Shown piece after piece: positions 1-64,000 of a DNA stretch of 64,000 bases (positions are counted from its first letter, which is position 1; the number at the start of each line of letters is the position of its first letter). The translations under genes were made by a program, and so were the position numbers. The notes beneath the pieces were generated by a model, which had not been told where the DNA came from, did not search any database, and saw nothing but the letters and a program-made list of their open reading frames with translations. Origin of the DNA: Microbacterium sp. NPDC077663 (GTDB lineage: Bacteria > Actinomycetota > Actinomycetes > Actinomycetales > Microbacteriaceae); the NCBI RefSeq assembly GCF_044542795.1, contig NZ_JBITVE010000002.1, positions 250,058 through 314,057 on the forward strand. The letters are read 5' to 3'.

Positions 1-122
1 ATGTGCATGCGCTTGACGCGCGCGCTCTCCGCCTCGGGGAGAGTCCCGATTGACTGGTTGTTTACAATCTGCATGTCTTATGTCTACCCAAGATTCGTTT
101 CCGATGTGTGACGCGGTGGTCA

Positions 123-1154
123 CTACTCGGTCTCGTTCGGCACGAACGAGGCGATATGCGCCTCGTCGTGACCGATCTCGTCGCGCTCGATCCGGCCGAT
201 GAGCTCCAGCAGCGTACGGAGCGCGGGCACCTCGAGGCCGTGACGCTCGGCTGCGGCAATCACGGGCAGGAAGTGCGACGGCACTTCGGTGGCGCGACGA
301 CGCACGGCGATGTCGCGCCAGACGCCCGAGCGGGTCTTCGGTTGCGTCTGCAGCCACGCGACGACGTCGTCGAAGACGGCGTCCTGCTCGGCGCGCGTGC
401 CCGTCGGCGCGAACGCCATCGCCCGGTAGGCGTCGAAGTCCTCGAGACGGATGCCCTCGGCGAGCGCGACAGCGCTCACTTCGCCTGCCAGCAGGCGCAT
501 GGTGTCGCGGTAGCGGTCGACGAGGTCCCACATCTCGGCGTCGGCGAGCGCCGTCACCGACGACCATGAACCGAAGGCGAGCTTCGCCCACAGGTATCCC
601 TGCACGTTGTCGGAGATGACCGGCTCGCCGATCCCCCTCAGCGCGTGGGCGAGGTCGCGCACGCGGGGGCTGCCAGGCACGCCGGTGTACTCCCCGAGCG
701 ACATCGCACCGGGGCCGCCTTCCTTCACGACGCCCGGCTCCACCACGTCGGCGAACAGATCGACGAAGGCCGCAACGGTGCGCTCGGCGCCTATGGCCTC
801 GGCGATCTCGCCCTCGTTGAGACCGTTCTGCATCGACACGACGAAGCCGTCCTCAGCCAGCCGCGGCGCAATCCACGCCATCGCCGCGCCGGTCGCCTGC
901 CCCTTGACGGCGAGCAGTACCGCACCGAACTCGGCCGGCGCATCGTCGAGCCCGAACGCGGGCACCCATCCGACGCGGTCGCCCGCGGCCCCGGTGACGC
1001 GCAAGCCGCGCTCGCGGATCGCGGTGACGTGCGCAGCATCCGCGTCGATGATCTGCACCGGACGGCCCGCCTCGAGCAGGGCGACCGCGAGGCTGCCGCC
1101 GATCGCGCCACCGCCGACGACGGTGAACGGGCGGGTCGTGCGGATGGTGCTCAT
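123..1154 (-). CDS. 2-dehydropantoate 2-reductase family protein (ketopantoate reductase PanE/ApbA-like)
   Basis: Internal Met of the longer ORF (MSTIRTT...) gives an N-terminal Rossmann motif VVGGGAIGG and a ketopantoate-reductase-like C-terminus. The ATG at 1154 overlaps the upstream stop (ATGA). Confidence 0.7.
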   Translation of the reverse strand: MSTIRTTRPFTVVGGGAIGGSLAVALLEAGRPVQIIDADAAHVTAIRERGLRVTGAAGDRVGWVPAFGLDDAPAEFGAVLLAVKGQATGAAMAWIAPRLAEDGFVVSMQNGLNEGEIAEAIGAERTVAAFVDLFADVVEPGVVKEGGPGAMSLGEYTGVPGSPRVRDLAHALRGIGEPVISDNVQGYLWAKLAFGSWSSVTALADAEMWDLVDRYRDTMRLLAGEVSAVALAEGIRLEDFDAYRAMAFAPTGTRAEQDAVFDDVVAWLQTQPKTRSGVWRDIAVRRRATEVPSHFLPVIAAAERHGLEVPALRTLLELIGRIERDEIGHDEAHIASFVPNETE

Positions 1155-2371
1155 CGGGTCTCCAGAGAGGTGTTCGGGTCGGTTGCCGCGCGCGGGCGCT
1201 CGACGGCACGGCGCAAGCGCTCGATCGCCCAGCGAGTCTCGAGCTCGATCGCGTCGCCGAGGACGGCGTCGTCGAAGCGGGCGGTCGCGGCGTGGTTGGC
1301 TGCGGGGTCGGCCACGCCGTCGGGACGGGCACCGAGGAAGGCGAACCACGAGGGCATGAGCGCCGCGATACGGGAGAAGTCCTCGGTCATCGCGGCGGGT
1401 CGGGGTGCGTCGCCGACGAGATCCGCGCCGAAGACATCCGCGGCGACGGCGCTCGCGAACCGGTGCTCGGCGGCATCCACGATCACCGATGGGTAGCCCT
1501 GCGTGATCGCGATGTCTACGGCTGCGCCGTGTGCCGCCGCAAGGCCCTCGCAGACGCGCTCGATGATCGCGACCGCACGCTCGCGCACTGTGGGGTCGAA
1601 CGTGCGCAGGGTCGCGTCGAACTCGGCGCTCTCGGGGATGACGTTGCGGCGCGTGCCGGCGTGGACGTACCCAGGCGTGAAGACGACGGCCTCGTGCGCG
1701 TCGATGCCACGACTGAGCGCCACCGGGATGTGGCCGAGCGCACCCACCAGCGCAGGGATCGGGTCGACGGCGAGGTGCGGCGTGGCGCCGTGTCCTCCGA
1801 CGCCGCGGAACACCGCGTGCACGGACGTGCCACTGCCGGTGACGGCACCGGCCCGCGAGCGGATCTCACCTCGGGGACGGTCCGAGAGCACGTGCAGGGC
1901 GAAGCCGGCGACCCACTCGGCACCGACGAGGTCGAGCAGCCCCTCCTCGACGAGCAGGCGGGCACCGTCGAGGGCTTCTTCGCCGGCCTGGAACAGCAGT
2001 GCGACATCGCCCGCGAGGTCAGCGCGGCGGGCGGCGAGCGCATGGGCGGCGCCGACCAGGGCTGCGGTGTGGAGATCGTGGCCGCAGGCGTGCATCGCCT
2101 CGGTCGCGCTGGCGAAAGCTTCACCGGACGCCTCGACGACGGGCAGCGCGTCCATGTCGGCGCGCAGCAGCACGGCACGGCGAGCGCCCTCGGAGGTGGT
2201 GGCGCCGCGGATGACCGCGATGAAGGAGCTGGTCTCGCGCGAGTCGAGGATCTCGAGCCTGAGGGGCGCCAGCGCCGTGCGCACGCGGCGGACGGTGCGC
2301 GGGAGGCGCAGTCCGATCTCGGGGTCGGCGTGCAGGTCGCGGCGGAGCGCGACGGCGTCGAAGGTGGTCAT
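1151..2371 (-). CDS. M20 family amidohydrolase (hippurate hydrolase / N-acyl-L-amino acid amidohydrolase-like)
   Basis: 406 aa ORF with M20D-like metal-binding motifs (ACGHDLH). Its stop overlaps the downstream start and its start overlaps the upstream dipeptidase stop by 4 bp. Confidence 0.8.
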   Translation of the reverse strand: MTTFDAVALRRDLHADPEIGLRLPRTVRRVRTALAPLRLEILDSRETSSFIAVIRGATTSEGARRAVLLRADMDALPVVEASGEAFASATEAMHACGHDLHTAALVGAAHALAARRADLAGDVALLFQAGEEALDGARLLVEEGLLDLVGAEWVAGFALHVLSDRPRGEIRSRAGAVTGSGTSVHAVFRGVGGHGATPHLAVDPIPALVGALGHIPVALSRGIDAHEAVVFTPGYVHAGTRRNVIPESAEFDATLRTFDPTVRERAVAIIERVCEGLAAAHGAAVDIAITQGYPSVIVDAAEHRFASAVAADVFGADLVGDAPRPAAMTEDFSRIAALMPSWFAFLGARPDGVADPAANHAATARFDDAVLGDAIELETRWAIERLRRAVERPRAATDPNTSLETR

Positions 2372-3474
2372 GCGGCACGCTCCGGGAGGACGGCGGTGAG
2401 CAGGCGGCGGGCATTACCGCCGAGCACGGCGGCGATGTCGACGTCGGCCCAGCCTCGGGTGATGAGCGCACGGCAGACCTGCACGGGCAGCTCTGACGGA
2501 TTGTCGGCGCCCGCGACCGGCTCGAGATCGAACGGCACGGCACCGGCGGGCGGCTCGCTGCCGCGCGAGTCGAGGGCACGGTACAGCCCGACGTGGTCGC
2601 CGTAGAACGTGTCGCCGCCGAGGGCGACCGCGCCGACGCCGAACGACTCGGCGCAGTACTCGATGTGGCGCACGACATCGTGGACGGTGTGGCCCGCGGC
2701 ATCCGCGTCGGTCCGGGTCGAACCGGGCGCCGCCTCGATGCCGATGACCCCGCCCCGCTCGGCGGCGGCGCGGATCACCCGGTCCGGGACCATCCGGGTC
2801 GACCCCCACAGCGACTGCGCGCCGGCGTGGTTGATCGCGACCGGGGCGGTGGACGCCTCGATCGCCTCGAGCGAGGTGCGGTCACCGGCGTGCGACACGT
2901 CGACGACCATGCCGAGGGCGTTCATGCGGGCGATCGCCTCGTGCCCGAAGTTGGTGAGTCCGGTGTCGTGCTGAGCCAGCCCGCAGCCGAGCGGCGAGCC
3001 GTGGTTGTAGGCGACGCCCGCCATGACGATCCCGAGGCGCTGCAATTCGTCGAGGTCGCCGAGCGTTCGGACCGTGCCGAGGTCTTCGAGCCCGAGCGCG
3101 ACGCCGACTCCGGGGCCGTCGAGGTCGGTCCAGGTGCGCACCGGGCGGAGGCCGGACTGCGCGGCGATCTGCCCAGACATCGATGCGGCCCACGAGGCGA
3201 CGAATGCCGGGTCGGGCTGCGAGAAGCAGGTCGCGACGACGAGGTCGAGGACGGATGCCGCGAGCTCGTCGCCCGCGAGCACGTCGACCGCACCCCGCAT
3301 GTGGGCCGCCCACGTGTCCGCGGTGAGCGGCTCGGGCAGGCGGACGGGGTGCTCATGCAGCGACGCGACGGGACCGGCGAGGAGCGCGCGTGCGCGCGCC
3401 TCACCGGCGGCGTCGAGCGGGACTGTGGGGGCGGTCGCCGCGTCGCCTCCCGTCGCGTAGCCGAGCTCAGGCAT
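2368..3474 (-). CDS. membrane dipeptidase (peptidase M19 family)
   Basis: Start placed at the internal Met (MPELGYATGG...) by family length. M19 renal-dipeptidase-like similarity throughout; 8 bp overlap with the upstream SDR gene. Confidence 0.75.
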   Translation of the reverse strand: MPELGYATGGDAATAPTVPLDAAGEARARALLAGPVASLHEHPVRLPEPLTADTWAAHMRGAVDVLAGDELAASVLDLVVATCFSQPDPAFVASWAASMSGQIAAQSGLRPVRTWTDLDGPGVGVALGLEDLGTVRTLGDLDELQRLGIVMAGVAYNHGSPLGCGLAQHDTGLTNFGHEAIARMNALGMVVDVSHAGDRTSLEAIEASTAPVAINHAGAQSLWGSTRMVPDRVIRAAAERGGVIGIEAAPGSTRTDADAAGHTVHDVVRHIEYCAESFGVGAVALGGDTFYGDHVGLYRALDSRGSEPPAGAVPFDLEPVAGADNPSELPVQVCRALITRGWADVDIAAVLGGNARRLLTAVLPERAA

Positions 3475-4294
3475 CCGTCGTGGAGACCTCTCCGTGGATA
3501 CCGAGCGACATGACCGGCCACGAGCGGGGCAGGCCGGCGTTGCCGGTGCTGGAGCCACCGTCCACGCGGATGATCGTCCCGGTCACCCAGTTGGCCGCGT
3601 CGGAGGCGACCCAGAGCACGGCTTCGCCGATGTCTTCAGGCGTGCCGTCGCGGCCGAGCGGGTTCTGGTCGGCGCCCTGACGGTACTTCTCCTCGTACGG
3701 GTTCACCGGGCTTTGCACCGCAACGAAGCCGGGCGAGACCGCGTTGACGCGGATGCCGAGGGGGCCGAGCTCGAGCGCCGACGCCTTCGTCCACATCTCG
3801 AGGGCGGCCTTCGAGGTGGAGTACGGCGCCGCCGCCGTACGGGCACGGAGCGCGGCACCGGAGGTGATGTTCACGACGCTGCCGATGCGACCTTCGGCCT
3901 TCGCGCGCTTCGCGAACGCGACGGTCGTGAGGACGGCGGAGCGGACGTTGACGTCTTGGATCGCGTCCCACACCTTCGCGGTGAGCTCGAGCAGCGGCGT
4001 GGAGGGGTAGATGCCCGCTCCGTTGACGACGAGGTCGACCGGGCCGGTGCGCTCCCACGCGGTGTCGATCGCGGCACCGGGGTCGGTCTCGCTCGTGAGG
4101 TCGGCGACGATGTTGCCGACGGTGGCGCCTGCGACGGATGCCGCGATCTGCCCGGCCGCGTCGCGCAGTGCGTCCGCGCGGTAGTCGACGAGCGTGACGG
4201 CCGCGCCGGCCCGGGCGAGCACGGTCGCGATGCCGATGCCGATGCCGCCGGCACCGCCGGTGACGACGGCGTGGGTGATGGTGGTGTCAGACAT
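3467..4294 (-). CDS. SDR family oxidoreductase
   Basis: N-terminal TGGAGGIG Rossmann motif and a YxxxK active-site region (YSTSK); 275 aa. Confidence 0.8.
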   Translation of the reverse strand: MSDTTITHAVVTGGAGGIGIGIATVLARAGAAVTLVDYRADALRDAAGQIAASVAGATVGNIVADLTSETDPGAAIDTAWERTGPVDLVVNGAGIYPSTPLLELTAKVWDAIQDVNVRSAVLTTVAFAKRAKAEGRIGSVVNITSGAALRARTAAAPYSTSKAALEMWTKASALELGPLGIRVNAVSPGFVAVQSPVNPYEEKYRQGADQNPLGRDGTPEDIGEAVLWVASDAANWVTGTIIRVDGGSSTGNAGLPRSWPVMSLGIHGEVSTTDA

Positions 4295-5198
4295 GCGTGT
4301 GGATCTCTCCTCGGTCGAGCCAGCCGGAGAACATGCCCTCCGTGTTGTAGGTCAGGTGGATGCCGCCACGCGCGTCGACGGCGATGAGCCCGCCGCGGCC
4401 GTCGGCGTCACCGAGATCAGCCATGGCAGCGTGGACGGCGTCACCGAGCGTCGCGTCGGTGTGTTTCAGGTGGGCGTGCACGGAGTGCGCGAGCGCCTGG
4501 CGCATGAACTCCTCACCGACGCCGGTGCATGAGATCGCGACCGTGTCGTTCGCGGCCCAGGTGCCGGCGCCGATGATCGGGCTGTCCCCGACCCGTCCGG
4601 GCAGCTGGTTGGCTGTGCCGCCGGTCGAGGTCGCCGCAGCGAGCGCCCCGGACGCATCACGGGCGACAGCGCCGACCGTGCCGTGACGCGGACCGGTGAG
4701 CTCCTTCGCACGCAGCTTCTCGAGCTGGGCGACGCGGGCGGGGGTGATGAAGTACTCGGGCGGGACAAGGTCGAGCCCCCACGCCTCGACCATCGACAGC
4801 GAAGGGTCGACGAGCAGCACGTGCGAGGTCTGCTCCATCACCGCACGCGCCGCCAGCACGGGGTTGCGAACGGCCCGCACGCCGGCGACGCCACCGGCGT
4901 CGCCGGCACCCACCATGACAGCCGCGTCGAGCTCGGCGTATCCGTCGGCGTTCAACGCGGCGCCGTGCGCCGCGTTGAACAGGGGCGAGTCCTCGAGGAC
5001 GAGCACGGCCGCGCAGACGGCGTCGAGGGCAGGGCCACCGGCGTCCAGCACGACTTTGCCTGCTCGCACCGCCTTCGCGAGCGCGGCGTGGTACTCGGCC
5101 TTTTCATCATCGACGAGCAGGGAGGGTCGGGCTCCAGCGCCGCCGTGGATAGCGAGGGCGGGACCGTCACTGACGTCCGCGCGCAGGGTCGTGAGCAT
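4287..5198 (-). CDS. isoaspartyl peptidase / L-asparaginase (Ntn-hydrolase, plant-type asparaginase family)
   Basis: Start placed at the internal Met (MLTTLRADV...) because the upstream extension is Arg/Gly-rich junk. Conserved AIHGGAG, GTVGAVA and a threonine nucleophile region (ISCTGVGE). Confidence 0.75.
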   Translation of the reverse strand: MLTTLRADVSDGPALAIHGGAGARPSLLVDDEKAEYHAALAKAVRAGKVVLDAGGPALDAVCAAVLVLEDSPLFNAAHGAALNADGYAELDAAVMVGAGDAGGVAGVRAVRNPVLAARAVMEQTSHVLLVDPSLSMVEAWGLDLVPPEYFITPARVAQLEKLRAKELTGPRHGTVGAVARDASGALAAATSTGGTANQLPGRVGDSPIIGAGTWAANDTVAISCTGVGEEFMRQALAHSVHAHLKHTDATLGDAVHAAMADLGDADGRGGLIAVDARGGIHLTYNTEGMFSGWLDRGEIHTHV

Positions 5199-5265
5199 AG
5201 GGAGGAACTCTCGGATCGGGGGAGCGACGGGTTCGGGGCCGCCACATCCAAGCTGACACGAACGA

Positions 5266-5314
5266 TTCACATGTCCAACCCGAGGCGCAATCTGTAACAT
5301 GCATTTCACATCTC
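5266..5314. promoter_or_regulatory. direct repeat TTCACATGTC / TTCACATCTC in the lower-GC divergent promoter region
   Basis: Two near-identical 10-mers 39 bp apart, in the only AT-richer stretch between the divergent asparaginase operon and the RpiR gene. Seen directly; function inferred. Confidence 0.25.
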
Positions 5315-5342
5315 GCCTATCGATGCACGCTACGTTCGGGGT

Positions 5343-6209
5343 GTGCCCGAACCTTCCGCCGTGCCCGCACCCTCCGATGAGCAGGTCTCCGTGGTCGAGT
5401 TGATCCACGACGCGATGCCGCGCATGTCGACCACCGACCGTCGCATCGCGCACATCCTCCTGGCCGACCTCCCTCGCGGTGCACTCGGAACCGCGAGCGA
5501 GCTGGCGGCGCGTGCCGAAGTGTCAGCAGCCAGCGTCGTGCGGTTCTGCCGACGCATCGGGTTCGCCGGCTTCACGGACCTCGGCGAACGCGTCCGCACC
5601 GAGGTATCGCGCACCGCGAACAGTCCCGTCGCCCGCGCTCGCACCCTCCGGCCCGACACTGCGCTCGACCGCGAACTCGAGCATCGCGCGGAACTCGTCC
5701 GGACCGTCATGTCGTCGGTGCCCGCGAACGAAATCGATCGCGTCCTCACCCTCCTGTCCGACACGGCGCGCACCGTCATGACGGCAGGTGGCACGCTCTC
5801 CCAGCTCGCGGCGAGATACCTGCAGCTGCAGCTGCGGCACGTGCGCCCCCGGGTTCTCCACCTCGCCGATCCCGACCAGTCCGATGTCGGGACCGTCCTC
5901 GACCTCCGGCGTCGTGACATCGTCGTGCTGTTCGACTTCCGCCGCTACGAGCCCCGCTCAATGCGCCTGGCTGAGCGGGCGCGCGAGCGCGGAGCGTCCG
6001 TCATCCTCGTGACCGATGCGTGGCTCTCACCGGTCGCCCGGATCGCCGACATCGTGCTCCCTCTCGACGTCGAGGCGAGTTTCCTCGACAGCCTCACGCC
6101 CGCGTTCGCGCTCGTCGAATCACTTGTACCGGCTCTTGCCGCCCGCCTCGGCGAGAAGTCGTTGCACCAGATGGACCGCATCGAGAGCCTGCGTCAACGA
6201 GCCGACTGA
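5343..6209 (+). CDS. MurR/RpiR family transcriptional regulator (HTH plus SIS domain)
   Basis: 288 aa. N-terminal HTH (TASELAARAEVSAASVVRFCRRIGFAGF) and C-terminal SIS-like phosphosugar-binding region. GTG start; divergent from the amidohydrolase operon. Confidence 0.8.
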   Translation: MPEPSAVPAPSDEQVSVVELIHDAMPRMSTTDRRIAHILLADLPRGALGTASELAARAEVSAASVVRFCRRIGFAGFTDLGERVRTEVSRTANSPVARARTLRPDTALDRELEHRAELVRTVMSSVPANEIDRVLTLLSDTARTVMTAGGTLSQLAARYLQLQLRHVRPRVLHLADPDQSDVGTVLDLRRRDIVVLFDFRRYEPRSMRLAERARERGASVILVTDAWLSPVARIADIVLPLDVEASFLDSLTPAFALVESLVPALAARLGEKSLHQMDRIESLRQRAD

Positions 6210-6267
6210 CTCGCCCTGCTGTCGATGGCGGCCTGGGCGGATGCCGAGCGGCTCTAGACTCGTCGCC

Positions 6268-7161
6268 ATGACGGAAGGGGCTCCGCAGCGACGTGGCACG
6301 GTCGCCCACAAGGTGCTCAACAACAACGTCGTCATCTCGCTCGACGAGCACGGTGGCGAGCGGGTGCTCATGGGACGCGGCCTCGGATTCCAGCTCAAGC
6401 CCACCGACACGATCGACCCGGCGAAGGTCGAGAAGACCTTCATCCTCGACACGGGCGAGGATGGCGAGCGCGAGCGGCGCATGCTGGCCGACACCCCCTA
6501 TGCCATCGTCGAGGCCGTCTCACGCGCCGTCGATCAGGCGGAGCGCTCGCTCGGTCACCACCTCGGTCGCCGCCTCACGATGGCCGTCATCGATCACGTC
6601 CAGTTCGTACTGGAGCGGCTCGAGAAGGGGATCCGGATCCCAGGAGCGAGCATGCCCGAGCTGCGGGTTCTGCACCCGGCGGAGTTCGCCGCCGCCAAGG
6701 CGATGGCCGAATCGATCTCCACCGCGCTCGAAACCGAGCTCCCCGCGGAGGAGGCCGTGTTCCTCACGATGCACGTCCTGAACGCCACGCGCGACGAACC
6801 GAACGGCACCGCCGCCCTGCTGTTCCGCCGTGTGCAGCACGTCGTCCTGACCGTCGAGAACGGGCTCGGGGTGAAGCTCGACGTCGAGAGCCCGGACTAC
6901 GCCCGCTTCGTCCTTCACATCCAGTTCCTCCTGCAGCGCCTCGTGTCGAGGTCGATGCTGCGCAGCGCCGACAGCTCGTTCTTCGAGTTCGCCAAGCACA
7001 GCTACCCGCGCTCGTTCGCGATCGCTCAGGAGGTCAAGGCCTACGTCAAGGCCGCGACCGAGTCCGCGCTCACCGACGAGGAGCTCCTCTACGTCATCGT
7101 GCACGTCGAACGGCTGGCGTCGCAGGTCGCGGCACCGCCGGCATCCCGCCCCGAGGAGTGA
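6268..7161 (+). CDS. licT: BglG/LicT family transcription antiterminator (CAT RNA-binding domain plus two PRDs)
   Basis: Start at the internal ATG (MTEGAPQRRGTVAHKVLNNNVVISLDE...), typical of the CAT domain; PRD regions follow. A RAT element lies immediately downstream. Confidence 0.85.
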   Translation: MTEGAPQRRGTVAHKVLNNNVVISLDEHGGERVLMGRGLGFQLKPTDTIDPAKVEKTFILDTGEDGERERRMLADTPYAIVEAVSRAVDQAERSLGHHLGRRLTMAVIDHVQFVLERLEKGIRIPGASMPELRVLHPAEFAAAKAMAESISTALETELPAEEAVFLTMHVLNATRDEPNGTAALLFRRVQHVVLTVENGLGVKLDVESPDYARFVLHIQFLLQRLVSRSMLRSADSSFFEFAKHSYPRSFAIAQEVKAYVKAATESALTDEELLYVIVHVERLASQVAAPPASRPEE

Positions 7162-7229
7162 CACTGGCGTCCTATTCGGATGCATGCTAATGTCTCGGAT
7201 CGCGGGCCGATGCAGACCTGCGACGCGAC

Positions 7230-7259
7230 GGATTGTTACTGCTGCAGCAGGCAAAACCT
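7230..7259 (+). promoter_or_regulatory. RAT (ribonucleic antiterminator) element, LicT/BglG target
   Basis: GGATTGTTACTGCTGCAGCAGGCAAAACCTG closely matches the Bacillus RAT consensus GGATTGTTACTG..GCAGGCAAAACC. A candidate extended -10 (TGcTAATGT) lies at 7185-7193. Confidence 0.8.
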
Positions 7260-7304
7260 GAACTCACATCGCTTTCGAGCGATGAACGAGTTCAGGTTTT
7301 TTTG
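7257..7304 (+). terminator. intrinsic terminator overlapping the RAT (conditional terminator of the bgl operon)
   Basis: Stem cctgaactcacatcgc / gcgatgaacgagttcagg followed by TTTTTTTG; the 5' arm overlaps the 3' end of the RAT, as in licT/bglG-controlled operons. Confidence 0.8.
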
Positions 7305-7378
7305 TTGCCCGGAAACGGCTCCGACGCGTGTTCCACCCGAGAATGCCGCGCCGATGCGGCAAGAAAGAGCGTGTCCCG

Positions 7379-9238
7379 ATGGACTACTCGAAGACCGCGG
7401 CCGGCGTCCTGAAGGGCGTCGGCGGAGAAGAGAACGTCAGTTCGCTCGTGCACTGCGCCACCCGCCTGCGCTTCGTGCTGAAGGACGAGTCGAAGGCCGA
7501 CACCGCCGCCGTCAAGGCGACCCCGGGTGTCGTGACCGTGGCCCAGGCAGGCGGGCAGTACCAGGTGGTCATCGGCAACGACGTCCCCGACGTCTTCGCC
7601 GAGATCGGCAAGATCTCGAAGCTCGGCGCCGCGTCCGCCGACGGCGCCGCAACGGATGCGCCGAAGGGCAACCTGTTCAACCGCTTCATCTCGATGATCT
7701 CGTCGATCTTCACCCCCGTGCTGTGGGCCCTCGCCGGTACCGGTCTGCTGAAGGCCTTCCTCGCCGCCGCCGTCACCTTCGGCTGGATCGCCACCGACAC
7801 CTCGACCTACGCCGTGCTGAACGCTCTGTCGGATGCGTTCATCAACTTCCTGCCGATCGCGCTGTCGATCACGGCCGCGCGCTACTTCAAGGCGAACGAG
7901 TGGACGTCGCTCGCGATCGCCGGCGCCCTCGTCTACCCGACGATGGCGGGCCTCGTCGGCCAGCCGGGCCTCACGTTCTTCGGCATCCCGTTCACGATGG
8001 TCAGCTATGTGTCGAGCGTCATCCCGATCATCGTGATCGTGTGGCTGCAGAGCCACGCCGAGAAGGTCCTGTACCGCGTGCTCCCCGGCGCCGTGAAGCG
8101 CTTCATGACTCCGATGATCGTCGTGCTCATCGCCGTTCCGCTCGTCTTCGTCGTGATCGGTCCGATCTCCGACCTCCTCGGCGGCGGCCTCGGCACGGGC
8201 ATCGGCTGGGTGTTCGATACGCTGCCGTGGCTCGGCGGCGCCATCATGGGCGGTCTCTGGCAGGTGTTCGTCATCTTCGGCCTGCACTGGGGACTCGTCC
8301 CGCTGTTCACCCTCGAGTTCCAGACCACGGGCCAGATTCTCCTCGTCGGCCCCGTGTTCGCCGCCGTCCTCGCACAGGCCGCGGCCGTCGCCGGCGTCTG
8401 GGTGCGGGCGCGCAACAAGAACCTCAAGTCGCTCGCCGCTCCGGCGACCCTCTCGGGCTTCCTCGCCGGCATCACCGAGCCCGCCATCTACGGCATCAAC
8501 CTGCCGCTCAAGCGACCGTTCGCCTTCGGTATTGTCGGCGGTGCGATCGGTGGTGCGATCATCGCCCTTGGCGGCGTGTTCGCGAAGGCGTTCGTCGTGC
8601 CCTCAGGCCTCGCCCTCCCTGCGCTCCTGGGCAACGGGAACATGGTGTTCCTCGGCGTCGGCCTCCTCGTCGCGATCGTCGTACCGTTCCTGCTGACGAT
8701 CATCGTCGGCTTCAACGAGCCGACCGAGGATGCCGCTCCCGCGCCGGCCTCGGCCGAGAACGACCTCGCGGTCCTCAGCCCGCTCGACGGCACGGTCGTG
8801 CCGCTGTCCGAGACCCCGGACGCCGCGTTCGCCGAGGGCGCCCTCGGTGACGGTGTCGCGATCCTCCCCCGCAGCGGTGCCCTGTACGCGCCGTTCGACG
8901 CGACGATCGCAGCGGCCTTCCCCACCGGTCACGCGATCGGCCTGCGTCACGCCGACGGCGCCGAGGTGCTCATCCACATCGGCATCGACACGGTCAAGCT
9001 CGGCGGCACCCACTTCGACGTGAAGGTCACGACGGGTCAGCAGGTGAAGGCCGGCGACCTGCTCGTCGAGTTCGACGGCGACGCGATCGAGCGTGCAGGC
9101 TACGACCTCACCACGCCGATCGTCGTCACGAACGGCGAGCTCTACCCGGCGATCACCGACCGGGCATCCGGGCCGATCGCCCACGGCGAGCCGCTGTTCA
9201 CGGCCGTCTCGGTCGAGTCCGCGGCCGTCACGGCCTGA
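7379..9238 (+). CDS. bglF: PTS beta-glucoside-specific transporter subunit EIIBCA
   Basis: Start at the internal ATG (MDYSKTAAGVLKG...) preceded by AAGAAAGAG. EIIB Cys motif (CATRLRF), a multi-TM EIIC core, and a C-terminal EIIA-Glc domain with a conserved His region (HAIGLRHADGAEVLIHIGIDTV). Confidence 0.85.
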   Translation: MDYSKTAAGVLKGVGGEENVSSLVHCATRLRFVLKDESKADTAAVKATPGVVTVAQAGGQYQVVIGNDVPDVFAEIGKISKLGAASADGAATDAPKGNLFNRFISMISSIFTPVLWALAGTGLLKAFLAAAVTFGWIATDTSTYAVLNALSDAFINFLPIALSITAARYFKANEWTSLAIAGALVYPTMAGLVGQPGLTFFGIPFTMVSYVSSVIPIIVIVWLQSHAEKVLYRVLPGAVKRFMTPMIVVLIAVPLVFVVIGPISDLLGGGLGTGIGWVFDTLPWLGGAIMGGLWQVFVIFGLHWGLVPLFTLEFQTTGQILLVGPVFAAVLAQAAAVAGVWVRARNKNLKSLAAPATLSGFLAGITEPAIYGINLPLKRPFAFGIVGGAIGGAIIALGGVFAKAFVVPSGLALPALLGNGNMVFLGVGLLVAIVVPFLLTIIVGFNEPTEDAAPAPASAENDLAVLSPLDGTVVPLSETPDAAFAEGALGDGVAILPRSGALYAPFDATIAAAFPTGHAIGLRHADGAEVLIHIGIDTVKLGGTHFDVKVTTGQQVKAGDLLVEFDGDAIERAGYDLTTPIVVTNGELYPAITDRASGPIAHGEPLFTAVSVESAAVTA

Positions 9239-10744
<1,506 letters not shown>

Positions 10745-10754
10745 CCCGACCGGT

Positions 10755-10784
10755 GCGGCCGCGGTGACCCGAACCCGCGGCCGC
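10755..10784. terminator. bidirectional hairpin between convergent bglA and mmuM
   Basis: 10 bp perfect stem GCGGCCGCGG / CCGCGGCCGC with a 10 nt loop in the 65 bp convergent spacer. Confidence 0.5.
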
Positions 10785-10809
10785 GCCACCCACGGCTCGC
10801 CCTCGGCGC

Positions 10810-11688
10810 TCAGCCCTTGAGCCGCCGCCCGAGGCCGGCGATGTCCGCGGGCGTCGTGCGGCAGCATCCGCCGATCAGCCGGGCACCGGCATCCAGCCAC
10901 GCGTCGAGGTCCGCGAAGGTCGCCGTCGCGTCGCCGTGCCACGAACGCGACACGGCATCCCAGGCCTCGCCGCTGTTCGGGTAGACGACGGCCGGTGTGG
11001 ACTCCGGCATCGCCGCCAGGAGGCGGGCGATGTCGCGCGGCGGACAGCAGTTGGCGCCGACGGCGACCACCTCGGCGGGCGATGCAGCGGCCGCGAGCGC
11101 GGCCGCGAGTGCGCCGCCGTCGGCGAACGCCGTACTCGCTCCCGAGAGCGAGATCCACGCCGGGATCCCCACCCCCTCGAGCGCGATCGCCACCGCCTCG
11201 GCCTCGGCGGGCGAGGCGATCGTCTCGACCGCGAGCAGATCCGACCCGGCCTCGGCCAGCACGTGCAGCCGTCGCCGGTGCCACTCGGCCAGCTCGGCGA
11301 CCGACATGCCGTACGCACCGGTGTACTCGCTCCCGTCCGCGCGCACCGCGCCGAACGGACCGACGGATGCCGCGACCCAGGCACGACCGTCCGCCGCCTC
11401 GCGGGCGAGGCGAACGGAGGTCTCGAGCAGGGCGTCGACCTCGGCGGCATCCTTCCCGGCCCCCGCCAGGTTGTCGTAGCCGAGCTGATACGACGCCGTC
11501 GTCACGATGTCGGCGCCGACGTCGACGAAGGCGGCGTGCACGTCACGCACCTCGTCCGGGCCGTCGATCAGCACACCGGCCGACCACAGCGCCCCGCTGA
11601 GATCGTGCCCGCGCTTCTCGAGCATCGTGCCGAGTCCACCGTCGAGCACGAGCGGACGGGCGGCGATCGCGGTACGCACATCGGGCAT
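10810..11688 (-). CDS. mmuM: homocysteine S-methyltransferase
   Basis: 292 aa with the Hcy-binding pterin-MT fold signature (LDGGLGT ... GGCC). Confidence 0.85.
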   Translation of the reverse strand: MPDVRTAIAARPLVLDGGLGTMLEKRGHDLSGALWSAGVLIDGPDEVRDVHAAFVDVGADIVTTASYQLGYDNLAGAGKDAAEVDALLETSVRLAREAADGRAWVAASVGPFGAVRADGSEYTGAYGMSVAELAEWHRRRLHVLAEAGSDLLAVETIASPAEAEAVAIALEGVGIPAWISLSGASTAFADGGALAAALAAAASPAEVVAVGANCCPPRDIARLLAAMPESTPAVVYPNSGEAWDAVSRSWHGDATATFADLDAWLDAGARLIGGCCRTTPADIAGLGRRLKG

Positions 11689-11743
11689 GCGGTCACTCTA
11701 GGCGCGGGGCGGCCGCCCCCCGCGCGCGGATTACGCTGAACGA

Positions 11744-12211
11744 ATGAGCACCGCCCGCATCCGACCCATCTCCATCGACGACGCGGGCGAGGTGCTCACC
11801 CTGCAGCGAGCGGCCTTCGTTCAAGAGGCCCTCATCTACGACGCGGTCGACATGCCTCCGCTCACGCAGACCCTCGACGAGGTGCGCGGCGAGCTCGAGG
11901 AGAACCTCGGATGCGTCGCCCTCGACGGCGAGCGCATGGTCGGCTGCGTGCGCGCCCGCGTCGACGGCGATCTGCTGCTCATCGGTCGCATCGCGATCGC
12001 CCCCGACCAGCAGGGCTCCGGCCTCGGGACCGAGCTGCTGTCGGCGGTCGAGGAGCGCGGCCGCGAGGCGGGCGCCACGCGCGCGGAGCTCTTCACCGGG
12101 TCGCTGAGCGAGGCGAACCTGCGTCTCTACGAGCGCGAGGGATACGAGGAGAGCGAGCGGGTCCCGGGCGACGACGGTACCGAGCAGGTCTTCCTCCGCA
12201 AGCGGCTCTGA
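11744..12211 (+). CDS. GNAT family N-acetyltransferase
   Basis: 155 aa with acetyl-CoA-binding motif A-like (QGSGLGTELL). Confidence 0.75.
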   Translation: MSTARIRPISIDDAGEVLTLQRAAFVQEALIYDAVDMPPLTQTLDEVRGELEENLGCVALDGERMVGCVRARVDGDLLLIGRIAIAPDQQGSGLGTELLSAVEERGREAGATRAELFTGSLSEANLRLYEREGYEESERVPGDDGTEQVFLRKRL

Positions 12212-12257
12212 CCCGCCCGTGGACCGCGCGTTCATCCGCATCCGGGAGAATGGACGG

Positions 12258-13106
12258 ATGACGCGCATCGCTTTCCTGGACGTGGACGGAACCATCCTCG
12301 AGCATGGGACGGCCATCGCCGACTCGACGATCACCGCGATCCGGACGGCACGCGAGAACGGTCACCTCGTCTACCTGTGCACCGGTCGCGCGGCCGGCGA
12401 CATCCACCCGAAGGTCCGCGAGATCGGCTACGACGGCGCGATCACCAACGGCGGCGCCTACGCCGTGCGTGGAGACGAACTGCTGTTCGCCGACCCGATG
12501 CCGCGCGAGGACACCGACCGCCTGATCGCCTACTTCGAGGCGGAGGACATCGACTACTTCCTGCAGTCCGACAAGGCTGTCTACGCCAGCGAGGGCGTCG
12601 GCGCGATGCTCGACGAGTACTTCGCCGAGCGTCGCAAGCGTCACCTCGAGGACGCCCGTCGCCTCGGCCAGACCGACGTCGTCGAGCCGAAGCCGATCGT
12701 GACCTACCGCCCGGTCCACGAGGCGGACCTCGATGCGATCGCGAAGACGACGTTCATCAGCAAGCGCTCCGACAGCGTCGACAAGGCCCAGGCCGACCTC
12801 GGCGAGCGGTTCCACGTGATCCCCGGCAGCATCCCCCTGCCTGGCGGCTCCAACGGCGAGATCGGCCTGGCGGGAACGAACAAGGGCTCCGCGATCGTGC
12901 GGGTGCTCGACATCCTCGGGCTCGACGCGGCCGACGCCATCGGCATCGGCGACAGCTGGAACGACGCCGAGATGTTCGACGTCGTCGGCTCCCCCGTCGC
13001 CATGGGCAACGCCGACCCCGCCCTCAAGGAGCGCGCGGGCGACGTCACGACCGACGTCCTCGACGACGGTGTGTGGAACGCCTTCGTGAAGCTCGGACTG
13101 GTCTGA
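12258..13106 (+). CDS. Cof-type HAD-IIB family hydrolase
   Basis: Start at the internal ATG (MTRIAFLDVDGTIL) carrying HAD motif I (DxDGT), with a C-terminal GDSWND motif; preceded by GGGAGAA. Confidence 0.8.
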   Translation: MTRIAFLDVDGTILEHGTAIADSTITAIRTARENGHLVYLCTGRAAGDIHPKVREIGYDGAITNGGAYAVRGDELLFADPMPREDTDRLIAYFEAEDIDYFLQSDKAVYASEGVGAMLDEYFAERRKRHLEDARRLGQTDVVEPKPIVTYRPVHEADLDAIAKTTFISKRSDSVDKAQADLGERFHVIPGSIPLPGGSNGEIGLAGTNKGSAIVRVLDILGLDAADAIGIGDSWNDAEMFDVVGSPVAMGNADPALKERAGDVTTDVLDDGVWNAFVKLGLV

Positions 13107-13120
13107 CGCGCGCCGCGGCG

Positions 13121-13209
13121 CGTGTGCGGATGCAACAGATCGTGCGCGGCACCCCGGCATCCGCTCGTAAACGACGGCGTGTCGGCCCGGATCTATTGCA
13201 TCCGTGAAC
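13121..13209. repeat. copy C of a roughly 90 bp intergenic repeat element with terminal inverted repeats (MITE/REP-like)
   Basis: GGATGCAACAGATC at the left end is the exact reverse complement of GATCT(A/G)TTGCATCC at the right end. The centre and right end match the copies at 35155-35290 and 52738-52826. It lies between convergent genes. Confidence 0.6.
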
Positions 13210-13211
13210 GG

Positions 13212-14042
13212 TCAGTCGAGGAAGATGTCGGGGAACAGCTCGCTGTCGGGCGTGCCCGGCGTCGCGGCGTAGCCCGAGAAGTCCGTGACGCCGGCCTCGC
13301 GCAGGACGTCCTCGACGATGAGCGCCTGACCGGTGTACTCGCGCGCCGGCTTGCAGAGCACCTCGTACGCGGCATCGGCGTAGACCTCGGGAGTGCGACT
13401 GACCTTCATCATCCGGTCGCCGCCGAGGGCGAACTGCACGGCGGCGGTCGCGATCGTGGTCTGCGGCCAGAGGGTGTTGGCTGCGACGCCGTCCTTCGCA
13501 AACTCCGCGGCCATGCCGAGGGTCGCCATCGTCATGCCGTACTTCGCCAGGGTGTACCCGGTGTGGGCACCGAGCCACTTCGGCGAGAGGTTGAGGGGCG
13601 GCGACAGAGAGAGGATGTGGGGGTTCGCGGCATCCTTCAGCATCGGCAACGCCGCGCGCGACAGCATGAACGTCCCCCGCACGTTGACGTCCTGCATCAG
13701 GTCGTACTTCTTGGCCGCGAGATCGAGCGAGCCCGACAGGTCGATCACCGACGCGTTGTTGACGACGATGTCGATACCGCCGAACTCGCCCTGGGTCTTC
13801 AGCACGGCCTCGGTGATGTCGCCGTCGTCGCGGACGTCGCCGACGATCGGCAGCGCCCGCCCCCCGACCGCGCGGATCTGCTCGGCCGCGGAGTGCACGG
13901 TGCCCTCGAGCTTGGGATGCGGGGTGTCGGTCTTCGCGAGCAGCGCGATGTTCGCGCCGTCCCGCGCGGCGCGCAGGGCGATCGCGAGGCCGATGCCGCG
14001 GCTGCCGCCCGACATGAGGATGGTCTTTCCGGCGAGGGTCAT
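13212..14042 (-). CDS. SDR family NAD(P)-dependent oxidoreductase (HSDL2-like)
   Basis: 276 aa with Rossmann motif SGGSRGIG and the catalytic Tyr/Lys region (YTLAKYG). Confidence 0.8.
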   Translation of the reverse strand: MTLAGKTILMSGGSRGIGLAIALRAARDGANIALLAKTDTPHPKLEGTVHSAAEQIRAVGGRALPIVGDVRDDGDITEAVLKTQGEFGGIDIVVNNASVIDLSGSLDLAAKKYDLMQDVNVRGTFMLSRAALPMLKDAANPHILSLSPPLNLSPKWLGAHTGYTLAKYGMTMATLGMAAEFAKDGVAANTLWPQTTIATAAVQFALGGDRMMKVSRTPEVYADAAYEVLCKPAREYTGQALIVEDVLREAGVTDFSGYAATPGTPDSELFPDIFLD

Positions 14043-14056
14043 GGGGTCTCCAGGGA

Positions 14057-14827
14057 TCAGGATCGACGCGAACGGGATGCCGCGGCGAACGCGGCGACGC
14101 GGGTCTTCGAGTCGTCGGTGTCGAACGCCGCGCCGATCGTGCGGGCCTCGTCGTCGAGGTTCTCGGTGAGGGGCCGGTGGGCACCGGTGCGGACGAGGCG
14201 CTTGGCCTGTCCGAACGCGCCGGTGGCGCCGTCGAGCCAGGCCCGGGCGATCTGCTCGGCCCGGTCGCCGGGCTCATCGACCACCTCGGCCACGAGCCCC
14301 CACTCGAGCGCGGTCGGCGCGTCGATCGTGGTGTCGGTGAGCAGCAACTGCAGCGCGCGTCGCTGACCGACGGCGGCGGGCAGCAGGGTCGAGACACCGA
14401 GGTCGGGCGTCAGCCCGATGTTCGCGTACTTGCTGACGAACACCGCTCGCGGCGACGCCACGACGTAGTCCGCCGTCAGCATCAGGCCGAGCCCGCCACC
14501 GGCGACCGCACCCTGTACCGCCGCGACCATCGGGATGGACGACTCCACGAACGTCCGGATCCCGTCGTGGATCACCCCGGCCATCTCGGTGATCGTGGCG
14601 CCGTTGCCACCGGAGGAAGCCATCTGCACGACGTCGCCGCCGGCGCAGAAGGCCGGGCCCGCGGCATCCAGTACGATCGCGCCGACCGTGCTGTCGCTGG
14701 TCACCTCGTGCGCGAGGTCGCGCCAGCGGGTGCCCATCTCGAAGTCCATCGCGTTGAGGGATGCCGGGCGGTTGAAGGTCAGCCGCGCGAGCGCGCCGTC
14801 GCGCTGCAGCAGGATCGTGTCGCTCAT
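14057..14827 (-). CDS. enoyl-CoA hydratase/isomerase family protein
   Basis: 256 aa crotonase fold with oxyanion-hole region (AFCAGGD, GGGLGL). Confidence 0.8.
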   Translation of the reverse strand: MSDTILLQRDGALARLTFNRPASLNAMDFEMGTRWRDLAHEVTSDSTVGAIVLDAAGPAFCAGGDVVQMASSGGNGATITEMAGVIHDGIRTFVESSIPMVAAVQGAVAGGGLGLMLTADYVVASPRAVFVSKYANIGLTPDLGVSTLLPAAVGQRRALQLLLTDTTIDAPTALEWGLVAEVVDEPGDRAEQIARAWLDGATGAFGQAKRLVRTGAHRPLTENLDDEARTIGAAFDTDDSKTRVAAFAAASRSRRS

Positions 14828-14840
14828 CGGTTCTCCTGGG

Positions 14841-15602
14841 TCATTTGGGGGCCATGCGGATCGAGCCGTCGAGGCGGATCGTCTCGCCGTTGAGGTACCC
14901 GTTCTCGACGATGTGCTGCACCAGGGCGGCGTACTCGTCGGGCCGGCCGAGCCGCGCCGGGTACGGGACCTGCTGACCGAGCGACTCCTGCGCCGCTTCG
15001 GGGAGTCCCGCGAGCATCGGCGTCTCCATGATGCCGGGCGCGATCGTGCAGACCCGGATCGCCGAACGAGCGAGCTCCCGCGCGATCGGCAGGGTCATGG
15101 CGTGCACGCCGCCTTTGCTCGCCGAGTACGCGGGCTGCCCGATCTGGCCGTCGAAGGCCGCGACCGAGGCGGTGTTGACGATGACGCCGCGGTCACCGGA
15201 TGCCGTGGGCTCGGTCGCGGCCATCGCCGCCGCCGCGTGCGCGATGACGGTATAGGTGCCGATGAGGTTGATGCGGACGATGCGCTCAAAGTCGGCGACG
15301 GGGTTCGGCGACCCGTCGCGGGAGAGCACCTTGGCGGGTGGGGCGATGCCGGCGCAGTTGACGGCGACGCGCAATGGTGCGACCGCGGATGCCGCAGCCA
15401 CGGCAGCCTCGACCTGTGCGGCATCCGTCACATCGGCGGCGGCGAACGTGCCGTCGAGCTCGGCAGCGACGTCGGATCCCGCCGAGGTGGGCAGGTCGAC
15501 GACGACGACGTGCGCTCCCTGGGCGGCAAGACGGCGGGCGGTCGCGAGGCCGAGTCCGCTCGCGCCGCCGGTGACGAGGGCCGATGCTCCGGCGATGTCC
15601 AT
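14841..15602 (-). CDS. 3-hydroxyacyl-CoA dehydrogenase type-2-like SDR oxidoreductase
   Basis: Start at the internal ATG ([18 protein letters not shown]) with a strong GAAGGAGAG RBS; YSASK active site. Forms an operon with the two downstream genes. Confidence 0.8.
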
Positions 15603-15711
15603 GCGCTCTCCTTCGAACGGGATCGGGTTCCACCTTATGCGCGACTCGGTGCCACGAGGATGGGGTGCCTCCAGGGTAGCCGTCCGCGGCATCCGACGAC
15701 AGGATGGAGGG

Positions 15712-16437
15712 ATGTCCATCCCCCTGCCAGACGCACCGGTGCCGCCGATCGTGCGTCGCCTCGCGCGTGGCGCGGCACTCGTGCCGGTGTGGGCGAACAA
15801 GCTCGGCGGACAGACGTTCCGCACCGACGACGACAGATTCATCAAGGTCGGTCCGGTGCACCTCGAGACCTCGATGGCGGATGAAGCGGAGCGGATGGCA
15901 TGGGCCGCTCCCTACCTGCGTGTGCCGACGGTGGTCGAACAGGGCGACGACGGCGAGACGGAGTGGCTCGTGACCCGGACGATCGCGGGGCGTTCCGCCG
16001 TCGACCCAGAGTGGGTTGCGCGTCCCGAGACGGCCGTCCGGGCTGTCGGCGAGGGCCTGCGAGCCCTGCACGAGAGCCTGCCGGTGACATCCTGCCCCTT
16101 CGACTGGACGGTGCCGTCGCGGGTCGCGAACGCCGCCGCGCGGGGGGTGATCGTGCCCGACCCGCTGCGCGAGCCGCCCCCGATCGACCGCCTCGTGGTG
16201 TGCCACGGCGACGCGTGCGCCCCGAACACCCTCATCGGCGACGACGGCCGCTGGAGCGGACACGTCGACCTCGGCCAACTGGGCCTCGGCGACCGCTGGG
16301 CGGACATCGCCGTCGCCGCGATGAGCACCGGCTGGAACTACGGGCCCGGCTGGGACGGTCCGCTGCTCGAGGCCTACGGTGTCGAGCCCGACGGGGAGCG
16401 CCTGGCGTACTACCGCGACCTCTGGAACGCGACCTGA
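15712..16437 (+). CDS. aph: APH(3') family aminoglycoside O-phosphotransferase
   Basis: Start at the internal ATG after AGGATGGAGGG. Catalytic loop VVCHGDACAPN and DLGQLGLGDRWADIA closely resemble APH(3')-II (HGDACLPN ... GRLGVADRYQDIA). Confidence 0.8.
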   Translation: MSIPLPDAPVPPIVRRLARGAALVPVWANKLGGQTFRTDDDRFIKVGPVHLETSMADEAERMAWAAPYLRVPTVVEQGDDGETEWLVTRTIAGRSAVDPEWVARPETAVRAVGEGLRALHESLPVTSCPFDWTVPSRVANAAARGVIVPDPLREPPPIDRLVVCHGDACAPNTLIGDDGRWSGHVDLGQLGLGDRWADIAVAAMSTGWNYGPGWDGPLLEAYGVEPDGERLAYYRDLWNAT

Positions 16438-16441
16438 CCGC

Positions 16442-16786
16442 TCAGCGCATCGCGCCGTCGAAGAGCGCCGCCGCCGCCAGGTAGCCGGCGATCACCAGAG
16501 CGGTCGAGACCAGGGGTACCCACGTGAGGTCGCGCCCGGTGCGCCAGGCGACGAGGGCGGCCGCCGACGTGACGGCGACGCTCGCGAGGATCGACGCGCC
16601 GAACAGCATGCCCGCGGCATCCGCTGCCATCCCATCGCAGCCGGGCGTGCAGGCGCCGCCGGCGAAGACGGTGTGAAAGAACCACAGCGCCCCGGTGACC
16701 ACGACGGCGACCACCTGCAGGACGGCGACGGCGAGAACGGCCCCGGCACCGCTCCACCGCAGGCGCCGAGGGACGGTCGTCGTCAT
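16442..16786 (-). CDS. hypothetical small membrane protein
   Basis: 114 aa with 3-4 predicted TM helices. Preferred over the Arg-rich antisense ORF on the plus strand. Confidence 0.45.
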   Translation of the reverse strand: MTTTVPRRLRWSGAGAVLAVAVLQVVAVVVTGALWFFHTVFAGGACTPGCDGMAADAAGMLFGASILASVAVTSAAALVAWRTGRDLTWVPLVSTALVIAGYLAAAALFDGAMR

Positions 16787-16833
16787 GTCGCGGACGCTAG
16801 CAGGAGGATGCCCACGAGGGCCAGGATGGATCC

Positions 16834-17238
16834 GTGGCCGAGCACCCGCTGATGTTCCGCGAGGGCGACCCGTTGCTCGCCTTCGTCCGGCGTCACGCCC
16901 TCGCCCTCCCCGAGGCGAGGGAGAAGGTCAGTCACGGCCGGCCGGCGTTCTTCACCACGAAAGTCTTCGCCTACTTCGGCGGCTCGGTACGCCGTGGTCC
17001 CGGCGTCTTCGAGCGCCATGACGCGGCGGTCATGGTCCTGCCGGATCGAGACGACGAGCCGGCCCTGCGCCAGGACGCGCGGTTCTGGTCGCCGGCCTAC
17101 CTGGGCCCGTCGGGGTGGCTCGGGATCGATCTCGACGAGACCGATGAGACCGAGCTCGCCGAACTGCTCGACGCCTCGTACCGACGGACCGCGCCGGCAC
17201 GCCTCGTGCGCCGCCTCGACGGAGTCGAGGACGCATAG
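16834..17238 (+). CDS. MmcQ/YjbR family DNA-binding protein
   Basis: 134 aa with YjbR-like similarity. GTG start; an alternative ATG lies at 16852. Confidence 0.65.
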   Translation: MAEHPLMFREGDPLLAFVRRHALALPEAREKVSHGRPAFFTTKVFAYFGGSVRRGPGVFERHDAAVMVLPDRDDEPALRQDARFWSPAYLGPSGWLGIDLDETDETELAELLDASYRRTAPARLVRRLDGVEDA

Positions 17239-17247
17239 GCTCGTCCG

Positions 17248-17751
17248 GTGAGCGAACGGACGAGCACCGGGTCCCGCATCCTCGAGGTCGCCTGGGACGA
17301 CCCTCGCGCCGCGGCTCTGCGCGAAGAATTGGATGCCGACCTCGGCGCGCGGTACGACGGGTTCCACGGCGACGAACCCGCCGAGCGCAAGGTGGCGCGC
17401 TCCCGGGCGCTCGCCATGCACCCGGAGGAGATCGTCGCGACCCTCATCACGGCGGACGAGGACGGCACCCCGACAGGTCATGTCATCCTGCGCCGCCTCG
17501 GCACCGAATGGGAGATCAAGCGCCTCGTCGTCACCGCAGCAGCCCGAGGTCGCGGATTGGCGCGGGCGTTGATGACTGCGGCGCTGGACCGGGCGCGCGG
17601 GGGCGGCGCCGATCGGGTCATCCTGCAGACCGGCATCCCGCAGCCGGAGTCCATCGCGCTGTACGAGTCGCTCGGGTTCACCCGCATCCCGGTCTACGAG
17701 CCCTACATCGAGACGATGCCGCGCTCGGTGTGCTTCGCCTACCGGTTCTGA
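17248..17751 (+). CDS. GNAT family N-acetyltransferase
   Basis: 167 aa with acetyl-CoA motif (RGRGLARALMTAAL); GTG start. Confidence 0.75.
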   Translation: MSERTSTGSRILEVAWDDPRAAALREELDADLGARYDGFHGDEPAERKVARSRALAMHPEEIVATLITADEDGTPTGHVILRRLGTEWEIKRLVVTAAARGRGLARALMTAALDRARGGGADRVILQTGIPQPESIALYESLGFTRIPVYEPYIETMPRSVCFAYRF

Positions 17752-17852
17752 CCCCCGCGACGGATGCACGACCGGCGGTGCAGGAGTCGAGTCCCGGCCC
17801 GCCGCACCGCTCAGTAGCCCCCGCGATCGTGCAGACGTCGCGCCAGACCAAC

Positions 17853-17944
17853 GATCAGGCCGGGCCGGCGATCAGGCCAGGCCGGCGATCAGGCCAGGCC
17901 GGCGATCAGGCCAGGCCGGCGATCAGGCCAGGCCGGCGATCAGG
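17853..17944. repeat. 17 bp tandem repeat (GATCAGGCCAGGCCGGC) of about 5.5 units
   Basis: Head-to-tail copies counted directly; the first unit carries one substitution (ccGggccggc). The period is not a multiple of 3. The repeat abuts and includes the ecfT stop codon in the convergent spacer with the GNAT gene. Confidence 0.85.
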
Positions 17945-18728
17945 ACGGGCCAAGGATGAAGTTCCAGGTGCCGGCGGCGACGGCGGCGACCACCGCCACC
18001 GCAGCGATGCCCGCGCCGATCGCGATCAGGGCCCACTCGCGGCCCCCGAACGTCGACGTGCGCGCCCAGGTGCGGCGGCCCGGCGCTCCGAAGCCGCGGG
18101 CCTCCATCGCCGTCGCGAGCTTCGATCCCCGCCGGATCGACAGCACCAGGAGCGCGAAGGCCATCCCCGCGAACCGCCGCAGGCGCCCCCGATCCGCGAC
18201 TCCGCGCGCGCGACGGGCAAGCTCCAGCGATCGCCAATCGTCGATGAACAGGCCGATCATCCGCAGGCCGGCGAGCGCTCCCAGCACGAACCGCGCCGGC
18301 AGCCGGACGATCTGCGCCAGGCCGTCCGCGAGATCGGTCGGATCGACCGTGATGAACAGGACGACCGACGGCAGAGCGACGGCGAGCACGCGGAGCAGCG
18401 TCGCCGCGGCGAGTTCGAGGGAGCCTTCGCTGACGCGGATGAGCAGCCACTCGACGTACACGCGGCCGCCGGCTTCGCCGTACAGCGCGATCGTGACCGC
18501 TGTCAGCGGCGCCGCGATCCACACCGGCCAGGTGCGACGCCAGAACTCCGCCCAGCGGAGGCCTGCGAAGGGGATCAGGAGGCACTCGAGGAGGAGCGCC
18601 ACCGCCGCCGAGACCCAGTCCAGGGTGAACACCAGCGGGATCGCGACGAGACCACTGGCCGCCAGCTTCGCGACCGGGTTGATGCGGGCGACGACGCCGG
18701 TCCGAGCCGGACCGTCCAGGAGCGTCAC
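17940..18728 (-). CDS. ecfT: energy-coupling factor transporter transmembrane protein EcfT (CbiQ family)
   Basis: GTG start at 18728 overlapping the ATPase stop (GTGA). Multi-TM protein with a CbiQ-like C-terminal region. Confidence 0.75.
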   Translation of the reverse strand: MTLLDGPARTGVVARINPVAKLAASGLVAIPLVFTLDWVSAAVALLLECLLIPFAGLRWAEFWRRTWPVWIAAPLTAVTIALYGEAGGRVYVEWLLIRVSEGSLELAAATLLRVLAVALPSVVLFITVDPTDLADGLAQIVRLPARFVLGALAGLRMIGLFIDDWRSLELARRARGVADRGRLRRFAGMAFALLVLSIRRGSKLATAMEARGFGAPGRRTWARTSTFGGREWALIAIGAGIAAVAVVAAVAAGTWNFILGPS

Positions 18729-20179
18729 GATCCGACCCCCAGACGCACCTCGCGGGCGTGGAGCGCGCGGACCGCCTCGAGATCGTGGGTGATGACGACG
18801 ACCGCCGACCCCGCGTCGCGGAGCTCGGCGAGGAGCGCGATCAGCTGGGACCACGTCGTCGCGTCCTGCCCGAAGGTCGGTTCATCCAGCACGAGCACCC
18901 GGGGCGCCGTCGCCAGCATCGAGGCGACCGTGAGGCGCCGCTTCTCGCCTCCCGACAGCGTGTAGGGGTTCGCCGCGGCGAGGCGGGTCAGCCGCATCCG
19001 TTCCAGCAACCCGTCGACGGTGGCTGCGATCTCCGGCTCCGCGAGCCCGAGCGCCGTTGGGCCGATCATCAGTTCGGCGCGCACCGTCCGCGCGAGGAAC
19101 TGGTGCTCGGGGTCCTGGAAGACCGTCCCGATGCGTGTCAGGAGCTCTCGGGACGACCAGCGGATCGGATGCGGCCCGATGCCGCCCTGCAGAGCGCTCG
19201 TCGCCACGACCTCCCCCGCCGCCGGCGGCAGGAGCCCGGCCAGGGTCAGTCCGAGCGTCGACTTCCCGGCACCGTTCGGCCCGGTCACGGCGAGGACCTC
19301 ACCCGCCCGCACGTCGAGGTCGATGTCGGTGGCGACGGGATGGCCGGCGACGCGCTGCACCGCGAGGGCGCGCGCGGTCAGCAGCGTCTCGCCCGGTGCG
19401 GCGACGGGCGGGGCGGGTGCGACGGGCGGATGCCCCGGCACCCACACCCCTGCCTGCGCGAGAGTCGCACCGAGCGCCCCCAGCACCTGCTCCGGGGTGC
19501 CGTCGGCGACCACCCCGGGCGCGTCGGCACCACCGAGCACGATGACCCGGTCCACCAGGGGCAGCCACACGTCCACGCGATGCTCGACCACGACGAGGGT
19601 CGCGGGGTGGGCCCGCAGCATCGCCGCGACCGCGTCGCGCACCTCGGCGACCCCGTCCGGGTCGAGGTTCGCGGTCGGCTCGTCGAGCAGCACCAGCCCC
19701 GGCCGCATCGCGACCACGCCCGCGAGGGCGAGTCGCTGCTTCTGGCCACCCGAGAGCGCCTTCGTCGGTCGGTCCCGCGGGACGTCGAGACCCACCGCGG
19801 CCAGGGCCGCCTCCACCCGCGGCCAGATCTGCTCCCGCGGCACACCCAGGTTCTCGCACCCGAACGCGACGTCGTCACCGACGCGGGCGAGGATCACCTG
19901 CGAGTCCGGGTCCTGCAGGACGAGGCCGGCACGCCCGCGCTGCTCGGCGGCGCGGACGCCGTCGAGGAGGATGTCCCCCTCCATCTCCCCCTCGTCGGCT
20001 CCGCCGAGGACCCCCGCGAGGCCGTGGAGCAGCGTGGACTTGCCGGCGCCGGACGCGCCGAGCAGCAGGACGCGCTCCCCGGGTGCGATCGTGACGTCGA
20101 CCCCGCGCACGGCCCAGGCGTTGCGCGACGCGTGGCGCCACCCCCACCCTCGGACCTCGACGCGTGCGGGATGCGTCAT
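18725..20179 (-). CDS. ecfA: ECF transporter ATP-binding protein, fused duplicated ABC ATPase (EcfA1-EcfA2, YkoD-like)
   Basis: Two Walker A motifs (GASGAGKST, GPNGAGKST) and two ABC signature motifs (LSGGQKQR, LSGGEKRR) in 484 aa. Confidence 0.85.
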   Translation of the reverse strand: MTHPARVEVRGWGWRHASRNAWAVRGVDVTIAPGERVLLLGASGAGKSTLLHGLAGVLGGADEGEMEGDILLDGVRAAEQRGRAGLVLQDPDSQVILARVGDDVAFGCENLGVPREQIWPRVEAALAAVGLDVPRDRPTKALSGGQKQRLALAGVVAMRPGLVLLDEPTANLDPDGVAEVRDAVAAMLRAHPATLVVVEHRVDVWLPLVDRVIVLGGADAPGVVADGTPEQVLGALGATLAQAGVWVPGHPPVAPAPPVAAPGETLLTARALAVQRVAGHPVATDIDLDVRAGEVLAVTGPNGAGKSTLGLTLAGLLPPAAGEVVATSALQGGIGPHPIRWSSRELLTRIGTVFQDPEHQFLARTVRAELMIGPTALGLAEPEIAATVDGLLERMRLTRLAAANPYTLSGGEKRRLTVASMLATAPRVLVLDEPTFGQDATTWSQLIALLAELRDAGSAVVVITHDLEAVRALHAREVRLGVGS

Positions 20180-20182
20180 GCG

Positions 20183-20815
20183 TCAGACACGACTGCGCGC
20201 TTCGCGTCCGATGGCGAATCGGTCGAGCGCACCGGTGGCGGCGAGTCCGCGAGCCAGGAACCATGAGAGGGCGCCCGCGATGACCGCGCCCGACAGGACG
20301 GTGGAGACGAGGTAGACACCCGTGAACGCGGCGTCCGCCCCCGCGTACCAGAGGACGAGGTTGTTGATGCCGCCGGCGAGCGCAGCGCCTGCGCCGGCGA
20401 GGATCGCGACCGGAAGGGTGAACCGACGGTACAGGAAGAGGAGCACGATCAGCTCGGCGCCGAGGCCCTGGACGAGTCCCGCCTCGATGGTGAGGAAGCC
20501 GCCCCAGCTGTTGCCCACGAGCGCCGACACGACGGCCGCGAGGGTCTCGGTGTACATCGCGGCGCCGGGCTTGCGGATGATCAGGGCACCGAGCACCCCG
20601 GCGAACAGCCAGGGTCCGTCCAGGAGCCCCTGCAGGCCGGGCAGCAACGGCTCGAGCAGCGTCTTCGGGCCGAGGTAGCCGATGTTCCAGAGCAGGAAGA
20701 TGAGGCCGGACGCGACACCGAGCACGGAGGCCACGACGATGTCGATGACCCGCCAGCGGAAGCGGTTCGGCGATGAGGTGGTCCGGGTCTCGGACGTGGA
20801 CGCGACAGCGTGCAT
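20183..20815 (-). CDS. ykoE: ECF transporter S component (YkoE-like, HMP/thiamine-related)
   Basis: 210 aa multi-TM protein with an IIRKPG-like motif. It sits first in the S-A-T gene order directly downstream of a TPP riboswitch. Confidence 0.7.
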   Translation of the reverse strand: MHAVASTSETRTTSSPNRFRWRVIDIVVASVLGVASGLIFLLWNIGYLGPKTLLEPLLPGLQGLLDGPWLFAGVLGALIIRKPGAAMYTETLAAVVSALVGNSWGGFLTIEAGLVQGLGAELIVLLFLYRRFTLPVAILAGAGAALAGGINNLVLWYAGADAAFTGVYLVSTVLSGAVIAGALSWFLARGLAATGALDRFAIGREARSRV

Positions 20816-20821
20816 TTCGTT

Positions 20822-20912
20822 CTCCTCCCTGCGCCGGCATGATCCGGATCAGGTTCGACGGTCGAAGCGTGGATCGCTTCCTCTCAGCCCGGCTCACCGG
20901 ACTCCCGTGGTT
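20822..20912 (-). promoter_or_regulatory. TPP (THI-box) riboswitch
   Basis: The minus-strand sequence CACGGGAGUCCGGUGAGCCGGGCUGAGAGG...CGAACCUGAUCCGGAUCAUGCCGGCGCAGGGAGGAGAAC matches the THI element core (GCUGAGA ... ACCUGAUCYGGAUAAUGCCAGCGNAGGGA). The RBS GGGAGGAG is embedded at its 3' end. Confidence 0.8.
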
Positions 20913-20956
20913 GTGCGTCGAGTATAGCCACAGGCAGACCGCGCTACCGTGGTCCG

Positions 20957-22342
20957 GTGACCGTGGACGACGCTGATCCCCGTATGCGCCGGCGCCGGCG
21001 CGATGCGAAGCCTGCCTCCCCCTCCCCCGACCACACGGCGCTCGGCTGGGTGGATGACGAGGGGCGCCCGGTGAGCGCCGCACAGCCGCGCCCGGCCACC
21101 TTCGACCTGCTGCCTCCCCCGCGTCGACGCCGCGGCATCCCCCTGGCGGTCCTCGGTGTCCCGGCCCTCGCCGTGCTCGCGATCGCCACGGCCTACACCA
21201 CCGCCATGCTGCTCTGGCCGCTGAACAACGTGTCGCCCACGACGACCACGACCGATGCCGCTGCGCTGACCGGCGCGCCGTCCGCGATCGCGTGGCCGGC
21301 GGACGGTGAGTCCGCCGTCGGCATCGCCGGATTCGCTCCGGCGGCCTCGTCCACGACGCCCGCGCAGATGGCCAGCACGGCCAAGCTGGTCACGGCGCTC
21401 GTGATCCTCGACCAGGCGCCTCTCGCCGCGGGCGAGCAGGGTCCCGCCTACGAGTTCACCTACGCCGATCGTCAGGAGTACTGGCGCTACGTCGCGCAGA
21501 ACCAGTCCGCCCTCAACGTGCCCGACGACGGGTCCCTGACGGAGTACCAGATGCTCCAGGGGATGCTCATCGCCTCGGCCAGCAACTACGCCGACCGCCT
21601 CGCCACCGACGCCTTCGGATCCGTCGAGGACTACGTCACCGCCGCGAACGCCTGGCTCGCCGAGAACGGACTCGACGGGATCACGGTGACGGATGCCTCC
21701 GGCTACGACCGTGGCAACGTCGCGACGCCGGCGGCCATGGTCGCGCTGGCGGAGAAGGCCATGGCCGACCCCGTCGTCGCGGAGATCGTCGCGACGGAGT
21801 CCGCGGAGCTGCCCGGCGCCGGCGAGTTCGAGAACACGAATGCCCTCCTCGGCACCGACGGTGTCGTGGGCCTGAAGACCGGAAGCTACGCCGGCTCGTA
21901 CAACCTCGTCGCCGCCCGGACGGTCGATCTGGGCGGCGGCGCCACGACGCTGTTCGCGTCGGTCGCCGAGGCGCCCACCGATGGCGCCCGCGTCGACGAG
22001 ACCGAGGCCCTGCTCGACGCGGTCGCCCAGGAGGCATCCGTCACCACGACCCTGCCAGCCGGGACCGTCGTCGGAGAGGTCACCACCGCCTGGGGGGCGA
22101 CCACCACGGTCGTCACCGACGAGGACGCCGCGTTGCACCTGTGGAACGGCGCGACGGCCACGACCGAGGCATCCTTCGACATCGATGCCGACGCCGCGGC
22201 CGGAGCGGATGCCGGCACGGTCACACTCTCGGGCCCGGCCGACGAGGTCGACGTGCCGGTGAGTGTGACGACGGCGATCTCCGGCCCCGACCCGTGGTGG
22301 CGTCTCACCCACCCGATGGAGCTCGTGGGCGCGAACGGCTGA
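20957..22342 (+). CDS. D-alanyl-D-alanine carboxypeptidase (peptidase S11, PBP5-like)
   Basis: SxxK (STAK), SxN (SASN) and KTG (GLKTGS) motifs; N-terminal signal/TM region. GTG start; an alternative ATG lies at about 20984. Confidence 0.8.
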   Translation: MTVDDADPRMRRRRRDAKPASPSPDHTALGWVDDEGRPVSAAQPRPATFDLLPPPRRRRGIPLAVLGVPALAVLAIATAYTTAMLLWPLNNVSPTTTTTDAAALTGAPSAIAWPADGESAVGIAGFAPAASSTTPAQMASTAKLVTALVILDQAPLAAGEQGPAYEFTYADRQEYWRYVAQNQSALNVPDDGSLTEYQMLQGMLIASASNYADRLATDAFGSVEDYVTAANAWLAENGLDGITVTDASGYDRGNVATPAAMVALAEKAMADPVVAEIVATESAELPGAGEFENTNALLGTDGVVGLKTGSYAGSYNLVAARTVDLGGGATTLFASVAEAPTDGARVDETEALLDAVAQEASVTTTLPAGTVVGEVTTAWGATTTVVTDEDAALHLWNGATATTEASFDIDADAAAGADAGTVTLSGPADEVDVPVSVTTAISGPDPWWRLTHPMELVGANG

Positions 22343-22345
22343 CCC

Positions 22346-23278
22346 TCAGGCGAAGCGGACCGTCTGCTGCAGCCGCGTCCGCACGTCGAACAGCTCGTTT
22401 CCCCCGATGTCGCGGGCGCCGCTGACACCGCGGCGCAGGACGGTCGCGAGCACACTCCGGGCGACGACGGCTACGGGCAGACCCTTCACCTTTCCGAGCT
22501 CCTCGACCGCCGTGGCGACGTCGTCGTCGGGCAGCACGACGAGAGCCGCACTGAAGCGCACCTTCGCCGCGCGGCCGAGCGCGCGCGCCGCGAGCACGAG
22601 CTGTGCGACCGGCGCCCCCACGACGGCGTCGCCCTCCAGCTCGCCGCGTCGGGTGCGCACCGGGGCACCGAAGTCCTCGGACAGCACAGCGTAGAGTCCG
22701 CTCGGCCCGAGCACGATGTGATCGAGCTTCACGTCGGGATCCCTCCGGTCGGCGGCGACGTCGTGCCACACCGTGTACCCCATGCCGAGTTCGGCGACGA
22801 TGCGTGCCGTCGCCTCCTCGGCGAGCGCGTCGGCCAGCAGCCGGCGGACCTCGTGCGGCGCGCTGCGGACGAGAGCGGGGTCGTAGGGGTCGGCGAGGTC
22901 CACACCGCGCCCGGCCCACTCGCGGATGAGATCCAGGTAGCGCTCGCGGCGCCATCCGCCGGGCTGTCCGAACGACCGGGCGCGCGGGCGGGTGTCGGCC
23001 TGGCGCGCGTGCGGGCGCCACATCGGGGCCTCCGCATCCGGACCGTACGAGACGGTCTGCCCGAAGCCGTGCCCGCGGTCGTACGCGGCGCGCGCGCCCG
23101 CGGTCCCGACCAGTTCCCAGGCACGCTGCACCTGCACGAACTGCGCCGCGTCGCCACCGGTGTCGGGGTGCGTCTGACGCAGACGCAGGCGATACGCCTT
23201 GCGGAGGTCGTCCTCGCTCGCGTCCGCGGCCACGCCGAGGACCTCGTAGGCGGAGGCCGAAAGAGGACTGTCGAACAC
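22346..23278 (-). CDS. J-domain (DnaJ-like) protein with C-terminal NERD-like domain
   Basis: N-terminal J domain with an HPD motif (YEVLGV...LRQTHPDTGGD) and a C-terminal region resembling NERD (KLDHIVLGPSGLYAVLSEDFG). GTG start inferred 1 nt after the upstream stop, with a GGAG RBS. Confidence 0.6.
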   Translation of the reverse strand: MFDSPLSASAYEVLGVAADASEDDLRKAYRLRLRQTHPDTGGDAAQFVQVQRAWELVGTAGARAAYDRGHGFGQTVSYGPDAEAPMWRPHARQADTRPRARSFGQPGGWRRERYLDLIREWAGRGVDLADPYDPALVRSAPHEVRRLLADALAEEATARIVAELGMGYTVWHDVAADRRDPDVKLDHIVLGPSGLYAVLSEDFGAPVRTRRGELEGDAVVGAPVAQLVLAARALGRAAKVRFSAALVVLPDDDVATAVEELGKVKGLPVAVVARSVLATVLRRGVSGARDIGGNELFDVRTRLQQTVRFA

Positions 23279-23279
23279 G

Positions 23280-24341
23280 TCAGCTCCAGAGGGGGACGCT
23301 CGGACGGAACGCGAGCGCCCTGTCGGCGGTGTCGGCCGGCACCTCCTCGAGGCGAGCGGGCCGCCACCGCGGCATGCGGTCCTTGTCGACGAGCTGTGCA
23401 CGGATGCCCTCGACGAGATCGGGCTGCGTCCGCCCGAACCACTCGACGAGCGCGTACTCCTGCGCCAGCGCGGAGCGCAGGCCCGGCAGGGTCCGCGCCG
23501 AACGCACGGCGGCGAGCGTGACGGTGAGTGCGGTCGGTGCCTGGGTCTCGAGCAGGTCCGCGGTGGCCGCGGCATCCGGTTCCGGCCTGTCGCGCAGACG
23601 GGCGATGATGCTCGCGACGGTGTCGGCAGCGAACGCGTCGTCGACCCACTCCCGCGACGCCTCGAGGCGCGAGGGCTCGGGGGTCTCGTCGAACAGCATC
23701 GCGATCTCGGTGGGTGTGTCGGGGTCGGCCCGGGTCACGAGCGCGTGGCGCACGTCGTCGAGGCGGTCGGCGGGCACGAGATGGTCGGCGAACCCCGCAT
23801 AGACCGCGTCGGCGGCATCCATCGTCCCGCCGGTGAGCGCGAGGTATTCGCCGACGCGTCCGGGGGCGTGCGCGAGCAGCCACGAACCGCCGACGTCGGG
23901 GGTGAACCCGATGCGGGTCTCGGGCATCGCCAGTCGTGATCGTTCGGTGACGATCCGCACCGAGGCGTGACCGGCCAGCCCGATACCGCCGCCCATCGTG
24001 ACGCCGTCCGCGAAAGCGACAATCTGCTTCGGGTACTCCGCGATCCTCGCGTTCAGCGCGTACTCGTCGCGGAAGAAGCCCATCGCAGCCTCGGCGTCGC
24101 CGGCGAGGATCTGCTCCCGCAGCGTCCGCACGTCGCCACCCGCGCAGAACCCACGGTCGCCGGCGCCGTCGAGCAGGACGAGACGGATGTCGGGGTGATG
24201 CTCCCACGCGTCGAGCGCCTCGGCGATGCCCTGGATCATGCCGTGGTCGACGGCGTTGATCGCCTCGGGCCGGTCGAGCGTGATGCGTCCGACGCTCCCC
24301 TCCGCGCGGACGAGCAGACGGGATGCCGCGGGTTCACTCAC
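23280..24341 (-). CDS. 3-hydroxyisobutyryl-CoA hydrolase-like enoyl-CoA hydratase/isomerase family protein
   Basis: 353 aa crotonase fold (FCAGGD, GVTMGGG) with an HIBCH-like extended C-terminus. Confidence 0.8.
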   Translation of the reverse strand: MSEPAASRLLVRAEGSVGRITLDRPEAINAVDHGMIQGIAEALDAWEHHPDIRLVLLDGAGDRGFCAGGDVRTLREQILAGDAEAAMGFFRDEYALNARIAEYPKQIVAFADGVTMGGGIGLAGHASVRIVTERSRLAMPETRIGFTPDVGGSWLLAHAPGRVGEYLALTGGTMDAADAVYAGFADHLVPADRLDDVRHALVTRADPDTPTEIAMLFDETPEPSRLEASREWVDDAFAADTVASIIARLRDRPEPDAAATADLLETQAPTALTVTLAAVRSARTLPGLRSALAQEYALVEWFGRTQPDLVEGIRAQLVDKDRMPRWRPARLEEVPADTADRALAFRPSVPLWS

Positions 24342-24386
24342 CCGGGCAACGTTACCGGCCCGATCCTCGGCGCGAGCCGTGCGGGA

Positions 24387-24863
24387 TCAGGCCCGGGCAG
24401 GGCGCGGAGCCCGACGGCGCGGCGCCCGCGCGGGCGCGGCCGTCTCGACATCCGGCCGCTGCACGGGGATCTCGGTCGTCACGAGCTCGACGACGTCGAC
24501 CGGCTCGTCGTCCGCCTCGAGACGCAGCGCCTGGACAAGGGCCAGTCCGTGACGCGTCGTGATGACGAGCCGCTGGAACTCGGGGTCGCCCTCGAGGTCG
24601 ATCACGACCGACGGACGACGTCGCCGGATGAGGACGAAATCGTCGCCGCCGGCAGAGCGCCACCGCCCCATGGCCACCGCCCGTGGGATGACGGTCCCGG
24701 GGGTCGGGACACCCCGCAGCCACGTCCACGGGTCGTCGACGAGCTGCACCTTCGCGATGTGCGTCCGCTCGACGCGGACGGCCTCCTTGCGGAACGACAG
24801 CGCACGCTCGGTGGCCGAGAGAGCGACCTCCAGTCGCGACGAGTCGAGCAGCAGCGTCACCAT
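24387..24863 (-). CDS. hypothetical protein (possible bacterial PH-like domain)
   Basis: 158 aa ORF with consistent codon usage and no recognisable catalytic motif. Confidence 0.5.
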   Translation of the reverse strand: MVTLLLDSSRLEVALSATERALSFRKEAVRVERTHIAKVQLVDDPWTWLRGVPTPGTVIPRAVAMGRWRSAGGDDFVLIRRRRPSVVIDLEGDPEFQRLVITTRHGLALVQALRLEADDEPVDVVELVTTEIPVQRPDVETAAPARAPRRRAPRPARA

Positions 24864-24935
24864 GGAATCAGTCTGCCAAACAGGTCCGGTGAGACGGATG
24901 CCGCCTGGGCAACGATCCGATCTCGACCACGGACA

Positions 24936-25763
24936 TCACCCCTGGATGCGGGGAAAAGAACCGGTCGGAGGGGCGAACTCGTCGATCGCGTGCGGTAGCG
25001 GGAACTGGGCCACCGCGGCGATCAGCCCCGCGACGGTCTGCTCCTTCGCGATGACGCTGACACCGAGCCCCGCACGACGGGCATCCTTGGCCGTGCGCGG
25101 GCCGATGGCGGCGATGACGGTGCCGGACGGGATGTCGGGGAACTGCTCGTGGACCTGCTCGGCGACCGACCCGCTGGTGACGAGGATCGCGTTGATGCGT
25201 CCCGAGCGGACGTCGGTGGCCACCTTCTCGGTCACGGGCACGCCGACGGTGCGGTAGGCGACCACGCTGCGGACATCGTGCCCCGCCTCGACCAGCAGCC
25301 GCGTCAGTACCGGCTTGGCGAGTTCGCTGCGGAGGGTGAGCACGCGCATCGGTTGCGGCTCGAGTGCGATGAGCTGCGCGGCCATGCCGGCGGCGGAGTT
25401 GTCGTCGTCGGGGACGAGATCGACGCGGTAGCCGACCGCCCCCAGGGCTGCGGCGGTCGTCTCACCGACGGCGGCGACGCGTGTGGTGTGCGGGATGACG
25501 GCGCGGTACGCGTGCAGGACGTCGACGGTCGTCGAACTGGTGAGGGTCACCCAGTCGAATTCGCCGGCCGCCAGGTCCCGCAGCGCCGACTCGAGGTCAG
25601 TGGGGTCTTCGGACGGTGCGAAATTGATGAGCGGTGCGATGACCGGCGTCGCCCCCTGTGCGCGCAAGGCGGCAGCGACGCTGTCTCCCCACGGACCACC
25701 GCGAGGCACGAGCACCCGCCACCCCTTGAGGGGTTTCGGTGCTGCCGCAGCAGGTGTGTTCAT
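24936..25763 (-). CDS. hemD: uroporphyrinogen-III synthase
   Basis: 275 aa with HemD-like two-lobe similarity (WRVLVPRG ... ILVTSGS ... IGPRTA). Confidence 0.8.
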   Translation of the reverse strand: MNTPAAAAPKPLKGWRVLVPRGGPWGDSVAAALRAQGATPVIAPLINFAPSEDPTDLESALRDLAAGEFDWVTLTSSTTVDVLHAYRAVIPHTTRVAAVGETTAAALGAVGYRVDLVPDDDNSAAGMAAQLIALEPQPMRVLTLRSELAKPVLTRLLVEAGHDVRSVVAYRTVGVPVTEKVATDVRSGRINAILVTSGSVAEQVHEQFPDIPSGTVIAAIGPRTAKDARRAGLGVSVIAKEQTVAGLIAAVAQFPLPHAIDEFAPPTGSFPRIQG

Positions 25764-25946
25764 GGTTCGACTCTCGTATAGGCGGTGGCCGCCCCAGAGC
25801 GAGACGGCCGACGCTCAGCGGAACGATGCACGACGTGCGACGTTCGGGACCCTGTCGTCGGCAGCATCTGCGCCATCGCCGCTGCCTGTTCCGAGCATAC
25901 CCCGGGTCGTCAGCGGCGATGCGGAGACGGAATCCCGTCGCCGCGG

Positions 25947-26213
25947 TCAGCGGGTGTACAGCCGGACGGCACCCCAGACGACGAGCCCGATCGCGGCGGC
26001 GGCGCCGACGGCGGCGATCACGGCGCCCGTCGGGTTGCGGTCCGCGAACTCGCGAGCCGAGACCTGCGCCCGGCGGGTGGCCCGCGCGGCACGCTTGGGG
26101 ACGTTCGCCTTCTCTTCGATCGCGGCGAGCGCCGCCTTCAACTCCGCGCGTGCCCGCTCGACGGGATCCGAGATGCCGAGGGGGACGGCGGTACGGGGGA
26201 GATCAGAACTCAT
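25947..26213 (-). CDS. DUF3618 domain-containing small membrane protein
   Basis: 88 aa with a coiled N-terminus and a C-terminal TM helix; overlaps the upstream gene by 11 bp. Confidence 0.6.
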   Translation of the reverse strand: MSSDLPRTAVPLGISDPVERARAELKAALAAIEEKANVPKRAARATRRAQVSAREFADRNPTGAVIAAVGAAAAIGLVVWGAVRLYTR

Positions 26214-26613
26214 CGGCCACTTCCTTCACGATTCGGGCGTCGGTCGACAGGGCCTTCGCTGGGTTCTCACGGTTCTTCATCCGCTTGATGCGCAGCATGC
26301 CCAGCAGAGCGAAGACGACGACGAGCAGCAGACCGAGCACGACAAGGATGAGGGCTGCCAGCCACGGCGCCATCCACGAGGACAGGCCGATGACGGTGAA
26401 CGCGCCGATCGCGGGCAGCGTCCAGAAAAGCACGAACAGGGCCAGGACGAACCAGATGCCGACGACGCCGGCATCCTTTCCGGTCCGGGTCGCCCACGCC
26501 TTGGCAGCGTTGATCTCCGCGACGATGAGGTTCTTGACGAGCTCGGGGAGCTCGCCCACCAGACCGAGGAGGCTGTCGTCACCCCGATCGCGGAATCCGC
26601 GGGGCGTGCTCAT
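26203..26613 (-). CDS. phage holin family protein (holin superfamily III-like small membrane protein)
   Basis: Internal Met (MSTPRGFRDRG) chosen; 136 aa with two TM helices; ATGA overlap with the upstream gene. Confidence 0.6.
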   Translation of the reverse strand: MSTPRGFRDRGDDSLLGLVGELPELVKNLIVAEINAAKAWATRTGKDAGVVGIWFVLALFVLFWTLPAIGAFTVIGLSSWMAPWLAALILVVLGLLLVVVFALLGMLRIKRMKNRENPAKALSTDARIVKEVADEF

Positions 26614-27026
26614 GAGGCGGACGAGCTCTTCTTGGTGGAGGTCGAACGCTTCGTGGTGCCCGACCCGGTCGAGCGCTTCGACGTTCCCGAGCCCGACACG
26701 GCGTCGGCGGTCGTCTCGGCGGCATCCTTCACGTCGTCGGCGGCGTCCTTCGAGGCGTCGAGGGCGGCGTCGAGCTTGTCGCCGGGGGTGCCCTTCGTGG
26801 TCGCGGCGCGGGTGATCTTCACCGCGCTGCTCCACAGGACGCTCGGCAGGGCGAAGGCCGCCGACTTGCCGAACTCGCCGACCTTGTCGACCTGCTTCTG
26901 CACGGCCGGGGTGTTGTAAACCCGGAGGTAGGCGTCTTTGATCTGCTCGTAGCGCTGGCGGCCCGCGCGGGCCCCGAGGACGTAGCCGGCGGTGAGTCCG
27001 ACGACGATTCCGATCTTGCCCTTCAT
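26610..27026 (-). CDS. hypothetical protein (N-terminal hydrophobic helix, Ser/Thr/Lys-rich tail)
   Basis: 138 aa; first gene of a three-gene small-protein cluster. Confidence 0.5.
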   Translation of the reverse strand: MKGKIGIVVGLTAGYVLGARAGRQRYEQIKDAYLRVYNTPAVQKQVDKVGEFGKSAAFALPSVLWSSAVKITRAATTKGTPGDKLDAALDASKDAADDVKDAAETTADAVSGSGTSKRSTGSGTTKRSTSTKKSSSAS

Positions 27027-27114
27027 GGCGATTCCTCACGTTCGTAGCGATGTGATGCCGAGAACCCAGAGTAACGGCGCATTCCATTCGCGGCATCCAC
27101 CCTTGACAGCCGGG

Positions 27115-28521
27115 TCAGGTCGATGCAGCGCGACCGTCGGCGTACCAGAGGAGGCCCGATCTGATGCGCTCCGCCTCGTCTTTCGCGTCGGCCACGACCC
27201 GAGTGATCCCCGTCCCGTCGATCCACGCGCCCACGACCCCGAGTCGCTCGTCGCGGCGAGCGACTCGGCGGACCTCGTCCCGCTCGGGCGACAGCGCCGA
27301 GGAGGGCAGTGACCGGGGCCAGCGAGCACGATGCGTCCCCCGCACAGTGCCGAGATCGACGCCGAGAAGCTGCGCGGCGGCCGCGGTCGACACCGCGATC
27401 GCGTCACCGTCGGCGAGATCAGTCGCCGGCGTCGTGACCCGCACGACGTGCGGCTCCCGCTCGCCGCGCGGCCAGGTCGCCGTCGCGTGGACGACCGCGA
27501 TCGCGGCGGCGGTGCCGGGCGCCGCGTAGACGGCGTGACCGCGCGGTCGGGCATCGAGAGCGGGCGCGTCGAGAGCCAGGGTGACGACGTCGACGTCATC
27601 GGGCGAGAGCGCGGTCCCGTCGAGACCGGGAAGGTGCGGCGCGAGCAGTCGACGTGCGGCTCGCTCCGGCGTGGCGACGATGACCGCGTCGACCTGCACA
27701 CCGTCACCGGCGGCGGTGGTCAGCGTCCACTCCTTCGCTGCGCGCGAGATGCCCGTCACCTCCGTCGCGGTGCGGACGTCCACCTCGAGGTCGGCGAGGC
27801 GCTGCGCGAGCGCGTCGACGAACACGGACATGCCTCCGGCCACGGTCGCCCGAGTCGGACCGGCATCCGCACCCGGCAACTGCTGCGCGACCGCGCCGGA
27901 CAACGACCCGGTCCGGGTCAGGGCGGCGTTCAGCCCTCGGGCGGCGCGGTCGACGTCGACCTGCTCGGGCGGAACACCGTGGATGCCGAAGGTGAGCGGC
28001 GCGACCATCCGCTCGAGCACCCGCGAGCCCATCCGGCTCTCGACCAGGGCGGCGAGGTTGCGCTCCGCGCCGATCGTGAGCGGCGGGCGCAGCCGGTCGA
28101 CATAGGCGCGCCACGCGCCGGACCAGCCGATGATGCGCCGCACCCTCGTGTCGAAGGGGTTGGCGGGGATGCCGAGGATCGAGGCATCCGGCAGCGGCGC
28201 CACCCCGTGGACGCCCGCCACCCAGGTCTCGGCCTCGCGGGCCGTGACGATCGCGTCGCGCAGTCCGAGCTCGTCGAAGAGGTCGCTCAGAGCGCCCGGC
28301 GCCACCCGGAACCCGTCGGCGGCGACGTCGACGCGGCGACCGCCCAGTTCGGCGGAGGCGACGATCCCGCCCAGCTGTTCCGCCGCCTCGAAAAGGGTCA
28401 CGCGGATGCCGAGCTTCGCGCACTCGAGCGCGGCGACGAGACCGGCGACGCCCCCGCCGACCACGGCGACGCGCGCGCGGCGCGCCTGGGAGACGAGATC
28501 GGGTGCGGCCGAGGGATCCAT
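27115..28521 (-). CDS. hemY: protoporphyrinogen/coproporphyrinogen III oxidase (HemY/CgoX family FAD oxidase)
   Basis: FAD-binding motif VAVVGGGVAGL. Start at the ATG (MDPSAAPD) with a GGAGG RBS at suitable spacing; an alternative ATG lies at 28530. Confidence 0.75.
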   Translation of the reverse strand: MDPSAAPDLVSQARRARVAVVGGGVAGLVAALECAKLGIRVTLFEAAEQLGGIVASAELGGRRVDVAADGFRVAPGALSDLFDELGLRDAIVTAREAETWVAGVHGVAPLPDASILGIPANPFDTRVRRIIGWSGAWRAYVDRLRPPLTIGAERNLAALVESRMGSRVLERMVAPLTFGIHGVPPEQVDVDRAARGLNAALTRTGSLSGAVAQQLPGADAGPTRATVAGGMSVFVDALAQRLADLEVDVRTATEVTGISRAAKEWTLTTAAGDGVQVDAVIVATPERAARRLLAPHLPGLDGTALSPDDVDVVTLALDAPALDARPRGHAVYAAPGTAAAIAVVHATATWPRGEREPHVVRVTTPATDLADGDAIAVSTAAAAQLLGVDLGTVRGTHRARWPRSLPSSALSPERDEVRRVARRDERLGVVGAWIDGTGITRVVADAKDEAERIRSGLLWYADGRAAST

Positions 28522-28572
28522 GCCGTCCATCCTCCCCCACCCCGATGCGGCGGAGAGTGCGAACATAGGCCT

Positions 28573-29148
28573 ATGGCCCTCCACATCACCGGCGACGAGG
28601 CAGCCGACGCGCTCCTCACCGACGAACCCCTCGCCCTCCTCATCGGGATGCTGCTGGATCAGCAGATCGCCATGGAGACCGCCTTCGCCGGGCCCCTGAA
28701 GATCCGGGAGCGCACCGGTGGACTCGATGCCGCGGGCATCGCCGCCGCCGACCCGGAGGAGTTCGCGGCCGCGTTCGGTCAGACCCCCGCCGTGCACCGG
28801 TTCCCCGGGTCGATGGCGGGCCGGGTGCAGGCGTTGTGCCAGACGCTCGTCGACGAGTGGGGCGGTGACGCCTCGGCGCTGTGGACCGAGGGCGATCCCG
28901 ACGGCGCGACGGTGCTGAAGCGCCTCAAGGCCCTGCCGGGGTTCGGCGATCAGAAGGCGCGGATCTTCCTCGCCCTCCTCGGCAAGCAGTACGGCTTCAC
29001 GGGAGCCGGATGGCGCGAGGCCGCCGGCGCGTACGGCGAAGAGGGCTCGTTCCGCTCGGTCGCCGACATCGTCTCTCCCGAGTCGCTCGCAAAGGTCCGC
29101 GAGCACAAGCGCGCCGCGAAGGCGGCGGCGAAGGCCGCGAAGGGCTGA
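28573..29148 (+). CDS. HhH-GPD family base-excision DNA repair protein
   Basis: Internal ATG (MALHITGDEAADALL...) begins a 191 aa HhH-GPD-like protein; the upstream part of the long ORF is antisense to hemY. Confidence 0.7.
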   Translation: MALHITGDEAADALLTDEPLALLIGMLLDQQIAMETAFAGPLKIRERTGGLDAAGIAAADPEEFAAAFGQTPAVHRFPGSMAGRVQALCQTLVDEWGGDASALWTEGDPDGATVLKRLKALPGFGDQKARIFLALLGKQYGFTGAGWREAAGAYGEEGSFRSVADIVSPESLAKVREHKRAAKAAAKAAKG

Positions 29149-29197
29149 CCCGACGCAGTCGGTCGCCCGCATCACCGCGCTGGTGTGACGAGGCTTT

Positions 29198-29260
29198 CAG
29201 GGACGGACGTCGTCGCGAGCGCTGCCCGCGAGCGACGTTTCGCGTCCCCGGAACGCGGGT
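29198..29260. repeat. GC-rich hairpin repeat element, family 2, copy 1
   Basis: cagGGACGgacGTCGTCGCgagcgctgcccgcgaGCGACgtttcgcGTCCCCGGAACgcGGG aligns collinearly with 41033-41100 (shared GGGACG, GTCGTCGC, GCGAC, TCCCCGGAAC, CGGG blocks). It lies in a convergent spacer. Confidence 0.4.
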
Positions 29261-29277
29261 CAGCGCCTGCGCGTGGG

Positions 29278-30666
29278 TCAGGCGCCGCGCAGGCGCGGAG
29301 CGAGGTACGCGTGCAGGTCGGCGAGCGCGATCCGCTCCTGCGCCATCGAGTCGCGGTCGCGGACGGTCACGGCGTCGTCGTCCAGCGAGTCGAAGTCGAC
29401 CGTGACGCAGAACGGCGTGCCGATCTCGTCCTGGCGACGGTACCGGCGACCGATCGCACCGGCGTCGTCGAAGTCGACGTTCCAGCCCTCCGCCCGCAGG
29501 TCGTCGGCCACCTTCCGGGCCAGCGGCGACAGCCGCTCGTTGCGGCTCAGCGGCAGCACGGCCACCTTGACCGGGGCCAGGCGCGGGTCGAGGCCGAGCA
29601 CGGTGCGGGTGTCGGTCCCGCCCTTGGCGTTCGGCACCTCCTCCTCGCGGTAGGCGTCGACGAGGAAGGCCATCATCGCGCGCGTCAGACCGAAGGACGG
29701 CTCGATCACGTAGGGCACGTAGGTCTCGCCCGAGGCCTGATCGAAGTACGTGAGCTTCTGCCCCGACGCCTCGATGTGGCTCGAGAGGTCGTAGTCGGTG
29801 CGGTTGGCGACGCCCATGAGCTCGCCCCACTCCTTGCCGGCGAAGCCGAAGCGGTATTCGACGTCGATCGTGCCGGCGGAGTAGTGCGCGCGGTCCTCTT
29901 CGGGCACGTCGAACTGCCGCATGTTCTCGGGGTCGATGCCGAGGTCGATGAACCAGTCCCAGCACGCCTTCACCCAGTGGTCGAACCACTCCTCGGCTTC
30001 GGCGGGCGGGGTGAAGAACTCGATCTCCATCTGCTCGAACTCGCGCGTGCGGAAGATGAAGTTGCCGGGGGTGATCTCGTTGCGGAACGCCTTGCCGACC
30101 TGGCCGATGCCGAACGGCGGCTTCTTGCGGCTCGCGGTGAGTACGTTCGAGAAGTTCACGAAGATGCCCTGCGCCGTCTCGGGACGCAGGAAGTACAAGC
30201 CGCTCTCGTCGTCGACGACGCCGAGGTAGGTCTTGACGAGACCTGAGAACGACTTGGGCTCGGTGTACTGCCCCTTCGTGCCGCAGTTGGGGCAGGGCAC
30301 GTCGCCCAGCCCGTTCTCGGCCTTGCGCCCCTTACGCGCCTCGAAGTCCTCGATCAAGGTGTCCTCGCGGAAGCGCTTGTGGCACTGCAGGCACTCCACC
30401 AGCGGGTCCGTGAACGTCGCGACGTGACCGGAGGCCTCCCACACCCGCTTGGGCAGGATGATCGACGAGTCGAGCCCGACCATGTCGCCGCGACCGCGGA
30501 CGAAGGTCTGCCACCACTGCTGACGGATGTTCTCCTTCAGCTCGGTGCCGAGGGGGCCGTAGTCCCACGCCGACCGCGACCCGCCGTAGATCTCGCCGGC
30601 CTGGAAGACGAACCCGCGGTGACGGGCGAGGGCGATGACTTTGTCGAGACGGGACTGCTCGGCCAC
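29278..30666 (-). CDS. glyQS: glycine--tRNA ligase (class II, dimeric GlyQS type)
   Basis: GTG start ([29 protein letters not shown]...) with a GGAG RBS. Conserved class II motifs ([17 protein letters not shown]) and an anticodon-binding C-terminus. Confidence 0.85.
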
Positions 30667-30767
30667 GGTGGCTCCAATGGTCGTTGTGAGGGGGTGCGCG
30701 AGAGCGCGGAGGCCGCGACACGCGGCATCCTCCAGTCTATCCGCGCCCGTTCCGGCCGACGACGGGG

Positions 30768-31145
30768 TCAGGAGACGAAGCGGATGCTGAGGGGCGGCGT
30801 GTACCACTGCCCCTGGCTGGCCTTCACGGCGGCCACGATCTCGATCACCAGGGCGAAGATGCCCGCCACGAGCAGCAGGAGGAAGCCGATTCCGATGAAC
30901 GCCAGCGGGATGGAGACGAGGGCGACGATGAGGATCGTCAGCTGGAAGTTGAGGGCCCCGGCGCTGTGAGCACGGATGAACGGACCCCGGTCGCGCATCA
31001 CCAGGTACACGACGAGCGGTCCGAGGAAGGCGAACAGGATGCCGCTGACATGGGTCAACGACGCCCACGTCTTCTCGTCCTCGGGACGCATCGGAGGTGC
31101 GTACGGGGAGGGCGGGACGGGCGGCTGCGGCGGCGGGGTCGTCAT
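30768..31145 (-). CDS. DUF4870 domain-containing membrane protein
   Basis: 125 aa with a Pro-rich N-terminus and two TM helices. Confidence 0.6.
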
Positions 31146-31273
31146 GGCGTCAGCGTAGGGGCAGGCCTTCTGCCTCCGCGAACCTCGTCACGCGGATGGA
31201 GTAACCGATACGTTCGTGGTGGGCACCTTCTCGGTGCCGCGCCAAGACATCGAGACTCAGGGGGAACTCACGC

Positions 31274-32728
31274 ATGGACGCACTCATCGCCGGAGGGGCG
31301 GTCGTGATCGGCGGCATCGTCGTCGTCGCCGTCATCGTCTTCATCATCATCTTCATGGTGGTCCTGCGCGCCTGGTACAAGGTCGCCAAGGCCGACCAGG
31401 CGCTCGTCATCGTCGGACGCAACCAGAAGAACGCCTCGGGCGACTCCTCGCGGATCTCCGTCATCACCGGCGGCGGTGCTCTCGTCAACCCGCTCACCCA
31501 GCGCGCCGAGATGATCTCGCTGCGTGCCCGCCAGATCAAGATGGAGCCCACCGCGCAGTCGTCCACCGGTGTCACGGTCAACGTGAGCGGTGTGGCGCTC
31601 GTGAAGATCGGATCCGACCCGGAACTCGTCCGCCGCGCAGCCGAGCGATTCCTGTCGCAGGACGGCGCGATCGAGCAGTTCACGACCGAGCAGCTCGAAG
31701 GCGCGCTCCGCGGCGTCGTGGCGACGCTGACCGTCGAGCAGCTGATGAACGACCGTCAGAAGCTGAGCGACCAGATCGCCGACGGCATCAAGAGCGACCT
31801 GCTCTCGCAGGGCCTCATCCTCGACTCGTTCCAGATCCAGGGCGTCACCGACAAGAACGGCTACATCGACGCCCTCGGCGCGACCGAGGTCGAGCGCGTC
31901 CGCCGCGAGGCCGAGGTCGCCCGCATCAACGCGGCCCGCGAGGTGAAGGCCCGTCAGATCGCGACGGACGAAGCCAACCTGATCGAGCAGACCGCGTACG
32001 ACAAGAACTCCGCCGCCGCCGCGGCCGAGGTCGGGCGCGCCCGCGCCGAGGCCGAGCAGGCCGAAGCCCTCGCCCGCGCCGAGCGCGAGCAGGCCGTCCT
32101 CCTGCAGCAGGCCGAGAACCGTCAGGCCCAGCTCGACGCAGACGTCAAGAAGGTCGCCGACGCCTCGCTCTACGAGCGCCAGCGCTCCGCCGACGGTGAC
32201 GCCTACACCCAGGTCAAGGCCGCCGAGGCGCGCGCGCAGATCGCCGCCCAGGAAGCAGAGGCGACGCGCCTGCGCGCCGAGGCCGACGCCGCTGCCGTGC
32301 GCCTCGAGGGTGAGGCCCGCGCTGCGGCCCTCACCGCCGAGGCTCTCGCCCTCGCCGAGAACCAGCAGGCGCTGCTCGCCCAGCGGGCGATCGAGGCGCT
32401 GGTGCCGCTCATGACCGAGTTCGCGCGCGGGTTCGACAAGGTCGGCTCGATCACCGTCCTCGGCGGCGAGGGCGCGTCGAGCCACATCGCGGGCGAGAGC
32501 GCGTCGAGCATGCGTGCCACGTTCGACGCCGTCCAGGCGGCGACCGGCATCGACCTCCGCGGCATCATCCAGGGCCAGGCCACCGGCCGCGGCATCGCCC
32601 AGGGCCTGCAGCACGAGCAGGGCCTGCAGCACGAGCAGGACTCCGCCCCGCTGCGTCGCCGGGCGACGGCTGCTGCGGAACCTGCCGCGACGGAGGCGAC
32701 CGACGCACCGTCACCGGACGCCGTCTGA
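31274..32728 (+). CDS. flotillin family protein (SPFH/band 7 domain)
   Basis: 484 aa with an N-terminal TM helix, an SPFH domain, and a long Ala/Glu-rich coiled-coil of EA repeats. Confidence 0.8.
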   Translation: MDALIAGGAVVIGGIVVVAVIVFIIIFMVVLRAWYKVAKADQALVIVGRNQKNASGDSSRISVITGGGALVNPLTQRAEMISLRARQIKMEPTAQSSTGVTVNVSGVALVKIGSDPELVRRAAERFLSQDGAIEQFTTEQLEGALRGVVATLTVEQLMNDRQKLSDQIADGIKSDLLSQGLILDSFQIQGVTDKNGYIDALGATEVERVRREAEVARINAAREVKARQIATDEANLIEQTAYDKNSAAAAAEVGRARAEAEQAEALARAEREQAVLLQQAENRQAQLDADVKKVADASLYERQRSADGDAYTQVKAAEARAQIAAQEAEATRLRAEADAAAVRLEGEARAAALTAEALALAENQQALLAQRAIEALVPLMTEFARGFDKVGSITVLGGEGASSHIAGESASSMRATFDAVQAATGIDLRGIIQGQATGRGIAQGLQHEQGLQHEQDSAPLRRRATAAAEPAATEATDAPSPDAV

Positions 32729-32741
32729 GACACACCGCACG

Positions 32742-32784
32742 GAACCGGCCGCCCATCGTCGATGGGTGGCCGGTTCGCGTTCTG
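32742..32784 (+). terminator. intrinsic terminator after the flotillin gene
   Basis: 17 bp stem GAACCGGCCGCCCATCG / CGATGGGTGGCCGGTTC (one G-U pair) 14 nt after the stop, followed by GCGTTCTG. Confidence 0.55.
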
Positions 32785-32871
32785 CCGCACGCGGGATCCG
32801 AAGGGGTAGGACGGGCGCGCAAGACTGTCAACCCCGCGCACGGTCCGCGCGGCGGTCCGTAGCGTCGCAGA

Positions 32872-33672
32872 ATGACCTTCACTCCTCGCCGCGCCATCGT
32901 GACCGCTTCCGACTCCGGCATCGGACGTGCCACGGCTCTCGCGCTGGCCGATGCCGGGATGGATGTCGGGGTCACCTGGCACTCCGACGAGGAGGGCGCG
33001 AACGAGACGGCCGCCGAGGTGCGACGCCGCGGCCGGAAGGCCGTCGTCGCACAGTTCGACGCCACCGAGCTGGAGGCGGTGCCCGGCATCGTGCGGGCTC
33101 TCGCAGAGGAGCTCGGCGGTCTCGACGTCTTCGTCAACAACGCCGGCGGCGGGACGGGCGGACCGTTCCTCGACATGGACGTCGCGGGCTGGCGCACCGT
33201 CGTCGGCCTCAACCTCGACGGCGCGTTCGTCGGGATGCACACGGCCGCGAAGCTCATGGCGGAGGCCGGTCAGGAGGGCCGGATCATCGCGGTGACGAGC
33301 GTCCATGGTTCGCAGCCGCGGGTCGGCTCGGCGGCCTACGTCGCCTCGAAGCACGGCCTCGAAGGCCTCGTGAAGACGATGGCGCAGGAGCTCGGCGCGA
33401 GGGGCATCACGGTCAATTCCGTCGCCCCCGGCGAGATCGCGACACCCATCAACGACATGGAGGGCGAGGATGCGGAGACCACCCACCGCCCCGGCATCCC
33501 CATCCCCCGCCCCGGCAAGCCCGAGGAGATCGCCGACGTCATCGCCTTCCTCGCCTCCCCCGCGTCCTCCTACGTGACCGGCGCGACGTGGGTCGTCGAC
33601 GGCGGGATGCTGCAGATGGGCCCGCAGGCGGGCTCCCACATGGAGTCGGACACCTGGCGCGACGCCGGCTGA
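32872..33672 (+). CDS. SDR family oxidoreductase
   Basis: 266 aa with TASDSGIGRA Rossmann motif and YVASKHG active site. Confidence 0.8.
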   Translation: MTFTPRRAIVTASDSGIGRATALALADAGMDVGVTWHSDEEGANETAAEVRRRGRKAVVAQFDATELEAVPGIVRALAEELGGLDVFVNNAGGGTGGPFLDMDVAGWRTVVGLNLDGAFVGMHTAAKLMAEAGQEGRIIAVTSVHGSQPRVGSAAYVASKHGLEGLVKTMAQELGARGITVNSVAPGEIATPINDMEGEDAETTHRPGIPIPRPGKPEEIADVIAFLASPASSYVTGATWVVDGGMLQMGPQAGSHMESDTWRDAG

Positions 33673-33710
33673 CGACGACCGACGTCGCCGGCCGGGGATA
33701 GCCTGGAGGG

Positions 33711-35144
33711 ATGGCTCCGGACGACAGACGCAGACTCACCCGGATGCCACGACAGGGCGCGATCGTCGCGGTTCTGGCGATCGCGGGGCTCGCGTCGTCG
33801 TTCATGTTCACTCTCGTGGTGCCGATCCAGTCGAAGCTGCCCGAGCTGCTGAACGCGAGCCGCGAGGACACCGCCTGGGTCGTGACGGCGACGCTGCTCG
33901 CTGCGGCCGTCTTCACCCCGATCGCGGGCCGGCTGGGCGACATGTACGGCAAGCGCCGCATCGTCCTCGTGCTCCTGGGGCTGCTGATCCTCGGGTCGGT
34001 GATTGCAGCGCTGTCGCCGGGAATCGGCGGCGTCATCGTCGGGCGCGCCCTGCAGGGAGCCGTGACCGGTGTCGTGCCGCTCGGGATCTCGATCATGCGC
34101 GACGTCCTCCACGAGGACCGGGTGGATGCCGCGATCGCCTTCATGTCGGCGACGCTGGGGGTCGGCGGTGCCGTCGGCATGCCCGTGAGCGCGATCATCA
34201 CCGAGACGAGCGACTGGCACGTCCTGTTCTGGATGGCTGCCGGCCTCGGCGCTGTCGTGTTCGTCCTCGTCGTCCTCGTGGTGCCGCCGAGCGTGCTGCG
34301 CACGGCGGGTCGCTTCGACTTCGCCGGCGCGGCAGGGCTCGCCATCGGCCTCACCGGCGTGCTGCTCGCCGTCTCACGCGGCAACGAGTGGGGCTGGACC
34401 TCGCCCGCGACCCTCGCGCTCGGCATCGGCGGGCTCGTCGTGCTGCTCGCGTGGGGATGGTTCGAGCTCCGCATCCGCGAACCGCTGCTCGACCTGCGCG
34501 TCGCGGCGCGGCCCGCCGTGCTGTTGACCAACCTCGCCTCGGTCGCGATGGGCTTCTCGCTGTTCGGCTCGAACGTGTCGTACCCGCAGATGCTCGAGTT
34601 GCCGGCATCCGTCGGCGGGTTCGGACTCACCCTCTTCCAGGCCAGCCTGATCGTCATGCCCGCCGGCCTCGTGATGATGGTGCTCTCGCCGTTCTCGGGG
34701 CGCCTCGCCCGGACGATCGGACCGCGGGTGCTGCTGATCATGGGCGCGAGCGCCCTCATCGTCGCGTACGGGTATTCACTGCTGTGGGCGTCGGAGGTGT
34801 GGCACATCCTCGTCGCCAACCTCCTCATCGGCGTGGGGATCGGCTTCGGCTACGCCGGGATGCCGATGCTCATCATGCGCTCGGTGCCGCAGAGCGAGAC
34901 GGGCGCCTCGAACGGGCTCAACGCCCTGTTCCGCTCGCTCGGCACCTCGATCGCCGCGGCGGTCGTGGGTGCGGTGCTCGCCGCACTCTCGACGACGCAG
35001 GGCGGCGTCGCGGTGCCGACGCCGGCGGCGTTCCAGGTCTCGTTCGCCCTCGGCCTCGGGGCCGCCGTCATCGCGCTCGGGGTCGCTTTGTTCATCCCGC
35101 AGCAACGCGACCCGCACGAGGCGCATCCGTCGCTCCCGCGCTGA
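33711..35144 (+). CDS. MFS transporter (DHA2/EmrB-like, about 14 TM)
   Basis: 477 aa with MFS motif A (GRLGDMYGKRR). An alternative start lies at 33744 (MPRQGAIVAV). Confidence 0.75.
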   Translation: MAPDDRRRLTRMPRQGAIVAVLAIAGLASSFMFTLVVPIQSKLPELLNASREDTAWVVTATLLAAAVFTPIAGRLGDMYGKRRIVLVLLGLLILGSVIAALSPGIGGVIVGRALQGAVTGVVPLGISIMRDVLHEDRVDAAIAFMSATLGVGGAVGMPVSAIITETSDWHVLFWMAAGLGAVVFVLVVLVVPPSVLRTAGRFDFAGAAGLAIGLTGVLLAVSRGNEWGWTSPATLALGIGGLVVLLAWGWFELRIREPLLDLRVAARPAVLLTNLASVAMGFSLFGSNVSYPQMLELPASVGGFGLTLFQASLIVMPAGLVMMVLSPFSGRLARTIGPRVLLIMGASALIVAYGYSLLWASEVWHILVANLLIGVGIGFGYAGMPMLIMRSVPQSETGASNGLNALFRSLGTSIAAAVVGAVLAALSTTQGGVAVPTPAAFQVSFALGLGAAVIALGVALFIPQQRDPHEAHPSLPR

Positions 35145-35154
35145 CGCGGGTCGG

Positions 35155-35290
35155 GTGTCGCGGCCCGGGCGGCACGCGATGGGCGGGCGTCCCGGGCCGG
35201 GCGTCACGCGATGCAATGGATGCCGGGCGACACGCCGCGGCATCCGCTCTCGCGCCGGGGTGTCGCGGCGGATCTGTTGCATCCGTTGAC
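35155..35290. repeat. copy A of the roughly 90 bp MITE/REP-like repeat, with a partial 5' duplication
   Basis: GTCACGCGATGCAATGGATGCCGGGCG...GGCATCCGCTC...GTGTCGCGGCGGATCTGTTGCATCCGT is nearly identical to 52738-52826. It is preceded by a partial duplicate (GGCACGCGATGGGCGGGCG) and lies between two convergent MFS genes. Confidence 0.6.
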
Positions 35291-35303
35291 GCGGGGGCGC
35301 GGG

Positions 35304-36509
35304 TCAGCGGCGGCGGGCCCCGGCGAGCAGGGCGGCGACCACCAGGGCGAGGGCGATGAGCACGGCGCCGGCCGAGAGTGCGGTGGCGCCCGTCGGGTGC
35401 GCGGCGCCGCCGACGAGGTCGCCGAGCCAGGGACCCGCGGCGATGCCGACGTTGAAGGTGACGACCACTCCGGCGCTGGCGAGCGTGCGGGTGCGGTCGG
35501 TCGCGATGCGCATGAGCATCGATTGCTGCAGCGGGAAGTACGCACCGATCGTGAGGCCCCACACCGCGAGCGCGACGTACATGAGCGGGGTGTCGGCCGC
35601 GAAGCTCAGGATGCCGAAGGCCACCACCAGGCTCGCGAGGGCGGTGATGAGCGATCCGCGCGGCCACCGATCGGCCAGGGGCCCGGCTGCCACGACACCG
35701 ACGAGGCCCGCCGCCCCGTAGGCGAACAGCAGCACGGGGACCTGAGCCTCCGGCGCGCCCGCCGAGACCTCGAGCAGGGGACGCACGTAGGTGAAGGTCG
35801 CGAACTGCGCGAGCGCGAAGACCAGGGCCGCTGCCGCGAAGAGCACGATCGGCACGAGCGAGGCATCCGTCCCCGTTGGCTGCTCCGCTCGCGGCAGCGC
35901 GGGCTCGGGCGTCCGGCGCGGCAGCCGGACCGCGATGGCTGCGGCGAGCGCGAAGGCGACGATCGCGAGGACGCCGAACGACCAGCGCCACGACAGCAGC
36001 TGCGCGATGAGGGCGCCGGCCGGCAGACCCGCGAGGGTCGCCACGGTGCCGCCGGCCGTCACGAGCGCGAGTCCGCGCCCGAGGTGCGAGGGAGCGAGCA
36101 GCGAGGTCGCGTACACGATGACGATCGCCCAGAAGAGGCCGTGCGCGACTCCGGCCGCGATACGGGTCGCGACGGCGACCTCGTAGGTCGGGGCGAGGGC
36201 GGTCGCGGCGTTGGCGACCGCGAAGGCCGCGAGGGCGCCGGCGGCCACGAGACGGCGGTCGAAACGAGCGGTCAGGCGGGCGAGCGGGATGCTCGTGACG
36301 ATGACCGTCAGTGCCCACACCGAGATGAGCAGTCCCACCCCGAGCGGGTCGGTCTGCAGCCCCTCGACCATCTCGGGCAGCAGACCCGCCGGCAGTGACT
36401 CGGCCGTGACGGTCACGAAGACGGCGAGGCTGAGCAGCAGGAGGGCTCCGAGCGGGAACCGCGGCGCAGAGGTCGCCGTGGTGGGGACGGAGGCGGTGGA
36501 CGTGCTCAT
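35304..36509 (-). CDS. MFS transporter (12 TM, sugar/drug efflux-like)
   Basis: Start at the internal ATG (MSTSTASVPTT...); 401 aa; divergent from a MerR regulator. Confidence 0.75.
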   Translation of the reverse strand: MSTSTASVPTTATSAPRFPLGALLLLSLAVFVTVTAESLPAGLLPEMVEGLQTDPLGVGLLISVWALTVIVTSIPLARLTARFDRRLVAAGALAAFAVANAATALAPTYEVAVATRIAAGVAHGLFWAIVIVYATSLLAPSHLGRGLALVTAGGTVATLAGLPAGALIAQLLSWRWSFGVLAIVAFALAAAIAVRLPRRTPEPALPRAEQPTGTDASLVPIVLFAAAALVFALAQFATFTYVRPLLEVSAGAPEAQVPVLLFAYGAAGLVGVVAAGPLADRWPRGSLITALASLVVAFGILSFAADTPLMYVALAVWGLTIGAYFPLQQSMLMRIATDRTRTLASAGVVVTFNVGIAAGPWLGDLVGGAAHPTGATALSAGAVLIALALVVAALLAGARRR

Positions 36510-36518
36510 GCCTCGAGC

Positions 36519-36547
36519 GTAGAGTCTCACATCAATGTGAAGGTCAA
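36519..36547 (-). promoter_or_regulatory. MerR-type promoter: TTGACC -35 box followed by a 12 bp perfect palindrome in the spacer
   Basis: The minus strand reads TTGACCttCACATTGATGTGagacTCTACG immediately upstream of the MFS start. CACATCAATGTG is a perfect palindrome at 36528-36539. Confidence 0.4.
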
Positions 36548-36565
36548 GCGGCGAGCGGAGACGCG

Positions 36566-36940
36566 ATGAGGATCGGCGAGGTCACGGCGCGCACCGGCAT
36601 CCCGCAACGGATGCTGCGCTACTACGAGGAGCAGGGACTGCTCGCCTCGGACCGCGCCGGCAACGGCTACCGCGAGTACGACGACGACGCGGTCGAGCGC
36701 GCGCAGCGCGTGCGCGGGCTGATCCAGGCGGGGTTGTCCACCCGCATGGTCAAGGTCGTCCTCGACCTCGAGGCGGACTGCCGGATGACGCAGCCGCCCT
36801 CGTGCACGCGGGCTCTCGCGGAGGAGCTCGCCGCGGAGCTGCAGGCCCTCGACGATCGGCTCGCCTGCCTGACGAAGAGTCGTGACGCGGTCGCGATGTA
36901 CCTCGGGCGCTCTGCCCACGCCGACCTCCTGGCGCACTAG
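36566..36940 (+). CDS. MerR family transcriptional regulator
   Basis: N-terminal HTH (MRIGEVTARTGIPQRMLRYYEEQGLL) and a coiled-coil dimerisation region; 124 aa. Confidence 0.8.
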   Translation: MRIGEVTARTGIPQRMLRYYEEQGLLASDRAGNGYREYDDDAVERAQRVRGLIQAGLSTRMVKVVLDLEADCRMTQPPSCTRALAEELAAELQALDDRLACLTKSRDAVAMYLGRSAHADLLAH

Positions 36941-37002
36941 CACGTCGCACGATTCGGGACAGCCCCATCGCGGCGTCCCGCGCCGCGCGCGAGGATGGGA
37001 TC

Positions 37003-37272
37003 ATGTCCTACGCCACCGAACGCCGCTCGAACCCGACCGCCTGGGCCGCCTTCTGGGTCGGTCTGCTCGGTCTCATCCTCATGCCGATCCCGCTGTTCAT
37101 CGGCTTCTTCCTCGGCGGCGGGCTCTCGATCGTCGCCGCGATCCTCGTCGTGATCGCTCTGCTGAAGGGCCTCGCGCGCAGCGGCAGAGGCATCGCCCCC
37201 GTCGTCTTCGCGGCGATCTTCGTGCTGCTGACCTGGGGCGGGATCTCCATCGGCGGCGGCACCGTCTGGTGA
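37003..37272 (+). CDS. hypothetical small membrane protein (2 TM)
   Basis: 89 aa hydrophobic ORF. Confidence 0.45.
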   Translation: MSYATERRSNPTAWAAFWVGLLGLILMPIPLFIGFFLGGGLSIVAAILVVIALLKGLARSGRGIAPVVFAAIFVLLTWGGISIGGGTVW

Positions 37273-37289
37273 CGCCCGCCTGAGCGCGC

Positions 37290-38423
37290 TCAGCGCCGCA
37301 GCGTCTCGCGCGCGACGGTGAACCGCTCCAGCAGCGCCTCGTCGACCTCGACCCCGAGCCCCGGCCCGGTCGGGACGCGGACGTGCCCGTCCTCGAGGAC
37401 GGCGGGCTCGGTCACGATGTCGTCGCGGTAGAACCGGGCGGATGCCGAGACGTCGCCCGGCAGCGTGAACGCGGGGTGCGCGGCGAGCGCCGCATTCGCC
37501 GCGCGTCCGATGCCGGTCTCGAGCATGCCGCCGCACCACACCGGGATTCCCGCCGCCTCGCAGAGGTCGGCGATGCGCAGCGCCTCGAGGTAGCCGCCCA
37601 CCCGACCGGCCTTGACGTTGATGACCGTCGTCGCGCCGAGGGCCAGCGCGTCGCGCGCGGCCTTGGCCGAGGTGATTGACTCGTCGAGGCAGATCGGGGT
37701 CTTGAGGTGCTGAGCGAGCGCAGCATGGTCGACGATGTCGTCCTCCTGCAGCGGCTGCTCGATGAGCAGGAGCCCGAAGCGGTCGAGCTGCGCGAGCAGG
37801 TCAGCGTCGGCGAGCGTGTAGGCGGAGTTCGCGTCGACCTGCAGGGGGACGTCCGGGAACGCGAAGCGCACGGCATCCGTCTCGGCGATGTCGCGACCGG
37901 GCTTGATCTTGATCTTGATCCGCACGTACCCCTCGTCGACGTAGCCGCGGACGGTCTCGACCAGCGCGGCGGGGTCGGATTGGATGCCGACGCTCACCCC
38001 CGACGGAATGGTCGCCGCCGTCGCACCGAGGTACGACGCGAACGAGCGCCCCTCGGCCCGCAGCGCCGCGTCGAGGATCGCGAGTTCGAGCCCCGCCTTC
38101 GCCATGCGATGGCCGACGAACGGCTCGAGCGTCGGGGCGACCTCCTCGGGAGCGAGGTCGCGGCGGTCGAGCAGGGCGGGAACGAGCCAGCGCGTCGCGA
38201 CGTCCCACGCGCCGTGCGTGTACTCGCTCGAATAGAGCGGCGCGTTCTGCGTGACGATCTCGCCCCACCCCTCGCCCGCCTCGGTGCGCGCGCGGACGAC
38301 GATGACCTCGCGAACGGTCTCGGTCCCGAAGGACGTGGTGAACGGGGCGACGAGCGGCAGGTGCAGCACCCGCAGCTCGATCTCGTCGAGGCGGACGGAT
38401 GCGGCGGACTGGGCGAGCGGCAT
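37290..38423 (-). CDS. o-succinylbenzoate synthase / N-succinylamino acid racemase (enolase superfamily, MLE subgroup)
   Basis: 377 aa with metal-ligand and catalytic Lys regions (IKIKIKPG ... DANSAY ... IEQP ... CLDES ... NVK). It lies next to a GNAT gene. Confidence 0.75.
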   Translation of the reverse strand: MPLAQSAASVRLDEIELRVLHLPLVAPFTTSFGTETVREVIVVRARTEAGEGWGEIVTQNAPLYSSEYTHGAWDVATRWLVPALLDRRDLAPEEVAPTLEPFVGHRMAKAGLELAILDAALRAEGRSFASYLGATAATIPSGVSVGIQSDPAALVETVRGYVDEGYVRIKIKIKPGRDIAETDAVRFAFPDVPLQVDANSAYTLADADLLAQLDRFGLLLIEQPLQEDDIVDHAALAQHLKTPICLDESITSAKAARDALALGATTVINVKAGRVGGYLEALRIADLCEAAGIPVWCGGMLETGIGRAANAALAAHPAFTLPGDVSASARFYRDDIVTEPAVLEDGHVRVPTGPGLGVEVDEALLERFTVARETLRR

Positions 38424-38427
38424 GGGG

Positions 38428-39129
38428 TCAGGCTACGCGGGGGACGAAGAGGTAGCCCTCGCCGGTGCGGAACCCGCCGACCACGAGCCCCGCGTCGAGC
38501 TGCGCCCGGAACGCGGCGCGCACCTCGTGACGTGCGCGCGCAGCGCCATCCGGATCCGTTCGACGGAGGCCTTCGATGTCGGTCGGGATCGCGACGGTGG
38601 CGACGACCTCCTCGGGCGCGGGCGTCGGCACGGGCGAGGCGAGGTGCCACGCGACGTGCAACCGGTCGCTCTCGTCGCCGCGGTTGATCGCGTCGCCCAT
38701 GTCGCCGTAGTGGTCGACGAGGTAGTCGGTGACCCGGGCACCGAGGACCTCGAGGTTGAAGTGGGCGTTGCGGGCGATGAGCGGGTCGAACGTCCAGGTG
38801 ATGGTGCCCACGTCGCGGATGAATGCCCACTCCCGCTGGTGCGCCTTCAGCGCGCGTCCGATGCCCTGCGCCTGCGCGTCGGGGAGCACACCCGTCACGT
38901 GGGAGTGCATGCTGCGGGATGCCGGGGGGCCGAAGAACGCCGCCGAGGCGCCGACCATGCGGTCACCGTCATAGACCCCGACGACGTAGTTGCCGGAGTG
39001 TTCGAGCGCGCGCAGGAGGTTGGGCGGCATCCCACCGTCCGGCGAGCCCCAGACCGCCTCGAACACGGCGCTCGCGGCGACCATGTCGTGGATCGTGTGC
39101 AGTTCGCGGATGTCGAGCCCGTCAGCCAT
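38428..39129 (-). CDS. GNAT family acyltransferase
   Basis: 233 aa with an acyl-CoA-binding motif (AQGIGRALK); 4 bp from the downstream NSAR/OSBS gene. Confidence 0.7.
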   Translation of the reverse strand: MADGLDIRELHTIHDMVAASAVFEAVWGSPDGGMPPNLLRALEHSGNYVVGVYDGDRMVGASAAFFGPPASRSMHSHVTGVLPDAQAQGIGRALKAHQREWAFIRDVGTITWTFDPLIARNAHFNLEVLGARVTDYLVDHYGDMGDAINRGDESDRLHVAWHLASPVPTPAPEEVVATVAIPTDIEGLRRTDPDGAARARHEVRAAFRAQLDAGLVVGGFRTGEGYLFVPRVA

Positions 39130-39147
39130 GCCGCCACGCTACGCCCG

Positions 39148-40035
39148 TCAGCGGCGCCAGCGCTCGAACGTCGGCCGCAGCCGCTCGACGGCGCCGAGGA
39201 CGAACTGCGGATGCCGGCGGTACCACTCGAGATGCGCCTCGCGGACCTCGGCGGGGTCGACCGAGCGCCCGTCGACCGACCAGGAAGGGTCGGGGTCGTC
39301 GTCCAGCCCCCACGCATCGATCACCCAGTCCTCCCGCGGCGCATGGACCGAGTTCAGGAGCGGTCGCCCCGGATCGATCGGCTCGCCGTCGCGCCCCAGC
39401 GCGCGGAGCACCCGGGCGCCGATGGCGAGGATCACCTCGTTGCCCGGATGGTTCACGGTGCGTACGAGCTCGAAATGCGGCCGGGCGAACACGTCCGAGA
39501 CGCCGACGTCGAGCGGCTCCTCCCGGCGCCGCAGTTCCGCGAGCGACGCGGCGGCCTCCGCCTGCACCGCGTCGCGGTCCAGCCGTGTGCGTACTGGGGC
39601 ACCGGCGGCCTCGGCGAGCGTGCGGACGTCGTGGTAGGCGACGATCGGCGGCGTCTCCTCGACCCCGGGCACGTGAAGGGCCGCCTGGAACGGGTACAGG
39701 CCGGCGTAGCGGACGACGGGGAAGGTGACCGTCCGACCCGAGGGGGGAAGGGATGCCGCGAGCTGGCGCGTCCCGAGCGGGAGGTCGTGGTAGTCGTCCT
39801 TCACCGGCTGAGCGATGAGAATCGAGGCGCCGGAGACGAGTTCGTGCAGGCGGGCGGCGCCGGCGGCATCCAATTCGAACACCGGCGGGACGCGCACGAG
39901 CCTCAGCTCGTCGGAATTGAGGACGAGCCGCACCGACTCGGCCTGGCAGTTGCCGACCACGACGCCGTACTCGCCGTTCGGCGGCGCAGCCCAGGAGCCC
40001 GCCTCGTGGCCTTCATGCGATGGTGTCGTCGTCAT
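39148..40035 (-). CDS. hypothetical protein (tentatively WcbI-like polysaccharide-biosynthesis family)
   Basis: Only the C-terminal 296 aa of the 620 aa ORF, from MTTTPSHEG, fits here because the rest overlaps purU. Family assignment is from memory of a VVVGNCQAES-type N-terminus and is tentative. Confidence 0.5.
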   Translation of the reverse strand: MTTTPSHEGHEAGSWAAPPNGEYGVVVGNCQAESVRLVLNSDELRLVRVPPVFELDAAGAARLHELVSGASILIAQPVKDDYHDLPLGTRQLAASLPPSGRTVTFPVVRYAGLYPFQAALHVPGVEETPPIVAYHDVRTLAEAAGAPVRTRLDRDAVQAEAAASLAELRRREEPLDVGVSDVFARPHFELVRTVNHPGNEVILAIGARVLRALGRDGEPIDPGRPLLNSVHAPREDWVIDAWGLDDDPDPSWSVDGRSVDPAEVREAHLEWYRRHPQFVLGAVERLRPTFERWRR

Positions 40036-40146
40036 CGGACGAGCGTGGCACCTCGAGCCCGCCATGGCCACGGGGTTGCGGCGACGGCGGACGGACCGCG
40101 CGTCTCGCGGTCGGCGGCATCCGCCGTCACAGGGCAGAATCGAGGG

Positions 40147-41025
<879 letters not shown>

Positions 41026-41032
41026 CGCGCGC

Positions 41033-41100
41033 GGCCGCGTTCCGGGGACGCGAGTCGTCGCCTGCGCGGGGCGGGTGCGACACGTCGGTTCCCCGGAACA
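41033..41100. repeat. GC-rich hairpin repeat element, family 2, copy 2
   Basis: ccgcGTTCCGGGGACgcgaGTCGTCGCctgcgcggggcgggtGCGACacgtcgGTTCCCCGGAACaccGGGcg is collinear with 29198-29260. It has a GTTCCGGGGAC / GTTCCCCGGAAC inverted repeat and lies between convergent purU and an SDR gene. Confidence 0.4.
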
Positions 41101-41107
41101 CCGGGCG

Positions 41108-41887
41108 TCACAGCATCCCGGTCAGCACCCCACCGTCCGCCCGGAGCGCCGCGCCGTTGATCGCCGACGCACGAGGGCTCGCCAGGAACGCGACGAGCGC
41201 TGCGATCTCGTCCGGTCGGATGAATCGCTGCAGCAGCGTGGTCGTGTTCTGACCGATGACGGATGCCGCGACAGCATCCGCCGGCACGCCTTGGGCCGCC
41301 GCGATCGACCCGACGACCGATGCGACGCCGTCCGAGTAGGTCGGGCCGCCGAGCACGGTGTTGACGGTGACCTCCGTGCCGCGCGTGAGCTTCGCGAGGC
41401 CGTTGCCGAGCGCGATCGTCGCGGCCTTCGAGACGCCGTACGGGATCATGTCGGCCGGGACGTTCACCCCCGACTCGCTCGCGATGAACAGGATGCGGCC
41501 CCACCCCCGCTCCCGCATGCCGGGCAGGACGCGGCGTGACAGCCGGGCTCCCGCCAAGAGGTTCACGTCCAGGTATCGCTGCCACTCGGCGTCATCCGTG
41601 TCGGCGAAGTCGCTCAACCCGAACGCGCCGGCGTTGTTGACGAGGATGTCGATCTCCGGGAGATCCGGGAGCGCGGTCGGGTCGGTGACATCGCCGGGGG
41701 CGACCTCGATGTCGGCCCCGGGGACGAGCGTGCGCAGTCGGTCGGCTGCGGCACGGGTCCGGTCGGTATGCCGTCCGTTGAGGATCACGGTCGCCCGTTC
41801 GGCCGCGAGGGCCTCGGCGATCGCGAACCCGATGCCCTGAGTCGAGCCGGTGACGAACGCGCGCTTGTCGCGCAGCTGAAGATCCAT
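41108..41887 (-). CDS. SDR family oxidoreductase
   Basis: 259 aa with TGSTQGIG Rossmann motif and YGVSKAA active site. Confidence 0.8.
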   Translation of the reverse strand: MDLQLRDKRAFVTGSTQGIGFAIAEALAAERATVILNGRHTDRTRAAADRLRTLVPGADIEVAPGDVTDPTALPDLPEIDILVNNAGAFGLSDFADTDDAEWQRYLDVNLLAGARLSRRVLPGMRERGWGRILFIASESGVNVPADMIPYGVSKAATIALGNGLAKLTRGTEVTVNTVLGGPTYSDGVASVVGSIAAAQGVPADAVAASVIGQNTTTLLQRFIRPDEIAALVAFLASPRASAINGAALRADGGVLTGML

Positions 41888-41898
41888 GGGTGCCCTTC

Positions 41899-41946
41899 AC
41901 TTGACTGAGCAAGTGACGGTATCCCGAATGACTTGACTGAGCAAGT
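41899..41946. promoter_or_regulatory. duplicated 16 bp operator-like site ACTTGACTGAGCAAGT (x2) in the SDR/MarR divergent region
   Basis: Identical 16-mers at 41899-41914 and 41931-41946, each with inverted ends ACTTG/CAAGT, 32 bp centre to centre, directly upstream of the marR-like gene. Confidence 0.5.
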
Positions 41947-41965
41947 CATCACCTAGGATCGGAGA

Positions 41966-42448
41966 GTGCCCGAGCCCGACGACTTCTTCCCCGACGACCT
42001 CGAGACCTGGTCGAAACTGGCGACGCTGCTCGAGTGGCTTCCGGCGGCGCTCGACGCCCAGTTGCAGCGGGATGCCGGGCTCACCCACTTCGAGTACGGC
42101 ATCCTCTACGCGCTCTCCCGCGCCGACGACGGCCGCCTGCGGATGAGCACCCTCGCCGGGTACGCGCACAGCTCGCTGTCGCGCCTGTCACGCGCGGCGA
42201 CCCGCCTGGAATCTCGCGGCTACCTGCGCCGTGAGACCGACCCCGCGGACGGTCGCTACACCCTCGCGATCCTCACCGGGGCCGGGGCCGAAGCCCGCCG
42301 TGCGGCGGGCCCCGGCCATGTCGACCTGGTGCGCAGGGTCGTGCTCGACCGGCTCACGCCCGCGCAGCAGAAGCAGCTCGGAGCGATCACCGTCCGCATC
42401 CTGACGGGCCTCGGCGACGAGCCGGGCTGGAGACCCGCCAAGGCCTGA
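41966..42448 (+). CDS. MarR family transcriptional regulator
   Basis: 160 aa with a winged-HTH region (SRLSRAATRLESRGYLRRETDPADGR); GTG start. Confidence 0.8.
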   Translation: MPEPDDFFPDDLETWSKLATLLEWLPAALDAQLQRDAGLTHFEYGILYALSRADDGRLRMSTLAGYAHSSLSRLSRAATRLESRGYLRRETDPADGRYTLAILTGAGAEARRAAGPGHVDLVRRVVLDRLTPAQQKQLGAITVRILTGLGDEPGWRPAKA

Positions 42449-42458
42449 TCGGCCGGAC

Positions 42459-43262
42459 TTAGGCGACCGGCTGCTGCAGGTCCACGATCCACCGTGCGCC
42501 CGGACCGTCGTAGGGAGTCTGCTCGTAGATCTCCCGCGAAGGGCCGTCAGGCCGCAGACCTCGACGCTCGATCTCGCCCACGAGCCCCTGCCAGGCTGAC
42601 TGGATCCCGGAGAGGTCCGGTGCTTGGAGCCGCGTCGAGACGGCCCGCGGATGCGGCGGCACCACCGCTGCCTCGAGCCCGTCAGGCACCGGCGCGTCGC
42701 CGATCTGCTCGGCGGCCGCAGCGATCATGCCGTCGTCGATCGTGGTGTAGACAGCCACCCCCGGACCGACGTGCGACGCTCCCGCGGCGGCGATCAACTC
42801 GCCGACCCGCTGGAACATGCCGCCGATCTCCTGCTCGATCTGCGCCATCTCATCGACCTTTGTCGACAGCTGGACGACGCGGAGCTCGGCCAGTGGACCT
42901 TCGGTGTATTCGGACATGGGATTCTCCTTCTCGATCGATCGGAGCCTCGCCTCGACCTCGCGCAGCCGCTGCAGGTCCGCATCGATCTGAGCCGCGAGAG
43001 CCTCTCGCCGCGTCCGCAGAAGATCGGCCACCTCGCCCGACGACATCCCGTCGTCGAGCATGCGGCCGACCTGCTCCAGCGTGAAGCCGAGGTCCTTCAG
43101 TGCGACCAGTCGATTGGCGCGGTCCAGCTGCGACGCGGCGTACGAGCGGTACCCCGAGAAGGGGTCGACCCGCTGCGGGCGCAGCAGACCGAGCTGGTCG
43201 TAGTGACGCAGCATCCGCACCGACACACCGGCGAAGCGGGCGAACTCTCCGATACTCAACAT
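42459..43262 (-). CDS. MerR family transcriptional regulator with C-terminal GyrI-like effector-binding domain
   Basis: N-terminal MerR HTH (MLSIGEFARFAGVSVRMLRHYDQLGLL) and a coiled-coil, then a roughly 120 aa GyrI-like-looking C-terminal half. Confidence 0.75.
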   Translation of the reverse strand: MLSIGEFARFAGVSVRMLRHYDQLGLLRPQRVDPFSGYRSYAASQLDRANRLVALKDLGFTLEQVGRMLDDGMSSGEVADLLRTRREALAAQIDADLQRLREVEARLRSIEKENPMSEYTEGPLAELRVVQLSTKVDEMAQIEQEIGGMFQRVGELIAAAGASHVGPGVAVYTTIDDGMIAAAAEQIGDAPVPDGLEAAVVPPHPRAVSTRLQAPDLSGIQSAWQGLVGEIERRGLRPDGPSREIYEQTPYDGPGARWIVDLQQPVA

Positions 43263-43281
43263 GGTGATCCCAGACGACAGT

Positions 43282-43302
43282 CTGACACCGTGTCAGGGTC
43301 AA
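43282..43302 (-). promoter_or_regulatory. MerR-type promoter: TTGACC followed by the inverted repeat CTGACAC-N-GTGTCAG
   Basis: The minus strand reads TTGACCctgacacggtgtcagactgTCGTCT about 20 nt upstream of the merR start, the same architecture as 36519-36547. It overlaps the 3' end of the LigT gene. Confidence 0.4.
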
Positions 43303-43829
43303 GCCCCGGTCGCGAACTCCCCGAGCTCGGTGACGGTGGCGGATGCCGCATCCCACCGCCGGAGCCCGCGGGCGGTACCAACGATCGGCTCGCCCAGGAG
43401 GGGCAGCGCGCGCTCGAGGTCCGAGACCTTGAGCCGCCGCGCGAGGGTGACGTGCGGCATCCATTCCCCCGGCGCGGTGTGCGGAGCGTCGTCACCGGGG
43501 CCGGCGACCTCGTGCACAGCGGCGTGCAGCGCGAGCAACTCCGCCGACGGCACCACCGACCGCGCGAGCACCCGTCGCTCCCCCGCCCCGAACAGCACCA
43601 CGGCGCCGAGCGTCACGGCGAACGCCGCGGGCAGCGGAACCGATGCCAGCGTCACAGCCTCACGCACGAGCAGCGTCACGTGCGGCGCGTTCGACGGCGA
43701 CGTGTGCGCGGCGAGGCTCGACAGGCCGGCGTCGGCGAGCGCCTGCCACTCCGCGCGCACGGCGCGCTCGGTCGCGGCATCGAATACGAGCTCGATGCTG
43801 ACGACCGGCGCGCCGCGCACCACGGTCAC
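43299..43829 (-). CDS. 2'-5' RNA ligase / 2H phosphoesterase superfamily protein (LigT-like)
   Basis: Two H-x-T-x motifs (HVTLL, HVTLA). No in-frame ATG; GTG start at 43829 overlaps the pepO stop (GTGA). Confidence 0.65.
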   Translation of the reverse strand: MTVVRGAPVVSIELVFDAATERAVRAEWQALADAGLSSLAAHTSPSNAPHVTLLVREAVTLASVPLPAAFAVTLGAVVLFGAGERRVLARSVVPSAELLALHAAVHEVAGPGDDAPHTAPGEWMPHVTLARRLKVSDLERALPLLGEPIVGTARGLRRWDAASATVTELGEFATGA

Positions 43830-45808
43830 CAGATCGTGACGCGCTTGTCCTCGTCGAGCCACAGCTCGTCCGACGGGGTGACGTCGAACGCGGCGTAGAA
43901 CTCGTCGATGTTGCGGACGATCTGGTTGCAGCGGAACTCGTTGGGCGAGTGCGGGTCGATCGTCAGCAGGCGGATCGTCTCGGCATCCCGCCCCTTCTGC
44001 TGCCAGATCTGACCCCAGCTCAGCAGCAGACGCTGGATGCCGGTGAGCCCGTCGATGACGGGACCGTCGGCGTCCGTGGAGCCCGACGCCTTGAGGTGCA
44101 GCCGGTACGCCTTGATCGCGATGCCGAGGCCGCCCAGGTCGCCGATGTTCTCGCCGATCGTGAGGGCGCCGTTGACCCTGTGACCCTCCGACAGCCCCTG
44201 CGGCACGAGTGCGTTGTACTGCTCGATGAGCGTCGACGTGCGCTCCGTGAAGGCCCCGCGATCCTCGTCGGTCCACCAGTCGTTCAGGGCACCGGTGCCG
44301 TCGAAGGCGCTCCCCTGGTCGTCGAAGCCGTGACCGATCTCGTGACCGATGACCGCGCCGATGCCGCCGTAGTTCGCGGCGGCATCGCGGTCCATGTCGA
44401 AGAACGGGTGCTGCAGGATCGCCGCGGGGAACACGATCTCGTTCATCAGCGGGTTGTAGTAGGCGTTGACCGTCTGCGGGGTCATGAACCACTCGTCGCG
44501 GTCGATCGGAGCGCCGAGCTTCGCGAGCTGCTGATCGTGCTGCCACGCGTTCGAGCGGCGGACGTTGCCGATGAGGTCGGATGCCTCGATCTCGAGGTCC
44601 GAGTAGTCCTTCCACTTCACCGGGTAGCCGACTTTCGGCGTGAACGCCTCGAGCTTCTCGAGGGCGCGCTCGCGCGTGGCGGGCGTCATCCACTCGAGCG
44701 ACGAGATCGACTGCCGATACGCCTCGATGAGGTTGTCGACGAGGACGTCCATCTCCTCCTTCGCGCGCGGCGGGAAGTGACGCTCGACGTAGACCTTGCC
44801 GACCGCCTCGCCGAGGGCGGCCTCGACGAGCGAGACACCGCGCTTCCATCGCTCGCGGTTGACCGGGACGCCGGTCATCTCGGTGCCGTAGAAGGCGAAG
44901 TTCGCGTCGACGAACGCCTGCGACAGGAAGGGCGCCGACGAGCGGATGACCTGCAGGCGCAGCCACGCCTTCCAGTCCTCGAGCCGGTCTTCGACGAGCA
45001 GCGTGCCGAGTCCCTCGAAGAAGCTGGGCTGATTGACGTCGACCTCCTCGATGACGCCCGCCTTGCCGGGGGCGACGGCGTCGCGCCAGGGCGCCAGGTC
45101 GACGCCGGTGAGCTGCACCGCGGCATCCCAGCTCATCAGGTTGTAGGTCGCGACGGCGTCGCGGCTGCGGACGTTGTCCCAGTGGTGCGAGGCGATCTCG
45201 GTCTCGAGCGCGAGCACCCGGTCGGCCTGCGCCTCGGCGTCGGCGACCCCGGCGAGGCCGAAGACCGTCGCGACGTACGCGCGGAAGGCTGCCCGGGTCT
45301 TCTCGAAGTTGTCGAGGCGGTAGTAGCTCTCGTCGGGCAGCGACAGACCGCCCTGCACGAGGAACATCACATACCGCTGCGGGTTGCCCGGATCCGGCTC
45401 GATGTACGTGCCGAAGATGCCCGACACGCCCTCGCGTTCGAGCGTCCCGGAGGTCTGCAGCAGGCTCGGGATGCCGGTGACCTGGTCGACGTACGCCAGC
45501 TGCGGCGCGATCGCCTCGGCGCCCTTCGCCTCGATCGCGGCGGTGTCCATGAAGCTCGCGTACAGGTCGCCGATCTTGCGGGTCTCGGTGCCGGGCTCGG
45601 CATCCGTCGACTCCTCGATGATCGTCTTGACGTCCTTCTCGGCCTGCTCGGCGATGAGGTGGAACGACCCCCAGCGCGCCTTGTCCTCGGGGATCTCGGT
45701 GCGCTCCAGCCACGCGCCGTTGACGTGGCGGAACAGGTCGTCCTGCGGCCGGATGTCGGCGCTCAGTTCGTCGAGCTGGATGCCGGAGGGAAGCGTGTTC
45801 TCGGTCAT
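43826..45808 (-). CDS. pepO: M13 family metalloendopeptidase (neprilysin/PepO-like)
   Basis: 660 aa with the zinc motif HEIGHGFD and a downstream ENIGD (ExxxD) motif. Confidence 0.85.
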   Translation of the reverse strand: MTENTLPSGIQLDELSADIRPQDDLFRHVNGAWLERTEIPEDKARWGSFHLIAEQAEKDVKTIIEESTDAEPGTETRKIGDLYASFMDTAAIEAKGAEAIAPQLAYVDQVTGIPSLLQTSGTLEREGVSGIFGTYIEPDPGNPQRYVMFLVQGGLSLPDESYYRLDNFEKTRAAFRAYVATVFGLAGVADAEAQADRVLALETEIASHHWDNVRSRDAVATYNLMSWDAAVQLTGVDLAPWRDAVAPGKAGVIEEVDVNQPSFFEGLGTLLVEDRLEDWKAWLRLQVIRSSAPFLSQAFVDANFAFYGTEMTGVPVNRERWKRGVSLVEAALGEAVGKVYVERHFPPRAKEEMDVLVDNLIEAYRQSISSLEWMTPATRERALEKLEAFTPKVGYPVKWKDYSDLEIEASDLIGNVRRSNAWQHDQQLAKLGAPIDRDEWFMTPQTVNAYYNPLMNEIVFPAAILQHPFFDMDRDAAANYGGIGAVIGHEIGHGFDDQGSAFDGTGALNDWWTDEDRGAFTERTSTLIEQYNALVPQGLSEGHRVNGALTIGENIGDLGGLGIAIKAYRLHLKASGSTDADGPVIDGLTGIQRLLLSWGQIWQQKGRDAETIRLLTIDPHSPNEFRCNQIVRNIDEFYAAFDVTPSDELWLDEDKRVTIW

Positions 45809-45842
45809 GCGTCCACCCTATGGGCGCTCTCCGACCACCGGC

Positions 45843-47633
45843 TCATTCCCGGGTGGTCGAGCATTCCTCGGGTGCGGGCTCACCCGCGAAGCGCGCGGCG
45901 GTCCAGTCGATGAGCTCCTCGAGAAGCGGCGACGGGCGCTCCACCACCGCCGCGTGCTCGTACCCGTCGTAGATCCGGTAGTCGACGACCTGACCGGCCA
46001 TGCACATCCTCTCGACGTACGCGGTCTGCGTCGTGACCGGGATGACACTGTCGGCGCCGCCATGGGCGATGAGCAGCGGGGCGTTCTGACGCAGCGGAGC
46101 CGCGTTGGCCCGCAAATGGATGCCGAGGGGTCCGGTGGCCGGCGGCGTCGAGAACAGGCGCGGGTCGCCGCTCATCCCGAGCGCCGCCGCGACCGACACG
46201 ACGATCGCCGGGTCGGACAGGCACCGCTCGGACATCTGTCGCAGCACGGTGTCGGCACCGGGCCGGACGTAGTCGTCGTACGAGACGTCGTCGTAGATCG
46301 ACGAGAACGAGGCGAAGGCGTACGACGCGAAGATGCTGCCTCCGGTCACGCTCGAGATGTTCTGCACGAGCGCGGGCGGGTCACTGGCCGGCGCGAGCGC
46401 GGCGACCCCCTGGACGTACAGCTCGGGCGCGTACTCGCGCGCCATCGCGCCGGCCCACAGCGCGGCGCCGCCGCCCTGCGAGTGCCCCCAGATGACCGTG
46501 CGGGTGCCGAGGTCGGCATCCTGCAGCTCCCGCGCGGCGCGCACCGCGTCGAGCGACGCCGTCGCGCTCGGCGGGCCGATGAGGTACGGATGCGGGCCCT
46601 CGGTGCCCAGGCCGATGTAGTCCGTCGCCACGACCGCCCACCCCTGCCGGATGATCGTCGGCAGGTTGTAGAGCGCCCCCGACCAGAGTCCGCGCGGCTG
46701 CAGCGAGGGTGCGCAGTGCTCGGAGTACCCCGTCGTGCCGTGGTTCCAGTCGATGATCGGCCACTGGCCGTCACCCTCCTTCGGCACGACGACGACGCCG
46801 CTCGCGACGCGCACCTCGCCATCGACACCCGTCGTCGTGTAGAGGATGCGCCACGCCGTCGCCGACACCGGGATGCCGTTCGTGAACGGCTCGGCGCGGA
46901 TGAGGCGCCCGGGCTCCCCCGGCATGTCTCGAGGCGCGGCGTAGAAGTCGTCGACGACGGTGGACCCCTCACGGAGTGGCACGGTCACGAGCGCGGTGCT
47001 CACGGCGAGGGCGACCGAGACGAGCGCGGTGACCGTCCGGCCCCATCGGCGCAGGCGCTGCGGCTGGTGGCGGCGCTCCCGCTCGGTGTCGCGGCGGCGG
47101 CGCACGCGCGTCCACAGGTCGGTGACACCGCTCATGATGAGCCGCGCCCCGAAGACGACCGCGACGACGAGCAGGGTGATGTCGGGCCAGAACAACGCCA
47201 GCACACCGAAGATCACGCCCGAGACCGAGAAAGCGGCATCCGCGATGCGCGCATCGACCGTGCGGCCCTTCGCGAAGACGGCGACGACCCCGAGCGCCCC
47301 CGCGACCAGCAGCAGGACGCCGACGAGGGTCGCCACGACGCGCACCGTCAGTCCGGGCGTCAGCAGGACGACGAGACCGCCGACGAGCCACGCGCCACCG
47401 GTCAGCACGCGCCAGCGCGGCCGGGGGCCCTCCGCGTCGCGACCCGTGAGCTCGGTGACCCCGGTCAGCACCATGCCGCCGCCGATCAGCCACGCGAGCA
47501 CACCCAGCGCGGTCGTCGGCCGGATGACGATGACCACGCCGAGCACCACGGCCGCCGCTGCGACCACCAGGCGCACCCATTCGGGCAGGCGCAGGTAGAA
47601 GCGTCCGAGCGCGAGGCGCTGCCGCAGCCGCAT
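45843..47633 (-). CDS. secretory lipase family alpha/beta hydrolase with N-terminal multi-TM (HdeD/DUF308-like) domain
   Basis: Start at the internal ATG (MRLRQRLALGRF...) after GGAGGAGGG. Five hydrophobic helices, then a lipase domain with GHSQGG. Confidence 0.7.
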   Translation of the reverse strand: MRLRQRLALGRFYLRLPEWVRLVVAAAAVVLGVVIVIRPTTALGVLAWLIGGGMVLTGVTELTGRDAEGPRPRWRVLTGGAWLVGGLVVLLTPGLTVRVVATLVGVLLLVAGALGVVAVFAKGRTVDARIADAAFSVSGVIFGVLALFWPDITLLVVAVVFGARLIMSGVTDLWTRVRRRRDTERERRHQPQRLRRWGRTVTALVSVALAVSTALVTVPLREGSTVVDDFYAAPRDMPGEPGRLIRAEPFTNGIPVSATAWRILYTTTGVDGEVRVASGVVVVPKEGDGQWPIIDWNHGTTGYSEHCAPSLQPRGLWSGALYNLPTIIRQGWAVVATDYIGLGTEGPHPYLIGPPSATASLDAVRAARELQDADLGTRTVIWGHSQGGGAALWAGAMAREYAPELYVQGVAALAPASDPPALVQNISSVTGGSIFASYAFASFSSIYDDVSYDDYVRPGADTVLRQMSERCLSDPAIVVSVAAALGMSGDPRLFSTPPATGPLGIHLRANAAPLRQNAPLLIAHGGADSVIPVTTQTAYVERMCMAGQVVDYRIYDGYEHAAVVERPSPLLEELIDWTAARFAGEPAPEECSTTRE

Positions 47634-47727
47634 CCGGTCCCTCCTCCGTGCATCGGCGTGGATCTTCCACGTTAACCGCGGGTGCGGGATAGAGCCGGGT
47701 GCTCGACAGCGGCCGCATCCGCATGAG

Positions 47728-48744
47728 ATGGCGCCCGCTACAGTGAGCGCCATGGGACGGGCCGGGACGATGCGCGCCGGCGTGCGCGACGTCGCCGCGC
47801 GCGCCGGGGTGTCGACGCAGACCGTCTCACGAGTCATCAACGACAGCCCTAACCTGCGACCCGAAACCCGCGCCCGCGTCGAGGCCGCCATGGCCGAGCT
47901 CGGCTACCGCGTCAACAACGCCGCCCGGGCCCTCGGCACCTCGACGACCCGGACCGTCGGGGTCGTCGCCTCCGACGCGACCCTGTGGGGGCCCGGCGCC
48001 GGCATCGCCGCCCTCGACACGGCGGCTCGTGAGGCGGACCGCTGGTTGGCGACGGCTTACGCGGATGCCGCGGACCCGGCATCCGTCACCGATGCCGCCC
48101 AGCGCCTGCTGTCGCAGGGGGTGGATGCGCTCATCGTCGTGGCGGCGCACACCGCGACCCTGCCGGCACTGCGGGAGGTCGCCGGTGACACCCCGCTCGC
48201 CGCGCTGCACACTGGCGCAGGCGCCGAGCGCCAGCGGAGGGGCGCCGCGCTCGCGATCGACCACCTCGTCGGGCTCGGACACCGCCGCATCGCGCTGCTG
48301 GCGGGGCCTGCGGACTGGCTCGAGGCGACGGCCCGCGACGAGGGCGCCGCCGCAGCGGCGGCGACCGCCGGCATCCGTCCCGCGGCGATCTGGCGGGGGG
48401 ACTGGAGCGCGGCAGCAGGCGCGGCCGTCGCACACGAGGTGGCTGCGGCCGTCCGAAGTTCAGACGGCCCGACCGCCGTCGCCGCGGCGAACGACCAGAT
48501 GGCGCTGGGGCTCATCGCGGGTCTCGTCGCCGCAGGGTTGCGCGTGCCCGAGGACGTCTCGGTGACCGGGTTCGACGACAACGCGGATGCCGCCTTCTAC
48601 ACCCCCGCGCTCACGACGGTGCGTGTCGACACGGCGGGCGAGGCGCGTCGCGTCGTCGCCGAGGCGCTCGGGCTGCCGGCGCCGGGCGAGGTCGCCGAGC
48701 CGGTGCTCATCGCACGCGCGTCGACGGGCGCGCCGCGCGGCTGA
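47728..48744 (+). CDS. araR: LacI family transcriptional regulator (arabinose repressor candidate)
   Basis: HTH (VRDVAARAGVSTQTVSRVIN) and a periplasmic-binding-fold core. A likely alternative start is at 47770 (MRAGVRDVAA...). Sits directly upstream of araDBA. Confidence 0.75.
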   Translation: MAPATVSAMGRAGTMRAGVRDVAARAGVSTQTVSRVINDSPNLRPETRARVEAAMAELGYRVNNAARALGTSTTRTVGVVASDATLWGPGAGIAALDTAAREADRWLATAYADAADPASVTDAAQRLLSQGVDALIVVAAHTATLPALREVAGDTPLAALHTGAGAERQRRGAALAIDHLVGLGHRRIALLAGPADWLEATARDEGAAAAAATAGIRPAAIWRGDWSAAAGAAVAHEVAAAVRSSDGPTAVAAANDQMALGLIAGLVAAGLRVPEDVSVTGFDDNADAAFYTPALTTVRVDTAGEARRVVAEALGLPAPGEVAEPVLIARASTGAPRG

Positions 48745-48790
48745 GTCCGGCGGGGTGCGGCGTCTAGCGGCCTACCGTGGCGAAGCCGCG

Positions 48791-48806
48791 ATGTTACCGA
48801 TAACAT
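48791..48806 (+). promoter_or_regulatory. AraR-type operator (ATGTTACCGATAACAT)
   Basis: 16 bp near-palindrome 8 bp upstream of the araD ATG. It resembles, as I recall it, the corynebacterial LacI-type AraR box ATGTTAGCGCTAACAT. Confidence 0.55.
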
Positions 48807-48813
48807 CGACGAC

Positions 48814-49509
48814 ATGACCGATCTCGATGAGGCGATCGCCGACGTCCGCGCGGACGTCGCCGCCCTGCACGCCGAACTCGTCCGCTACGGCCTCGTCATC
48901 TGGACCGGAGGCAACGTCTCGGGCCGCGTTCCCGGCGCGGACCTCTTCGTCATCAAGCCGTCGGGCGTCTCGTACGACGACCTCGCACCCGAGAATATGA
49001 TCCTCTGCGACCTCGACGGCAACGTCGTGCCCGGCAGTCCGGGCAGCGATCGCGCTCCGTCGAGCGACACCGCCGCGCACGCCTACGTCTACCGGAACAT
49101 GCCCGAGGTCGGCGGCGTCGTGCACACCCACTCCCCCTACGCCGTGGCGTGGGCCGCGCGCGGCGAGGAGATCCCCTGCGTCATCACGGGCATGGCCGAC
49201 GAGTTCGGCGGTCCGATCCCCGTCGGACCGTTCGCGATCATCGGCGACGACTCGATCGGCCGGGGCATCGTCGAGACGCTGCGCGGCCACCGCTCCCGCG
49301 CCGTGCTCATGCAGAACCACGGCCCGTTCACGATCGGCGTCAGCGCGAAGGATGCCGTCAAGGCCGCCGTCATGTGCGAGGACGCCGCTCGCACGGTGCA
49401 CTTCGCCCGCCAGGGCGGTGAGCTGATCCCCATCCCGCAGGACAAGATCGACGCCCTCTACAACCGCTACCAGAACGTGTACGGTCAGAGCACGGACGCC
49501 CGCCGATGA
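48814..49509 (+). CDS. araD: L-ribulose-5-phosphate 4-epimerase
   Basis: 231 aa class II aldolase/adducin fold with metal ligands (HTHSPYAV ... NHGPFT). Confidence 0.85.
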   Translation: MTDLDEAIADVRADVAALHAELVRYGLVIWTGGNVSGRVPGADLFVIKPSGVSYDDLAPENMILCDLDGNVVPGSPGSDRAPSSDTAAHAYVYRNMPEVGGVVHTHSPYAVAWAARGEEIPCVITGMADEFGGPIPVGPFAIIGDDSIGRGIVETLRGHRSRAVLMQNHGPFTIGVSAKDAVKAAVMCEDAARTVHFARQGGELIPIPQDKIDALYNRYQNVYGQSTDARR

Positions 49510-51173
49510 GCGCCATCGCTTCCGGCCGGACATCGCTGGGCATCGAGCTCGGATCGACCCGCATCAAGGCCTGCCTCGTCGACGCGGAGAACCCGACCAC
49601 CGTGCTCGCCGTCGGCAGCCACGAGTGGGAGAACGCGCTCGAAGACGGCGTCTGGACCTACGCCGAGGACGCCATCTGGTCGGGGCTGCAGGCGGCCTAC
49701 GCCGACCTCGTCGCCGACGTCCGTCGCCAGGGCGCAGAGCTTACCGAGCTCGCCGGCATCGGCGTCTCGGCGATGATGCACGGCTACCTCGCCTTCGACG
49801 AGGGCGGCAACCTCCTCGTTCCGTTCCGCACTTGGCGCAACACCTCCACGGGGGCCGCCGCGGCCGAGCTGACCGAGCTGCTCGGCGTCAACATCCCGCT
49901 GCGCTGGTCGATCGCCCATCTGCACCAGGCGATCCTCGACGACGAGGCGCACCTCGCCTCGCTGGCGAAGATCAACACCCTCGCCGGGTGGGTGCATGAG
50001 AAGCTCACCGGACGTTTCGCGCTGGGCGTCGGCGACGCGTCGGGCATGTTCCCCGTCGGCTCGGACGGCCAGTACGACCGCGAGCGCGTGGCCGCGTACG
50101 ACGCGCACGCCACGGGATTCCTCGCGGGCCGCAGCCTCACGGACCTGCTGCCCGAGGTGCTCCCCGCGGGAGCGGACGCCGGGACCCTCAGCGCCGAGGG
50201 CGCCGCCCTCCTCGACCCCACCGGAACGCTCCGGCCGGGTGCCGTGGCGGCCCCCGCCGAGGGCGACGCCGGCACCGGCATGGTCGCCACGAATGCGGTC
50301 TCGCCGCGCACCGGCAACGTCAGCGCCGGCACGAGCATCTTCGCGATGGTCGTCCTCGAGCGCCCGCTCGAGCGGGTGCACACCGAGATCGACCTCGTCA
50401 CCACGCCCGCGGGCGATCCGGTCGCCATGGTCCACTGCAACAACGGCGCGAGCGAGCTGGCGTCGTTCGTGTCGCTGTTCTCGCGGTTCGCCGCGGCATC
50501 CGGTCAGTCGCTGACGAACGATGCCGTCTACGAGACGCTCCTGCGCGAAGCCCTCGAGGGCGCCGCGGATGCCGGCGGCGTGCTCGCGTACAACCACTTG
50601 AGCGGCGAGCCGATCGCCGGCCTCGACGAGGGCCGCCCGCTCGTCGTGCGCACGCCGGACGCGGAGTTCTCGCTCGCGAACGTCATGCGGGCACAGGTCT
50701 ACGGCGTTTTCGCGACGCTGGCGATCGGCATGCAGACCCTCGCTGAGGAGGGTGTCGGGCTCGACCAGATGTTCGCCCACGGCGGGGTGTTCCGCACCGC
50801 GGGGGTCGCGCAGCGCTTCCTTGCCGGAGCCCTCGACGCTCCCGTCACGGTCGGCGACACGGCGGCAGAGGGCGGCGCGTGGGGCATGGCCGTGCTCGCG
50901 GCGTTCGCGGCAGCGCAGCGCGACGTTCCGGGGACGCGGGATGCCACCGGAGCGGCAACCGAGCGACAGGACGCGTCCCCGGAGCTTGCCGCCTACCTCA
51001 CCGACCACGTGTTCGCGGGGGCGGCATCCGTCACCGTGGACCCGGATCCGGCGGACGTCGCCGGGTTCGCCGACTACCTCACCCGCTACCGCGCTGGTCT
51101 CGCCGCCGAGGCCGCCGCCGTCACCGCACTGCCGCTGCGCGGCATCCGCTCATCGAACGAAGGAACAGCATGA
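49506..51173 (+). CDS. araB: ribulokinase (FGGY carbohydrate kinase)
   Basis: 555 aa with an FGGY N-terminal motif ([13 protein letters not shown]); ATGA overlap with araD and araA. Confidence 0.85.
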
Positions 51174-52672
51174 CCCTCTCCACCAGCCTCGAGCAGTACA
51201 CCGTCTGGTTCGTCACCGGCAGCCAGAACCTCTACGGCGAGGAGACGCTGCGCCAGGTCGCCGAGCAGTCGCAGGCCGTCGCCGAGGGCCTCGCCGGTCT
51301 TCCGGTGACCGTCGAGTGGAAGCCCGTCCTGAAGGACTCGGACTCGATCAAGCGACTCGCGCTCGACGCCAACGCGGACGATTCGGTCATCGGCGTCATC
51401 GCCTGGATGCACACCTTCAGCCCCGCCAAGATGTGGATCTCGGGCCTCGACGCACTCCGCAAGCCCCTGCTGCACCTGCACACGCAGGCGAACGTCGAGC
51501 TGCCCTGGAACGACATCGACTTCGACTTCATGAACCTCAACCAGGCCGCCCACGGCGACCGCGAGTTCGGGTACATCCAGACGCGCCTGGGCGTGCCGCG
51601 CAAGACGGTCGTCGGCCACGTCTCGAACCCGGTCGTCGTGCAGCAGATCGAGGATTGGGAGCGCGCCGCCGCGGGCTGGCAGGCCGTGAACACCCTCAAG
51701 CTCGCGCGCTTCGGCGACAACATGCGCTACGTCGCCGTCACCGAGGGCGACAAGACCGAGGCCGAGCTGCAGTTCGGCGTGCAGGTGAACACGTGGGGCG
51801 TGAACGAGTTGGCGGATGCCGTGGCCCAGGCATCCGAGGCGCAGATCGACGCCCTCGTCGAGGAGTACGTCGCCTCCTACGACGTGGCCGACGAGCTGCT
51901 GCCGGGAGCCGAGCGGCACCAGTCGCTGCGCGACGGCGCGGCGATCGAGATCGGGCTGCGCTCGTTCCTCGAAGCAGGCGGCTTCGGAGCGTTCACGACG
52001 TCGTTCGAGGACCTGGGTGCGCTGACGCAGCTGCCCGGTCTCGCCGTGCAGCGCCTGATGGCCGAGGGCTACGGCTTCGGCGCCGAGGGCGACTGGAAGA
52101 CCGCGATCCTCGTCCGCGTCGCGAACGTCATGGGCTCGGGGCTGCCCGGTGGAGCGAGCCTCATGGAGGACTACACGTACGACCTCGTCCCCGGTAACGA
52201 GCGGATCCTCGGCGCCCACATGCTCGAGGTCTCGCCGTCGCTGACGACGTCGAAGCCGCGCCTCGAGGTGCACGAGCTCGGCATCGGCGGCAAGGCCGAC
52301 CCCGTCCGTCTCGTCTTCACGGCGGACGCGGGTCCCGCGCTCGTGGTCGCGATGAGCGACATGCGCGACCGGTTCCGCCTCGTCGCGAACGTCGTCGAGA
52401 ACGTCGACGCCCCCGACCTGCCGAAGCTGCCGGTCGGCCGCGCCGTCTGGAAGCCGTCGCCCGACTTCGCGACCTCGGCATCCTGCTGGCTCGCGGCGGG
52501 CGCCGCACACCACACCGTCATGACGACGGCCGTGTGCATCGAGGTGTTCCGCGACTTCGCCGAGATCGCCGGCACCGAGCTGCTCGTCATCGACGAGGAC
52601 ACGACGGTGCGCGGATTCCAGAAGGAGCTCCGCTGGAACCAGGCGTACTACCGCCTCGCGCGCGGGCTGTAA
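51170..52672 (+). CDS. araA: L-arabinose isomerase
   Basis: Internal ATG after GAAGGAACAGC; 500 aa with AraA-like similarity throughout ([11 protein letters not shown] ... EGDWKTA). Confidence 0.85.
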
Positions 52673-52683
52673 GGGACGTGCGG

Positions 52684-52719
52684 AACGCCCCGGCATCCTT
52701 GCGGCGCCGGGGCGTTTCG
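52684..52719 (+). terminator. terminator hairpin after araA
   Basis: 11 bp perfect stem AACGCCCCGGC / GCCGGGGCGTT 12 nt after the araA stop, followed by TCGCGTG. Confidence 0.5.
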
Positions 52720-52737
52720 CGTGTCGAGTCGTGGCGG

Positions 52738-52826
52738 GTGTCACGCGATGCAATGGATGCCGGGCGGCGCGCCGCTGCATCCCCTCAGGCGTCGGCGTGT
52801 CGCCGCGGATCTGTTGCATCCGTGAG
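52738..52826. repeat. copy B of the roughly 90 bp MITE/REP-like repeat
   Basis: GTGTCACGCGATGCAATGGATGCCGGGCGGCGCGCCGCTGCATCC...GTGTCGCCGCGGATCTGTTGCATCCGTGAGCG is about 85% identical to 35200-35290. It lies between convergent araA and a membrane-protein gene. Confidence 0.6.
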
Positions 52827-52849
52827 CGCGATACGGAGCGGACGGGGAG

Positions 52850-53401
52850 TCAGTGCCCGCCGTGTCCGCCGTGCCCGGGCATGAAGACCTCGTTGACCTC
52901 GGCGCCGGGCGCATCGCTGCCGATGGGCGTGGCCGCGAGAGCGGGGGTCACGAGACCCGCCATCAGGAACGCCCCGACGATCAGCCCGCCGACGCTCGTG
53001 CGGGCCGCGGTGCGTGCGGCCGGACTCGACGAGCGCGAACGGTCCGCCCTGCGGAGGGCGACCGCTGAGACGACGCCGAGCGCCAGGCCCAGCCCGGCCG
53101 AGACGACGACGGGGTAGATGCTGGTCTGCGGCGGACCGACCACCAGCAGGGCGGTCACGGCGAGAAGACCCGCGAGCGAGATCACGATGCCGGCGCGCGG
53201 AGCGATGACCCGCCCCCGCATCAGGGCGAAGACCCCCCACGCGACGGTGCCGGCCCCGATGGTGGCGAGAAGGACGCCGACGCCGCGATCAGCAGCGTCG
53301 ACGCCCTTCACGATGGCGCCCGCGCCCAGTCCGAGCTGCAGCAGTCCCGCGCCCCACGCGGCGAGCGCGGGCCAGGAACGGACCAGGACGGACGGCGACA
53401 T
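52850..53401 (-). CDS. hypothetical membrane protein with C-terminal His-rich tail (GHGGHGGH)
   Basis: 183 aa with 4-5 TM helices. The HGGHGGH terminus suggests metal binding; that is inference. Confidence 0.45.
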   Translation of the reverse strand: MSPSVLVRSWPALAAWGAGLLQLGLGAGAIVKGVDAADRGVGVLLATIGAGTVAWGVFALMRGRVIAPRAGIVISLAGLLAVTALLVVGPPQTSIYPVVVSAGLGLALGVVSAVALRRADRSRSSSPAARTAARTSVGGLIVGAFLMAGLVTPALAATPIGSDAPGAEVNEVFMPGHGGHGGH

Positions 53402-53811
53402 CAGACGGCCGCGCGAGCCGAGACCTGCTTGTCAGCGGCGATGCCGACGCCGAGCAGCACGAGCGCGCTGGCCAGGTGCAGGAAGTGGTCGGCGGTGTTC
53501 AGCGCCAGGATGTTCGCGGCGGTGCCGACGAGGAAGAAGCCCACGACGCCGAGCAGCAGGTACGCGGCACCGACGACGATGTTGACGCCCTTGGCGGCGC
53601 GGACGTTGGACAGACCGCCGATGAGCAGCGCCGCTCCGATGAGAAGGTGCGCGACGTTGTGCAGCGGGTTGACCATGAAGATGCCGAGCAGCAGCTGGCC
53701 GTCCGTGGCGAGGAAGTCCACGCCACCGGTCACGGCGAAGCCGAGCAGCCCGACGAGGATGTAGACGGCGCCGAAGATGACGGCGACGAGGCGGTTGGGT
53801 GAGCTGGTCAT
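53401..53811 (-). CDS. DUF4383 domain-containing membrane protein
   Basis: Start at the internal ATG (MTSSPNRLVAVIFG...) after GGAGGG; 136 aa with 4 TM helices; 1 nt overlap with the downstream gene. Confidence 0.55.
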   Translation of the reverse strand: MTSSPNRLVAVIFGAVYILVGLLGFAVTGGVDFLATDGQLLLGIFMVNPLHNVAHLLIGAALLIGGLSNVRAAKGVNIVVGAAYLLLGVVGFFLVGTAANILALNTADHFLHLASALVLLGVGIAADKQVSARAAV

Positions 53812-54003
53812 GGGATTGTCCCTCCGTGTGATGCGGCGGATGCCGCGGGCCCTGCAGACATGTGGTGCTGCAAGACATTCGGTGCGACGCCCCGAACGGA
53901 TTGCGTCGGATGCGTCGTCGCCGACAGTAGGGAGGTGCTCACCCCGCGGCATAGCGGTTGTGGCCGCAGACCTTCGGTGCTATGAGCAGGCTGTGAACAG
54001 CGG

Positions 54004-55938
54004 TCAGTCCCGCAACAGCGTCCTCGTGCGGGTCCCGTCCGGCCAGACGACCTCAACCGCCTCGCCCTCGACACGAACGGACACCTCGAGACGCGCGTAC
54101 AACCCCGCGCCGCGCAGGTCGAGCACGACGGCGGCAACGCGCCCGACCGCCACGTCGAGGTCGACGACGGGCACCGCGATGCGCGCGCCGAGCGGCCCGG
54201 CATCCGCCCTCGTCACGACCTCCGCCGTCCCTCCCGAGTGCGAGCGGATGCCGCTGCGCAACGCACCGGCGACGGCGACCGCCTCGGCGCCGTCGATGCG
54301 AGCCTCGGGATCGTCGCCGGCTACGGCCCAGCCGCCGACCCGCAGGCGCACCTCCTCGGGGGCCACGCCGGGGGCGAGTTCCTCGACGCGGACGAGGCGG
54401 ACCTCGAGGCCGCCCCGCACGAGCGAATCCACCCGCAGGCGACCGGCACGACGGCCGACGCCCGCGAACCCCGGACCGTGGTTGCGGGTCGGCGCGTCGG
54501 TCGTGACCCAGTGGGCGTCCCAGACCGCCGCAGCCACCCCCACCTTCTCGTCCGCAATTCCGTCGATCCGAACGCCCCGCAGGCGCATCCCGGCGCGATG
54601 CGTCGCCCGCCCGTCGGGCGCCCGCAGCACGACGGACTGCTCGAGCGGTTCCGCCCAGGCCCGCGCGTCGAGCAGCGGCGCGGTCGCGGTGGAGTAGCCG
54701 ATGCGGGCGTACAGCGGCGAGTCCGTCGACACGGTGCCCGGCTGCGCGTGGTCCTTGCCGTGGTTGACGACGCGGACGATCCCGTCGTCGCGGGTGGCTG
54801 AGATGATCCAGCCCGGCGAGCGCACCGCGCGGAGCGCGTCGCCCGCCTCGACGGGCAGCGGCTCGGGGGCGGCGGTCCACACCGGGTGGTCGGCGGGAAG
54901 CATGATGCCCATGAGTCCCTTCACCGCCCAGTAGGGCGACCCCGGCCCGGAGTACGACTGCGCCATCGCGCGCCACGGGCCGTGCCAGCCCATCGTGAGG
55001 ACGCCGTCGGCGTCGGGGACACCCCGGTCGGCGAAGTGGCGGACGACGGCTTCGGCCGCATGCCGCAGTCTGCCGGGCGCGTGGGAGGGCGCCTCGGCGA
55101 TCACACCGATCCAGAAGACGGCGGCCGCGGCGAAGCGGTAGATGAGGCTGCGCCCCTGGATGAGCGGCGACCCGTCGGCACCGACCAGAGCGAGCGCATC
55201 GTCGAGGAAGCTATCCAGTCGGGCGATGTCGCCCGCCGTCCTGCCGGCGGCGAGGTCCGCCGCCCCCGACATCCGCGACCACAGGATCGGGTACGTGTGC
55301 AGCGCCCACCCGACGTAGTGGTCGTACGAGCGATCATCACCGTCGGAGAGCCAGCCGTCGTCGCGGATGAAGGAGTCGTGCCGAGCGAGGTCGGCCGCGA
55401 TGTCGTCCGCCGACCACGGCCCACCCACCGATCGCAGGAAGGTCTGCACGACGATCCGGAACCACACCCAGTTGTTGCGCGGGTAGCCGTCGTCGCCCAC
55501 CACCGACGCGAACCAGTCGATCGCCCGCTGCCGTGTGACGGCGTCGAGGGTGTCCCAGACCCACGGCCGGGTCAGGTCGAGGACGATCGCGATGGATGCC
55601 GCTTCGACCTTCGCCTGCCCGTGCTCGTCCGGGCGCACCCACCGGTCCGGTGCCTGCGGATCGACGCCGGAGGCGACACCTCTGCGGACGAACGCGAGCA
55701 GCTCGTCGACACCCTCGCCCCGCGCACTCGCGATGCGGAAGCCGGCGACCAGCAGCGTGCGGGCGAACCCCTCCAGGCCGTCGATGTCGTGGCCGTAGCC
55801 GCCTTCGGCACCCGGGAAGTGGATGCGTCCGCCGCCCGCCGTCGCGTGCCGCTGGGCGCCATCCAGCAGCCGGTCGGCGTACGCGACCCAGTCGTCGCGG
55901 GACCATTCCCGTCGTTCGGATCGCGCGTCGGCTGCCAT
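54004..55938 (-). CDS. DUF2264 domain-containing protein (putative glycoside hydrolase-like)
   Basis: Start at the internal ATG (MAADARSERREWSRDDWVAYADRLL) after GGGAGG; 644 aa. The 5' third of the 992 aa ORF is antisense/out-of-frame overlap with glxK. Confidence 0.7.
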   Translation of the reverse strand: MAADARSERREWSRDDWVAYADRLLDGAQRHATAGGGRIHFPGAEGGYGHDIDGLEGFARTLLVAGFRIASARGEGVDELLAFVRRGVASGVDPQAPDRWVRPDEHGQAKVEAASIAIVLDLTRPWVWDTLDAVTRQRAIDWFASVVGDDGYPRNNWVWFRIVVQTFLRSVGGPWSADDIAADLARHDSFIRDDGWLSDGDDRSYDHYVGWALHTYPILWSRMSGAADLAAGRTAGDIARLDSFLDDALALVGADGSPLIQGRSLIYRFAAAAVFWIGVIAEAPSHAPGRLRHAAEAVVRHFADRGVPDADGVLTMGWHGPWRAMAQSYSGPGSPYWAVKGLMGIMLPADHPVWTAAPEPLPVEAGDALRAVRSPGWIISATRDDGIVRVVNHGKDHAQPGTVSTDSPLYARIGYSTATAPLLDARAWAEPLEQSVVLRAPDGRATHRAGMRLRGVRIDGIADEKVGVAAAVWDAHWVTTDAPTRNHGPGFAGVGRRAGRLRVDSLVRGGLEVRLVRVEELAPGVAPEEVRLRVGGWAVAGDDPEARIDGAEAVAVAGALRSGIRSHSGGTAEVVTRADAGPLGARIAVPVVDLDVAVGRVAAVVLDLRGAGLYARLEVSVRVEGEAVEVVWPDGTRTRTLLRD

Positions 55939-55952
55939 GGACGACCTCCCGG

Positions 55953-57059
55953 TCAGGTTCTCCGCTGGGCCAGGCGCCGCCCGGCTTCGGTCAGCCACCG
56001 CGACGGATCGGCCATGGATGCGGCGGCGCTGCCCGCGAGCTCGGTCAGCGAGATCGCGTGCGCGAAGCCCGACGTGTCGGCATCCGGTCCGATCCGCCCG
56101 GCGACGACCGCGACGGGCACACCGTGCGCCGTGGCCAGCCCGTGGACGAAACCGGGCACCTTGCCCGCGGCGGACTGCCCGTCGAACGAGCCCTCGCCCG
56201 TGACGACGAGGGATGCCGCGGCCACCGCCCCGGCCAGATCCACGAGGTCGGCGACGCGCTGCGCGCCGGGCACCAGCTCGGCGCCCCAGGCGGCGAGGGC
56301 GAAGCCCGTGCCACCCGCCGCTCCCGCGCCCGGCAGGAGGGGGTCGGCGGCGGGGACACGTCGGGCGATGCAGGCGGCGTAGCGCTCGAGCACACCGTCG
56401 ACCACCTCGACGTCCGCGGCCGTCAGGCCCTTCTGCGGGCCGAAGACAGCGGCGGCGCCCGCCGGTCCCGTGAGCGGGTTGGTCACGTCGCTGAGCACCG
56501 TGACGCCGCCGGCCGGCGGGGCGAGCAGGTGGGAGAAGTCGATCGCCGAGACCGCGGCGAGCCCGCGCGCGCCCGCGGGGACGTCGCGCCCGTCGGCGTC
56601 GACCATGCGCGCACCGAGGGCCCGCAGCATCCCGCTCCCCCCGTCGGTCGAGGCGGACGACCCGATACCGAGGACGAGCCGGTCCACTCCTGCGTCCAGC
56701 GCTGCGGCGATCGCCTGCCCGAAGCCGGTCGTGTCGGCGTCCCAGGGCAGGCGGTCCTCCCCGAGGAGCTCGATGCCGCTCGTAGATGCGAGCTCGACGA
56801 CACCCGTCCCGTCGGGGAGCAGCAGCCAGGAGGCGTCGACCGGGGTACCGCGGGGGCCGCGCACCCGAACCGGCTGCCGGTTCGCCCCGGGGACGGCGGC
56901 GGCGAAGGCGTCGAGCGTCCCCTCGCCCCCGTCCGCCATCGGGCGCAGGACGACGTCGGCCGTCGGGTCGACCTCGCGCCATCCCGCCGCGAACGCGACG
57001 GATGCCGCGGCGGCAGGAAGCGAGCCCTTGAGACTGTCGAGGGCGACGACGAGGGTCAT
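55953..57059 (-). CDS. glxK: glycerate kinase
   Basis: Start at the internal ATG (MTLVVALDSLKGSL). Glycerate kinase family similarity throughout; ATGA overlap with the upstream LacI gene. Confidence 0.8.
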   Translation of the reverse strand: MTLVVALDSLKGSLPAAAASVAFAAGWREVDPTADVVLRPMADGGEGTLDAFAAAVPGANRQPVRVRGPRGTPVDASWLLLPDGTGVVELASTSGIELLGEDRLPWDADTTGFGQAIAAALDAGVDRLVLGIGSSASTDGGSGMLRALGARMVDADGRDVPAGARGLAAVSAIDFSHLLAPPAGGVTVLSDVTNPLTGPAGAAAVFGPQKGLTAADVEVVDGVLERYAACIARRVPAADPLLPGAGAAGGTGFALAAWGAELVPGAQRVADLVDLAGAVAAASLVVTGEGSFDGQSAAGKVPGFVHGLATAHGVPVAVVAGRIGPDADTSGFAHAISLTELAGSAAASMADPSRWLTEAGRRLAQRRT

Positions 57060-58099
57060 GCGCGCGGCGGGGTGCTCTCGCGCAGCAGCACGTCGAGCCG
57101 GAGATCGTCGGGATGCGGCTCCCACTGGGCGTCGGTCGCGGCGCGGAACGCCTGGTAGCCGACCTCTTCGAGCGGGACGTGCACGGTGGTGAGGGCGGGT
57201 GTCACGTCGCGACCGGTGGGGATGTCGTCGAAGCCCGCCAGGGCGATGTCGGCGCCGGCGGTGCGCCCGGCCGCGCGGATCGCCGTCAGCGCGCCGATCG
57301 CGACGACGTCGCTGATGCCGAACACGACCGTGCCCGCCTCGACGCCGTTCGCGAGCGCACGGGTCATCGCCTCGTAGCCGGACTCGCGGGTGAACCCGCC
57401 GCGGTAGACGCGGGGCTCTTCGCCGCCGCCGCCCGTGAAGCCGGCGCGGAAGCCGTCGAGACGGGTGTCGCTCGTCGCGGTCCCCTCCTCGGCGGCGAGG
57501 ACGATCGCCCGGCGGTAGCCGCGCTCGACGAGCGCACGTCCGAGAGCCTCGGCCCCCGCGCGGTTGTCGAGGACGAGCGAGCGCACGCTCCCCGCTCCGG
57601 GGCCGAGGGCGACGACCTGACCGCCCATCGCGGCGAGCAGGTCGAGTTCACGGGTGAGCTCGGGGGCGGGGCCGGCCGACGTGCGCGACGCGGCGAGGAT
57701 GAGTCCGCGCGGACGCTGGCCGCGCAGTGCGCGGACGAGGCGCACCTCGCGTTCCGCGTCGCGTTCGGTGATCGCCACCGTGACGACGAGGCCGGCCTCA
57801 TCCGCTCCGCGGGCGACACCCGAGGCGATGAGCCCGAAGTAGGGGTCGGCGATGTCGGCCACCAGCAGTGCGATGATCGCCGAGGTCCCGCGCGCGGTCG
57901 CCTGCGCCGAGAGGTTCGCGGTGTAACCGAGACGGGCCGCGGCCGCCTCGACGCGCTCGCGGTACGAGTCCGCGACCTTGCGGGTCGAGCCGTTGAGGGC
58001 GCGCGACGCGGTCGCGAGCGACACGCCCGCCTCGCGTGCGACGTCGTCGAGGGTCACCGCGCCCGAAGGGCCCGGTCGACGCAGGGTACGGTCCGTCAT
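57056..58099 (-). CDS. LacI family transcriptional regulator
   Basis: HTH (VTLDDVAREAGVSLATASRALNG) and a sugar-binding core; 347 aa. Confidence 0.8.
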   Translation of the reverse strand: MTDRTLRRPGPSGAVTLDDVAREAGVSLATASRALNGSTRKVADSYRERVEAAAARLGYTANLSAQATARGTSAIIALLVADIADPYFGLIASGVARGADEAGLVVTVAITERDAEREVRLVRALRGQRPRGLILAASRTSAGPAPELTRELDLLAAMGGQVVALGPGAGSVRSLVLDNRAGAEALGRALVERGYRRAIVLAAEEGTATSDTRLDGFRAGFTGGGGEEPRVYRGGFTRESGYEAMTRALANGVEAGTVVFGISDVVAIGALTAIRAAGRTAGADIALAGFDDIPTGRDVTPALTTVHVPLEEVGYQAFRAATDAQWEPHPDDLRLDVLLRESTPPRA

Positions 58100-58144
58100 G
58101 GTGCGAAGTCTACGGGCGGCCCTCGGCGTGCCCGCCGCGACCCG

Positions 58145-59017
58145 TCATCGACCGACGAGGTGCGGCGACACGGATGCCGCGAACCCCGCCACGGTCCGGC
58201 GAACCGCCTCGAGCGGCTCGGTGGCCCACACATCCGCGTTGAAGATCTCCACCTCGATGTCGCCCGTGTACCCCGTGTCGACGACGGCGCGGGTGAGGCC
58301 CGCCAGGTCGATCACGCCGTCGCCCGGATAGTGCCGGCCGAGCAGGACGTCCGCCGGGAGCGGGGTCTTCCAGTCGCAGACCTGGTACGTCGCGATCCGG
58401 CCCTCGCGGCCGGCACGCGCGATCGAGTCGAGGACGTCGGGATCCCAGAAGATGTGGAACGTGTCGACGGCGACGCCCACGACCGACGGGTCGAAGTCCG
58501 CCGCGAGGTCGAGCGCCTGCCCGAGCGTCGAGACGACGCACCGGTCGGTCGCGTACATCGGATGCAGCGGCTCGATCGCAAGCGTCACTCCGGCCTCGGC
58601 CGCGAAGGGCGCGAGTTCTCCCAACGCGTCGCGCACCCGCTCCCGGGCACCGAGCAGGTCGCGGGAGCCGTCGGGCAGTCCGCCGGCCACGAGCACGAGC
58701 ACGGCCTCCGAACCGGGGGCACCGGCCGCGGCGAGCGTGGCCGCCTCGTCGATGGCGACACGGTTGTCGTCGATCGACGCGCGACGGGCCGGGCCCTCGG
58801 GCATCGTGAAGAAGCCCGAGCGGCAGTGCGTCGAGAACCGCAGGCCCGAATCGGTCAGCATCGAGGCGGCGGTCTGCAGCCCGACCTCCTGCACCGGCTC
58901 GCGCCACAGACCGATCGACTGCACTCCCGCCGCTGCGGTCACGCGCAGCGCGGTCGCGAGGTCGGCGTGCTTGATCGTGCCTTGATTGATCGACAGGCGC
59001 GGGTCGACGGCGCTCAC
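58145..59017 (-). CDS. sugar phosphate isomerase/epimerase (xylose isomerase-like TIM barrel)
   Basis: GTG start at 59017 overlapping the upstream stop (GTGA); TIM-barrel AP-endonuclease/xylose-isomerase-like family; 290 aa. Confidence 0.75.
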   Translation of the reverse strand: MSAVDPRLSINQGTIKHADLATALRVTAAAGVQSIGLWREPVQEVGLQTAASMLTDSGLRFSTHCRSGFFTMPEGPARRASIDDNRVAIDEAATLAAAGAPGSEAVLVLVAGGLPDGSRDLLGARERVRDALGELAPFAAEAGVTLAIEPLHPMYATDRCVVSTLGQALDLAADFDPSVVGVAVDTFHIFWDPDVLDSIARAGREGRIATYQVCDWKTPLPADVLLGRHYPGDGVIDLAGLTRAVVDTGYTGDIEVEIFNADVWATEPLEAVRRTVAGFAASVSPHLVGR

Positions 59018-60216
59018 GCGTCGAGACCGTTCAGCCGCAGCATCCCGTTCCACCGCTCTGCGGCCAGCTCGGGACGCTCGAACGCCTTCGCCTCGTTCGC
59101 GAGCTCGACGATGCGCGAGAGGTGAGGCAGGCTGCGTGCGGAGTGCAGCCCGCCGACCATCTGGAACGCGGGCTGGTGCCCGTTGAGCCAGGCGAGGAAG
59201 GCCACGCCGGTCTTGTAGTAGAACGTGGGAGCGGCGAACACCTGACGTGACAGCGCCTCGGTGGGGGCGAGCACCTCGAGGTAGCGGGCCGGGTCGCCCG
59301 CGTCGAGCGCCTGGATGGCCGCCGACGCGACGGGGGTCAGCGCGGCGAACGCCCCGAGCAGTGCGTCCGAGTGCTGCCGGGCGGATGCCGGGTCGCGCGT
59401 CGGCTGCGGTGCGTCGGGCACGTCGGCGCCGCCGATGAGGCCGACGTAGTTGAAGTCGTCGCCCGTGAACATACGCACGGACTCGGGCAGGCGCTCGCGC
59501 ACCGAGACCTCGGAGGCCGCGTCGAGCAGGCTCATCTTGACACCCGCGACCTTGTCGACGTTCGCCTCGATGACCTCCAGCAGCACGGCCGACGCGGTCT
59601 GCCAGTCGGCCGCCCCGAAGTAGCCCGCCAGCTGCGGATCGAAGGCGGTGCCGAGCCAGTGCAGCACGACCGGGCCGGACGCGCGCGAGAGCACTGCGTC
59701 GTAGACCCGGCGGTAGTCATCGGCGCTCTCGGCGACGCGGGCGAGGTGGCGGGACGCCATGAGCACGGGGCCGGCACCCTGTTCCTCGGTGAAGTGGAGC
59801 TGCTCGAGGTAGGCCGAGACGACCTCGTCGAGCGTGATCCGCTCCTCCTCGACGTGGTCGGTGTTCACGCCGACGACGACGGAGCCGCCCTCTTCGCGGG
59901 CCACCTCGGCGGAGCGGGAGATCAGCTCACGGGTCGCCGCGGCATCCAGGCCCATGTTGCGCTGCGCGGTGTCCATCGCGTCGGCGACGCCCAGGCCCCA
60001 GGAGTAGACGTTGCGTCGGAACGCGAGCGTCGCCTCCCAATCGATGTCGGCCGGCTGCCCGGGGGTGTTGTCGGCGTGGGTCTTCGGCACGACGTGTGCC
60101 GCGGCGTAGGCGACGCGGCTGCGGAGTGCTCCGTCGGGGCGCGTGTAGCCGGACGTGTCGACGAGCGGGACGCGGCGGAGGACGCCGTCGCCCGACAGCA
60201 GGGTGAGATCGGTCAC
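59014..60216 (-). CDS. DUF993 / dihydrodipicolinate synthase-like family protein
   Basis: 400 aa with similarity to the DHDPS-like DUF993 proteins found in sugar-catabolic loci beside Gfo/Idh/MocA oxidoreductases. Confidence 0.65.
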   Translation of the reverse strand: MTDLTLLSGDGVLRRVPLVDTSGYTRPDGALRSRVAYAAAHVVPKTHADNTPGQPADIDWEATLAFRRNVYSWGLGVADAMDTAQRNMGLDAAATRELISRSAEVAREEGGSVVVGVNTDHVEEERITLDEVVSAYLEQLHFTEEQGAGPVLMASRHLARVAESADDYRRVYDAVLSRASGPVVLHWLGTAFDPQLAGYFGAADWQTASAVLLEVIEANVDKVAGVKMSLLDAASEVSVRERLPESVRMFTGDDFNYVGLIGGADVPDAPQPTRDPASARQHSDALLGAFAALTPVASAAIQALDAGDPARYLEVLAPTEALSRQVFAAPTFYYKTGVAFLAWLNGHQPAFQMVGGLHSARSLPHLSRIVELANEAKAFERPELAAERWNGMLRLNGLDA

Positions 60217-60219
60217 GGC

Positions 60220-61425
60220 TCAGTCCAGCGTGAGCGCGTCGAGCTCGACCTTGCGACGCTCGCGGCTCGAGCGCAGGCCCGCCTCAGCCAGCTGCACGCC
60301 GCGTGCACCCGCGAGGAGGTCGAACTCGTAGTCGGTTCCCTCGACGTACGAGACGAGGAACTCCTCCCACTGCTGGCGGAAGCCGTTCATGAAGACGTCG
60401 TTCGTCGGCACCTGCTGCCAGTCGGCGTCGTAGTCGTGCGAGTCCTCGAGGTCGGGGTTCCACACCGGCTTGGGCGTCGCGTTGCGCGGCTGGATCTTGG
60501 CGCCGAACAGGCCCACGACGGCCGAGCCGTGCGTGCCGTCGACGTGGAACTCCACGAGCTCGTCGCGGTTGACGCGGACGGTCCACGAGGAGTTGATCTG
60601 CGCGACGACGCCGCCCTCGAGCTCGAACACGCCGTAGGCGGCGTCCTCGGCGGTGGCGGTGTAGTGCTCGCCCTTCTCGTCCCAGCGGTCGGCGATGTGC
60701 ACAGCCGCCTGCGCGTAGACGGAGTCGACCTTGCCGAAGAGGTTCTCGAGCACGTAGTTCCAGTGCGGGAACATGTCGACGATGATGCCGCCACCGTCCT
60801 CGGCACGGTAGTTCCACGAGGGGCGCTGCGCGGGCTGCCAGTCGCCCTCGAAGACCCAGTAGCCGAACTCGCCGCGGACGGAGAGGATGCGGCCGAAGAA
60901 GCCCGAGTCGATCAGGCGCTTGAGCTTCTGCAGGCCGGGCAGGTAGAGCTTGTCGTGCACGACGCCGGTCTTGACGCCCGCCTCGGCGGCGAGCTTCGCG
61001 AGTTCGAGTGCCTCTTCGAGGGACTCGGCGGTCGGCTTCTCGGTGTAGATCGTCTTGCCGGCGGCGATCGCCTTGCGCAGCGCCGTGGCCCGCGCCTTCG
61101 TCACGAGGAAGTCGGCGTAGATCTCCCAGCGCGGGTCGGCGAGCGCGGCATCCAGATCGGTCGTGTAGTCCTCGATGCCGTGCTTCGCAGCGAGCTCGGC
61201 GAGCTTCGCCTCGCTGCGACCCACGAGGAGCGGCTTGACCGTGACCTTCGACCCGTCGGGCAGCTCGATGCCGCCCTGGTCGCGGATCGCGAGGATGGAG
61301 CGCACGAGGTGCTGACGGTATCCCATGCGGCCCGAGACGCCGTTCATGATGATGCCGATCTCGCGGACGGCAGGGGCGGCGGGAGCAGCCGCCGGGGCGG
61401 GAGCGGTGATGGTCGTCTCTGACAC
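60220..61425 (-). CDS. Gfo/Idh/MocA family oxidoreductase
   Basis: 401 aa with an N-terminal Rossmann fold (IGIIMNGVSGRMG) and a GFO_IDH_MocA C-terminal domain. Confidence 0.85.
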   Translation of the reverse strand: MSETTITAPAPAAAPAAPAVREIGIIMNGVSGRMGYRQHLVRSILAIRDQGGIELPDGSKVTVKPLLVGRSEAKLAELAAKHGIEDYTTDLDAALADPRWEIYADFLVTKARATALRKAIAAGKTIYTEKPTAESLEEALELAKLAAEAGVKTGVVHDKLYLPGLQKLKRLIDSGFFGRILSVRGEFGYWVFEGDWQPAQRPSWNYRAEDGGGIIVDMFPHWNYVLENLFGKVDSVYAQAAVHIADRWDEKGEHYTATAEDAAYGVFELEGGVVAQINSSWTVRVNRDELVEFHVDGTHGSAVVGLFGAKIQPRNATPKPVWNPDLEDSHDYDADWQQVPTNDVFMNGFRQQWEEFLVSYVEGTDYEFDLLAGARGVQLAEAGLRSSRERRKVELDALTLD

Positions 61426-61476
61426 GGTGTGGTCCTTCGTCTGGTTCTCCGCGCGGCGTGGGGCCCGCCCAGTGCG

Positions 61477-61490
61477 GGTAAGCGCTTTCC
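61477..61490. promoter_or_regulatory. LacI-type operator candidate GGTAAGCGCTTTCC
   Basis: Near-palindrome with the LacI-family core AAnCGnTT (AAGCGCTT), in the divergent region between the Gfo/Idh/MocA operon and the ABC transporter. Confidence 0.45.
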
Positions 61491-61603
61491 CTTCAGTGTG
61501 TCATCGCTGTCCGGAATCCGCAAGAACGATCGGATGAGGCTCCGCAACCCCGTCCGGGAGAGGATGGAGGGGGTTGTCGCAAAGACGTTACATATCCGAC
61601 ACA

Positions 61604-61617
61604 GGTAAGCGCTTGCC
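61604..61617. promoter_or_regulatory. LacI-type operator candidate GGTAAGCGCTTGCC (second copy)
   Basis: Same 14-mer with one substitution, 127 bp from the first and about 120 bp upstream of the ABC substrate-binding gene. Confidence 0.45.
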
Positions 61618-61736
61618 GCGAAACCGTCTCGGGGTTACCTTATGAGCACCCCTTGTCATGACATGCCGACAAATACCCGGTTGCCCGCTCATGACTCACC
61701 CCGCGCTCACCGAGGAGCGCACGCGAAGGAGAAGCA

Positions 61737-63011
61737 GTGAAGAGTTCCCGCACCATCCGTACCGCCACAGTCATCGCCGCAGCGGTGGGCGCTCTCGTGC
61801 TCGCCGGCTGCTCGTCGTCCAACGGCGGCGGCAGCGGCGAAGGTCAGGACGTCACCCTCGAGTTCGTCCAGTCGGGCGACGCCGCACAGGGTGGCGGCTA
61901 CGCCATGCTCGCGAAGAAGTACGAGGAGGAGACCGGCGTCAAGGTCAAGGTCGTCGAGGTCCCGAACGACGACCTCCGTACCCGTCTCCGCACCGCTTCG
62001 CAGGCCAACGACCTGCCTGCGCTCGCTGCGGCGCCCGACGCCGACCCGGCGTGGACCGACCGCATGCTCGACCTCACCGACATCGCCGAAGAGGCGAAGG
62101 TCATCCCCGCGCTGCGCGTCGAGGACCCCGAAGACGGCAAGGTCAAGGCGCTCCCGACGACCCTCACCGGCGTCGGCATGTTCCTCAACAAGACCCTCTG
62201 GGACGAGGCCGGCGTCGAGTACCCCACCACGCTGGACCAGCAGTGGACGTGGGACGAGTACGTCGAGAAGGCGTCCGAGGTCGTCGACAAGACGGATGCC
62301 GAGTTCGGCGGCGTCATCGACAGCTCGGCGCACCGCCTCCGCGCGTTCCTCTTCGAGTTCGGCAGCCAGGGCGTCACCGAGCAGAGCGACGGCACCTGGG
62401 CACTCGACTCCGAGGGTGCCACGGCGCTCGAGTACTTCAAGAAGCTGAACGATGACGGCTTCCTGCCGAAGGCCGTCTGGGCCGCTGGTGACGACCCCAG
62501 CGCGACCTTCAAGAGCGGTCGCGTCGCCGGCTACATGTCGGGCGTCTGGCAGATCGCCGACTTCCAGGCCAACATCAAGGACTTCGAGTGGATCTCGGTG
62601 CCGCTGCCGCAGCAGCCGGTCCGCTCGACGAACTACGGTGCCGCGTCCTGGATCGTCGCGTACGACGGCACAGGAGTCGAGCAGGAGACGCTCGACTTCG
62701 TGAAGTGGATGTACCAGCCGGAGAACTACACCGAGTACTGCGAGATCTCGGGCTGCCTGCCCGCGATCGAGGACGTCGACATCGAGTACAAGGACGACGC
62801 CTACGCGTTCGACCTCTACAACGGCGAGATCGCCGCGTCGCCCGAGATCGCGGCGCGTCAGACCGTCGACGGCCTCAAGAACAGCTACACCGGCCTCGCG
62901 ATCGACAGCGAGCCGCTGAAGGATGAGACCGTGAAGTACCTCAACGGCGAGCAGACGCTCGAGCAGACCGTCGAGAACATCAACACGATCTCCACCGATC
63001 AGATGAAGTGA
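61737..63011 (+). CDS. ABC transporter substrate-binding lipoprotein (carbohydrate, family 1 SBP)
   Basis: GTG start after GAAGGAGAAG; lipoprotein signal (AAAVGALVLAGCSSS); 424 aa. Confidence 0.8.
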   Translation: MKSSRTIRTATVIAAAVGALVLAGCSSSNGGGSGEGQDVTLEFVQSGDAAQGGGYAMLAKKYEEETGVKVKVVEVPNDDLRTRLRTASQANDLPALAAAPDADPAWTDRMLDLTDIAEEAKVIPALRVEDPEDGKVKALPTTLTGVGMFLNKTLWDEAGVEYPTTLDQQWTWDEYVEKASEVVDKTDAEFGGVIDSSAHRLRAFLFEFGSQGVTEQSDGTWALDSEGATALEYFKKLNDDGFLPKAVWAAGDDPSATFKSGRVAGYMSGVWQIADFQANIKDFEWISVPLPQQPVRSTNYGAASWIVAYDGTGVEQETLDFVKWMYQPENYTEYCEISGCLPAIEDVDIEYKDDAYAFDLYNGEIAASPEIAARQTVDGLKNSYTGLAIDSEPLKDETVKYLNGEQTLEQTVENINTISTDQMK

Positions 63012-63030
63012 TCTCCCTAGGGAACCCCGC

Positions 63031-63984
63031 ATGACTGCAACCATCACGCCGGACGCCTCCGCCCCCGCGGCGGGGGCGCCCGGCGCGCCCTCCCGTCCCC
63101 GCCGCAAGCGTGCTTTCGGCCGGTACCGCATGGCGCCGTTCCTTTTCACGGTCATCACGGCCGCGCTCTTCGCCCTGTTCTTCCTGTGGCCGGGCGTCCT
63201 CGGGCTCTCGTACTCGCTCACGGACTTCCGTGGGTGGGGCGACGCCAATTTCGTCGGCCTCGACAATTACGGCGCACTCCTGAGCGACCCGAGCTTCTAC
63301 GCCGCCCTCGGCCGCACGTTCGTTTTCGCCCTGTTCTCCGTGCCGCTGAGCTACGCGCTCTCGCTCGGCATGGCCGTCGCCATCAACGCGACGCACGCCC
63401 GCGGCAAGACGGCCGCGCGCATCATCTTCTTCCTGCCCTGGCTCGTCTCCCCCATCGTCACCGGTGTCATCTGGCGGTGGATGTTCGGAGAGAGCTTCGG
63501 CTTCGTGAACTTCGTCATCAGCCTCCTCGGCGGCGATCGGGTGCCGTGGTCCTCCAACGCCGACCTCTCGCTCTTCGTCGTCATCGTGGCGTCGTCGTGG
63601 GGCGGTGCGGCCTTCAACATGCTGCTGTTCGTCGCGGCGCTCAACAACGTGCCCCAGTCGTACTACGAGGCAGCCGAGCTCGACGGTGCGAACGGGTGGC
63701 AGCGCTTCGTCCACATCACTCTGCCCTCGATCGCCCCGACCTCCGTGCTCGTGGTCCTGCTGTCCACACTGGGGCACATGAAGGAATTCGCGCTGATCCA
63801 GTCGCTCAACGGCGGTGGGCCGGGCACGCAGAACCGTTTGATCGTCCAGTACATCTACGAGACCGGCTTCAAGCAGTCCGAGATCGGCTATGCCAGCGCC
63901 GCGTCGATGATCCTCCTGGTGATCCTCATGGTCATCGCGATCATCCAGCTGCGCATCAGCCGGAGGAGCAACAACTCATGGTGA
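63031..63984 (+). CDS. carbohydrate ABC transporter permease (MalF/UgpA-like)
   Basis: 317 aa with 6 TM helices and a partial EAA loop motif (EAAELDGANGWQRF). Confidence 0.85.
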   Translation: MTATITPDASAPAAGAPGAPSRPRRKRAFGRYRMAPFLFTVITAALFALFFLWPGVLGLSYSLTDFRGWGDANFVGLDNYGALLSDPSFYAALGRTFVFALFSVPLSYALSLGMAVAINATHARGKTAARIIFFLPWLVSPIVTGVIWRWMFGESFGFVNFVISLLGGDRVPWSSNADLSLFVVIVASSWGGAAFNMLLFVAALNNVPQSYYEAAELDGANGWQRFVHITLPSIAPTSVLVVLLSTLGHMKEFALIQSLNGGGPGTQNRLIVQYIYETGFKQSEIGYASAASMILLVILMVIAIIQLRISRRSNNSW

Positions 63985-64000
63985 CCACCTACGCCCTCAC
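63978..64000 (+). CDS. second ABC transporter permease, 5' fragment truncated by the window edge
   Basis: ATG at 63978 overlaps the previous stop (ATGGTGA); only 7 codons are visible. Confidence 0.35.

Follow-up and report, generated by a model that had tools for sequence, protein, structure and literature searches.

Lineage-restricted, non-autonomous palindromic repeats are a fairly ordinary kind of element in bacteria. In the REPIN/REP and RAYT systems of Pseudomonas and Enterobacteria, inverted conserved arms enclose a less conserved spacer in a hairpin of ~90 nt; the repeats are extragenic, lack target-site duplications, stand occasionally in tandem and are mostly inherited vertically, with long persistence at orthologous sites (PMC3116915, PMC3337134). 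The Microbacterium repeat described here resembles them in these respects, but differs in its actinobacterial host, in its foot (CGTTCRCGG/CCGYGAACG, with no GTAG-type motif) and in its arms, ~35 nt long and internally structured, the 5' half containing a pair of inverted octamers. REP families run to tens to hundreds of copies per genome, alongside a single-copy gene for the RAYT, a Y1 HUH transposase, that is flanked by the repeats. Small palindromic repeats of other kinds, such as MITEs, Correia/CREE of Neisseria, ERIC, RUP and BOX, are likewise short, non-coding and dispersed between genes, have inverted ends, sometimes supply gene ends or stop codons, and lie at indel and synteny breakpoints. 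Unlike MITEs, the Microbacterium repeat has no target-site duplication, and the whole element is palindromic, not its ends alone.

The closest actinobacterial analogue, likened by its properties only, is the 'Tuberculosis Rho-independent terminator' (TRIT) motif of Mycobacterium (Gardner et al. 2011, PMC3152330). Both are genus-restricted, conserved in sequence, palindromic and hence bidirectional as hairpins, and repeated in an actinobacterial genome, many times in the case of TRIT; both are tied to gene termini, sometimes over the stop codon, and have no canonical U-tract (PMC3152330). For TRIT, too, its authors suspected that some factor recognises the conserved stem (PMC3152330). The Microbacterium element differs in being found between tandem and divergent genes too.

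Window copies and anatomy of the repeat

We analysed a 64-kb stretch of Microbacterium DNA (hereafter, the window), in which the repeat occurs exactly three times, always on the plus strand and in the spacer of a convergent gene pair (Table 1). The density is thus 3 per 64 kb, with the copies 17-22 kb apart, and the 105-nt spacer of copy A is almost wholly taken up by the repeat. These copies had been pointed out in a sequence-only reading of the window, and the searches bear them out. With up to three mismatches, the 17-mer GGATCTGTTGCATCCGT matches only the three copies and the mirror arm of copy A, giving four matches in the window against 0.11 expected. An unfiltered covariance-model search of the entire window likewise finds only these copies, at 79-95 bits on the plus strand (79.1 for A, 94.3 for B, 95.4 for C), with mirror matches of 45-70 bits on the minus strand (69.9 for A). 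Weak model matches at 15143-15236 and 15374-15442 (~20 bits) fall within SDR-like coding sequence and were dismissed. A CRISPR array was also rejected, the copies having no regular spacing and numbering only three in 40 kb. GC skew in the window was uninformative on replication direction.

Table 1. Coordinates of the repeat copies and associated features. Positions are those of the window unless a locus is named; the copies are given as 90-nt cores, with boundaries from the 26-copy alignment.
Feature	Position	Strand	Neighbours or description
Copy A	13121-13210	+	Cof-type HAD hydrolase gene, stop 13106 (+); SDR gene, stop 13212 (-)
Copy B	35202-35291	+	Two convergent MFS transporter genes, stops 35144 and 35304
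Copy C	52739-52828	+	araA, stop 52672 (+); 183-aa ORF, stop 52850 (-)
32-nt tandem duplication	35149-35212	+	Two units, 84-86% identical; left flank and first bases of copy B
Octamer GGATGCCG of copy B	35218-35225		Inverted pair with the next
Octamer CGGCATCC of copy B	35238-35245		Inverted pair with the preceding
Separate 20-bp GC-rich hairpin	52675-52725	+	Followed by TTTCG; between araA and copy C
Octamer-pair hairpin alone	9247-9285		After a stop codon
Octamer-pair hairpin alone	L140 10855-10879		After a stop codon
Copies between tandem genes	L123:3931, L125:8592, L125:10611, L122:715		
Copy between divergent genes	L120:510		

The window copies are 73% (A-B), 80% (A-C) and 86% (B-C) identical. 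Together with further copies from the Microbacterium oleivorans group they form an alignment of 26 distinct copies from ~18 sites, 23 of which are 90 nt long. From the outside inwards, the 5' arm consists of an outer foot CGTTCRCGG, GGATGCAAYRGAT and GCCGGGCGACACGC; the 3' arm mirrors it with GGCGTGTCG, then ATCTRTTGCATCC, then CCGYGAACG. The arms measure ~35 nt (30-37 nt), are 73-77% complementary and surround a variable apex of ~13 nt. Column identity across the 26 copies is 0.87-0.96 in the arms, and 12-bp arms GATGCAAYRGAT/ATCYRTTGCATC are almost invariant; in the apex and flanks it is 0.49-0.54, and the apex (0.54) is conserved no better than the flanks. The terminal inverted repeats noticed in the sequence-only reading are therefore real, but are only the outermost stretches of a palindrome extending over the whole element. 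Chance resemblance or segmental duplication, for which nothing speaks except the high genomic G+C content, is refuted by the excess of 17-mer matches, by the 26 distinct copies at ~18 sites in several genomes, and by unrelated flanks whose column identity of ~50% is the background level.

Copy A is the most symmetric copy, with the 5' arm GGATGCAACAGATCG and without the inner GGATGCC. A partial 5' duplication had been attributed to it, but no direct repeat was found at copy A; the duplication in fact belongs to copy B (Tandem Repeats Finder, TRF: period 32, 1.9 copies, score 96), where GGGTGTCGCGGC likewise recurs, at 35153 and 35258. The hairpin between araA and copy C (-41 kcal/mol, z -4.1) fails the 5-T criterion and lies outside the repeat, and araA is thus followed by a 3' hairpin of its own before copy C is reached. 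For the 183-aa ORF on the other side of that copy, an exact look-up gave no record, probably owing to the choice of start codon.

Because the inverted arms enclose the variable apex, either strand, as DNA or RNA, can be modelled as one long hairpin. Folding bears this out for each window copy, which yields a single long imperfect hairpin (copy B, -58.8 kcal/mol, z -2.8; copy C, -63.3 kcal/mol, z -3.9). That the copies are non-coding, as had been proposed, agrees with protein comparisons: no conserved protein covers them, and their concatenated six-frame peptides match no protein at E<=1.

Distribution, gene ends and orthologous sites

The host of the window copies is a Microbacterium of the M. 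oleivorans group; the HAD protein encoded in the window and its M. oleivorans counterpart share 98% identity. Searching related Microbacterium genomes revealed many sites and no segmental duplication. M. gawkjiense carries further copies, arranged as a tandem pair. Copies are also present on 13 metagenome contigs, within which the covariance model added extra ones, and proteins of four such contigs fall into 90%-identity clusters of M. oleivorans-group proteins. A scan of genome contigs (596 Gb) with the 16-mer GGATCTRTTGCATCCG gave at least 118 matches, mostly by chance, the pattern being too short; among the matches listed, only L011 (M. gawkjiense) is relevant. In three less closely related Microbacterium genomes no copies were found in the 64 kb surrounding araA, no 90-nt repeat was seen at the M. 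invictum loci examined, and plasmid, phage and viral collections hold no match.

Apart from overlaps with stop codons, the copies are extragenic in every case seen. Convergent spacers, reported from the outset, hold all three window copies and most of the copies beyond the window, but elsewhere the neighbours may also be tandem and, once, divergent (Table 1). All window copies and most others lie 0-70 nt from stop codons, some overlapping them, and some minus-strand genes end within the 3' arm, which supplies their stop codon and a ...RSRMQ* tail. Orientation agrees in 7 of 8 neighbouring independent copies, regardless of gene direction.

Such positions raise the possibility that selection maintains the repeat as a 3'-end RNA hairpin, equivalent in Microbacterium to mycobacterial TRIT, its repetition being secondary. 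It would be kept for ending, blocking or stabilising the transcripts of converging genes, with a cellular factor reading the conserved double-stranded arms. We consider this possible, though doubtful. The proximity to stop codons is shared with TRIT (PMC3152330), other convergent spacers of the window have unique strong hairpins without U-tracts, and nearly invariant arms around a freely varying apex are in keeping with a factor of this kind. Against it stands the lack of a T run on either strand of any of the three window copies: they are not canonical intrinsic terminators, and mycobacterial RNA polymerase is reported to require a U-tract in vitro (PMC3993855). Copy C, moreover, comes just downstream of an independent hairpin with a short T run, and copies such as L120:510 and L122:715 are placed between divergent genes or antisense to both neighbours. 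The bidirectional terminator suggested in the sequence-only reading is hence not borne out. Nor is the suggested sRNA: a sigma-70 promoter scan of the window copies gave no match, and Rfam returned nothing for the repeat at gathering thresholds and, at E<=10, nothing beyond generic miRNA models of long hairpins, whose scores of 12-21 bits fall short of their thresholds (47-268). A TPP riboswitch elsewhere in the window is its sole Rfam match above threshold.

Sequence variation within the family bears on the same question. Oppositions of G.T outnumber those of A.C on the plus strand (63 cells at 15 positions versus 23 cells at 9 positions), an excess that, read as G.U on one strand, hints at selection on one folded strand. 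Pair 22/82 occurs as U-A, U-G and C-G, and the outer foot alternates between TTC/GAA and TCA/TGA, both in favour of a selected hairpin. On the opposite side, neither covariation nor the percentage of paired cells exceeds shuffled controls for the long hairpin, and covariation does not for an alternative structure of an outer stem with an inner GGATGCCGGG/CCCGGCATCC hairpin; the sequences are too alike for covariation to decide.

Orthologous copies persist across species. The site of copy A is filled in the window, in L137, in L138 (MM2322) and in L139 (M. marinum); copy B has an ortholog in L126 and copy C in L119, with 86% and 79% DNA identity. Judged by these sequence comparisons, all three window copies are old. 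At site A the element is 0.80, 0.81 and 0.73 identical between orthologs, compared with 0.69-0.79 at third codon positions; at site B it is clearly better conserved than the flanking third codon positions (0.85 versus 0.70). Divergence is thus at or somewhat below the synonymous rate. The conservation at site B, which also favours the 3'-end hairpin, points together with the near-invariant arms to a sequence-specific constraint, unlike what a purely decaying relic would display. In L138 the site A ortholog forms a near-perfect hairpin (z -6.8) with an A-T to G-C change on both sides relative to the window, again as expected of a maintained hairpin.

Copies have also been lost or have decayed in some lineages. 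At site A, the L137 ortholog no longer folds (z -0.3), the 50-nt spacer of M. gawkjiense retains CGTTCACGGCCGTG, a possible remnant of the foot, L141 has an empty 12-nt spacer, and M. invictum has an unrelated palindrome instead. The gene pair is still intact where the repeat is lost (M. gawkjiense), absent (L141) or decayed (L137), which argues against a selected 3'-end hairpin.

An over-represented octamer and variable genes between copies

Most of the 26 copies contain one inverted pair of an octamer, GGATGCCG in columns 24-31 and CGGCATCC in columns 41-48. The same octamer is the commonest 8-mer of the window, and occurs 64 times in its genes against 12.2 +/- 2.9 expected from synonymous-codon shuffles, an approximately five-fold excess. 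Most of the Microbacterium loci examined have it at 1.0-2.9 per kb, and two at 0.6-0.9, as opposed to 0.19 per kb in other high-GC genomes, and it is abundant in M. invictum as well. Close octamer pairs are always inverted, and some form hairpins on their own after stop codons (Table 1).

These properties recall the DUS of Neisseria and USS of Pasteurellaceae, with their inverted-pair terminators, and HIP1 of cyanobacteria, a likeness that concerns the octamer CGGCATCC and not the whole repeat: a short word, 1-3 per kb on both strands, is accommodated within genes in several reading frames through codon choice, and its inverted pairs make 3' hairpins. Unlike HIP1, the octamer is non-palindromic, and unlike DUS/USS, the 90-nt repeat has family-specific arms beyond it. 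To our knowledge, no link to uptake or competence has been described for Microbacterium.

The repeat might accordingly be read as one packaged form of a DNA-level protein-binding module built around the octamer, uptake-signal-like, nucleoid-associated or linked to methylation or repair. The octamer pair in most copies, the excess in genes and across the genus, the invariable inversion of close pairs and the stand-alone hairpins all speak for such a module, which we nevertheless hold to be quite unlikely. The outer arms GGATGCAA.../...TTGCATCC are the best-conserved stretches and those peculiar to the family, yet they differ from the octamer and seldom occur elsewhere in the window; one or both octamers are missing from copy A and from the L127/L131 subfamily; and M. 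invictum, for all its octamers, has no 90-nt repeat at the loci examined. We know of no binding protein, competence system or methylase that would serve it. An extended version, also unlikely, would make the repeat and the octamer parts of one unrecognised Microbacterium-wide DNA-level signal system, with the repeat as its mobile or cassette-bounding packaged form. The octamer would be written into genes through synonymous codon choice, inverted pairs would yield 3' hairpins, and the machinery reading it could be, for example, that of DNA uptake, repair, methylation or a single-strand recombinase.

Strain-variable genes are found between some of the copies. In L123, two direct copies that are adjacent in M. 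gawkjiense precisely flank a 4.7-kb adhesin-like gene, and L120 and L121 have a left flank and copy in common, followed by different genes before the next copy. The arrangement resembles that of integron attC sites, which are imperfect hairpins with conserved ends and a variable centre. The consensus of the attC R''/R' boxes is RYYYAAC/GTTRRRY. The arms ATGCAAC...GTTGCAT of the repeat match it at 6 of 7 positions, missing it by one base per side, and the hairpin is imperfect and strand-asymmetric, with a centre that would be cassette-specific. Copies could then bound mobile cassettes of a gene and one hairpin site, exchanged by a recombinase that would act site-specifically on the folded single strand. 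We find this very unlikely: the length is fixed at 90 nt, unlike that of attC sites, the window copies are isolated between ordinary chromosomal convergent genes and form no arrays, and no integrase was present next to copies or arrays among the genes looked at. Gene content at sites A and C varies even in genomes without the repeat, and ordinary recombination or deletion at dispersed repeats, together with the tendency of spacers to be indel hot spots, can account for the indels.

Origin and significance of the family

We lean towards reading the repeat as a lineage-restricted, ~90-bp, non-autonomous REPIN/MITE-like palindromic family of the M. oleivorans group, which is probably old and tolerated, and may serve as a hairpin at 3' ends. 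The MITE-like or REP-like nature proposed in the initial description holds insofar as the family is dispersed, non-coding, palindromic and intergenic, but a strict MITE it is not, because target-site duplications and a known parent transposase are lacking. Among 20 copies, no duplication of fixed length was found, only matches of <=4 nt at varying offsets. Neither the plasmid, phage and viral collections nor the loci examined yielded a full-length IS with matching ends. The genes seen between or beside copies (GNAT, a P-loop kinase-like ORF, a DUF559-like ORF, ADC lyase, an adhesin-like protein, a small membrane protein) include no transposase. Since no clean insertion polymorphism between near-identical strains was seen, we infer mobility from the dispersal of the copies.

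Under the favoured reading, intergenic spacers of an ancestor would have received copies of the family. Copying by a single-strand HUH/Y1-type or REP-like route would fit better than a DDE transposase, because target-site duplications are absent and neighbouring copies are co-oriented. Copies would have survived mostly where insertion was harmless, in the 3' spacers of convergent genes, and been inherited vertically thereafter, diverging at or little below the synonymous rate, with occasional later tandem duplication, deletion or decay. The repeat may plausibly serve a secondary function as a barrier or stabiliser at 3' ends, because any transcript reading out of the flanking genes would be predicted to end in a very stable hairpin.

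We found no description of the repeat or the octamer for Microbacterium in the literature. With this repeat, the known class of small palindromic intergenic repeats gains a genus-restricted family from actinobacteria. The family is of use in annotation, since several spurious ORFs and the ...RSRMQ* gene tails stem from it, as a strain-typing marker, and for locating indel hot spots in genomes of the M. oleivorans group. The codon-independent, approximately five-fold excess of the octamer across Microbacterium may merit a study of its own more than the repeat does. Beside TRIT, the family offers a second test case for whether conserved hairpins without U-tracts end or protect transcripts in high-GC Gram-positives and, if a mobilising enzyme is found, it would extend REPIN-like replicators beyond Proteobacteria.

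A palindromic repeat in three convergent spacers

The three ~90-bp repeats recognized in the sequence-only reading are present where that reading had placed them. The 17-mer GGATCTGTTGCATCCGT, allowing ≤3 mismatches, has four matches in the window, where 0.11 are expected: the three copies and the mirror arm of copy A, and nowhere else. A covariance model of the repeat (R1), built from 17 copies and applied without filters to the entire window, recovers only copies A, B and C at 79–95 bits, with their opposite strands scoring 45–70 bits. The remaining matches score ≤20 bits, and the two best of them were rejected as lying within a coding region. Direct reading of the sequence finds the same element in one orientation at all three places, with pairwise identities of 73% (A–B), 80% (A–C) and 86% (B–C). 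The partial 5' duplication formerly ascribed to copy A sits instead at copy B. Beside copy C, the 183-aa ORF has no Pfam match, and a separate 20-bp hairpin followed by a short T run lies upstream of the repeat; unique strong hairpins also occupy further convergent spacers of the window.

The anatomy of the element was derived from an alignment of 26 distinct copies, of which 23 are 90 nt long, two 89 nt and one 91 nt. Column identity is 0.75–0.82 in the outer foot (CGTTCRCGG / CCGYGAACG), 0.93–0.96 in the 12-bp arms (GATGCAAYRGAT / ATCYRTTGCATC), 0.87–0.90 in the inner arms (GCCGGGCGACACGC / GGCGTGTCG...), 0.85 in the GGCATCC motif at the 5' edge of the apex, 0.54 in the other 13 nt of the apex and 0.49–0.53 in the flanks. 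The element is therefore an imperfect palindrome over its whole length: the inverted arms proposed earlier exist, but as parts of something more than a pair of ends. On the + strand each window copy folds into one long hairpin (−49 to −63 kcal/mol, z −2.3 to −3.9), and the consensus fold agrees; the − strand folds somewhat more weakly in copies B and C. Alternatively, GGCATCC can pair with GGATGCC of the 5' arm in an inner hairpin of up to 10 bp. For neither structure does pairing or covariation exceed shuffled controls, the family being too uniform for this test. On the + strand, G.T oppositions fill 63 cells (15 positions) and A.C oppositions 23 cells (9 positions); as much of this excess is inherited from a few positions, it does no more than hint that a single strand is the one that folds. 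Rfam holds nothing like the repeat. U-tracts and sigma-70-like promoters are missing from all three window copies, and no copy tested is flanked by a target-site duplication.

Gene contexts and persistence across Microbacterium

The HAD protein of the window is 98% identical to its M. oleivorans counterpart and 97% to that of M. gawkjiense. A short-pattern search of a genome collection yielded mostly chance matches; among the matches listed, two tandemly arranged copies belong to M. gawkjiense. With a two-armed pattern, 13 metagenome contigs yield 14 copies and viral contigs yield none, and the covariance model adds further copies on the same metagenome contigs, four of which encode proteins in 90%-identity clusters composed of M. 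oleivorans-group proteins. With orthologous contigs merged, the M. oleivorans group has ~18 distinct repeat sites. Copies are absent from the plasmid and phage collections, from 64 kb around araA in Microbacterium sp. 2P01SA-2, Microbacterium sp. cf332 and M. invictum, and from 62 kb around site A in M. dauci, a further Microbacterium sp. (L141) and M. invictum. A literature search returned no description of the repeat.

Convergent gene pairs are the setting of most copies, including all three in the window; the earlier statement that all copies lie between convergent genes does not extend to the other loci, where co-directional and divergent contexts are also found. The reading frames of several minus-strand genes extend into the 3' arm, where a CTATT variant supplies the stop TAG and gives ...RSRMQ* tails. 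Neighbouring independent copies on one contig are co-oriented in 7 of 8 cases irrespective of gene direction (one-sided binomial ~0.04, by our own count).

Coordinates of repeat copies and associated features (window and L-numbered Microbacterium loci or metagenome contigs)
Sequence	Position	Feature	Context
Window	13121-13210	Copy A	Between stop codons of convergent Cof-type HAD hydrolase and SDR genes
Window	35202-35291	Copy B	Between stop codons of two convergent MFS transporter genes
Window	35149-35212	32-nt tandem duplication	At copy B
Window	52739-52828	Copy C	Between stop codons of convergent L-arabinose isomerase (araA) gene and 183-aa ORF
Window	52673-52849	Hairpin and copy C in place of aldose 1-epimerase gene	Same arrangement in contig L119
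L132	11504-12513	Aldose 1-epimerase gene between araA and convergent 181-aa gene	Also in L133 and L134; all three are more distantly related Microbacterium genomes
Window	9247-9285	Perfect 16-bp hairpin GGATGCCGGGCGYCCCC...GGGGCGCCCGGCATCC, an inverted octamer pair	Few bases 3' of stop codon; stem start common to 5' inner arm of repeat
Window	15387-15427	Further octamer example	
Window	48063-48085	Further octamer example	
Window	17852-17944	Tandem repeat, 17-nt unit CGATCAGGCCAGGCCGG, 5.5 copies, 98% matches	188-nt convergent spacer (rough gene calls); period not a multiple of three
Window	20809-20918 (−)	TPP riboswitch, 58.9 bits (gathering score 54.3)	Sole above-threshold Rfam match in window
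L123	3931	Repeat copy	Between co-directional genes, oriented with them
L125	8592	Repeat copy	Between co-directional genes, oriented with them
L125	10611	Repeat copy	Between co-directional genes, oriented with them
L122 (= L130)	715 (= 1535)	Repeat copy	Flanked by two minus-strand genes, oriented opposite
L120	510	Repeat copy	Between divergent genes
L123	4034-8755	4.7-kb segment	Exactly between two repeat copies
L011 (M. gawkjiense)	2159-2175	17 nt between the two copies of L123, here adjacent	Flanks versus L123: left 97% identical, right 89%
L120	510-1214	Synteny break; left gene (GNAT) and first copy shared with L121	
L121	607-1350	Synteny break; left gene (GNAT) and first copy shared with L120	
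L125	~8760-9590	ORF like DUF559/Vsr-like endonuclease-domain protein (by eye, translation only)	Between two copies; looks degraded (long frame, no clear start)
L142 (M. invictum)	10856-10960	~100-nt palindrome, internal direct repeats GCCGAGCCGCATA x2 ... TATGCGGCTCG x2; −84 kcal/mol, z −6.4	HAD/SDR convergent spacer

Orthologous spacers show both persistence and loss. Site B is also filled in contig L126 (86% DNA identity) and site C in L119 (79%), and the state of site A differs between species. The 90-nt element is present there in the window, in a further Microbacterium locus (L137), in MM2322 (L138) and in M. marinum (L139). M. gawkjiense (L136) has a 50-nt spacer retaining CGTTCACGGCCGTG, which resembles the hairpin's two feet fused together, a local loss rather than absence of the family, since copies are present elsewhere in its genome. 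L141 has a 12-nt spacer without the element, and M. dauci (L140) has another gene downstream of the HAD gene and a 30-nt spacer with a short octamer-pair hairpin. The M. invictum spacer is occupied by a palindromic repeat unrelated to the family; different hairpin repeats occupy one niche in different species.

Element identity is 0.80, 0.81 and 0.73 in the three orthologs of site A (flanking third codon positions 0.69–0.79), 0.85 at site B (0.70) and 0.84 at site C (0.89 in araA, 0.55 in the 183-aa ORF), so that the copies change at the synonymous rate or somewhat more slowly. The site A hairpin is near-perfect in L138 (−74.6 kcal/mol, z −6.8), where both sides of one pair have changed from A-T to G-C relative to the window; it is good in L139 (z −2.8), and the fold is lost in L137 (z −0.3).

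Possible copying, selection and recombination at the repeat

The repeat has the feature set of small palindromic repeats, REPINs or REPs: it occupies many sites at a fixed length with conserved inverted arms and a free apex, lies in intergenic DNA of varied context with tandem duplicates, lacks target-site duplications, is lost or decayed in some lineages and is restricted to one clade. The earlier MITE-like or REP-like label holds for the REPIN/REP kind, and for MITEs only loosely, as target-site duplications are missing. We think that the family spread by copying through an ancestral genome, that it survived mainly in 3' spacers of convergent genes, where it would be harmless, and that in the window's genome it is now probably a largely vertically inherited relic. 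A single-strand, Y1/HUH-type copying route would fit better than a DDE transposase, because target-site duplications are missing and neighbours are co-oriented.

Selection on the hairpin itself is the main alternative, though a rather unlikely one: it would account for the near-invariant 12-bp arms, for the conservation of site B beyond synonymous positions and for the perfected hairpin of L138, but sits poorly with copies in divergent and antisense contexts, with the extra hairpin upstream of copy C and with loss of the repeat while the gene pair stays intact. The missing U-tract also speaks against it, being needed by mycobacterial RNA polymerase in vitro according to one report (PMC3993855). 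The bidirectional terminator suggested earlier is not supported in that form: the window copies lack a U-tract, and copy C follows a hairpin of its own. In its properties the repeat can be compared with the mycobacterial TRIT (PMC3152330), likewise a palindrome of conserved sequence that is confined to one genus, sits at gene ends and lacks a canonical tail. The relic and the selected hairpin are compatible, since a selfish palindrome can be tolerated because its 3' hairpin is harmless or of slight use.

At two loci, direct copies exactly bracket genes that vary between strains, a pattern that recalls attC-like cassette-boundary sites. Such a nature is very improbable here: no integrase was seen, the window holds no array, element length is not variable, and ordinary recombination at repeats accounts for the same facts. 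The L123 segment encodes a 1534-aa product with 11 CarboxypepD_reg/SdrD_B-type repeats that resembles a surface adhesin. The related contigs L120 and L121 differ before the next copy, one having a second GNAT gene and the other a P-loop kinase-like ORF, and their right flanks differ as well; synteny breaks at the repeat.

An abundant octamer shared with the repeat

Among the octamers of the window the commonest is CGGCATCC/GGATGCCG, which also forms the repeat's inner motif; there are 100 copies, 49 of them on the + strand and 51 on the −. It occurs 64 times in 43 confidently called genes, against 12.2 ± 2.9 (maximum 19) under gene-by-gene shuffling of synonymous codons, an excess of about 5-fold; other very common octamers stand at most about two-fold above the same null. 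It is found in three frame/strand classes and includes 28 of the 145 rare GAT codons. A Chi- or KOPS-like octamer was rejected because there is no strand skew.

Octamer density is 1.0–2.9 per kb in the named Microbacterium loci and most metagenome contigs, and up to 4.8 in two short metagenome contigs with many copies of the repeat. It is 0.6–0.9 in Microbacterium sp. 2P01SA-2 and cf332, 0.42 in an Agromyces locus, 0.12 in metagenome contig L131 and 0.19 in 212 kb of unrelated high-GC genomes. Close octamer pairs are inverted in 10 of 10 cases and can form perfect 3' hairpins, as at window 9247-9285. The octamer is also seen in L011 and L134–L142. In close relatives it is conserved at 17 of 24 orthologous positions, compared with about 43–50% for other frequent octamers. 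It is similar in abundance and behaviour to uptake sequences and HIP1, and no description of it was found in a literature search.

The repeat is a real, apparently undescribed instance of an already known element type, with a mechanism that we infer, and is in itself of modest interest; the octamer excess may be more unusual than the repeat.

What the first reader, a model, noticed from the sequence alone, without database searches (positions are those of the whole stretch)
17853..17944. 17 bp tandem repeat (~5.5 units) fused to the ecfT stop codon
(GATCAGG CCAGGCCGGC)n is perfectly head-to-tail, with a single substitution in the first unit. The period is not a multiple of 3, so it is non-coding, yet the last unit supplies the ecfT TGA stop. 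Such precise micro- or minisatellites are unusual in high-GC actinobacterial chromosomes. Copy-number change here would alter the ecfT C-terminus or its 3' UTR, so it is a possible contingency locus, or it may simply be a replication-slippage hotspot.
Basis: seen in the sequence. Interest (0 to 1): 0.55.

Follow-up and report, generated by a model that had tools for sequence, protein, structure and literature searches.

The report
Young 17-bp minisatellite after ecfT stop
A short DNA motif has been copied about six times in a row just after the end of a vitamin-transporter gene in one Microbacterium strain; it is real, but it does not change the protein and looks like an ordinary, recent replication-slippage product.

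Summary
Window 17852-17944 holds 5.5 head-to-tail copies of a 17-bp unit with one substitution, in the first unit. The TGA stop of the minus-strand ecfT gene lies in the last, partial unit. A decayed extra copy sits at 17841-17852.

The array starts at the stop codon, and the C-terminus ...TWNFILGPS* is unchanged in every close Microbacterium homologue. Whole-unit gain or loss therefore cannot alter EcfT. It would only lengthen the 3' untranslated stretch between the stop and a conserved ~87-nt hairpin that separates ecfT from a convergent GNAT gene.

The source is Microbacterium sp. NPDC077663. About 26 orthologous loci from its closest relatives (about 81-89% nt identity where measured) have either a 15-bp spacer or the hairpin alone. 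None has the array. The tandem pattern is absent from 185,579 species genomes, JGI metagenomes and IMG/VR.

An independent k=31 assembly of the same strain enters the array from both sides and breaks inside it. The unit is nested, GATCGCC(GGCCT)2, quasi-palindromic and slippage-prone.

Verdict: a young, lineage-specific minisatellite (a candidate VNTR), most likely neutral and not a contingency locus. Stop-codon-overlapping VNTRs, including 17-bp ones, are documented in Yersinia pestis. Copy-number polymorphism could not be tested because no conspecific genome was available.

The parts
17852..17944 (.). 17-bp tandem array, 5.5 copies. + strand unit GATCAGGCCAGGCCGGC. On the ecfT mRNA strand it reads CCTGATCGCCGGCCTGG, or in rotated form GATCGCC(GGCCT)2.
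   Evidence: TRF score 179 with 98% matches. Unit list and 82-nt perfect run.
17853..17869 (.). Variant unit (G instead of A at 17862). It is the unit furthest from ecfT.
   Evidence: The same variant is present in the independent Logan contig L060.
17841..17852 (.). Decayed extra unit next to the hairpin. It matches 8 of 12 further positions, and three of the four differences are G->A on the + strand. It occupies the same place as the single-copy post-stop sequence of relatives.
17940..17942 (-). ecfT TGA stop codon, inside the last partial repeat unit.
   Evidence: Translation ends ...GTWNFILGPS*. Sequence.
17940..18728 (-). ecfT, the T component of the ECF transporter (CbiQ family), 262 aa. 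The GTG start at 18728 overlaps the ecfA stop.
   Evidence: PF02361 at E 2.4e-20. All homologues are 262-263 aa. The exact sequence equals NCBI MFI8632679.1.
17756..17842 (.). Long imperfect hairpin (32 predicted pairs) between the convergent genes. It is inferred to be a bidirectional terminator and has no U-tract.
   Evidence: Consensus fold of 5 orthologous sequences at -45.7 kcal/mol, with 3 pairs showing compensatory changes. It is the only structure kept in the centroid fold of the whole spacer.
17248..17751 (+). Convergent GNAT N-acetyltransferase gene.
   Evidence: PF00583 at E 3.8e-17. Exact match to MFI8632678.1.
18725..20179 (-). Fused double ATPase (EcfA1-EcfA2) of the same operon.
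   Evidence: Two ABC_tran domains. TIGR04520 and TIGR04521.
20183..20815 (-). S (substrate-capture) component of the operon, PF09819.
20809..20918 (-). TPP riboswitch heading the operon.
   Evidence: RF00059 at 58.9 bits against a gathering score of 54.3.

Best explanation
This is a young, lineage-specific minisatellite, a candidate VNTR. It arose by tandem duplication and slipped-strand expansion of the 17 bases that include and follow the ecfT stop codon. It sits in the 3' untranslated stretch of a TPP-riboswitch-controlled ECF (ykoEDC-like) thiamine-related transporter operon, between the stop codon and a conserved hairpin that separates ecfT from a convergent GNAT gene. Because the first copy keeps the complete coding end and the stop, the duplication has no effect on the protein and is tolerated. 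The most likely functional consequence is none, or at most a minor change in 3'-end RNA structure. Shown here: the anatomy, the unchanged protein, the absence from all relatives, and the self-pairing ability of the unit. Inferred: slippage as the mechanism, neutrality, and the terminator role of the hairpin.
For: (1) The array is exact and head-to-tail with no spacers.
(2) It starts 2 nt before the TGA, and EcfT ends ...TWNFILGPS* at the same position in the closest homologues, which have no repeat.
(3) Orthologous spacers in about 26 loci from the closest relatives (EcfT 90-97% identical) show two states, neither with a tandem repeat. One state is a 15-bp spacer with no hairpin: L002-L005 and L070-L075. 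The other is a spacer of roughly 100-140 bp with the hairpin only: L006, L008 and L061-L069. The hairpin-only relatives read TGATC... directly after the stop, so the array grew out of pre-existing post-stop sequence.
(4) The 1.4-unit pattern has no exact match in 185,579 species-representative genomes, JGI metagenomes or IMG/VR. The spacer has no match in plasmids or phages. Neither the unit nor the hairpin recurs in the window or in the other fetched loci beyond chance coding matches. It is therefore not a dispersed or mobile element.
(5) There is a divergence gradient: a decayed copy next to the hairpin, then one unit with a single substitution, then four identical units next to the gene. 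This fits recent expansion and homogenisation.
(6) The unit is internally repetitive, GATCGCC(GGCCT)2, and is built from the self-complementary blocks GATC, GCCGGC and GGCC. As single-stranded DNA the array folds to -26.7 kcal/mol (z -2.7) on one strand and -26.2 (z -1.7) on the other, in many alternative registers. This is the kind of substrate that favours slipped-strand intermediates.
(7) The array is real in reads. Two contigs of a k=31 assembly of SRR35629251 are 100% identical to the window over 3814 and 3645 nt. They enter the array from opposite flanks, one of them carrying the variant unit, and both stop inside it.
(8) There is precedent. In Yersinia pestis 10 of 88 VNTRs overlap stop codons, including a 17-bp unit, and the authors judge that these have little effect on the ORF (PMC3689786).
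Against: Copy-number variability, which is what makes a tandem repeat a VNTR, was not observed. The only other data set with this strain's sequence is probably the same isolate, and the nearest other genomes are only about 89% identical at the locus. Neutrality is inferred, not measured. An 85-nt structured insertion between a stop codon and a terminator could affect mRNA decay or termination. An independent 15-bp tandem repeat that also starts at the ecfT stop occurs in Microbacterium sp. Root166. This could hint at something locus-specific rather than pure chance.
Confidence: 0.8

Rival explanations
1. The array is a functional, copy-number-tunable 3'-UTR element, a contingency-like switch. 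Changes in unit number would alter RNA structure upstream of the terminator hairpin. That would modulate termination, mRNA stability or convergent-transcription interference for the thiamine ECF operon or the GNAT gene.
For: The array is transcribed as part of the ecf 3' end if the hairpin is the terminator. It can form stable alternative structures. A second, independent tandem repeat begins at the ecfT stop in Microbacterium sp. Root166.
Against: Every relative does without it, including those with only a 15-bp spacer. The centroid fold of the whole spacer keeps the terminator hairpin and gives the array no defined structure. The spacer fold is not better than shuffles (z -1.4). There is no promoter-like site and no Rfam family. 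The gene is a riboswitch-controlled housekeeping transporter, not the surface, restriction or virulence type of gene that carries contingency repeats. No variability data exist.
Confidence: 0.07
2. Assembly artefact. The array exists, but its length or copy number is mis-assembled (collapsed or expanded), or the two flanks are wrongly joined.
For: Short-read k=31 contigs cannot bridge it. 17893-17914 is not covered by either Logan contig. Tandem repeats are classic sites of collapse.
Against: Both flanks lead into the same unit sequence, and synteny (ecfT next to the convergent GNAT) is the same in all close relatives. The perfect periodic run is 82 nt. That is shorter than the largest k (95) and the 150-nt reads of the published NPDC pipeline, so single k-mers and reads can span it and fix the copy number (PMC10760148). 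It is assumed, not shown, that this genome went through that pipeline.
Confidence: 0.05
3. The array is a protein-binding site array (iteron-like) or a remnant of a mobile or dispersed repeat family (REP/MITE/MIRU-like).
For: 17-22 bp direct repeats are typical of iterons (own knowledge). The unit contains the palindromic blocks GATC, GCCGGC, GGCC and CCWGG, which could be recognition sites.
Against: There is no other copy of the unit or the hairpin in the 64-kb window or in about 350 kb of related loci beyond chance coding matches. It is absent from plasmids, phages, viral contigs, genomes and metagenomes. No replication or partition gene is adjacent. It is absent from all relatives at the same locus.
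Confidence: 0.03

Closest known systems
Bacterial VNTR / minisatellite loci that overlap a stop codon (for example Yersinia pestis M59/ms05, 17-bp unit TTAGCCCATATCAGTAA at the 3' end of YPO1697; PMC3689786)
   Same: The units are 17 bp and head-to-tail. The stop codon lies inside the repeat. The gene product is unaffected by unit number. The location is intergenic, at a gene's 3' end.
   Different: Variability between strains is documented for the Y. pestis loci but is untested here. The organism here is a high-GC actinobacterium, and the unit is quasi-palindromic with a nested 5-nt duplication.
MIRU-VNTR loci of Mycobacterium tuberculosis
   Same: They are actinobacterial, intergenic tandem repeats at gene ends whose units can overlap flanking stop or start codons (own knowledge, Supply et al. 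1997). They are thought to change by slippage.
   Different: MIRU units are 40-100 bp and belong to a family dispersed over about 40 loci. This unit is 17 bp and occurs at a single locus, with no other copy found.
Simple-sequence contingency loci (Haemophilus, Neisseria, Campylobacter)
   Same: They are slippage-prone tandem repeats next to a gene.
   Different: Contingency repeats have 1-9 bp units and lie within coding regions or promoters, so that unit changes switch expression. Here the array is after the stop codon, cannot shift the frame, and no promoter is near.

Membership tests
Minisatellite / VNTR | Head-to-tail copies of one unit with no spacers | tested here: met
   5.5 copies, 98% matches and 0 indels. 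82-nt perfect periodic run.
Minisatellite / VNTR | Unit of roughly 10-100 bp | tested here: met
   Period 17.
Minisatellite / VNTR | Copy number differs between strains of the species | not testable with these tools
   The only other data with this sequence (SRR35629251) is 100% identical over 7.4 kb and breaks in the array. The nearest other genomes are about 89% identical and have a single copy. A flank-specific pattern has no metagenome hit.
Minisatellite / VNTR | Local origin from the flanking sequence (not imported) | tested here: met
   Relatives carry TGATC... after the same stop. A decayed unit occupies the ancestral position. There are no hits elsewhere.
Simple-sequence contingency locus | Repeat lies in a coding region or promoter, so that unit gain or loss switches or alters expression | tested here: not met
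   The array begins at the stop codon of the last gene of the operon. The C-terminus is identical in repeat-less relatives. No promoter-like site is present.
Simple-sequence contingency locus | Short unit (1-9 bp) | tested here: not met
   The unit is 17 bp.
Simple-sequence contingency locus | Associated gene is of the surface, host-interaction or restriction-modification type | tested here: not met
   The operon is a TPP-riboswitch-controlled ECF transporter.
MIRU-like / REP / MITE dispersed repeat | Multiple dispersed copies in the genome | tested here: not met
   No further copy in the 64-kb window or the fetched loci. The rest of the genome could not be scanned.
CRISPR array | Repeats separated by unique spacers | tested here: not met
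   Units abut directly.
Iteron array | Adjacent replication initiator gene or origin context | tested here: not met
   The neighbours are ecfT, GNAT, YjbR and APH genes. There is no plasmid or phage similarity.

The most novel reading that the evidence does not exclude
The array, and the independent stop-anchored 15-bp repeat in Microbacterium sp. Root166, mark the ecfT 3' end as a recurrent site where tandem duplication expands a very short convergent-gene spacer. Unit number would then tune 3'-end RNA structure, termination or convergent-transcription interference of a thiamine-transporter operon. This would make it a copy-number-variable 3'-UTR regulator rather than junk.
Probability: 0.05. 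Interest if true: 0.45.

Novelty: new member of a known kind. Interest (0 to 1): 0.1.

Why it matters
It matters little beyond bookkeeping. The locus could serve as a strain-typing (VNTR) marker for this Microbacterium lineage. It is also a clean example of how a tandem duplication that spans a stop codon has no effect on the protein and so can expand freely. It is a practical warning that k=31 assemblies break here. Only if unit number were shown to affect expression of the riboswitch-controlled operon would it become biologically interesting.

Tried and rejected
- Exact search for 1.4 tandem units in GTDB species genomes, JGI metagenomes and IMG/VR found nothing.
- A lineage-specific flank pattern in metagenomes, meant to find conspecific strains, found nothing.
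- blastn of the spacer against plasmids and phages found nothing.
- Rfam at gathering threshold gave only the TPP riboswitch. A permissive scan of the spacer gave only sub-threshold chance hits: hya 23 bits against 56.8, and nhaA-II 20.6 against 70.4.
- The promoter and U-tract terminator scan of 17000-19000 found none.
- A search for other copies of the hairpin or the unit in the window and all loci found only the orthologous hairpins in L006 and L008, plus 13-17-nt matches inside other genes. This is as expected, because the reverse strand reads a common codon pattern for L-I-A-G-L. For that reason a single-unit scan of the genome collection was not run.
- I considered that the unit derives from the last four ecfT codons. 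CTTGGCCCGTCCTGATC matches the unit at 12 of 17 positions, but only 5 of the 10 positions outside the TRF boundary match, which is not significant. It is kept as a hint only.
- The long + strand ORF 17508-18965 that runs through the array is antisense to ecfT, and I disregarded it as unlikely to be coding; it was not tested.

Full report
**Observation**

The sequence at 17852-17944 is a perfect head-to-tail tandem array. Tandem Repeats Finder gives period 17, 5.5 copies, 98% matches, no indels and score 179. This is the top score of 82 rows in the window; the next best is 96.

- 17853: GATCAGGCCgGGCCGGC (variant)
- 17870, 17887, 17904, 17921: four exact GATCAGGCCAGGCCGGC
- 17938-17944: the partial GATCAGG

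The longest strictly 17-periodic run is 17863-17944, 82 nt. With up to 3 mismatches the 17-mer has 6 matches in the window against 0.9 expected. No shuffle out of 100 reaches 6, and the only match outside the array (3522, 3 mismatches) is chance level.

Just outside the TRF boundary, 17841-17852 still matches the unit at 8 of 12 positions. Three of the four differences are G->A. I read this as a decayed additional copy.

**Context**

The array lies in the 188-bp spacer between two convergent genes.
- On the + strand, a GNAT acetyltransferase gene ends at 17751 (PF00583).
- On the minus strand, the T component of an ECF transporter ends with TGA at 17942-17940 (PF02361 CbiQ, E 2.4e-20). The 304-aa ORF in the mechanical list is too long. 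All homologues are 262-263 aa, which puts the start at GTG 18728, overlapping the stop of the upstream gene.
- Upstream on the same strand are a fused double ATPase (18725-20179) and a PF09819 S component (20183-20815).
- A TPP riboswitch sits at 20809-20918, scoring 58.9 bits against a gathering score of 54.3.

This is therefore a riboswitch-controlled, dedicated thiamine-related ECF operon of the ykoEDC type. That naming comes from my own knowledge of the Bacillus subtilis system.

Read on the mRNA strand, the end of the operon is...CTT GGC CCG TCC TGA TCGCCGGCCTGGCC (TGATCGCCGGCCTGGCC)x3 TGATCGCCGGCCcGGCC TGATCGttGGtCTGGCg CGACGTC..., followed by the hairpin and then the GNAT stop. Every unit starts with the stop triplet, and the array includes the last two bases of the Ser codon.

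**Does it touch the protein?**

It does not. EcfT ends ...GTWNFILGPS* in the window. It ends the same way in the closest relatives, 90-97% identical, with the TGA at the same place although they have no repeat.

The unique coding sequence anchors the first copy, so gain or loss of whole units can only change the length of the untranslated stretch.

**Source and reality of the array**

The exact EcfT and GNAT sequences are those of Microbacterium sp. NPDC077663 (MFI8632679.1 and MFI8632678.1).

Two contigs of the Logan assembly of run SRR35629251 are 100% identical to the window. They cover 17915-21728 and 14248-17892. They enter the array from opposite sides, one of them carrying the variant unit, and both end inside it. 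That is what a k=31 de Bruijn graph does when a periodic run exceeds k plus the period; that Logan uses k=31 is my own knowledge. Reads therefore support both junctions and at least about three perfect units.

The published NPDC pipeline uses 2x150 Illumina reads and SPAdes with k up to 95 (PMC10760148). The 82-nt perfect run is shorter than that k, so the assembled copy number can be fixed by single k-mers or reads. That this particular genome went through the same pipeline is an assumption.

**Comparison with relatives**

I fetched 55 orthologous loci from species-representative genomes. I also fetched further loci for the closest protein-cluster members. The nearest are only about 89% identical in DNA across the locus: NPDC079995 and M. 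oleivorans P10. No conspecific genome was available.

In the M. oleivorans / M. marinum group the ecfT-GNAT spacer has three states:
- A: 15 bp, no hairpin (L002-L005, L070-L075)
- B: roughly 100-140 bp with a long hairpin and no tandem repeat (L006, L008, L061-L069)
- C: the window, with the hairpin plus the array

State B reads TCC TGA TCCGCCCGATGGTG CGACGTC.... The window's decayed unit TGATCGTTGGTCTGGCG occupies exactly the same 17 positions before CGACGTC. The array therefore grew out of the pre-existing post-stop sequence in the lineage leading to this strain.

The tandem pattern (1.4 units with the variable base masked) has no exact match in 185,579 species genomes, in JGI metagenomes or in IMG/VR. 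A flank-specific pattern finds no conspecific metagenome contig. The spacer has no similarity in plasmids or phages. Neither the unit nor the hairpin recurs in the window or the other loci, apart from 13-17-nt matches in other genes. Those are expected because the reverse strand reads CTG ATC GCC GGC CTG, a common high-GC way of writing L-I-A-G-L.

**The hairpin**

The sequence 17756-17842 folds into a 32-pair imperfect hairpin. The hairpin is conserved in the state-B relatives, and three pairs show compensatory changes. It is the only structure retained in the centroid fold of the whole spacer RNA.

It has no U-tract, and the simple terminator scan does not call it. I infer that it is the bidirectional terminator of the two convergent genes, which is common for actinobacterial 3' ends (own knowledge). 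This is not shown. The array would then be transcribed at the end of the ecf mRNA, between the stop and the terminator.

**Mechanism**

On the mRNA strand the unit is GATCGCC-GGCCT-GGCCT. This is a 7-mer plus an internal 5-nt tandem duplication, assembled from the self-complementary blocks GATC, GCCGGC and GGCC.

As single-stranded DNA the array folds to -26.7 kcal/mol (z -2.7) on one strand and -26.2 kcal/mol (z -1.7) on the other. The minimum-energy structure has a very low frequency in the ensemble, meaning many alternative registers. Such sequences favour slipped-strand intermediates.

The copies show a gradient: decayed next to the hairpin, then one substitution, then four identical next to the gene. 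This fits a recent expansion. A tandem duplication that spans a stop codon leaves the first copy of the coding end intact, so it is one of the few duplications at a gene end that selection does not remove. This is enough to explain why the array is 'fused' to the stop.

My best explanation, at about 0.8, is a young and most likely neutral minisatellite.

**Rivals**

- A regulatory, copy-number-tunable 3' UTR (about 0.07) is not excluded. However, relatives function with a 15-bp spacer. The array has no defined structure in the ensemble and does not disturb the hairpin. No promoter or known RNA family is present. The gene class is not that of contingency loci.
- Mis-assembly of the copy number (about 0.05) is unlikely for the reasons given above, but it was not checked at read level.
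- A binding-site array or mobile-element remnant (about 0.03) is contradicted by the absence of other copies and of any replication context.

**Known parallels**

In Yersinia pestis, 10 of 88 VNTRs overlap stop codons. These include M59/ms05, with a 17-bp unit ending in TAA at the 3' end of YPO1697. The authors note that copy-number variation there has little effect on the ORF (PMC3689786). The kind is therefore well known, and this is a new instance in a Microbacterium.

It is not a MIRU, because the unit is too short and is not dispersed. It is not a contingency locus, because position and unit size both fail. It is not a CRISPR, because there are no spacers.

Such arrays are uncommon but not extraordinary.

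**Verdict**

The one open point is whether the copy number actually varies, which needs read-level or conspecific-strain data.

Noticed in passing
L007:3277-3327 (Microbacterium sp. Root166, NZ_LMGL01000001.1): There is an independent tandem repeat of 15/14-bp units, about 3.5 copies, 84% matches. It reads GGACCGGAGTGAGCC GGACCGGAGTGAGCC GCGCCGAGTGAGCC.... It also starts at the last codons and TGA stop of the orthologous ecfT and fills the short spacer to a different convergent gene. This is a second case of stop-codon-spanning tandem duplication at the same gene end.
   Followed up: partly
window 20809-20918 (-): A TPP riboswitch (RF00059, 58.9 bits) lies directly upstream of the PF09819 S component. 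The 'ecf' operon is therefore a thiamine-related, riboswitch-controlled ykoEDC-type transporter rather than a general ECF module.
   Followed up: partly
window 17756-17842; L006:3302-3390; L008:3323-3409; L061:3800-3890: A long conserved hairpin between ecfT and the convergent GNAT gene is present in some close relatives. In others (M. oleivorans type strains, LKL04 group) it is cleanly absent, and the two stop codons are only 15 bp apart. This is a presence/absence polymorphism of a putative bidirectional terminator. There is no other copy in the window.
   Followed up: partly
L017:3290-3440 and L014:3330-3420: Other Microbacterium species carry different hairpin-forming repeats downstream of ecfT. 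M. mangrovi has two ~55-nt copies of GGATCCGTCACGA...TCGTGACGGATCGAGCC. L014 has GCGAATCACC inverted repeats. The gene downstream of ecfT also differs between species. This spacer is a generally fluid region.
   Followed up: no
L035:5518-5756 and L037:5560-5740: These are 73-bp tandem arrays (2.5-3.3 copies, 92-100% identical) a few kb downstream of ecfT in two Microbacteriaceae genomes. The sequence looks like tandem tRNA genes on the reverse strand. This was not checked with a tRNA finder.
   Followed up: no
window 35152-35213: This is the second-best tandem repeat in the window: period 32, 1.9 copies, 86% matches, score 96. It was not examined.
   Followed up: no

What the first reader, a model, noticed from the sequence alone, without database searches (positions are those of the whole stretch)
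22346..23278. J-domain fused to a NERD-like nuclease-related domain
The N-terminus carries a canonical HPD J-domain. The C-terminal half resembles NERD (DHIVLGPSGLYAVLSEDFG...VVLPDD), a domain associated with DNA processing and mobile or defence contexts. A DnaJ-type co-chaperone domain tethered to a NERD module is an uncommon architecture. It would suggest Hsp70 recruitment to a nucleic-acid-linked function. The gene is separated by one nucleotide from an enoyl-CoA hydratase-family gene.
Basis: inference. Interest (0 to 1): 0.6.

Follow-up and report, generated by a model that had tools for sequence, protein, structure and literature searches.

The report
J-domain co-chaperone with dead NERD domain
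This Microbacterium gene encodes a small Hsp70 (DnaK) co-chaperone whose targeting half is a nuclease-like NERD domain that has lost its cutting residues; it is a conserved, uncharacterised housekeeping protein of one bacterial family, not a defence or mobile-element nuclease.

Summary

The interpretation needs correcting in three ways.
- The catalytic (D/E)xK triad is lost. It reads L-S-E here, with lysine in 0 of 152 relatives against 17 of 17 true NERDs, so nuclease activity is unlikely.
- The gene is a core chromosomal gene. It has no defence or mobile context and no gene partner conserved across genera. The adjacency to the enoyl-CoA hydratase-family (ECH) gene is Microbacterium synteny only.
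- The architecture is already labelled in databases (PF00226+PF08378), though I found no paper on it.

Best reading: a class C J-domain protein that uses an inactivated NERD module, derived from membrane-anchored actinobacterial NERD proteins, to direct DnaK to a specific, still unknown ligand. Interest is moderate.

The parts
22346..23278 (-). Whole gene: 310-aa J-domain/NERD-like protein, GTG start at 23278, TGA stop at 22346-22348
   Evidence: ORF and sequence. The identical protein is called on a public contig. More than 2,800 homologues were found, the best at 96% identity, and the named ones are Microbacterium.
23284..23287 (-). GGAG Shine-Dalgarno, 5 nt before the GTG, lying inside the end of the ECH_2 gene (translational coupling in this genome)
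   Evidence: Read directly.
23069..23251 (-). J-domain, residues 10-70 (four helices)
23162..23170 (-). HPD motif (H37 P38 D39), the DnaK-activating tripeptide
   Evidence: CAC CCC GAC on the minus strand. Present in 149 of 149 aligned relatives.
22982..23068 (-). Disordered linker of variable length, residues 71-99
   Evidence: pLDDT below 50 for residues 74-93. Mean pairwise identity is 22%, with large indels among relatives.
22913..22981 (-). Conserved strand-helix motif, residues 100-122 (ARSFGQPGGWRRERYLDLIREW; G104, G107 and R111 invariant). This is the N-terminal element of the NERD module.
   Evidence: Invariant columns. Model strand 101-103 and helix 108-122 with pLDDT about 94. The same motif lies at the extreme N-terminus of J-less actinobacterial NERD proteins: motif-HMM E 5.7e-6 to 0.01, against 0.31 or worse for reversed controls.
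22514..22858 (-). NERD-like PD-(D/E)xK core, residues 141-255. It retains E155 and D186-H187.
22676..22684 (-). Degenerate catalytic triad: L199-S200-E201 in place of (D/E)-(S/T)-K
   Evidence: CTG TCC GAG on the minus strand. The spacing from the DH motif is the same as in true NERDs. True NERDs have [DE][ST]K in 17 of 17. In the family, position 199 is L (114), R (16) or E (6), and position 201 is E (129) or A (7), with K in 0 of 152.
22349..22513 (-). C-terminal alpha/beta extension, residues 256-310, shared with actinobacterial NERD proteins
   Evidence: The hhalign alignment runs to query column 207. pLDDT 92-97. R300 is near-invariant.
23280..24341 (-). Context only: the upstream ECH_2 (3-hydroxyisobutyryl-CoA hydrolase-type) gene. 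It is not a partner conserved across genera.
   Evidence: Pfam ECH_2 380.8 bits. It lies upstream in 75 of 80 Microbacterium loci, but directly adjacent in only about half. It is absent from that position in Rathayibacter, Agromyces and Cryobacterium.

Best explanation
This is a class C (type III) J-domain co-chaperone, specific to the family Microbacteriaceae.

1. Inferred from established J-domain biology: the N-terminal J-domain, with its invariant HPD, docks on ATP-bound DnaK and triggers ATP hydrolysis. DnaK then clamps whatever polypeptide is held nearby.
2. Shown in the model: a roughly 30-residue disordered linker of variable length gives reach.
3. Shown: residues 100-310 are a complete copy of an actinobacterial NERD-protein module. 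It comprises the N-terminal GxPGG...R...Y strand-helix, the PD-(D/E)xK core and a C-terminal extension. Its (D/E)xK catalytic residues have been lost, while E155, D186-H187 and S200 are kept and the module remains under purifying selection.
4. Inferred: this pseudo-nuclease module no longer cuts. It acts as the binding or targeting domain that decides where DnaK is loaded. The likely target is nucleic acid, a nucleoprotein or a membrane-proximal partner.

The module descends from membrane-anchored NERD proteins. Cryobacterium and Mycetocola orthologues still carry a two-helix hydrophobic (predicted transmembrane, TM) hairpin between the motif and the core. In that arrangement both the J-domain and the NERD core face the cytoplasm at the membrane.
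For: J-domain:
- Pfam DnaJ is above cut-off, and HPD is present in 149 of 149 relatives.
- No G/F region, zinc-finger or DnaJ C-terminal domain was detected. Full-length DnaJ models score 10-20 times below their cut-offs.

NERD homology and fold:
- 19 of 28 members hit Pfam NERD.
- The C-terminal query alone retrieves bona fide NERD proteins that score 60-67 Pfam bits.
- hhalign gives 99.5%, E 8e-23.
- The AF2 model has pLDDT 88.2 and pTM 0.82.

Loss of catalysis:
- Lysine is present in 0 of 152 relatives, and the first acidic residue in only 6 of 152, against 17 of 17 intact triads in true NERDs.
- No lysine is conserved anywhere in the module.

Purifying selection:
- The core shows 43% and the motif 49% mean pairwise identity across genera, against 22% for the linker.

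Core, non-mobile gene:
- Housekeeping neighbours in six genera or lineages, and no PADLOC hit.

Origin:
- The motif occurs at the N-terminus of J-less TM-NERD proteins, including one with an intact D-T-K.
- TM-hairpin J-NERD variants exist.

Precedent:
- The degenerate NERD of S. aureus SmdA works in cell division, not as a demonstrated nuclease (PMC9040797).
Against: - No experiment supports this. DnaK stimulation, the ligand and the cellular role are all inferred.
- E155, D186, H187 and S200 remain almost invariant, so a remodelled site with some chemistry or metal or ligand binding cannot be excluded.
- The C-terminal module is near-neutral (pI 7.1), which gives no support for strong non-specific DNA binding.
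- No conserved neighbouring gene points to a client.
- The pTM of 0.82 hints that the J-domain may dock on the module. That would suggest autoinhibition rather than simple tethering, but no PAE or coordinates were available to check.
Confidence: 0.65

Rival explanations
1. An active NERD nuclease that is coupled to DnaK. In this view the C-terminal domain cuts or processes DNA or RNA, and the J-domain recruits Hsp70 to that reaction.
For: NERD homology and the PD-(D/E)xK fold are real. Two of the four canonical active-site positions (E155, D186) plus H187 and S200 are nearly invariant.
Against: The (D/E)xK lysine is absent in 152 of 152 relatives. The preceding acidic residue is L, R, H or Q in 146 of 152, whereas 17 of 17 true NERDs keep [DE][ST]K at identical spacing. 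No conserved lysine exists elsewhere in the module.
Confidence: 0.08
2. A component of an anti-phage defence or mobile-element system, the usual context in which NERD domains are reported.
For: NERD domains occur in several defence systems. This is literature context only (the titles listed).
Against: There is no PADLOC match. The gene has a fixed chromosomal position among hemD, ECH_2, the S11 peptidase and a thiamine-type ECF transporter in 80 Microbacterium species. Neighbours in other genera are metabolic. It occurs in hundreds of species genomes, as a core gene does.
Confidence: 0.03
3. A membrane- or envelope-associated organiser, analogous to S. aureus SmdA. In this view the dead NERD module binds a protein partner at the membrane or division site, and the J-domain brings DnaK there. 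This is a specific sub-case of the best explanation with a protein ligand rather than a nucleic-acid one.
For: The module derives from TM-anchored NERD proteins. Cryobacterium and Mycetocola orthologues keep a TM hairpin. In SmdA a degenerate NERD is required for a cell-division function (PMC9040797). The module's neutral pI argues against generic DNA binding.
Against: The window protein and most orthologues have no hydrophobic segment. No envelope or division gene is consistently adjacent across genera. The S11 carboxypeptidase neighbour is convergent and specific to Microbacterium.
Confidence: 0.2
4. A cis-regulated protein. In this view the NERD-like module is itself the DnaK client, or the J-domain is auto-inhibited by docking onto it, so the protein acts as a stress-responsive switch rather than an adaptor.
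For: The pTM of 0.82 for a two-domain protein with a disordered linker hints at a confident inter-domain arrangement. The conserved basic and hydrophobic helix 108-122 resembles a DnaK-binding or J-docking segment, which is inference only.
Against: No PAE or coordinates were available to verify docking. No HspR (HAIR) operator or heat-shock signal was found in the window. This mode is rare among known J-proteins.
Confidence: 0.1

Closest known systems
Class C (type III) J-domain proteins of bacteria, such as DjlA and HscB
   Same: It has a single J-domain with HPD plus a specialised non-DnaJ domain that targets DnaK/Hsp70. It has no G/F region, zinc finger or DnaJ C-terminal domains. The literature reports 2,712 different class C architectures, so unusual partner domains are expected (PMC10410713).
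   Different: The partner domain here is a NERD/PD-(D/E)xK fold. It is not mentioned in the main text of PMC10410713, and no paper in the library holds both 'NERD domain' and 'J domain'. DjlA is anchored by an N-terminal TM segment and has a C-terminal J-domain, and HscB binds IscU. Neither resembles this module.
NERD family (Pfam PF08378), especially the membrane-anchored or coiled-coil actinobacterial NERD proteins (P0250, P0259, P0264)
   Same: Homologous over the core and the C-terminal extension (hhalign 99.5%). They share the AEE.TA / WHD / DH..GP.G motifs and the N-terminal G.PG..R..Y motif.
   Different: The [DE][ST]K catalytic triad is replaced by L-S-E. The window protein falls below the Pfam gathering score. 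A J-domain is fused at the N-terminus, and the TM region has been lost in most genera.
SmdA of Staphylococcus aureus (PMC9040797)
   Same: A lineage-specific conserved protein with a degenerate NERD domain that lacks several canonical residues. It functions outside classical nuclease contexts, and a conserved His in its NERD is required. The DH histidine is likewise invariant here.
   Different: SmdA has an N-terminal TM helix and no J-domain. No sequence relationship beyond the shared NERD family was tested. SmdA is from Firmicutes and this protein is from Actinobacteria.
CbpA (curved-DNA-binding protein, a nucleoid-associated J-protein of E. coli)
   Same: It shows that a J-domain protein can also bind DNA. 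Some JGI annotations of family members use this name.
   Different: CbpA is a class B DnaJ homologue with DnaJ C-terminal domains. The NCBIfam CbpA model scores 17.9 bits against a 403-bit cut-off, and only over the J-domain. DNA binding has not been shown here.
PD-(D/E)xK nucleases McrC, Can2 and FokI cleavage domains (fold level)
   Different: Sequence identity is 7-15%, and no sequence-level PDB relative exists even with a profile. The catalytic lysine is absent.

Membership tests
J-domain protein (Pfam PF00226), class C | J-domain scoring above the curated threshold | tested here: met
   47.9 bits against a 27.8-bit cut-off, residues 10-67, profile positions 2-63 of 63.
J-domain protein (Pfam PF00226), class C | HPD tripeptide in the loop between helices II and III | tested here: met
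   H37-P38-D39 lies between model helices 22-36 and 44-57. It is invariant in 149 of 149 relatives.
J-domain protein (Pfam PF00226), class C | Absence of the class A/B hallmarks (G/F region, CXXCXGXG zinc finger, DnaJ C-terminal domains) | tested here: met
   No Pfam hit other than DnaJ and NERD. The DnaJ equivalog models score 28-40 bits against cut-offs of 338-619 bits, over the J-domain only.
J-domain protein (Pfam PF00226), class C | Stimulates the ATPase of the cognate Hsp70 (DnaK) | not testable with these tools
   This needs a biochemical assay.
NERD (Pfam PF08378) | Score at or above Pfam's gathering threshold over the domain | tested here: not met
   20.2 bits against 22.1, and only profile positions 3-53 of 111. 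Some relatives pass, for example P0216 at 23.8 bits. Many carry a precomputed PF08378 assignment.
NERD (Pfam PF08378) | Demonstrable homology to bona fide NERD proteins | tested here: met
   hhalign 99.5%, E 8e-23, 157 columns, against 17 proteins. Two of them were confirmed as NERD at 60-67 Pfam bits. 19 of 28 family members hit NERD at E<=0.01.
NERD (Pfam PF08378) | PD-(D/E)xK restriction-endonuclease-like fold | tested here: met
NERD (Pfam PF08378) | Catalytic signature E ... D ... (D/E)-x-K | tested here: not met
   E155 and D186 are kept, but (D/E)xK has become L199-S200-E201. Lysine is present in 0 of 152 relatives, against 17 of 17 in true NERDs.
Anti-phage defence system or mobile-element gene | Match to a known defence-protein model, or location in a defence island or mobile element | tested here: not met
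   PADLOC gave 0 families. The context is housekeeping and syntenic.
CbpA-type nucleoid-associated J-protein | Class B architecture with DnaJ C-terminal domains, plus DNA binding | tested here: not met
   The NCBIfam CbpA model scores 17.9 bits against a 403-bit cut-off, over the J-domain only. DNA binding itself is not testable here.
SmdA-like membrane NERD protein | N-terminal membrane anchor followed by a cytoplasmic degenerate NERD | tested here: not met
   The window protein has no hydrophobic segment. Cryobacterium and Mycetocola orthologues have an internal two-helix hairpin.

The most novel reading that the evidence does not exclude
The dead NERD module is a sequence- or structure-specific nucleic-acid or nucleoprotein binder. 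On this reading the protein is a dedicated adaptor that loads DnaK onto a DNA- or RNA-bound complex, for example to dismantle a stalled or membrane-tethered nucleoprotein assembly. That would be the first functional link between Hsp70 and the NERD family. It would also be an instance of a nuclease fold being re-used as a chaperone-targeting domain, fixed as a core gene of a whole bacterial family.
Probability: 0.25. Interest if true: 0.6.

Novelty: new variant of a known kind. Interest (0 to 1): 0.4.

Why it matters
Class C J-proteins decide where Hsp70 acts, and most bacterial ones have no known client. This protein is conserved in every Microbacterium genome examined and in many sister genera, so it probably serves a housekeeping need specific to that family.

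It shows a nuclease fold that has lost its chemistry and been turned into a chaperone-targeting module. Intermediates are still visible: a membrane-anchored active NERD, then a membrane-anchored J-NERD without the lysine, then the soluble J-NERD without the acid or the lysine.

It also gives a tractable handle on the NERD family, which is large and almost unstudied. Finally, it warns against reading 'NERD' as 'nuclease/defence' in annotation.

Tried and rejected
- PADLOC scan: no hit.
- Sequence search of the PDB. The single protein matched only J-domains. The C-terminal profile A3 matched nothing even at E 10.
- The afdb50 fold library was not available.
It was repeated with the 7-sequence alignment A4.
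- Search for an HspR/HAIR operator (CTTGAGT-N7-ACTCAAG, up to 3 mismatches): none in the window.
- Sigma-70 promoter and intrinsic terminator scan of 21800-26000: none. The gene is probably co-transcribed with ECH_2.
- Literature. 'NERD domain' plus 'J domain' returned 0 papers. 'NERD' plus 'DnaJ' plus 'nuclease' returned 3 papers whose titles and abstracts concern plant gene silencing and RNA polymerase II repair. The large J-protein census (PMC10410713) does not mention NERD in its main text, and its supplements are not held. The review by Barriot et al. is not held.
- K184 was considered as a 'migrated' catalytic lysine. It was rejected because only 16 of 30 genus-level representatives have it.
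- The ECH_2 gene was considered as a functional partner. It was rejected on synteny grounds.

Full report
**What is there**

The finding's coordinates hold a minus-strand ORF. A GTG at 23278 opens a 310-codon frame that ends at the TGA at 22346-22348. The TGA of the upstream ECH_2 gene (23280-23282) lies one nucleotide before the GTG. A GGAG sits 5 nt upstream of the start, which is typical translational coupling. The mechanical ORF list extends the frame to an ATG at 23575. That stretch overlaps the ECH_2 gene in another frame, and homologues with a different upstream gene start at the same MFDSPLSASAYE (L045).

**Domain tests**

- Pfam detects the J-domain clearly: 47.9 bits against a 27.8-bit cut-off, residues 10-67.
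- Pfam detects NERD only below threshold: 20.2 bits against 22.1, covering profile positions 3-53 of 111.
- NCBIfam shows only J-domain-length matches to DnaJ models, far below their cut-offs. There are no class A/B hallmarks, so this is a class C J-protein.
- The PDB holds sequence relatives of the J-domain only.

Because the Pfam NERD result was borderline, I tested it in four independent ways.

1. An exhaustive search with residues 100-310 alone against 1.84 billion representatives returned 149 clusters. The weak tail of these (E 1e-5 to 1e-3) consists of bona fide NERD proteins, for example P0264 at 67.6 Pfam bits and P0259 at 60.6 bits.
2. 19 of 28 family representatives hit Pfam NERD at E<=0.01, the best at 3.6e-7.
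3. hhalign of the family's C-terminal alignment against 17 true actinobacterial NERD proteins gives 99.5% probability, E 8e-23, over 157 columns. This covers the core and a C-terminal extension.

The NERD assignment is therefore correct.

**The active site is gone**

True NERDs read DH-x3-GP-x-G-x4-[DE]-[ST]-K, and 17 of 17 in my reference set do so. The window protein has identical spacing but reads DHIVLGPSGLYAV-L-S-E.

Across 152 aligned relatives:
- The position of the acidic residue is L (114), R (16) or E (6), with other residues in the rest.
- The lysine position is E (129), A (7) or another residue. It is never K.
- No lysine is conserved anywhere in the module. K184 is present in only 16 of 30 genus-level representatives.
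- E155 (152 of 152), D186 (148), H187 (150) and S200 (151) remain.

The core is under purifying selection, with 43% mean pairwise identity across genera against 22% for the linker. The domain is therefore functional but very unlikely to be a canonical nuclease.

**Anatomy beyond the two Pfam domains**

Residues 100-122 (ARSFGQPGGWRRERYLDLIREW) form a confidently modelled strand plus helix. G104, G107 and R111 are invariant. An HMM of this motif finds it at the extreme N-terminus of J-less actinobacterial NERD proteins: P0250 at 5.7e-6, P0269 at 7.6e-4, P0237 at 5e-3 and P0248 at 0.01. Reversed-sequence controls score 0.31 or worse.

P0250 has the motif, then a hydrophobic region, then a NERD core with an intact D-T-K. 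Residues 100-310 are thus a whole NERD-protein module onto which a J-domain and a flexible linker were grafted.

A second architecture exists in Cryobacterium and Mycetocola: J-domain, motif, a hairpin of two hydrophobic helices, a coiled segment, then the NERD core. In these the acidic residue is often kept (E-S-V) but the lysine is already lost. This suggests stepwise decay, from an active TM-NERD, to a J-TM-NERD without the lysine, to the soluble J-NERD without the acid or the lysine.

**Distribution and context**

The closest homologues are Microbacterium proteins at up to 96% identity. More than 2,800 homologues were scored. They are named 'DnaJ domain-containing protein' and occasionally 'nuclease-related domain-containing protein'.

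Named relatives come from Agromyces, Glaciihabitans, Rathayibacter, Herbiconiux, Humibacter, Salinibacterium, Cryobacterium, Mycetocola and other Microbacteriaceae. Many already carry precomputed PF00226+PF08378 assignments.

In those 80 loci the order is ECH_2, J-NERD, convergent S11 carboxypeptidase, ECF transporter, and this is backbone synteny. ECH_2 lies upstream in 75 of the 80, but about half have an LssY_C gene inserted between it and the J-NERD gene. In Rathayibacter, Agromyces, Cryobacterium and two uncultured lineages the neighbours are unrelated metabolic genes. PADLOC finds nothing.

The gene therefore has no defence or mobile context and no conserved operon partner. The 1-nt spacing to ECH_2 is an incidental feature of this clade. 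No HspR operator, promoter-like site or terminator-like site was found nearby. In this genome the gene is probably read through from ECH_2.

**Mechanism**

Shown:
- an intact, invariant J-domain;
- a flexible tether;
- a conserved, folded NERD module that lacks its catalytic residues;
- core-gene behaviour.

Inferred from established J-protein biology:
- The J-domain activates DnaK's ATPase.
- The C-terminal module provides the specificity, which is the standard logic of class C J-proteins. These are known in thousands of architectures (PMC10410713).

The ligand is unknown. A nucleic acid or nucleoprotein is plausible from the fold. A membrane-proximal protein partner is plausible from the module's ancestry, from the TM variants and from the SmdA precedent. 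SmdA carries a degenerate NERD that is required for staphylococcal cell division (PMC9040797). The near-neutral pI of the module (7.1) gives no support to generic DNA coating. The high pTM hints that the J-domain might dock on the module, but this could not be checked without PAE or coordinates.

**Verdict**

The domain architecture is right. The nuclease, defence and mobile overtones are not supported, and neither is the significance attached to the ECH neighbour.

The architecture is already visible in database annotations, but I found no description or experiment. I rate it a new variant of a known kind: a class C J-protein with a pseudo-nuclease targeting domain. Interest is moderate (0.4).

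Noticed in passing
window 20809-20918 (-): A TPP (thiamine pyrophosphate) riboswitch (RF00059, 58.9 bits against a 54.3-bit gathering score) lies directly upstream of the ECF-type S-component gene (PF09819, 20183-20815, -) and its ATPase and T components. The transporter is therefore probably a thiamine or HMP-precursor uptake system, not a cobalt one.
   Followed up: partly
window 22340-22348: The stop codons of the convergent Peptidase_S11 gene (+, ends at 22342) and the J-NERD gene (-, ends at 22346) are only 3 nt apart. No terminator-like hairpin was found in 21800-26000, so termination of both transcripts must occur inside the opposing gene or by another mechanism.
   Followed up: partly
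window 24387-24863 (-): A 158-aa ORF between hemD and ECH_2 has no Pfam match. It is conserved at the same position in 51 of 80 Microbacterium loci (55-85% identity). It is an uncharacterised conserved protein.
   Followed up: no
L045 about 4220-5080 (+), and about half of loci L002-L081: In roughly half of Microbacterium genomes a gene for an LssY_C-domain membrane protein (Pfam 254 bits) sits between ECH_2 and the J-NERD gene. It is absent from this window. This indel shows that the tight ECH_2/J-NERD coupling is not ancestral.
   Followed up: yes
P0201, P0282, P0188, P0216, P0225, P0288 (L084 6001-7344): Cryobacterium and Mycetocola orthologues (420-480 aa) carry two hydrophobic helices and a coiled segment inserted between the GxPGG motif and the NERD core. 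This is a membrane-anchored form of the same J-NERD protein.
   Followed up: partly
P0237, P0252, P0269 (about 500-525 aa): More distant actinobacterial relatives have the same N-terminal motif, three to five hydrophobic segments, a NERD core whose lysine is also replaced (T-S-V, E-T-V or D-S-A) and an extra C-terminal domain of about 150 aa with no Pfam hit. They form a second, J-less family of probably inactive membrane NERD proteins.
   Followed up: no
L082, L083, L085: A NUDIX hydrolase gene recurs near the J-NERD gene in Rathayibacter, Agromyces and an uncultured lineage, where it is immediately upstream (L085 115-582). This is probably remnant synteny and was not examined further.
   Followed up: no
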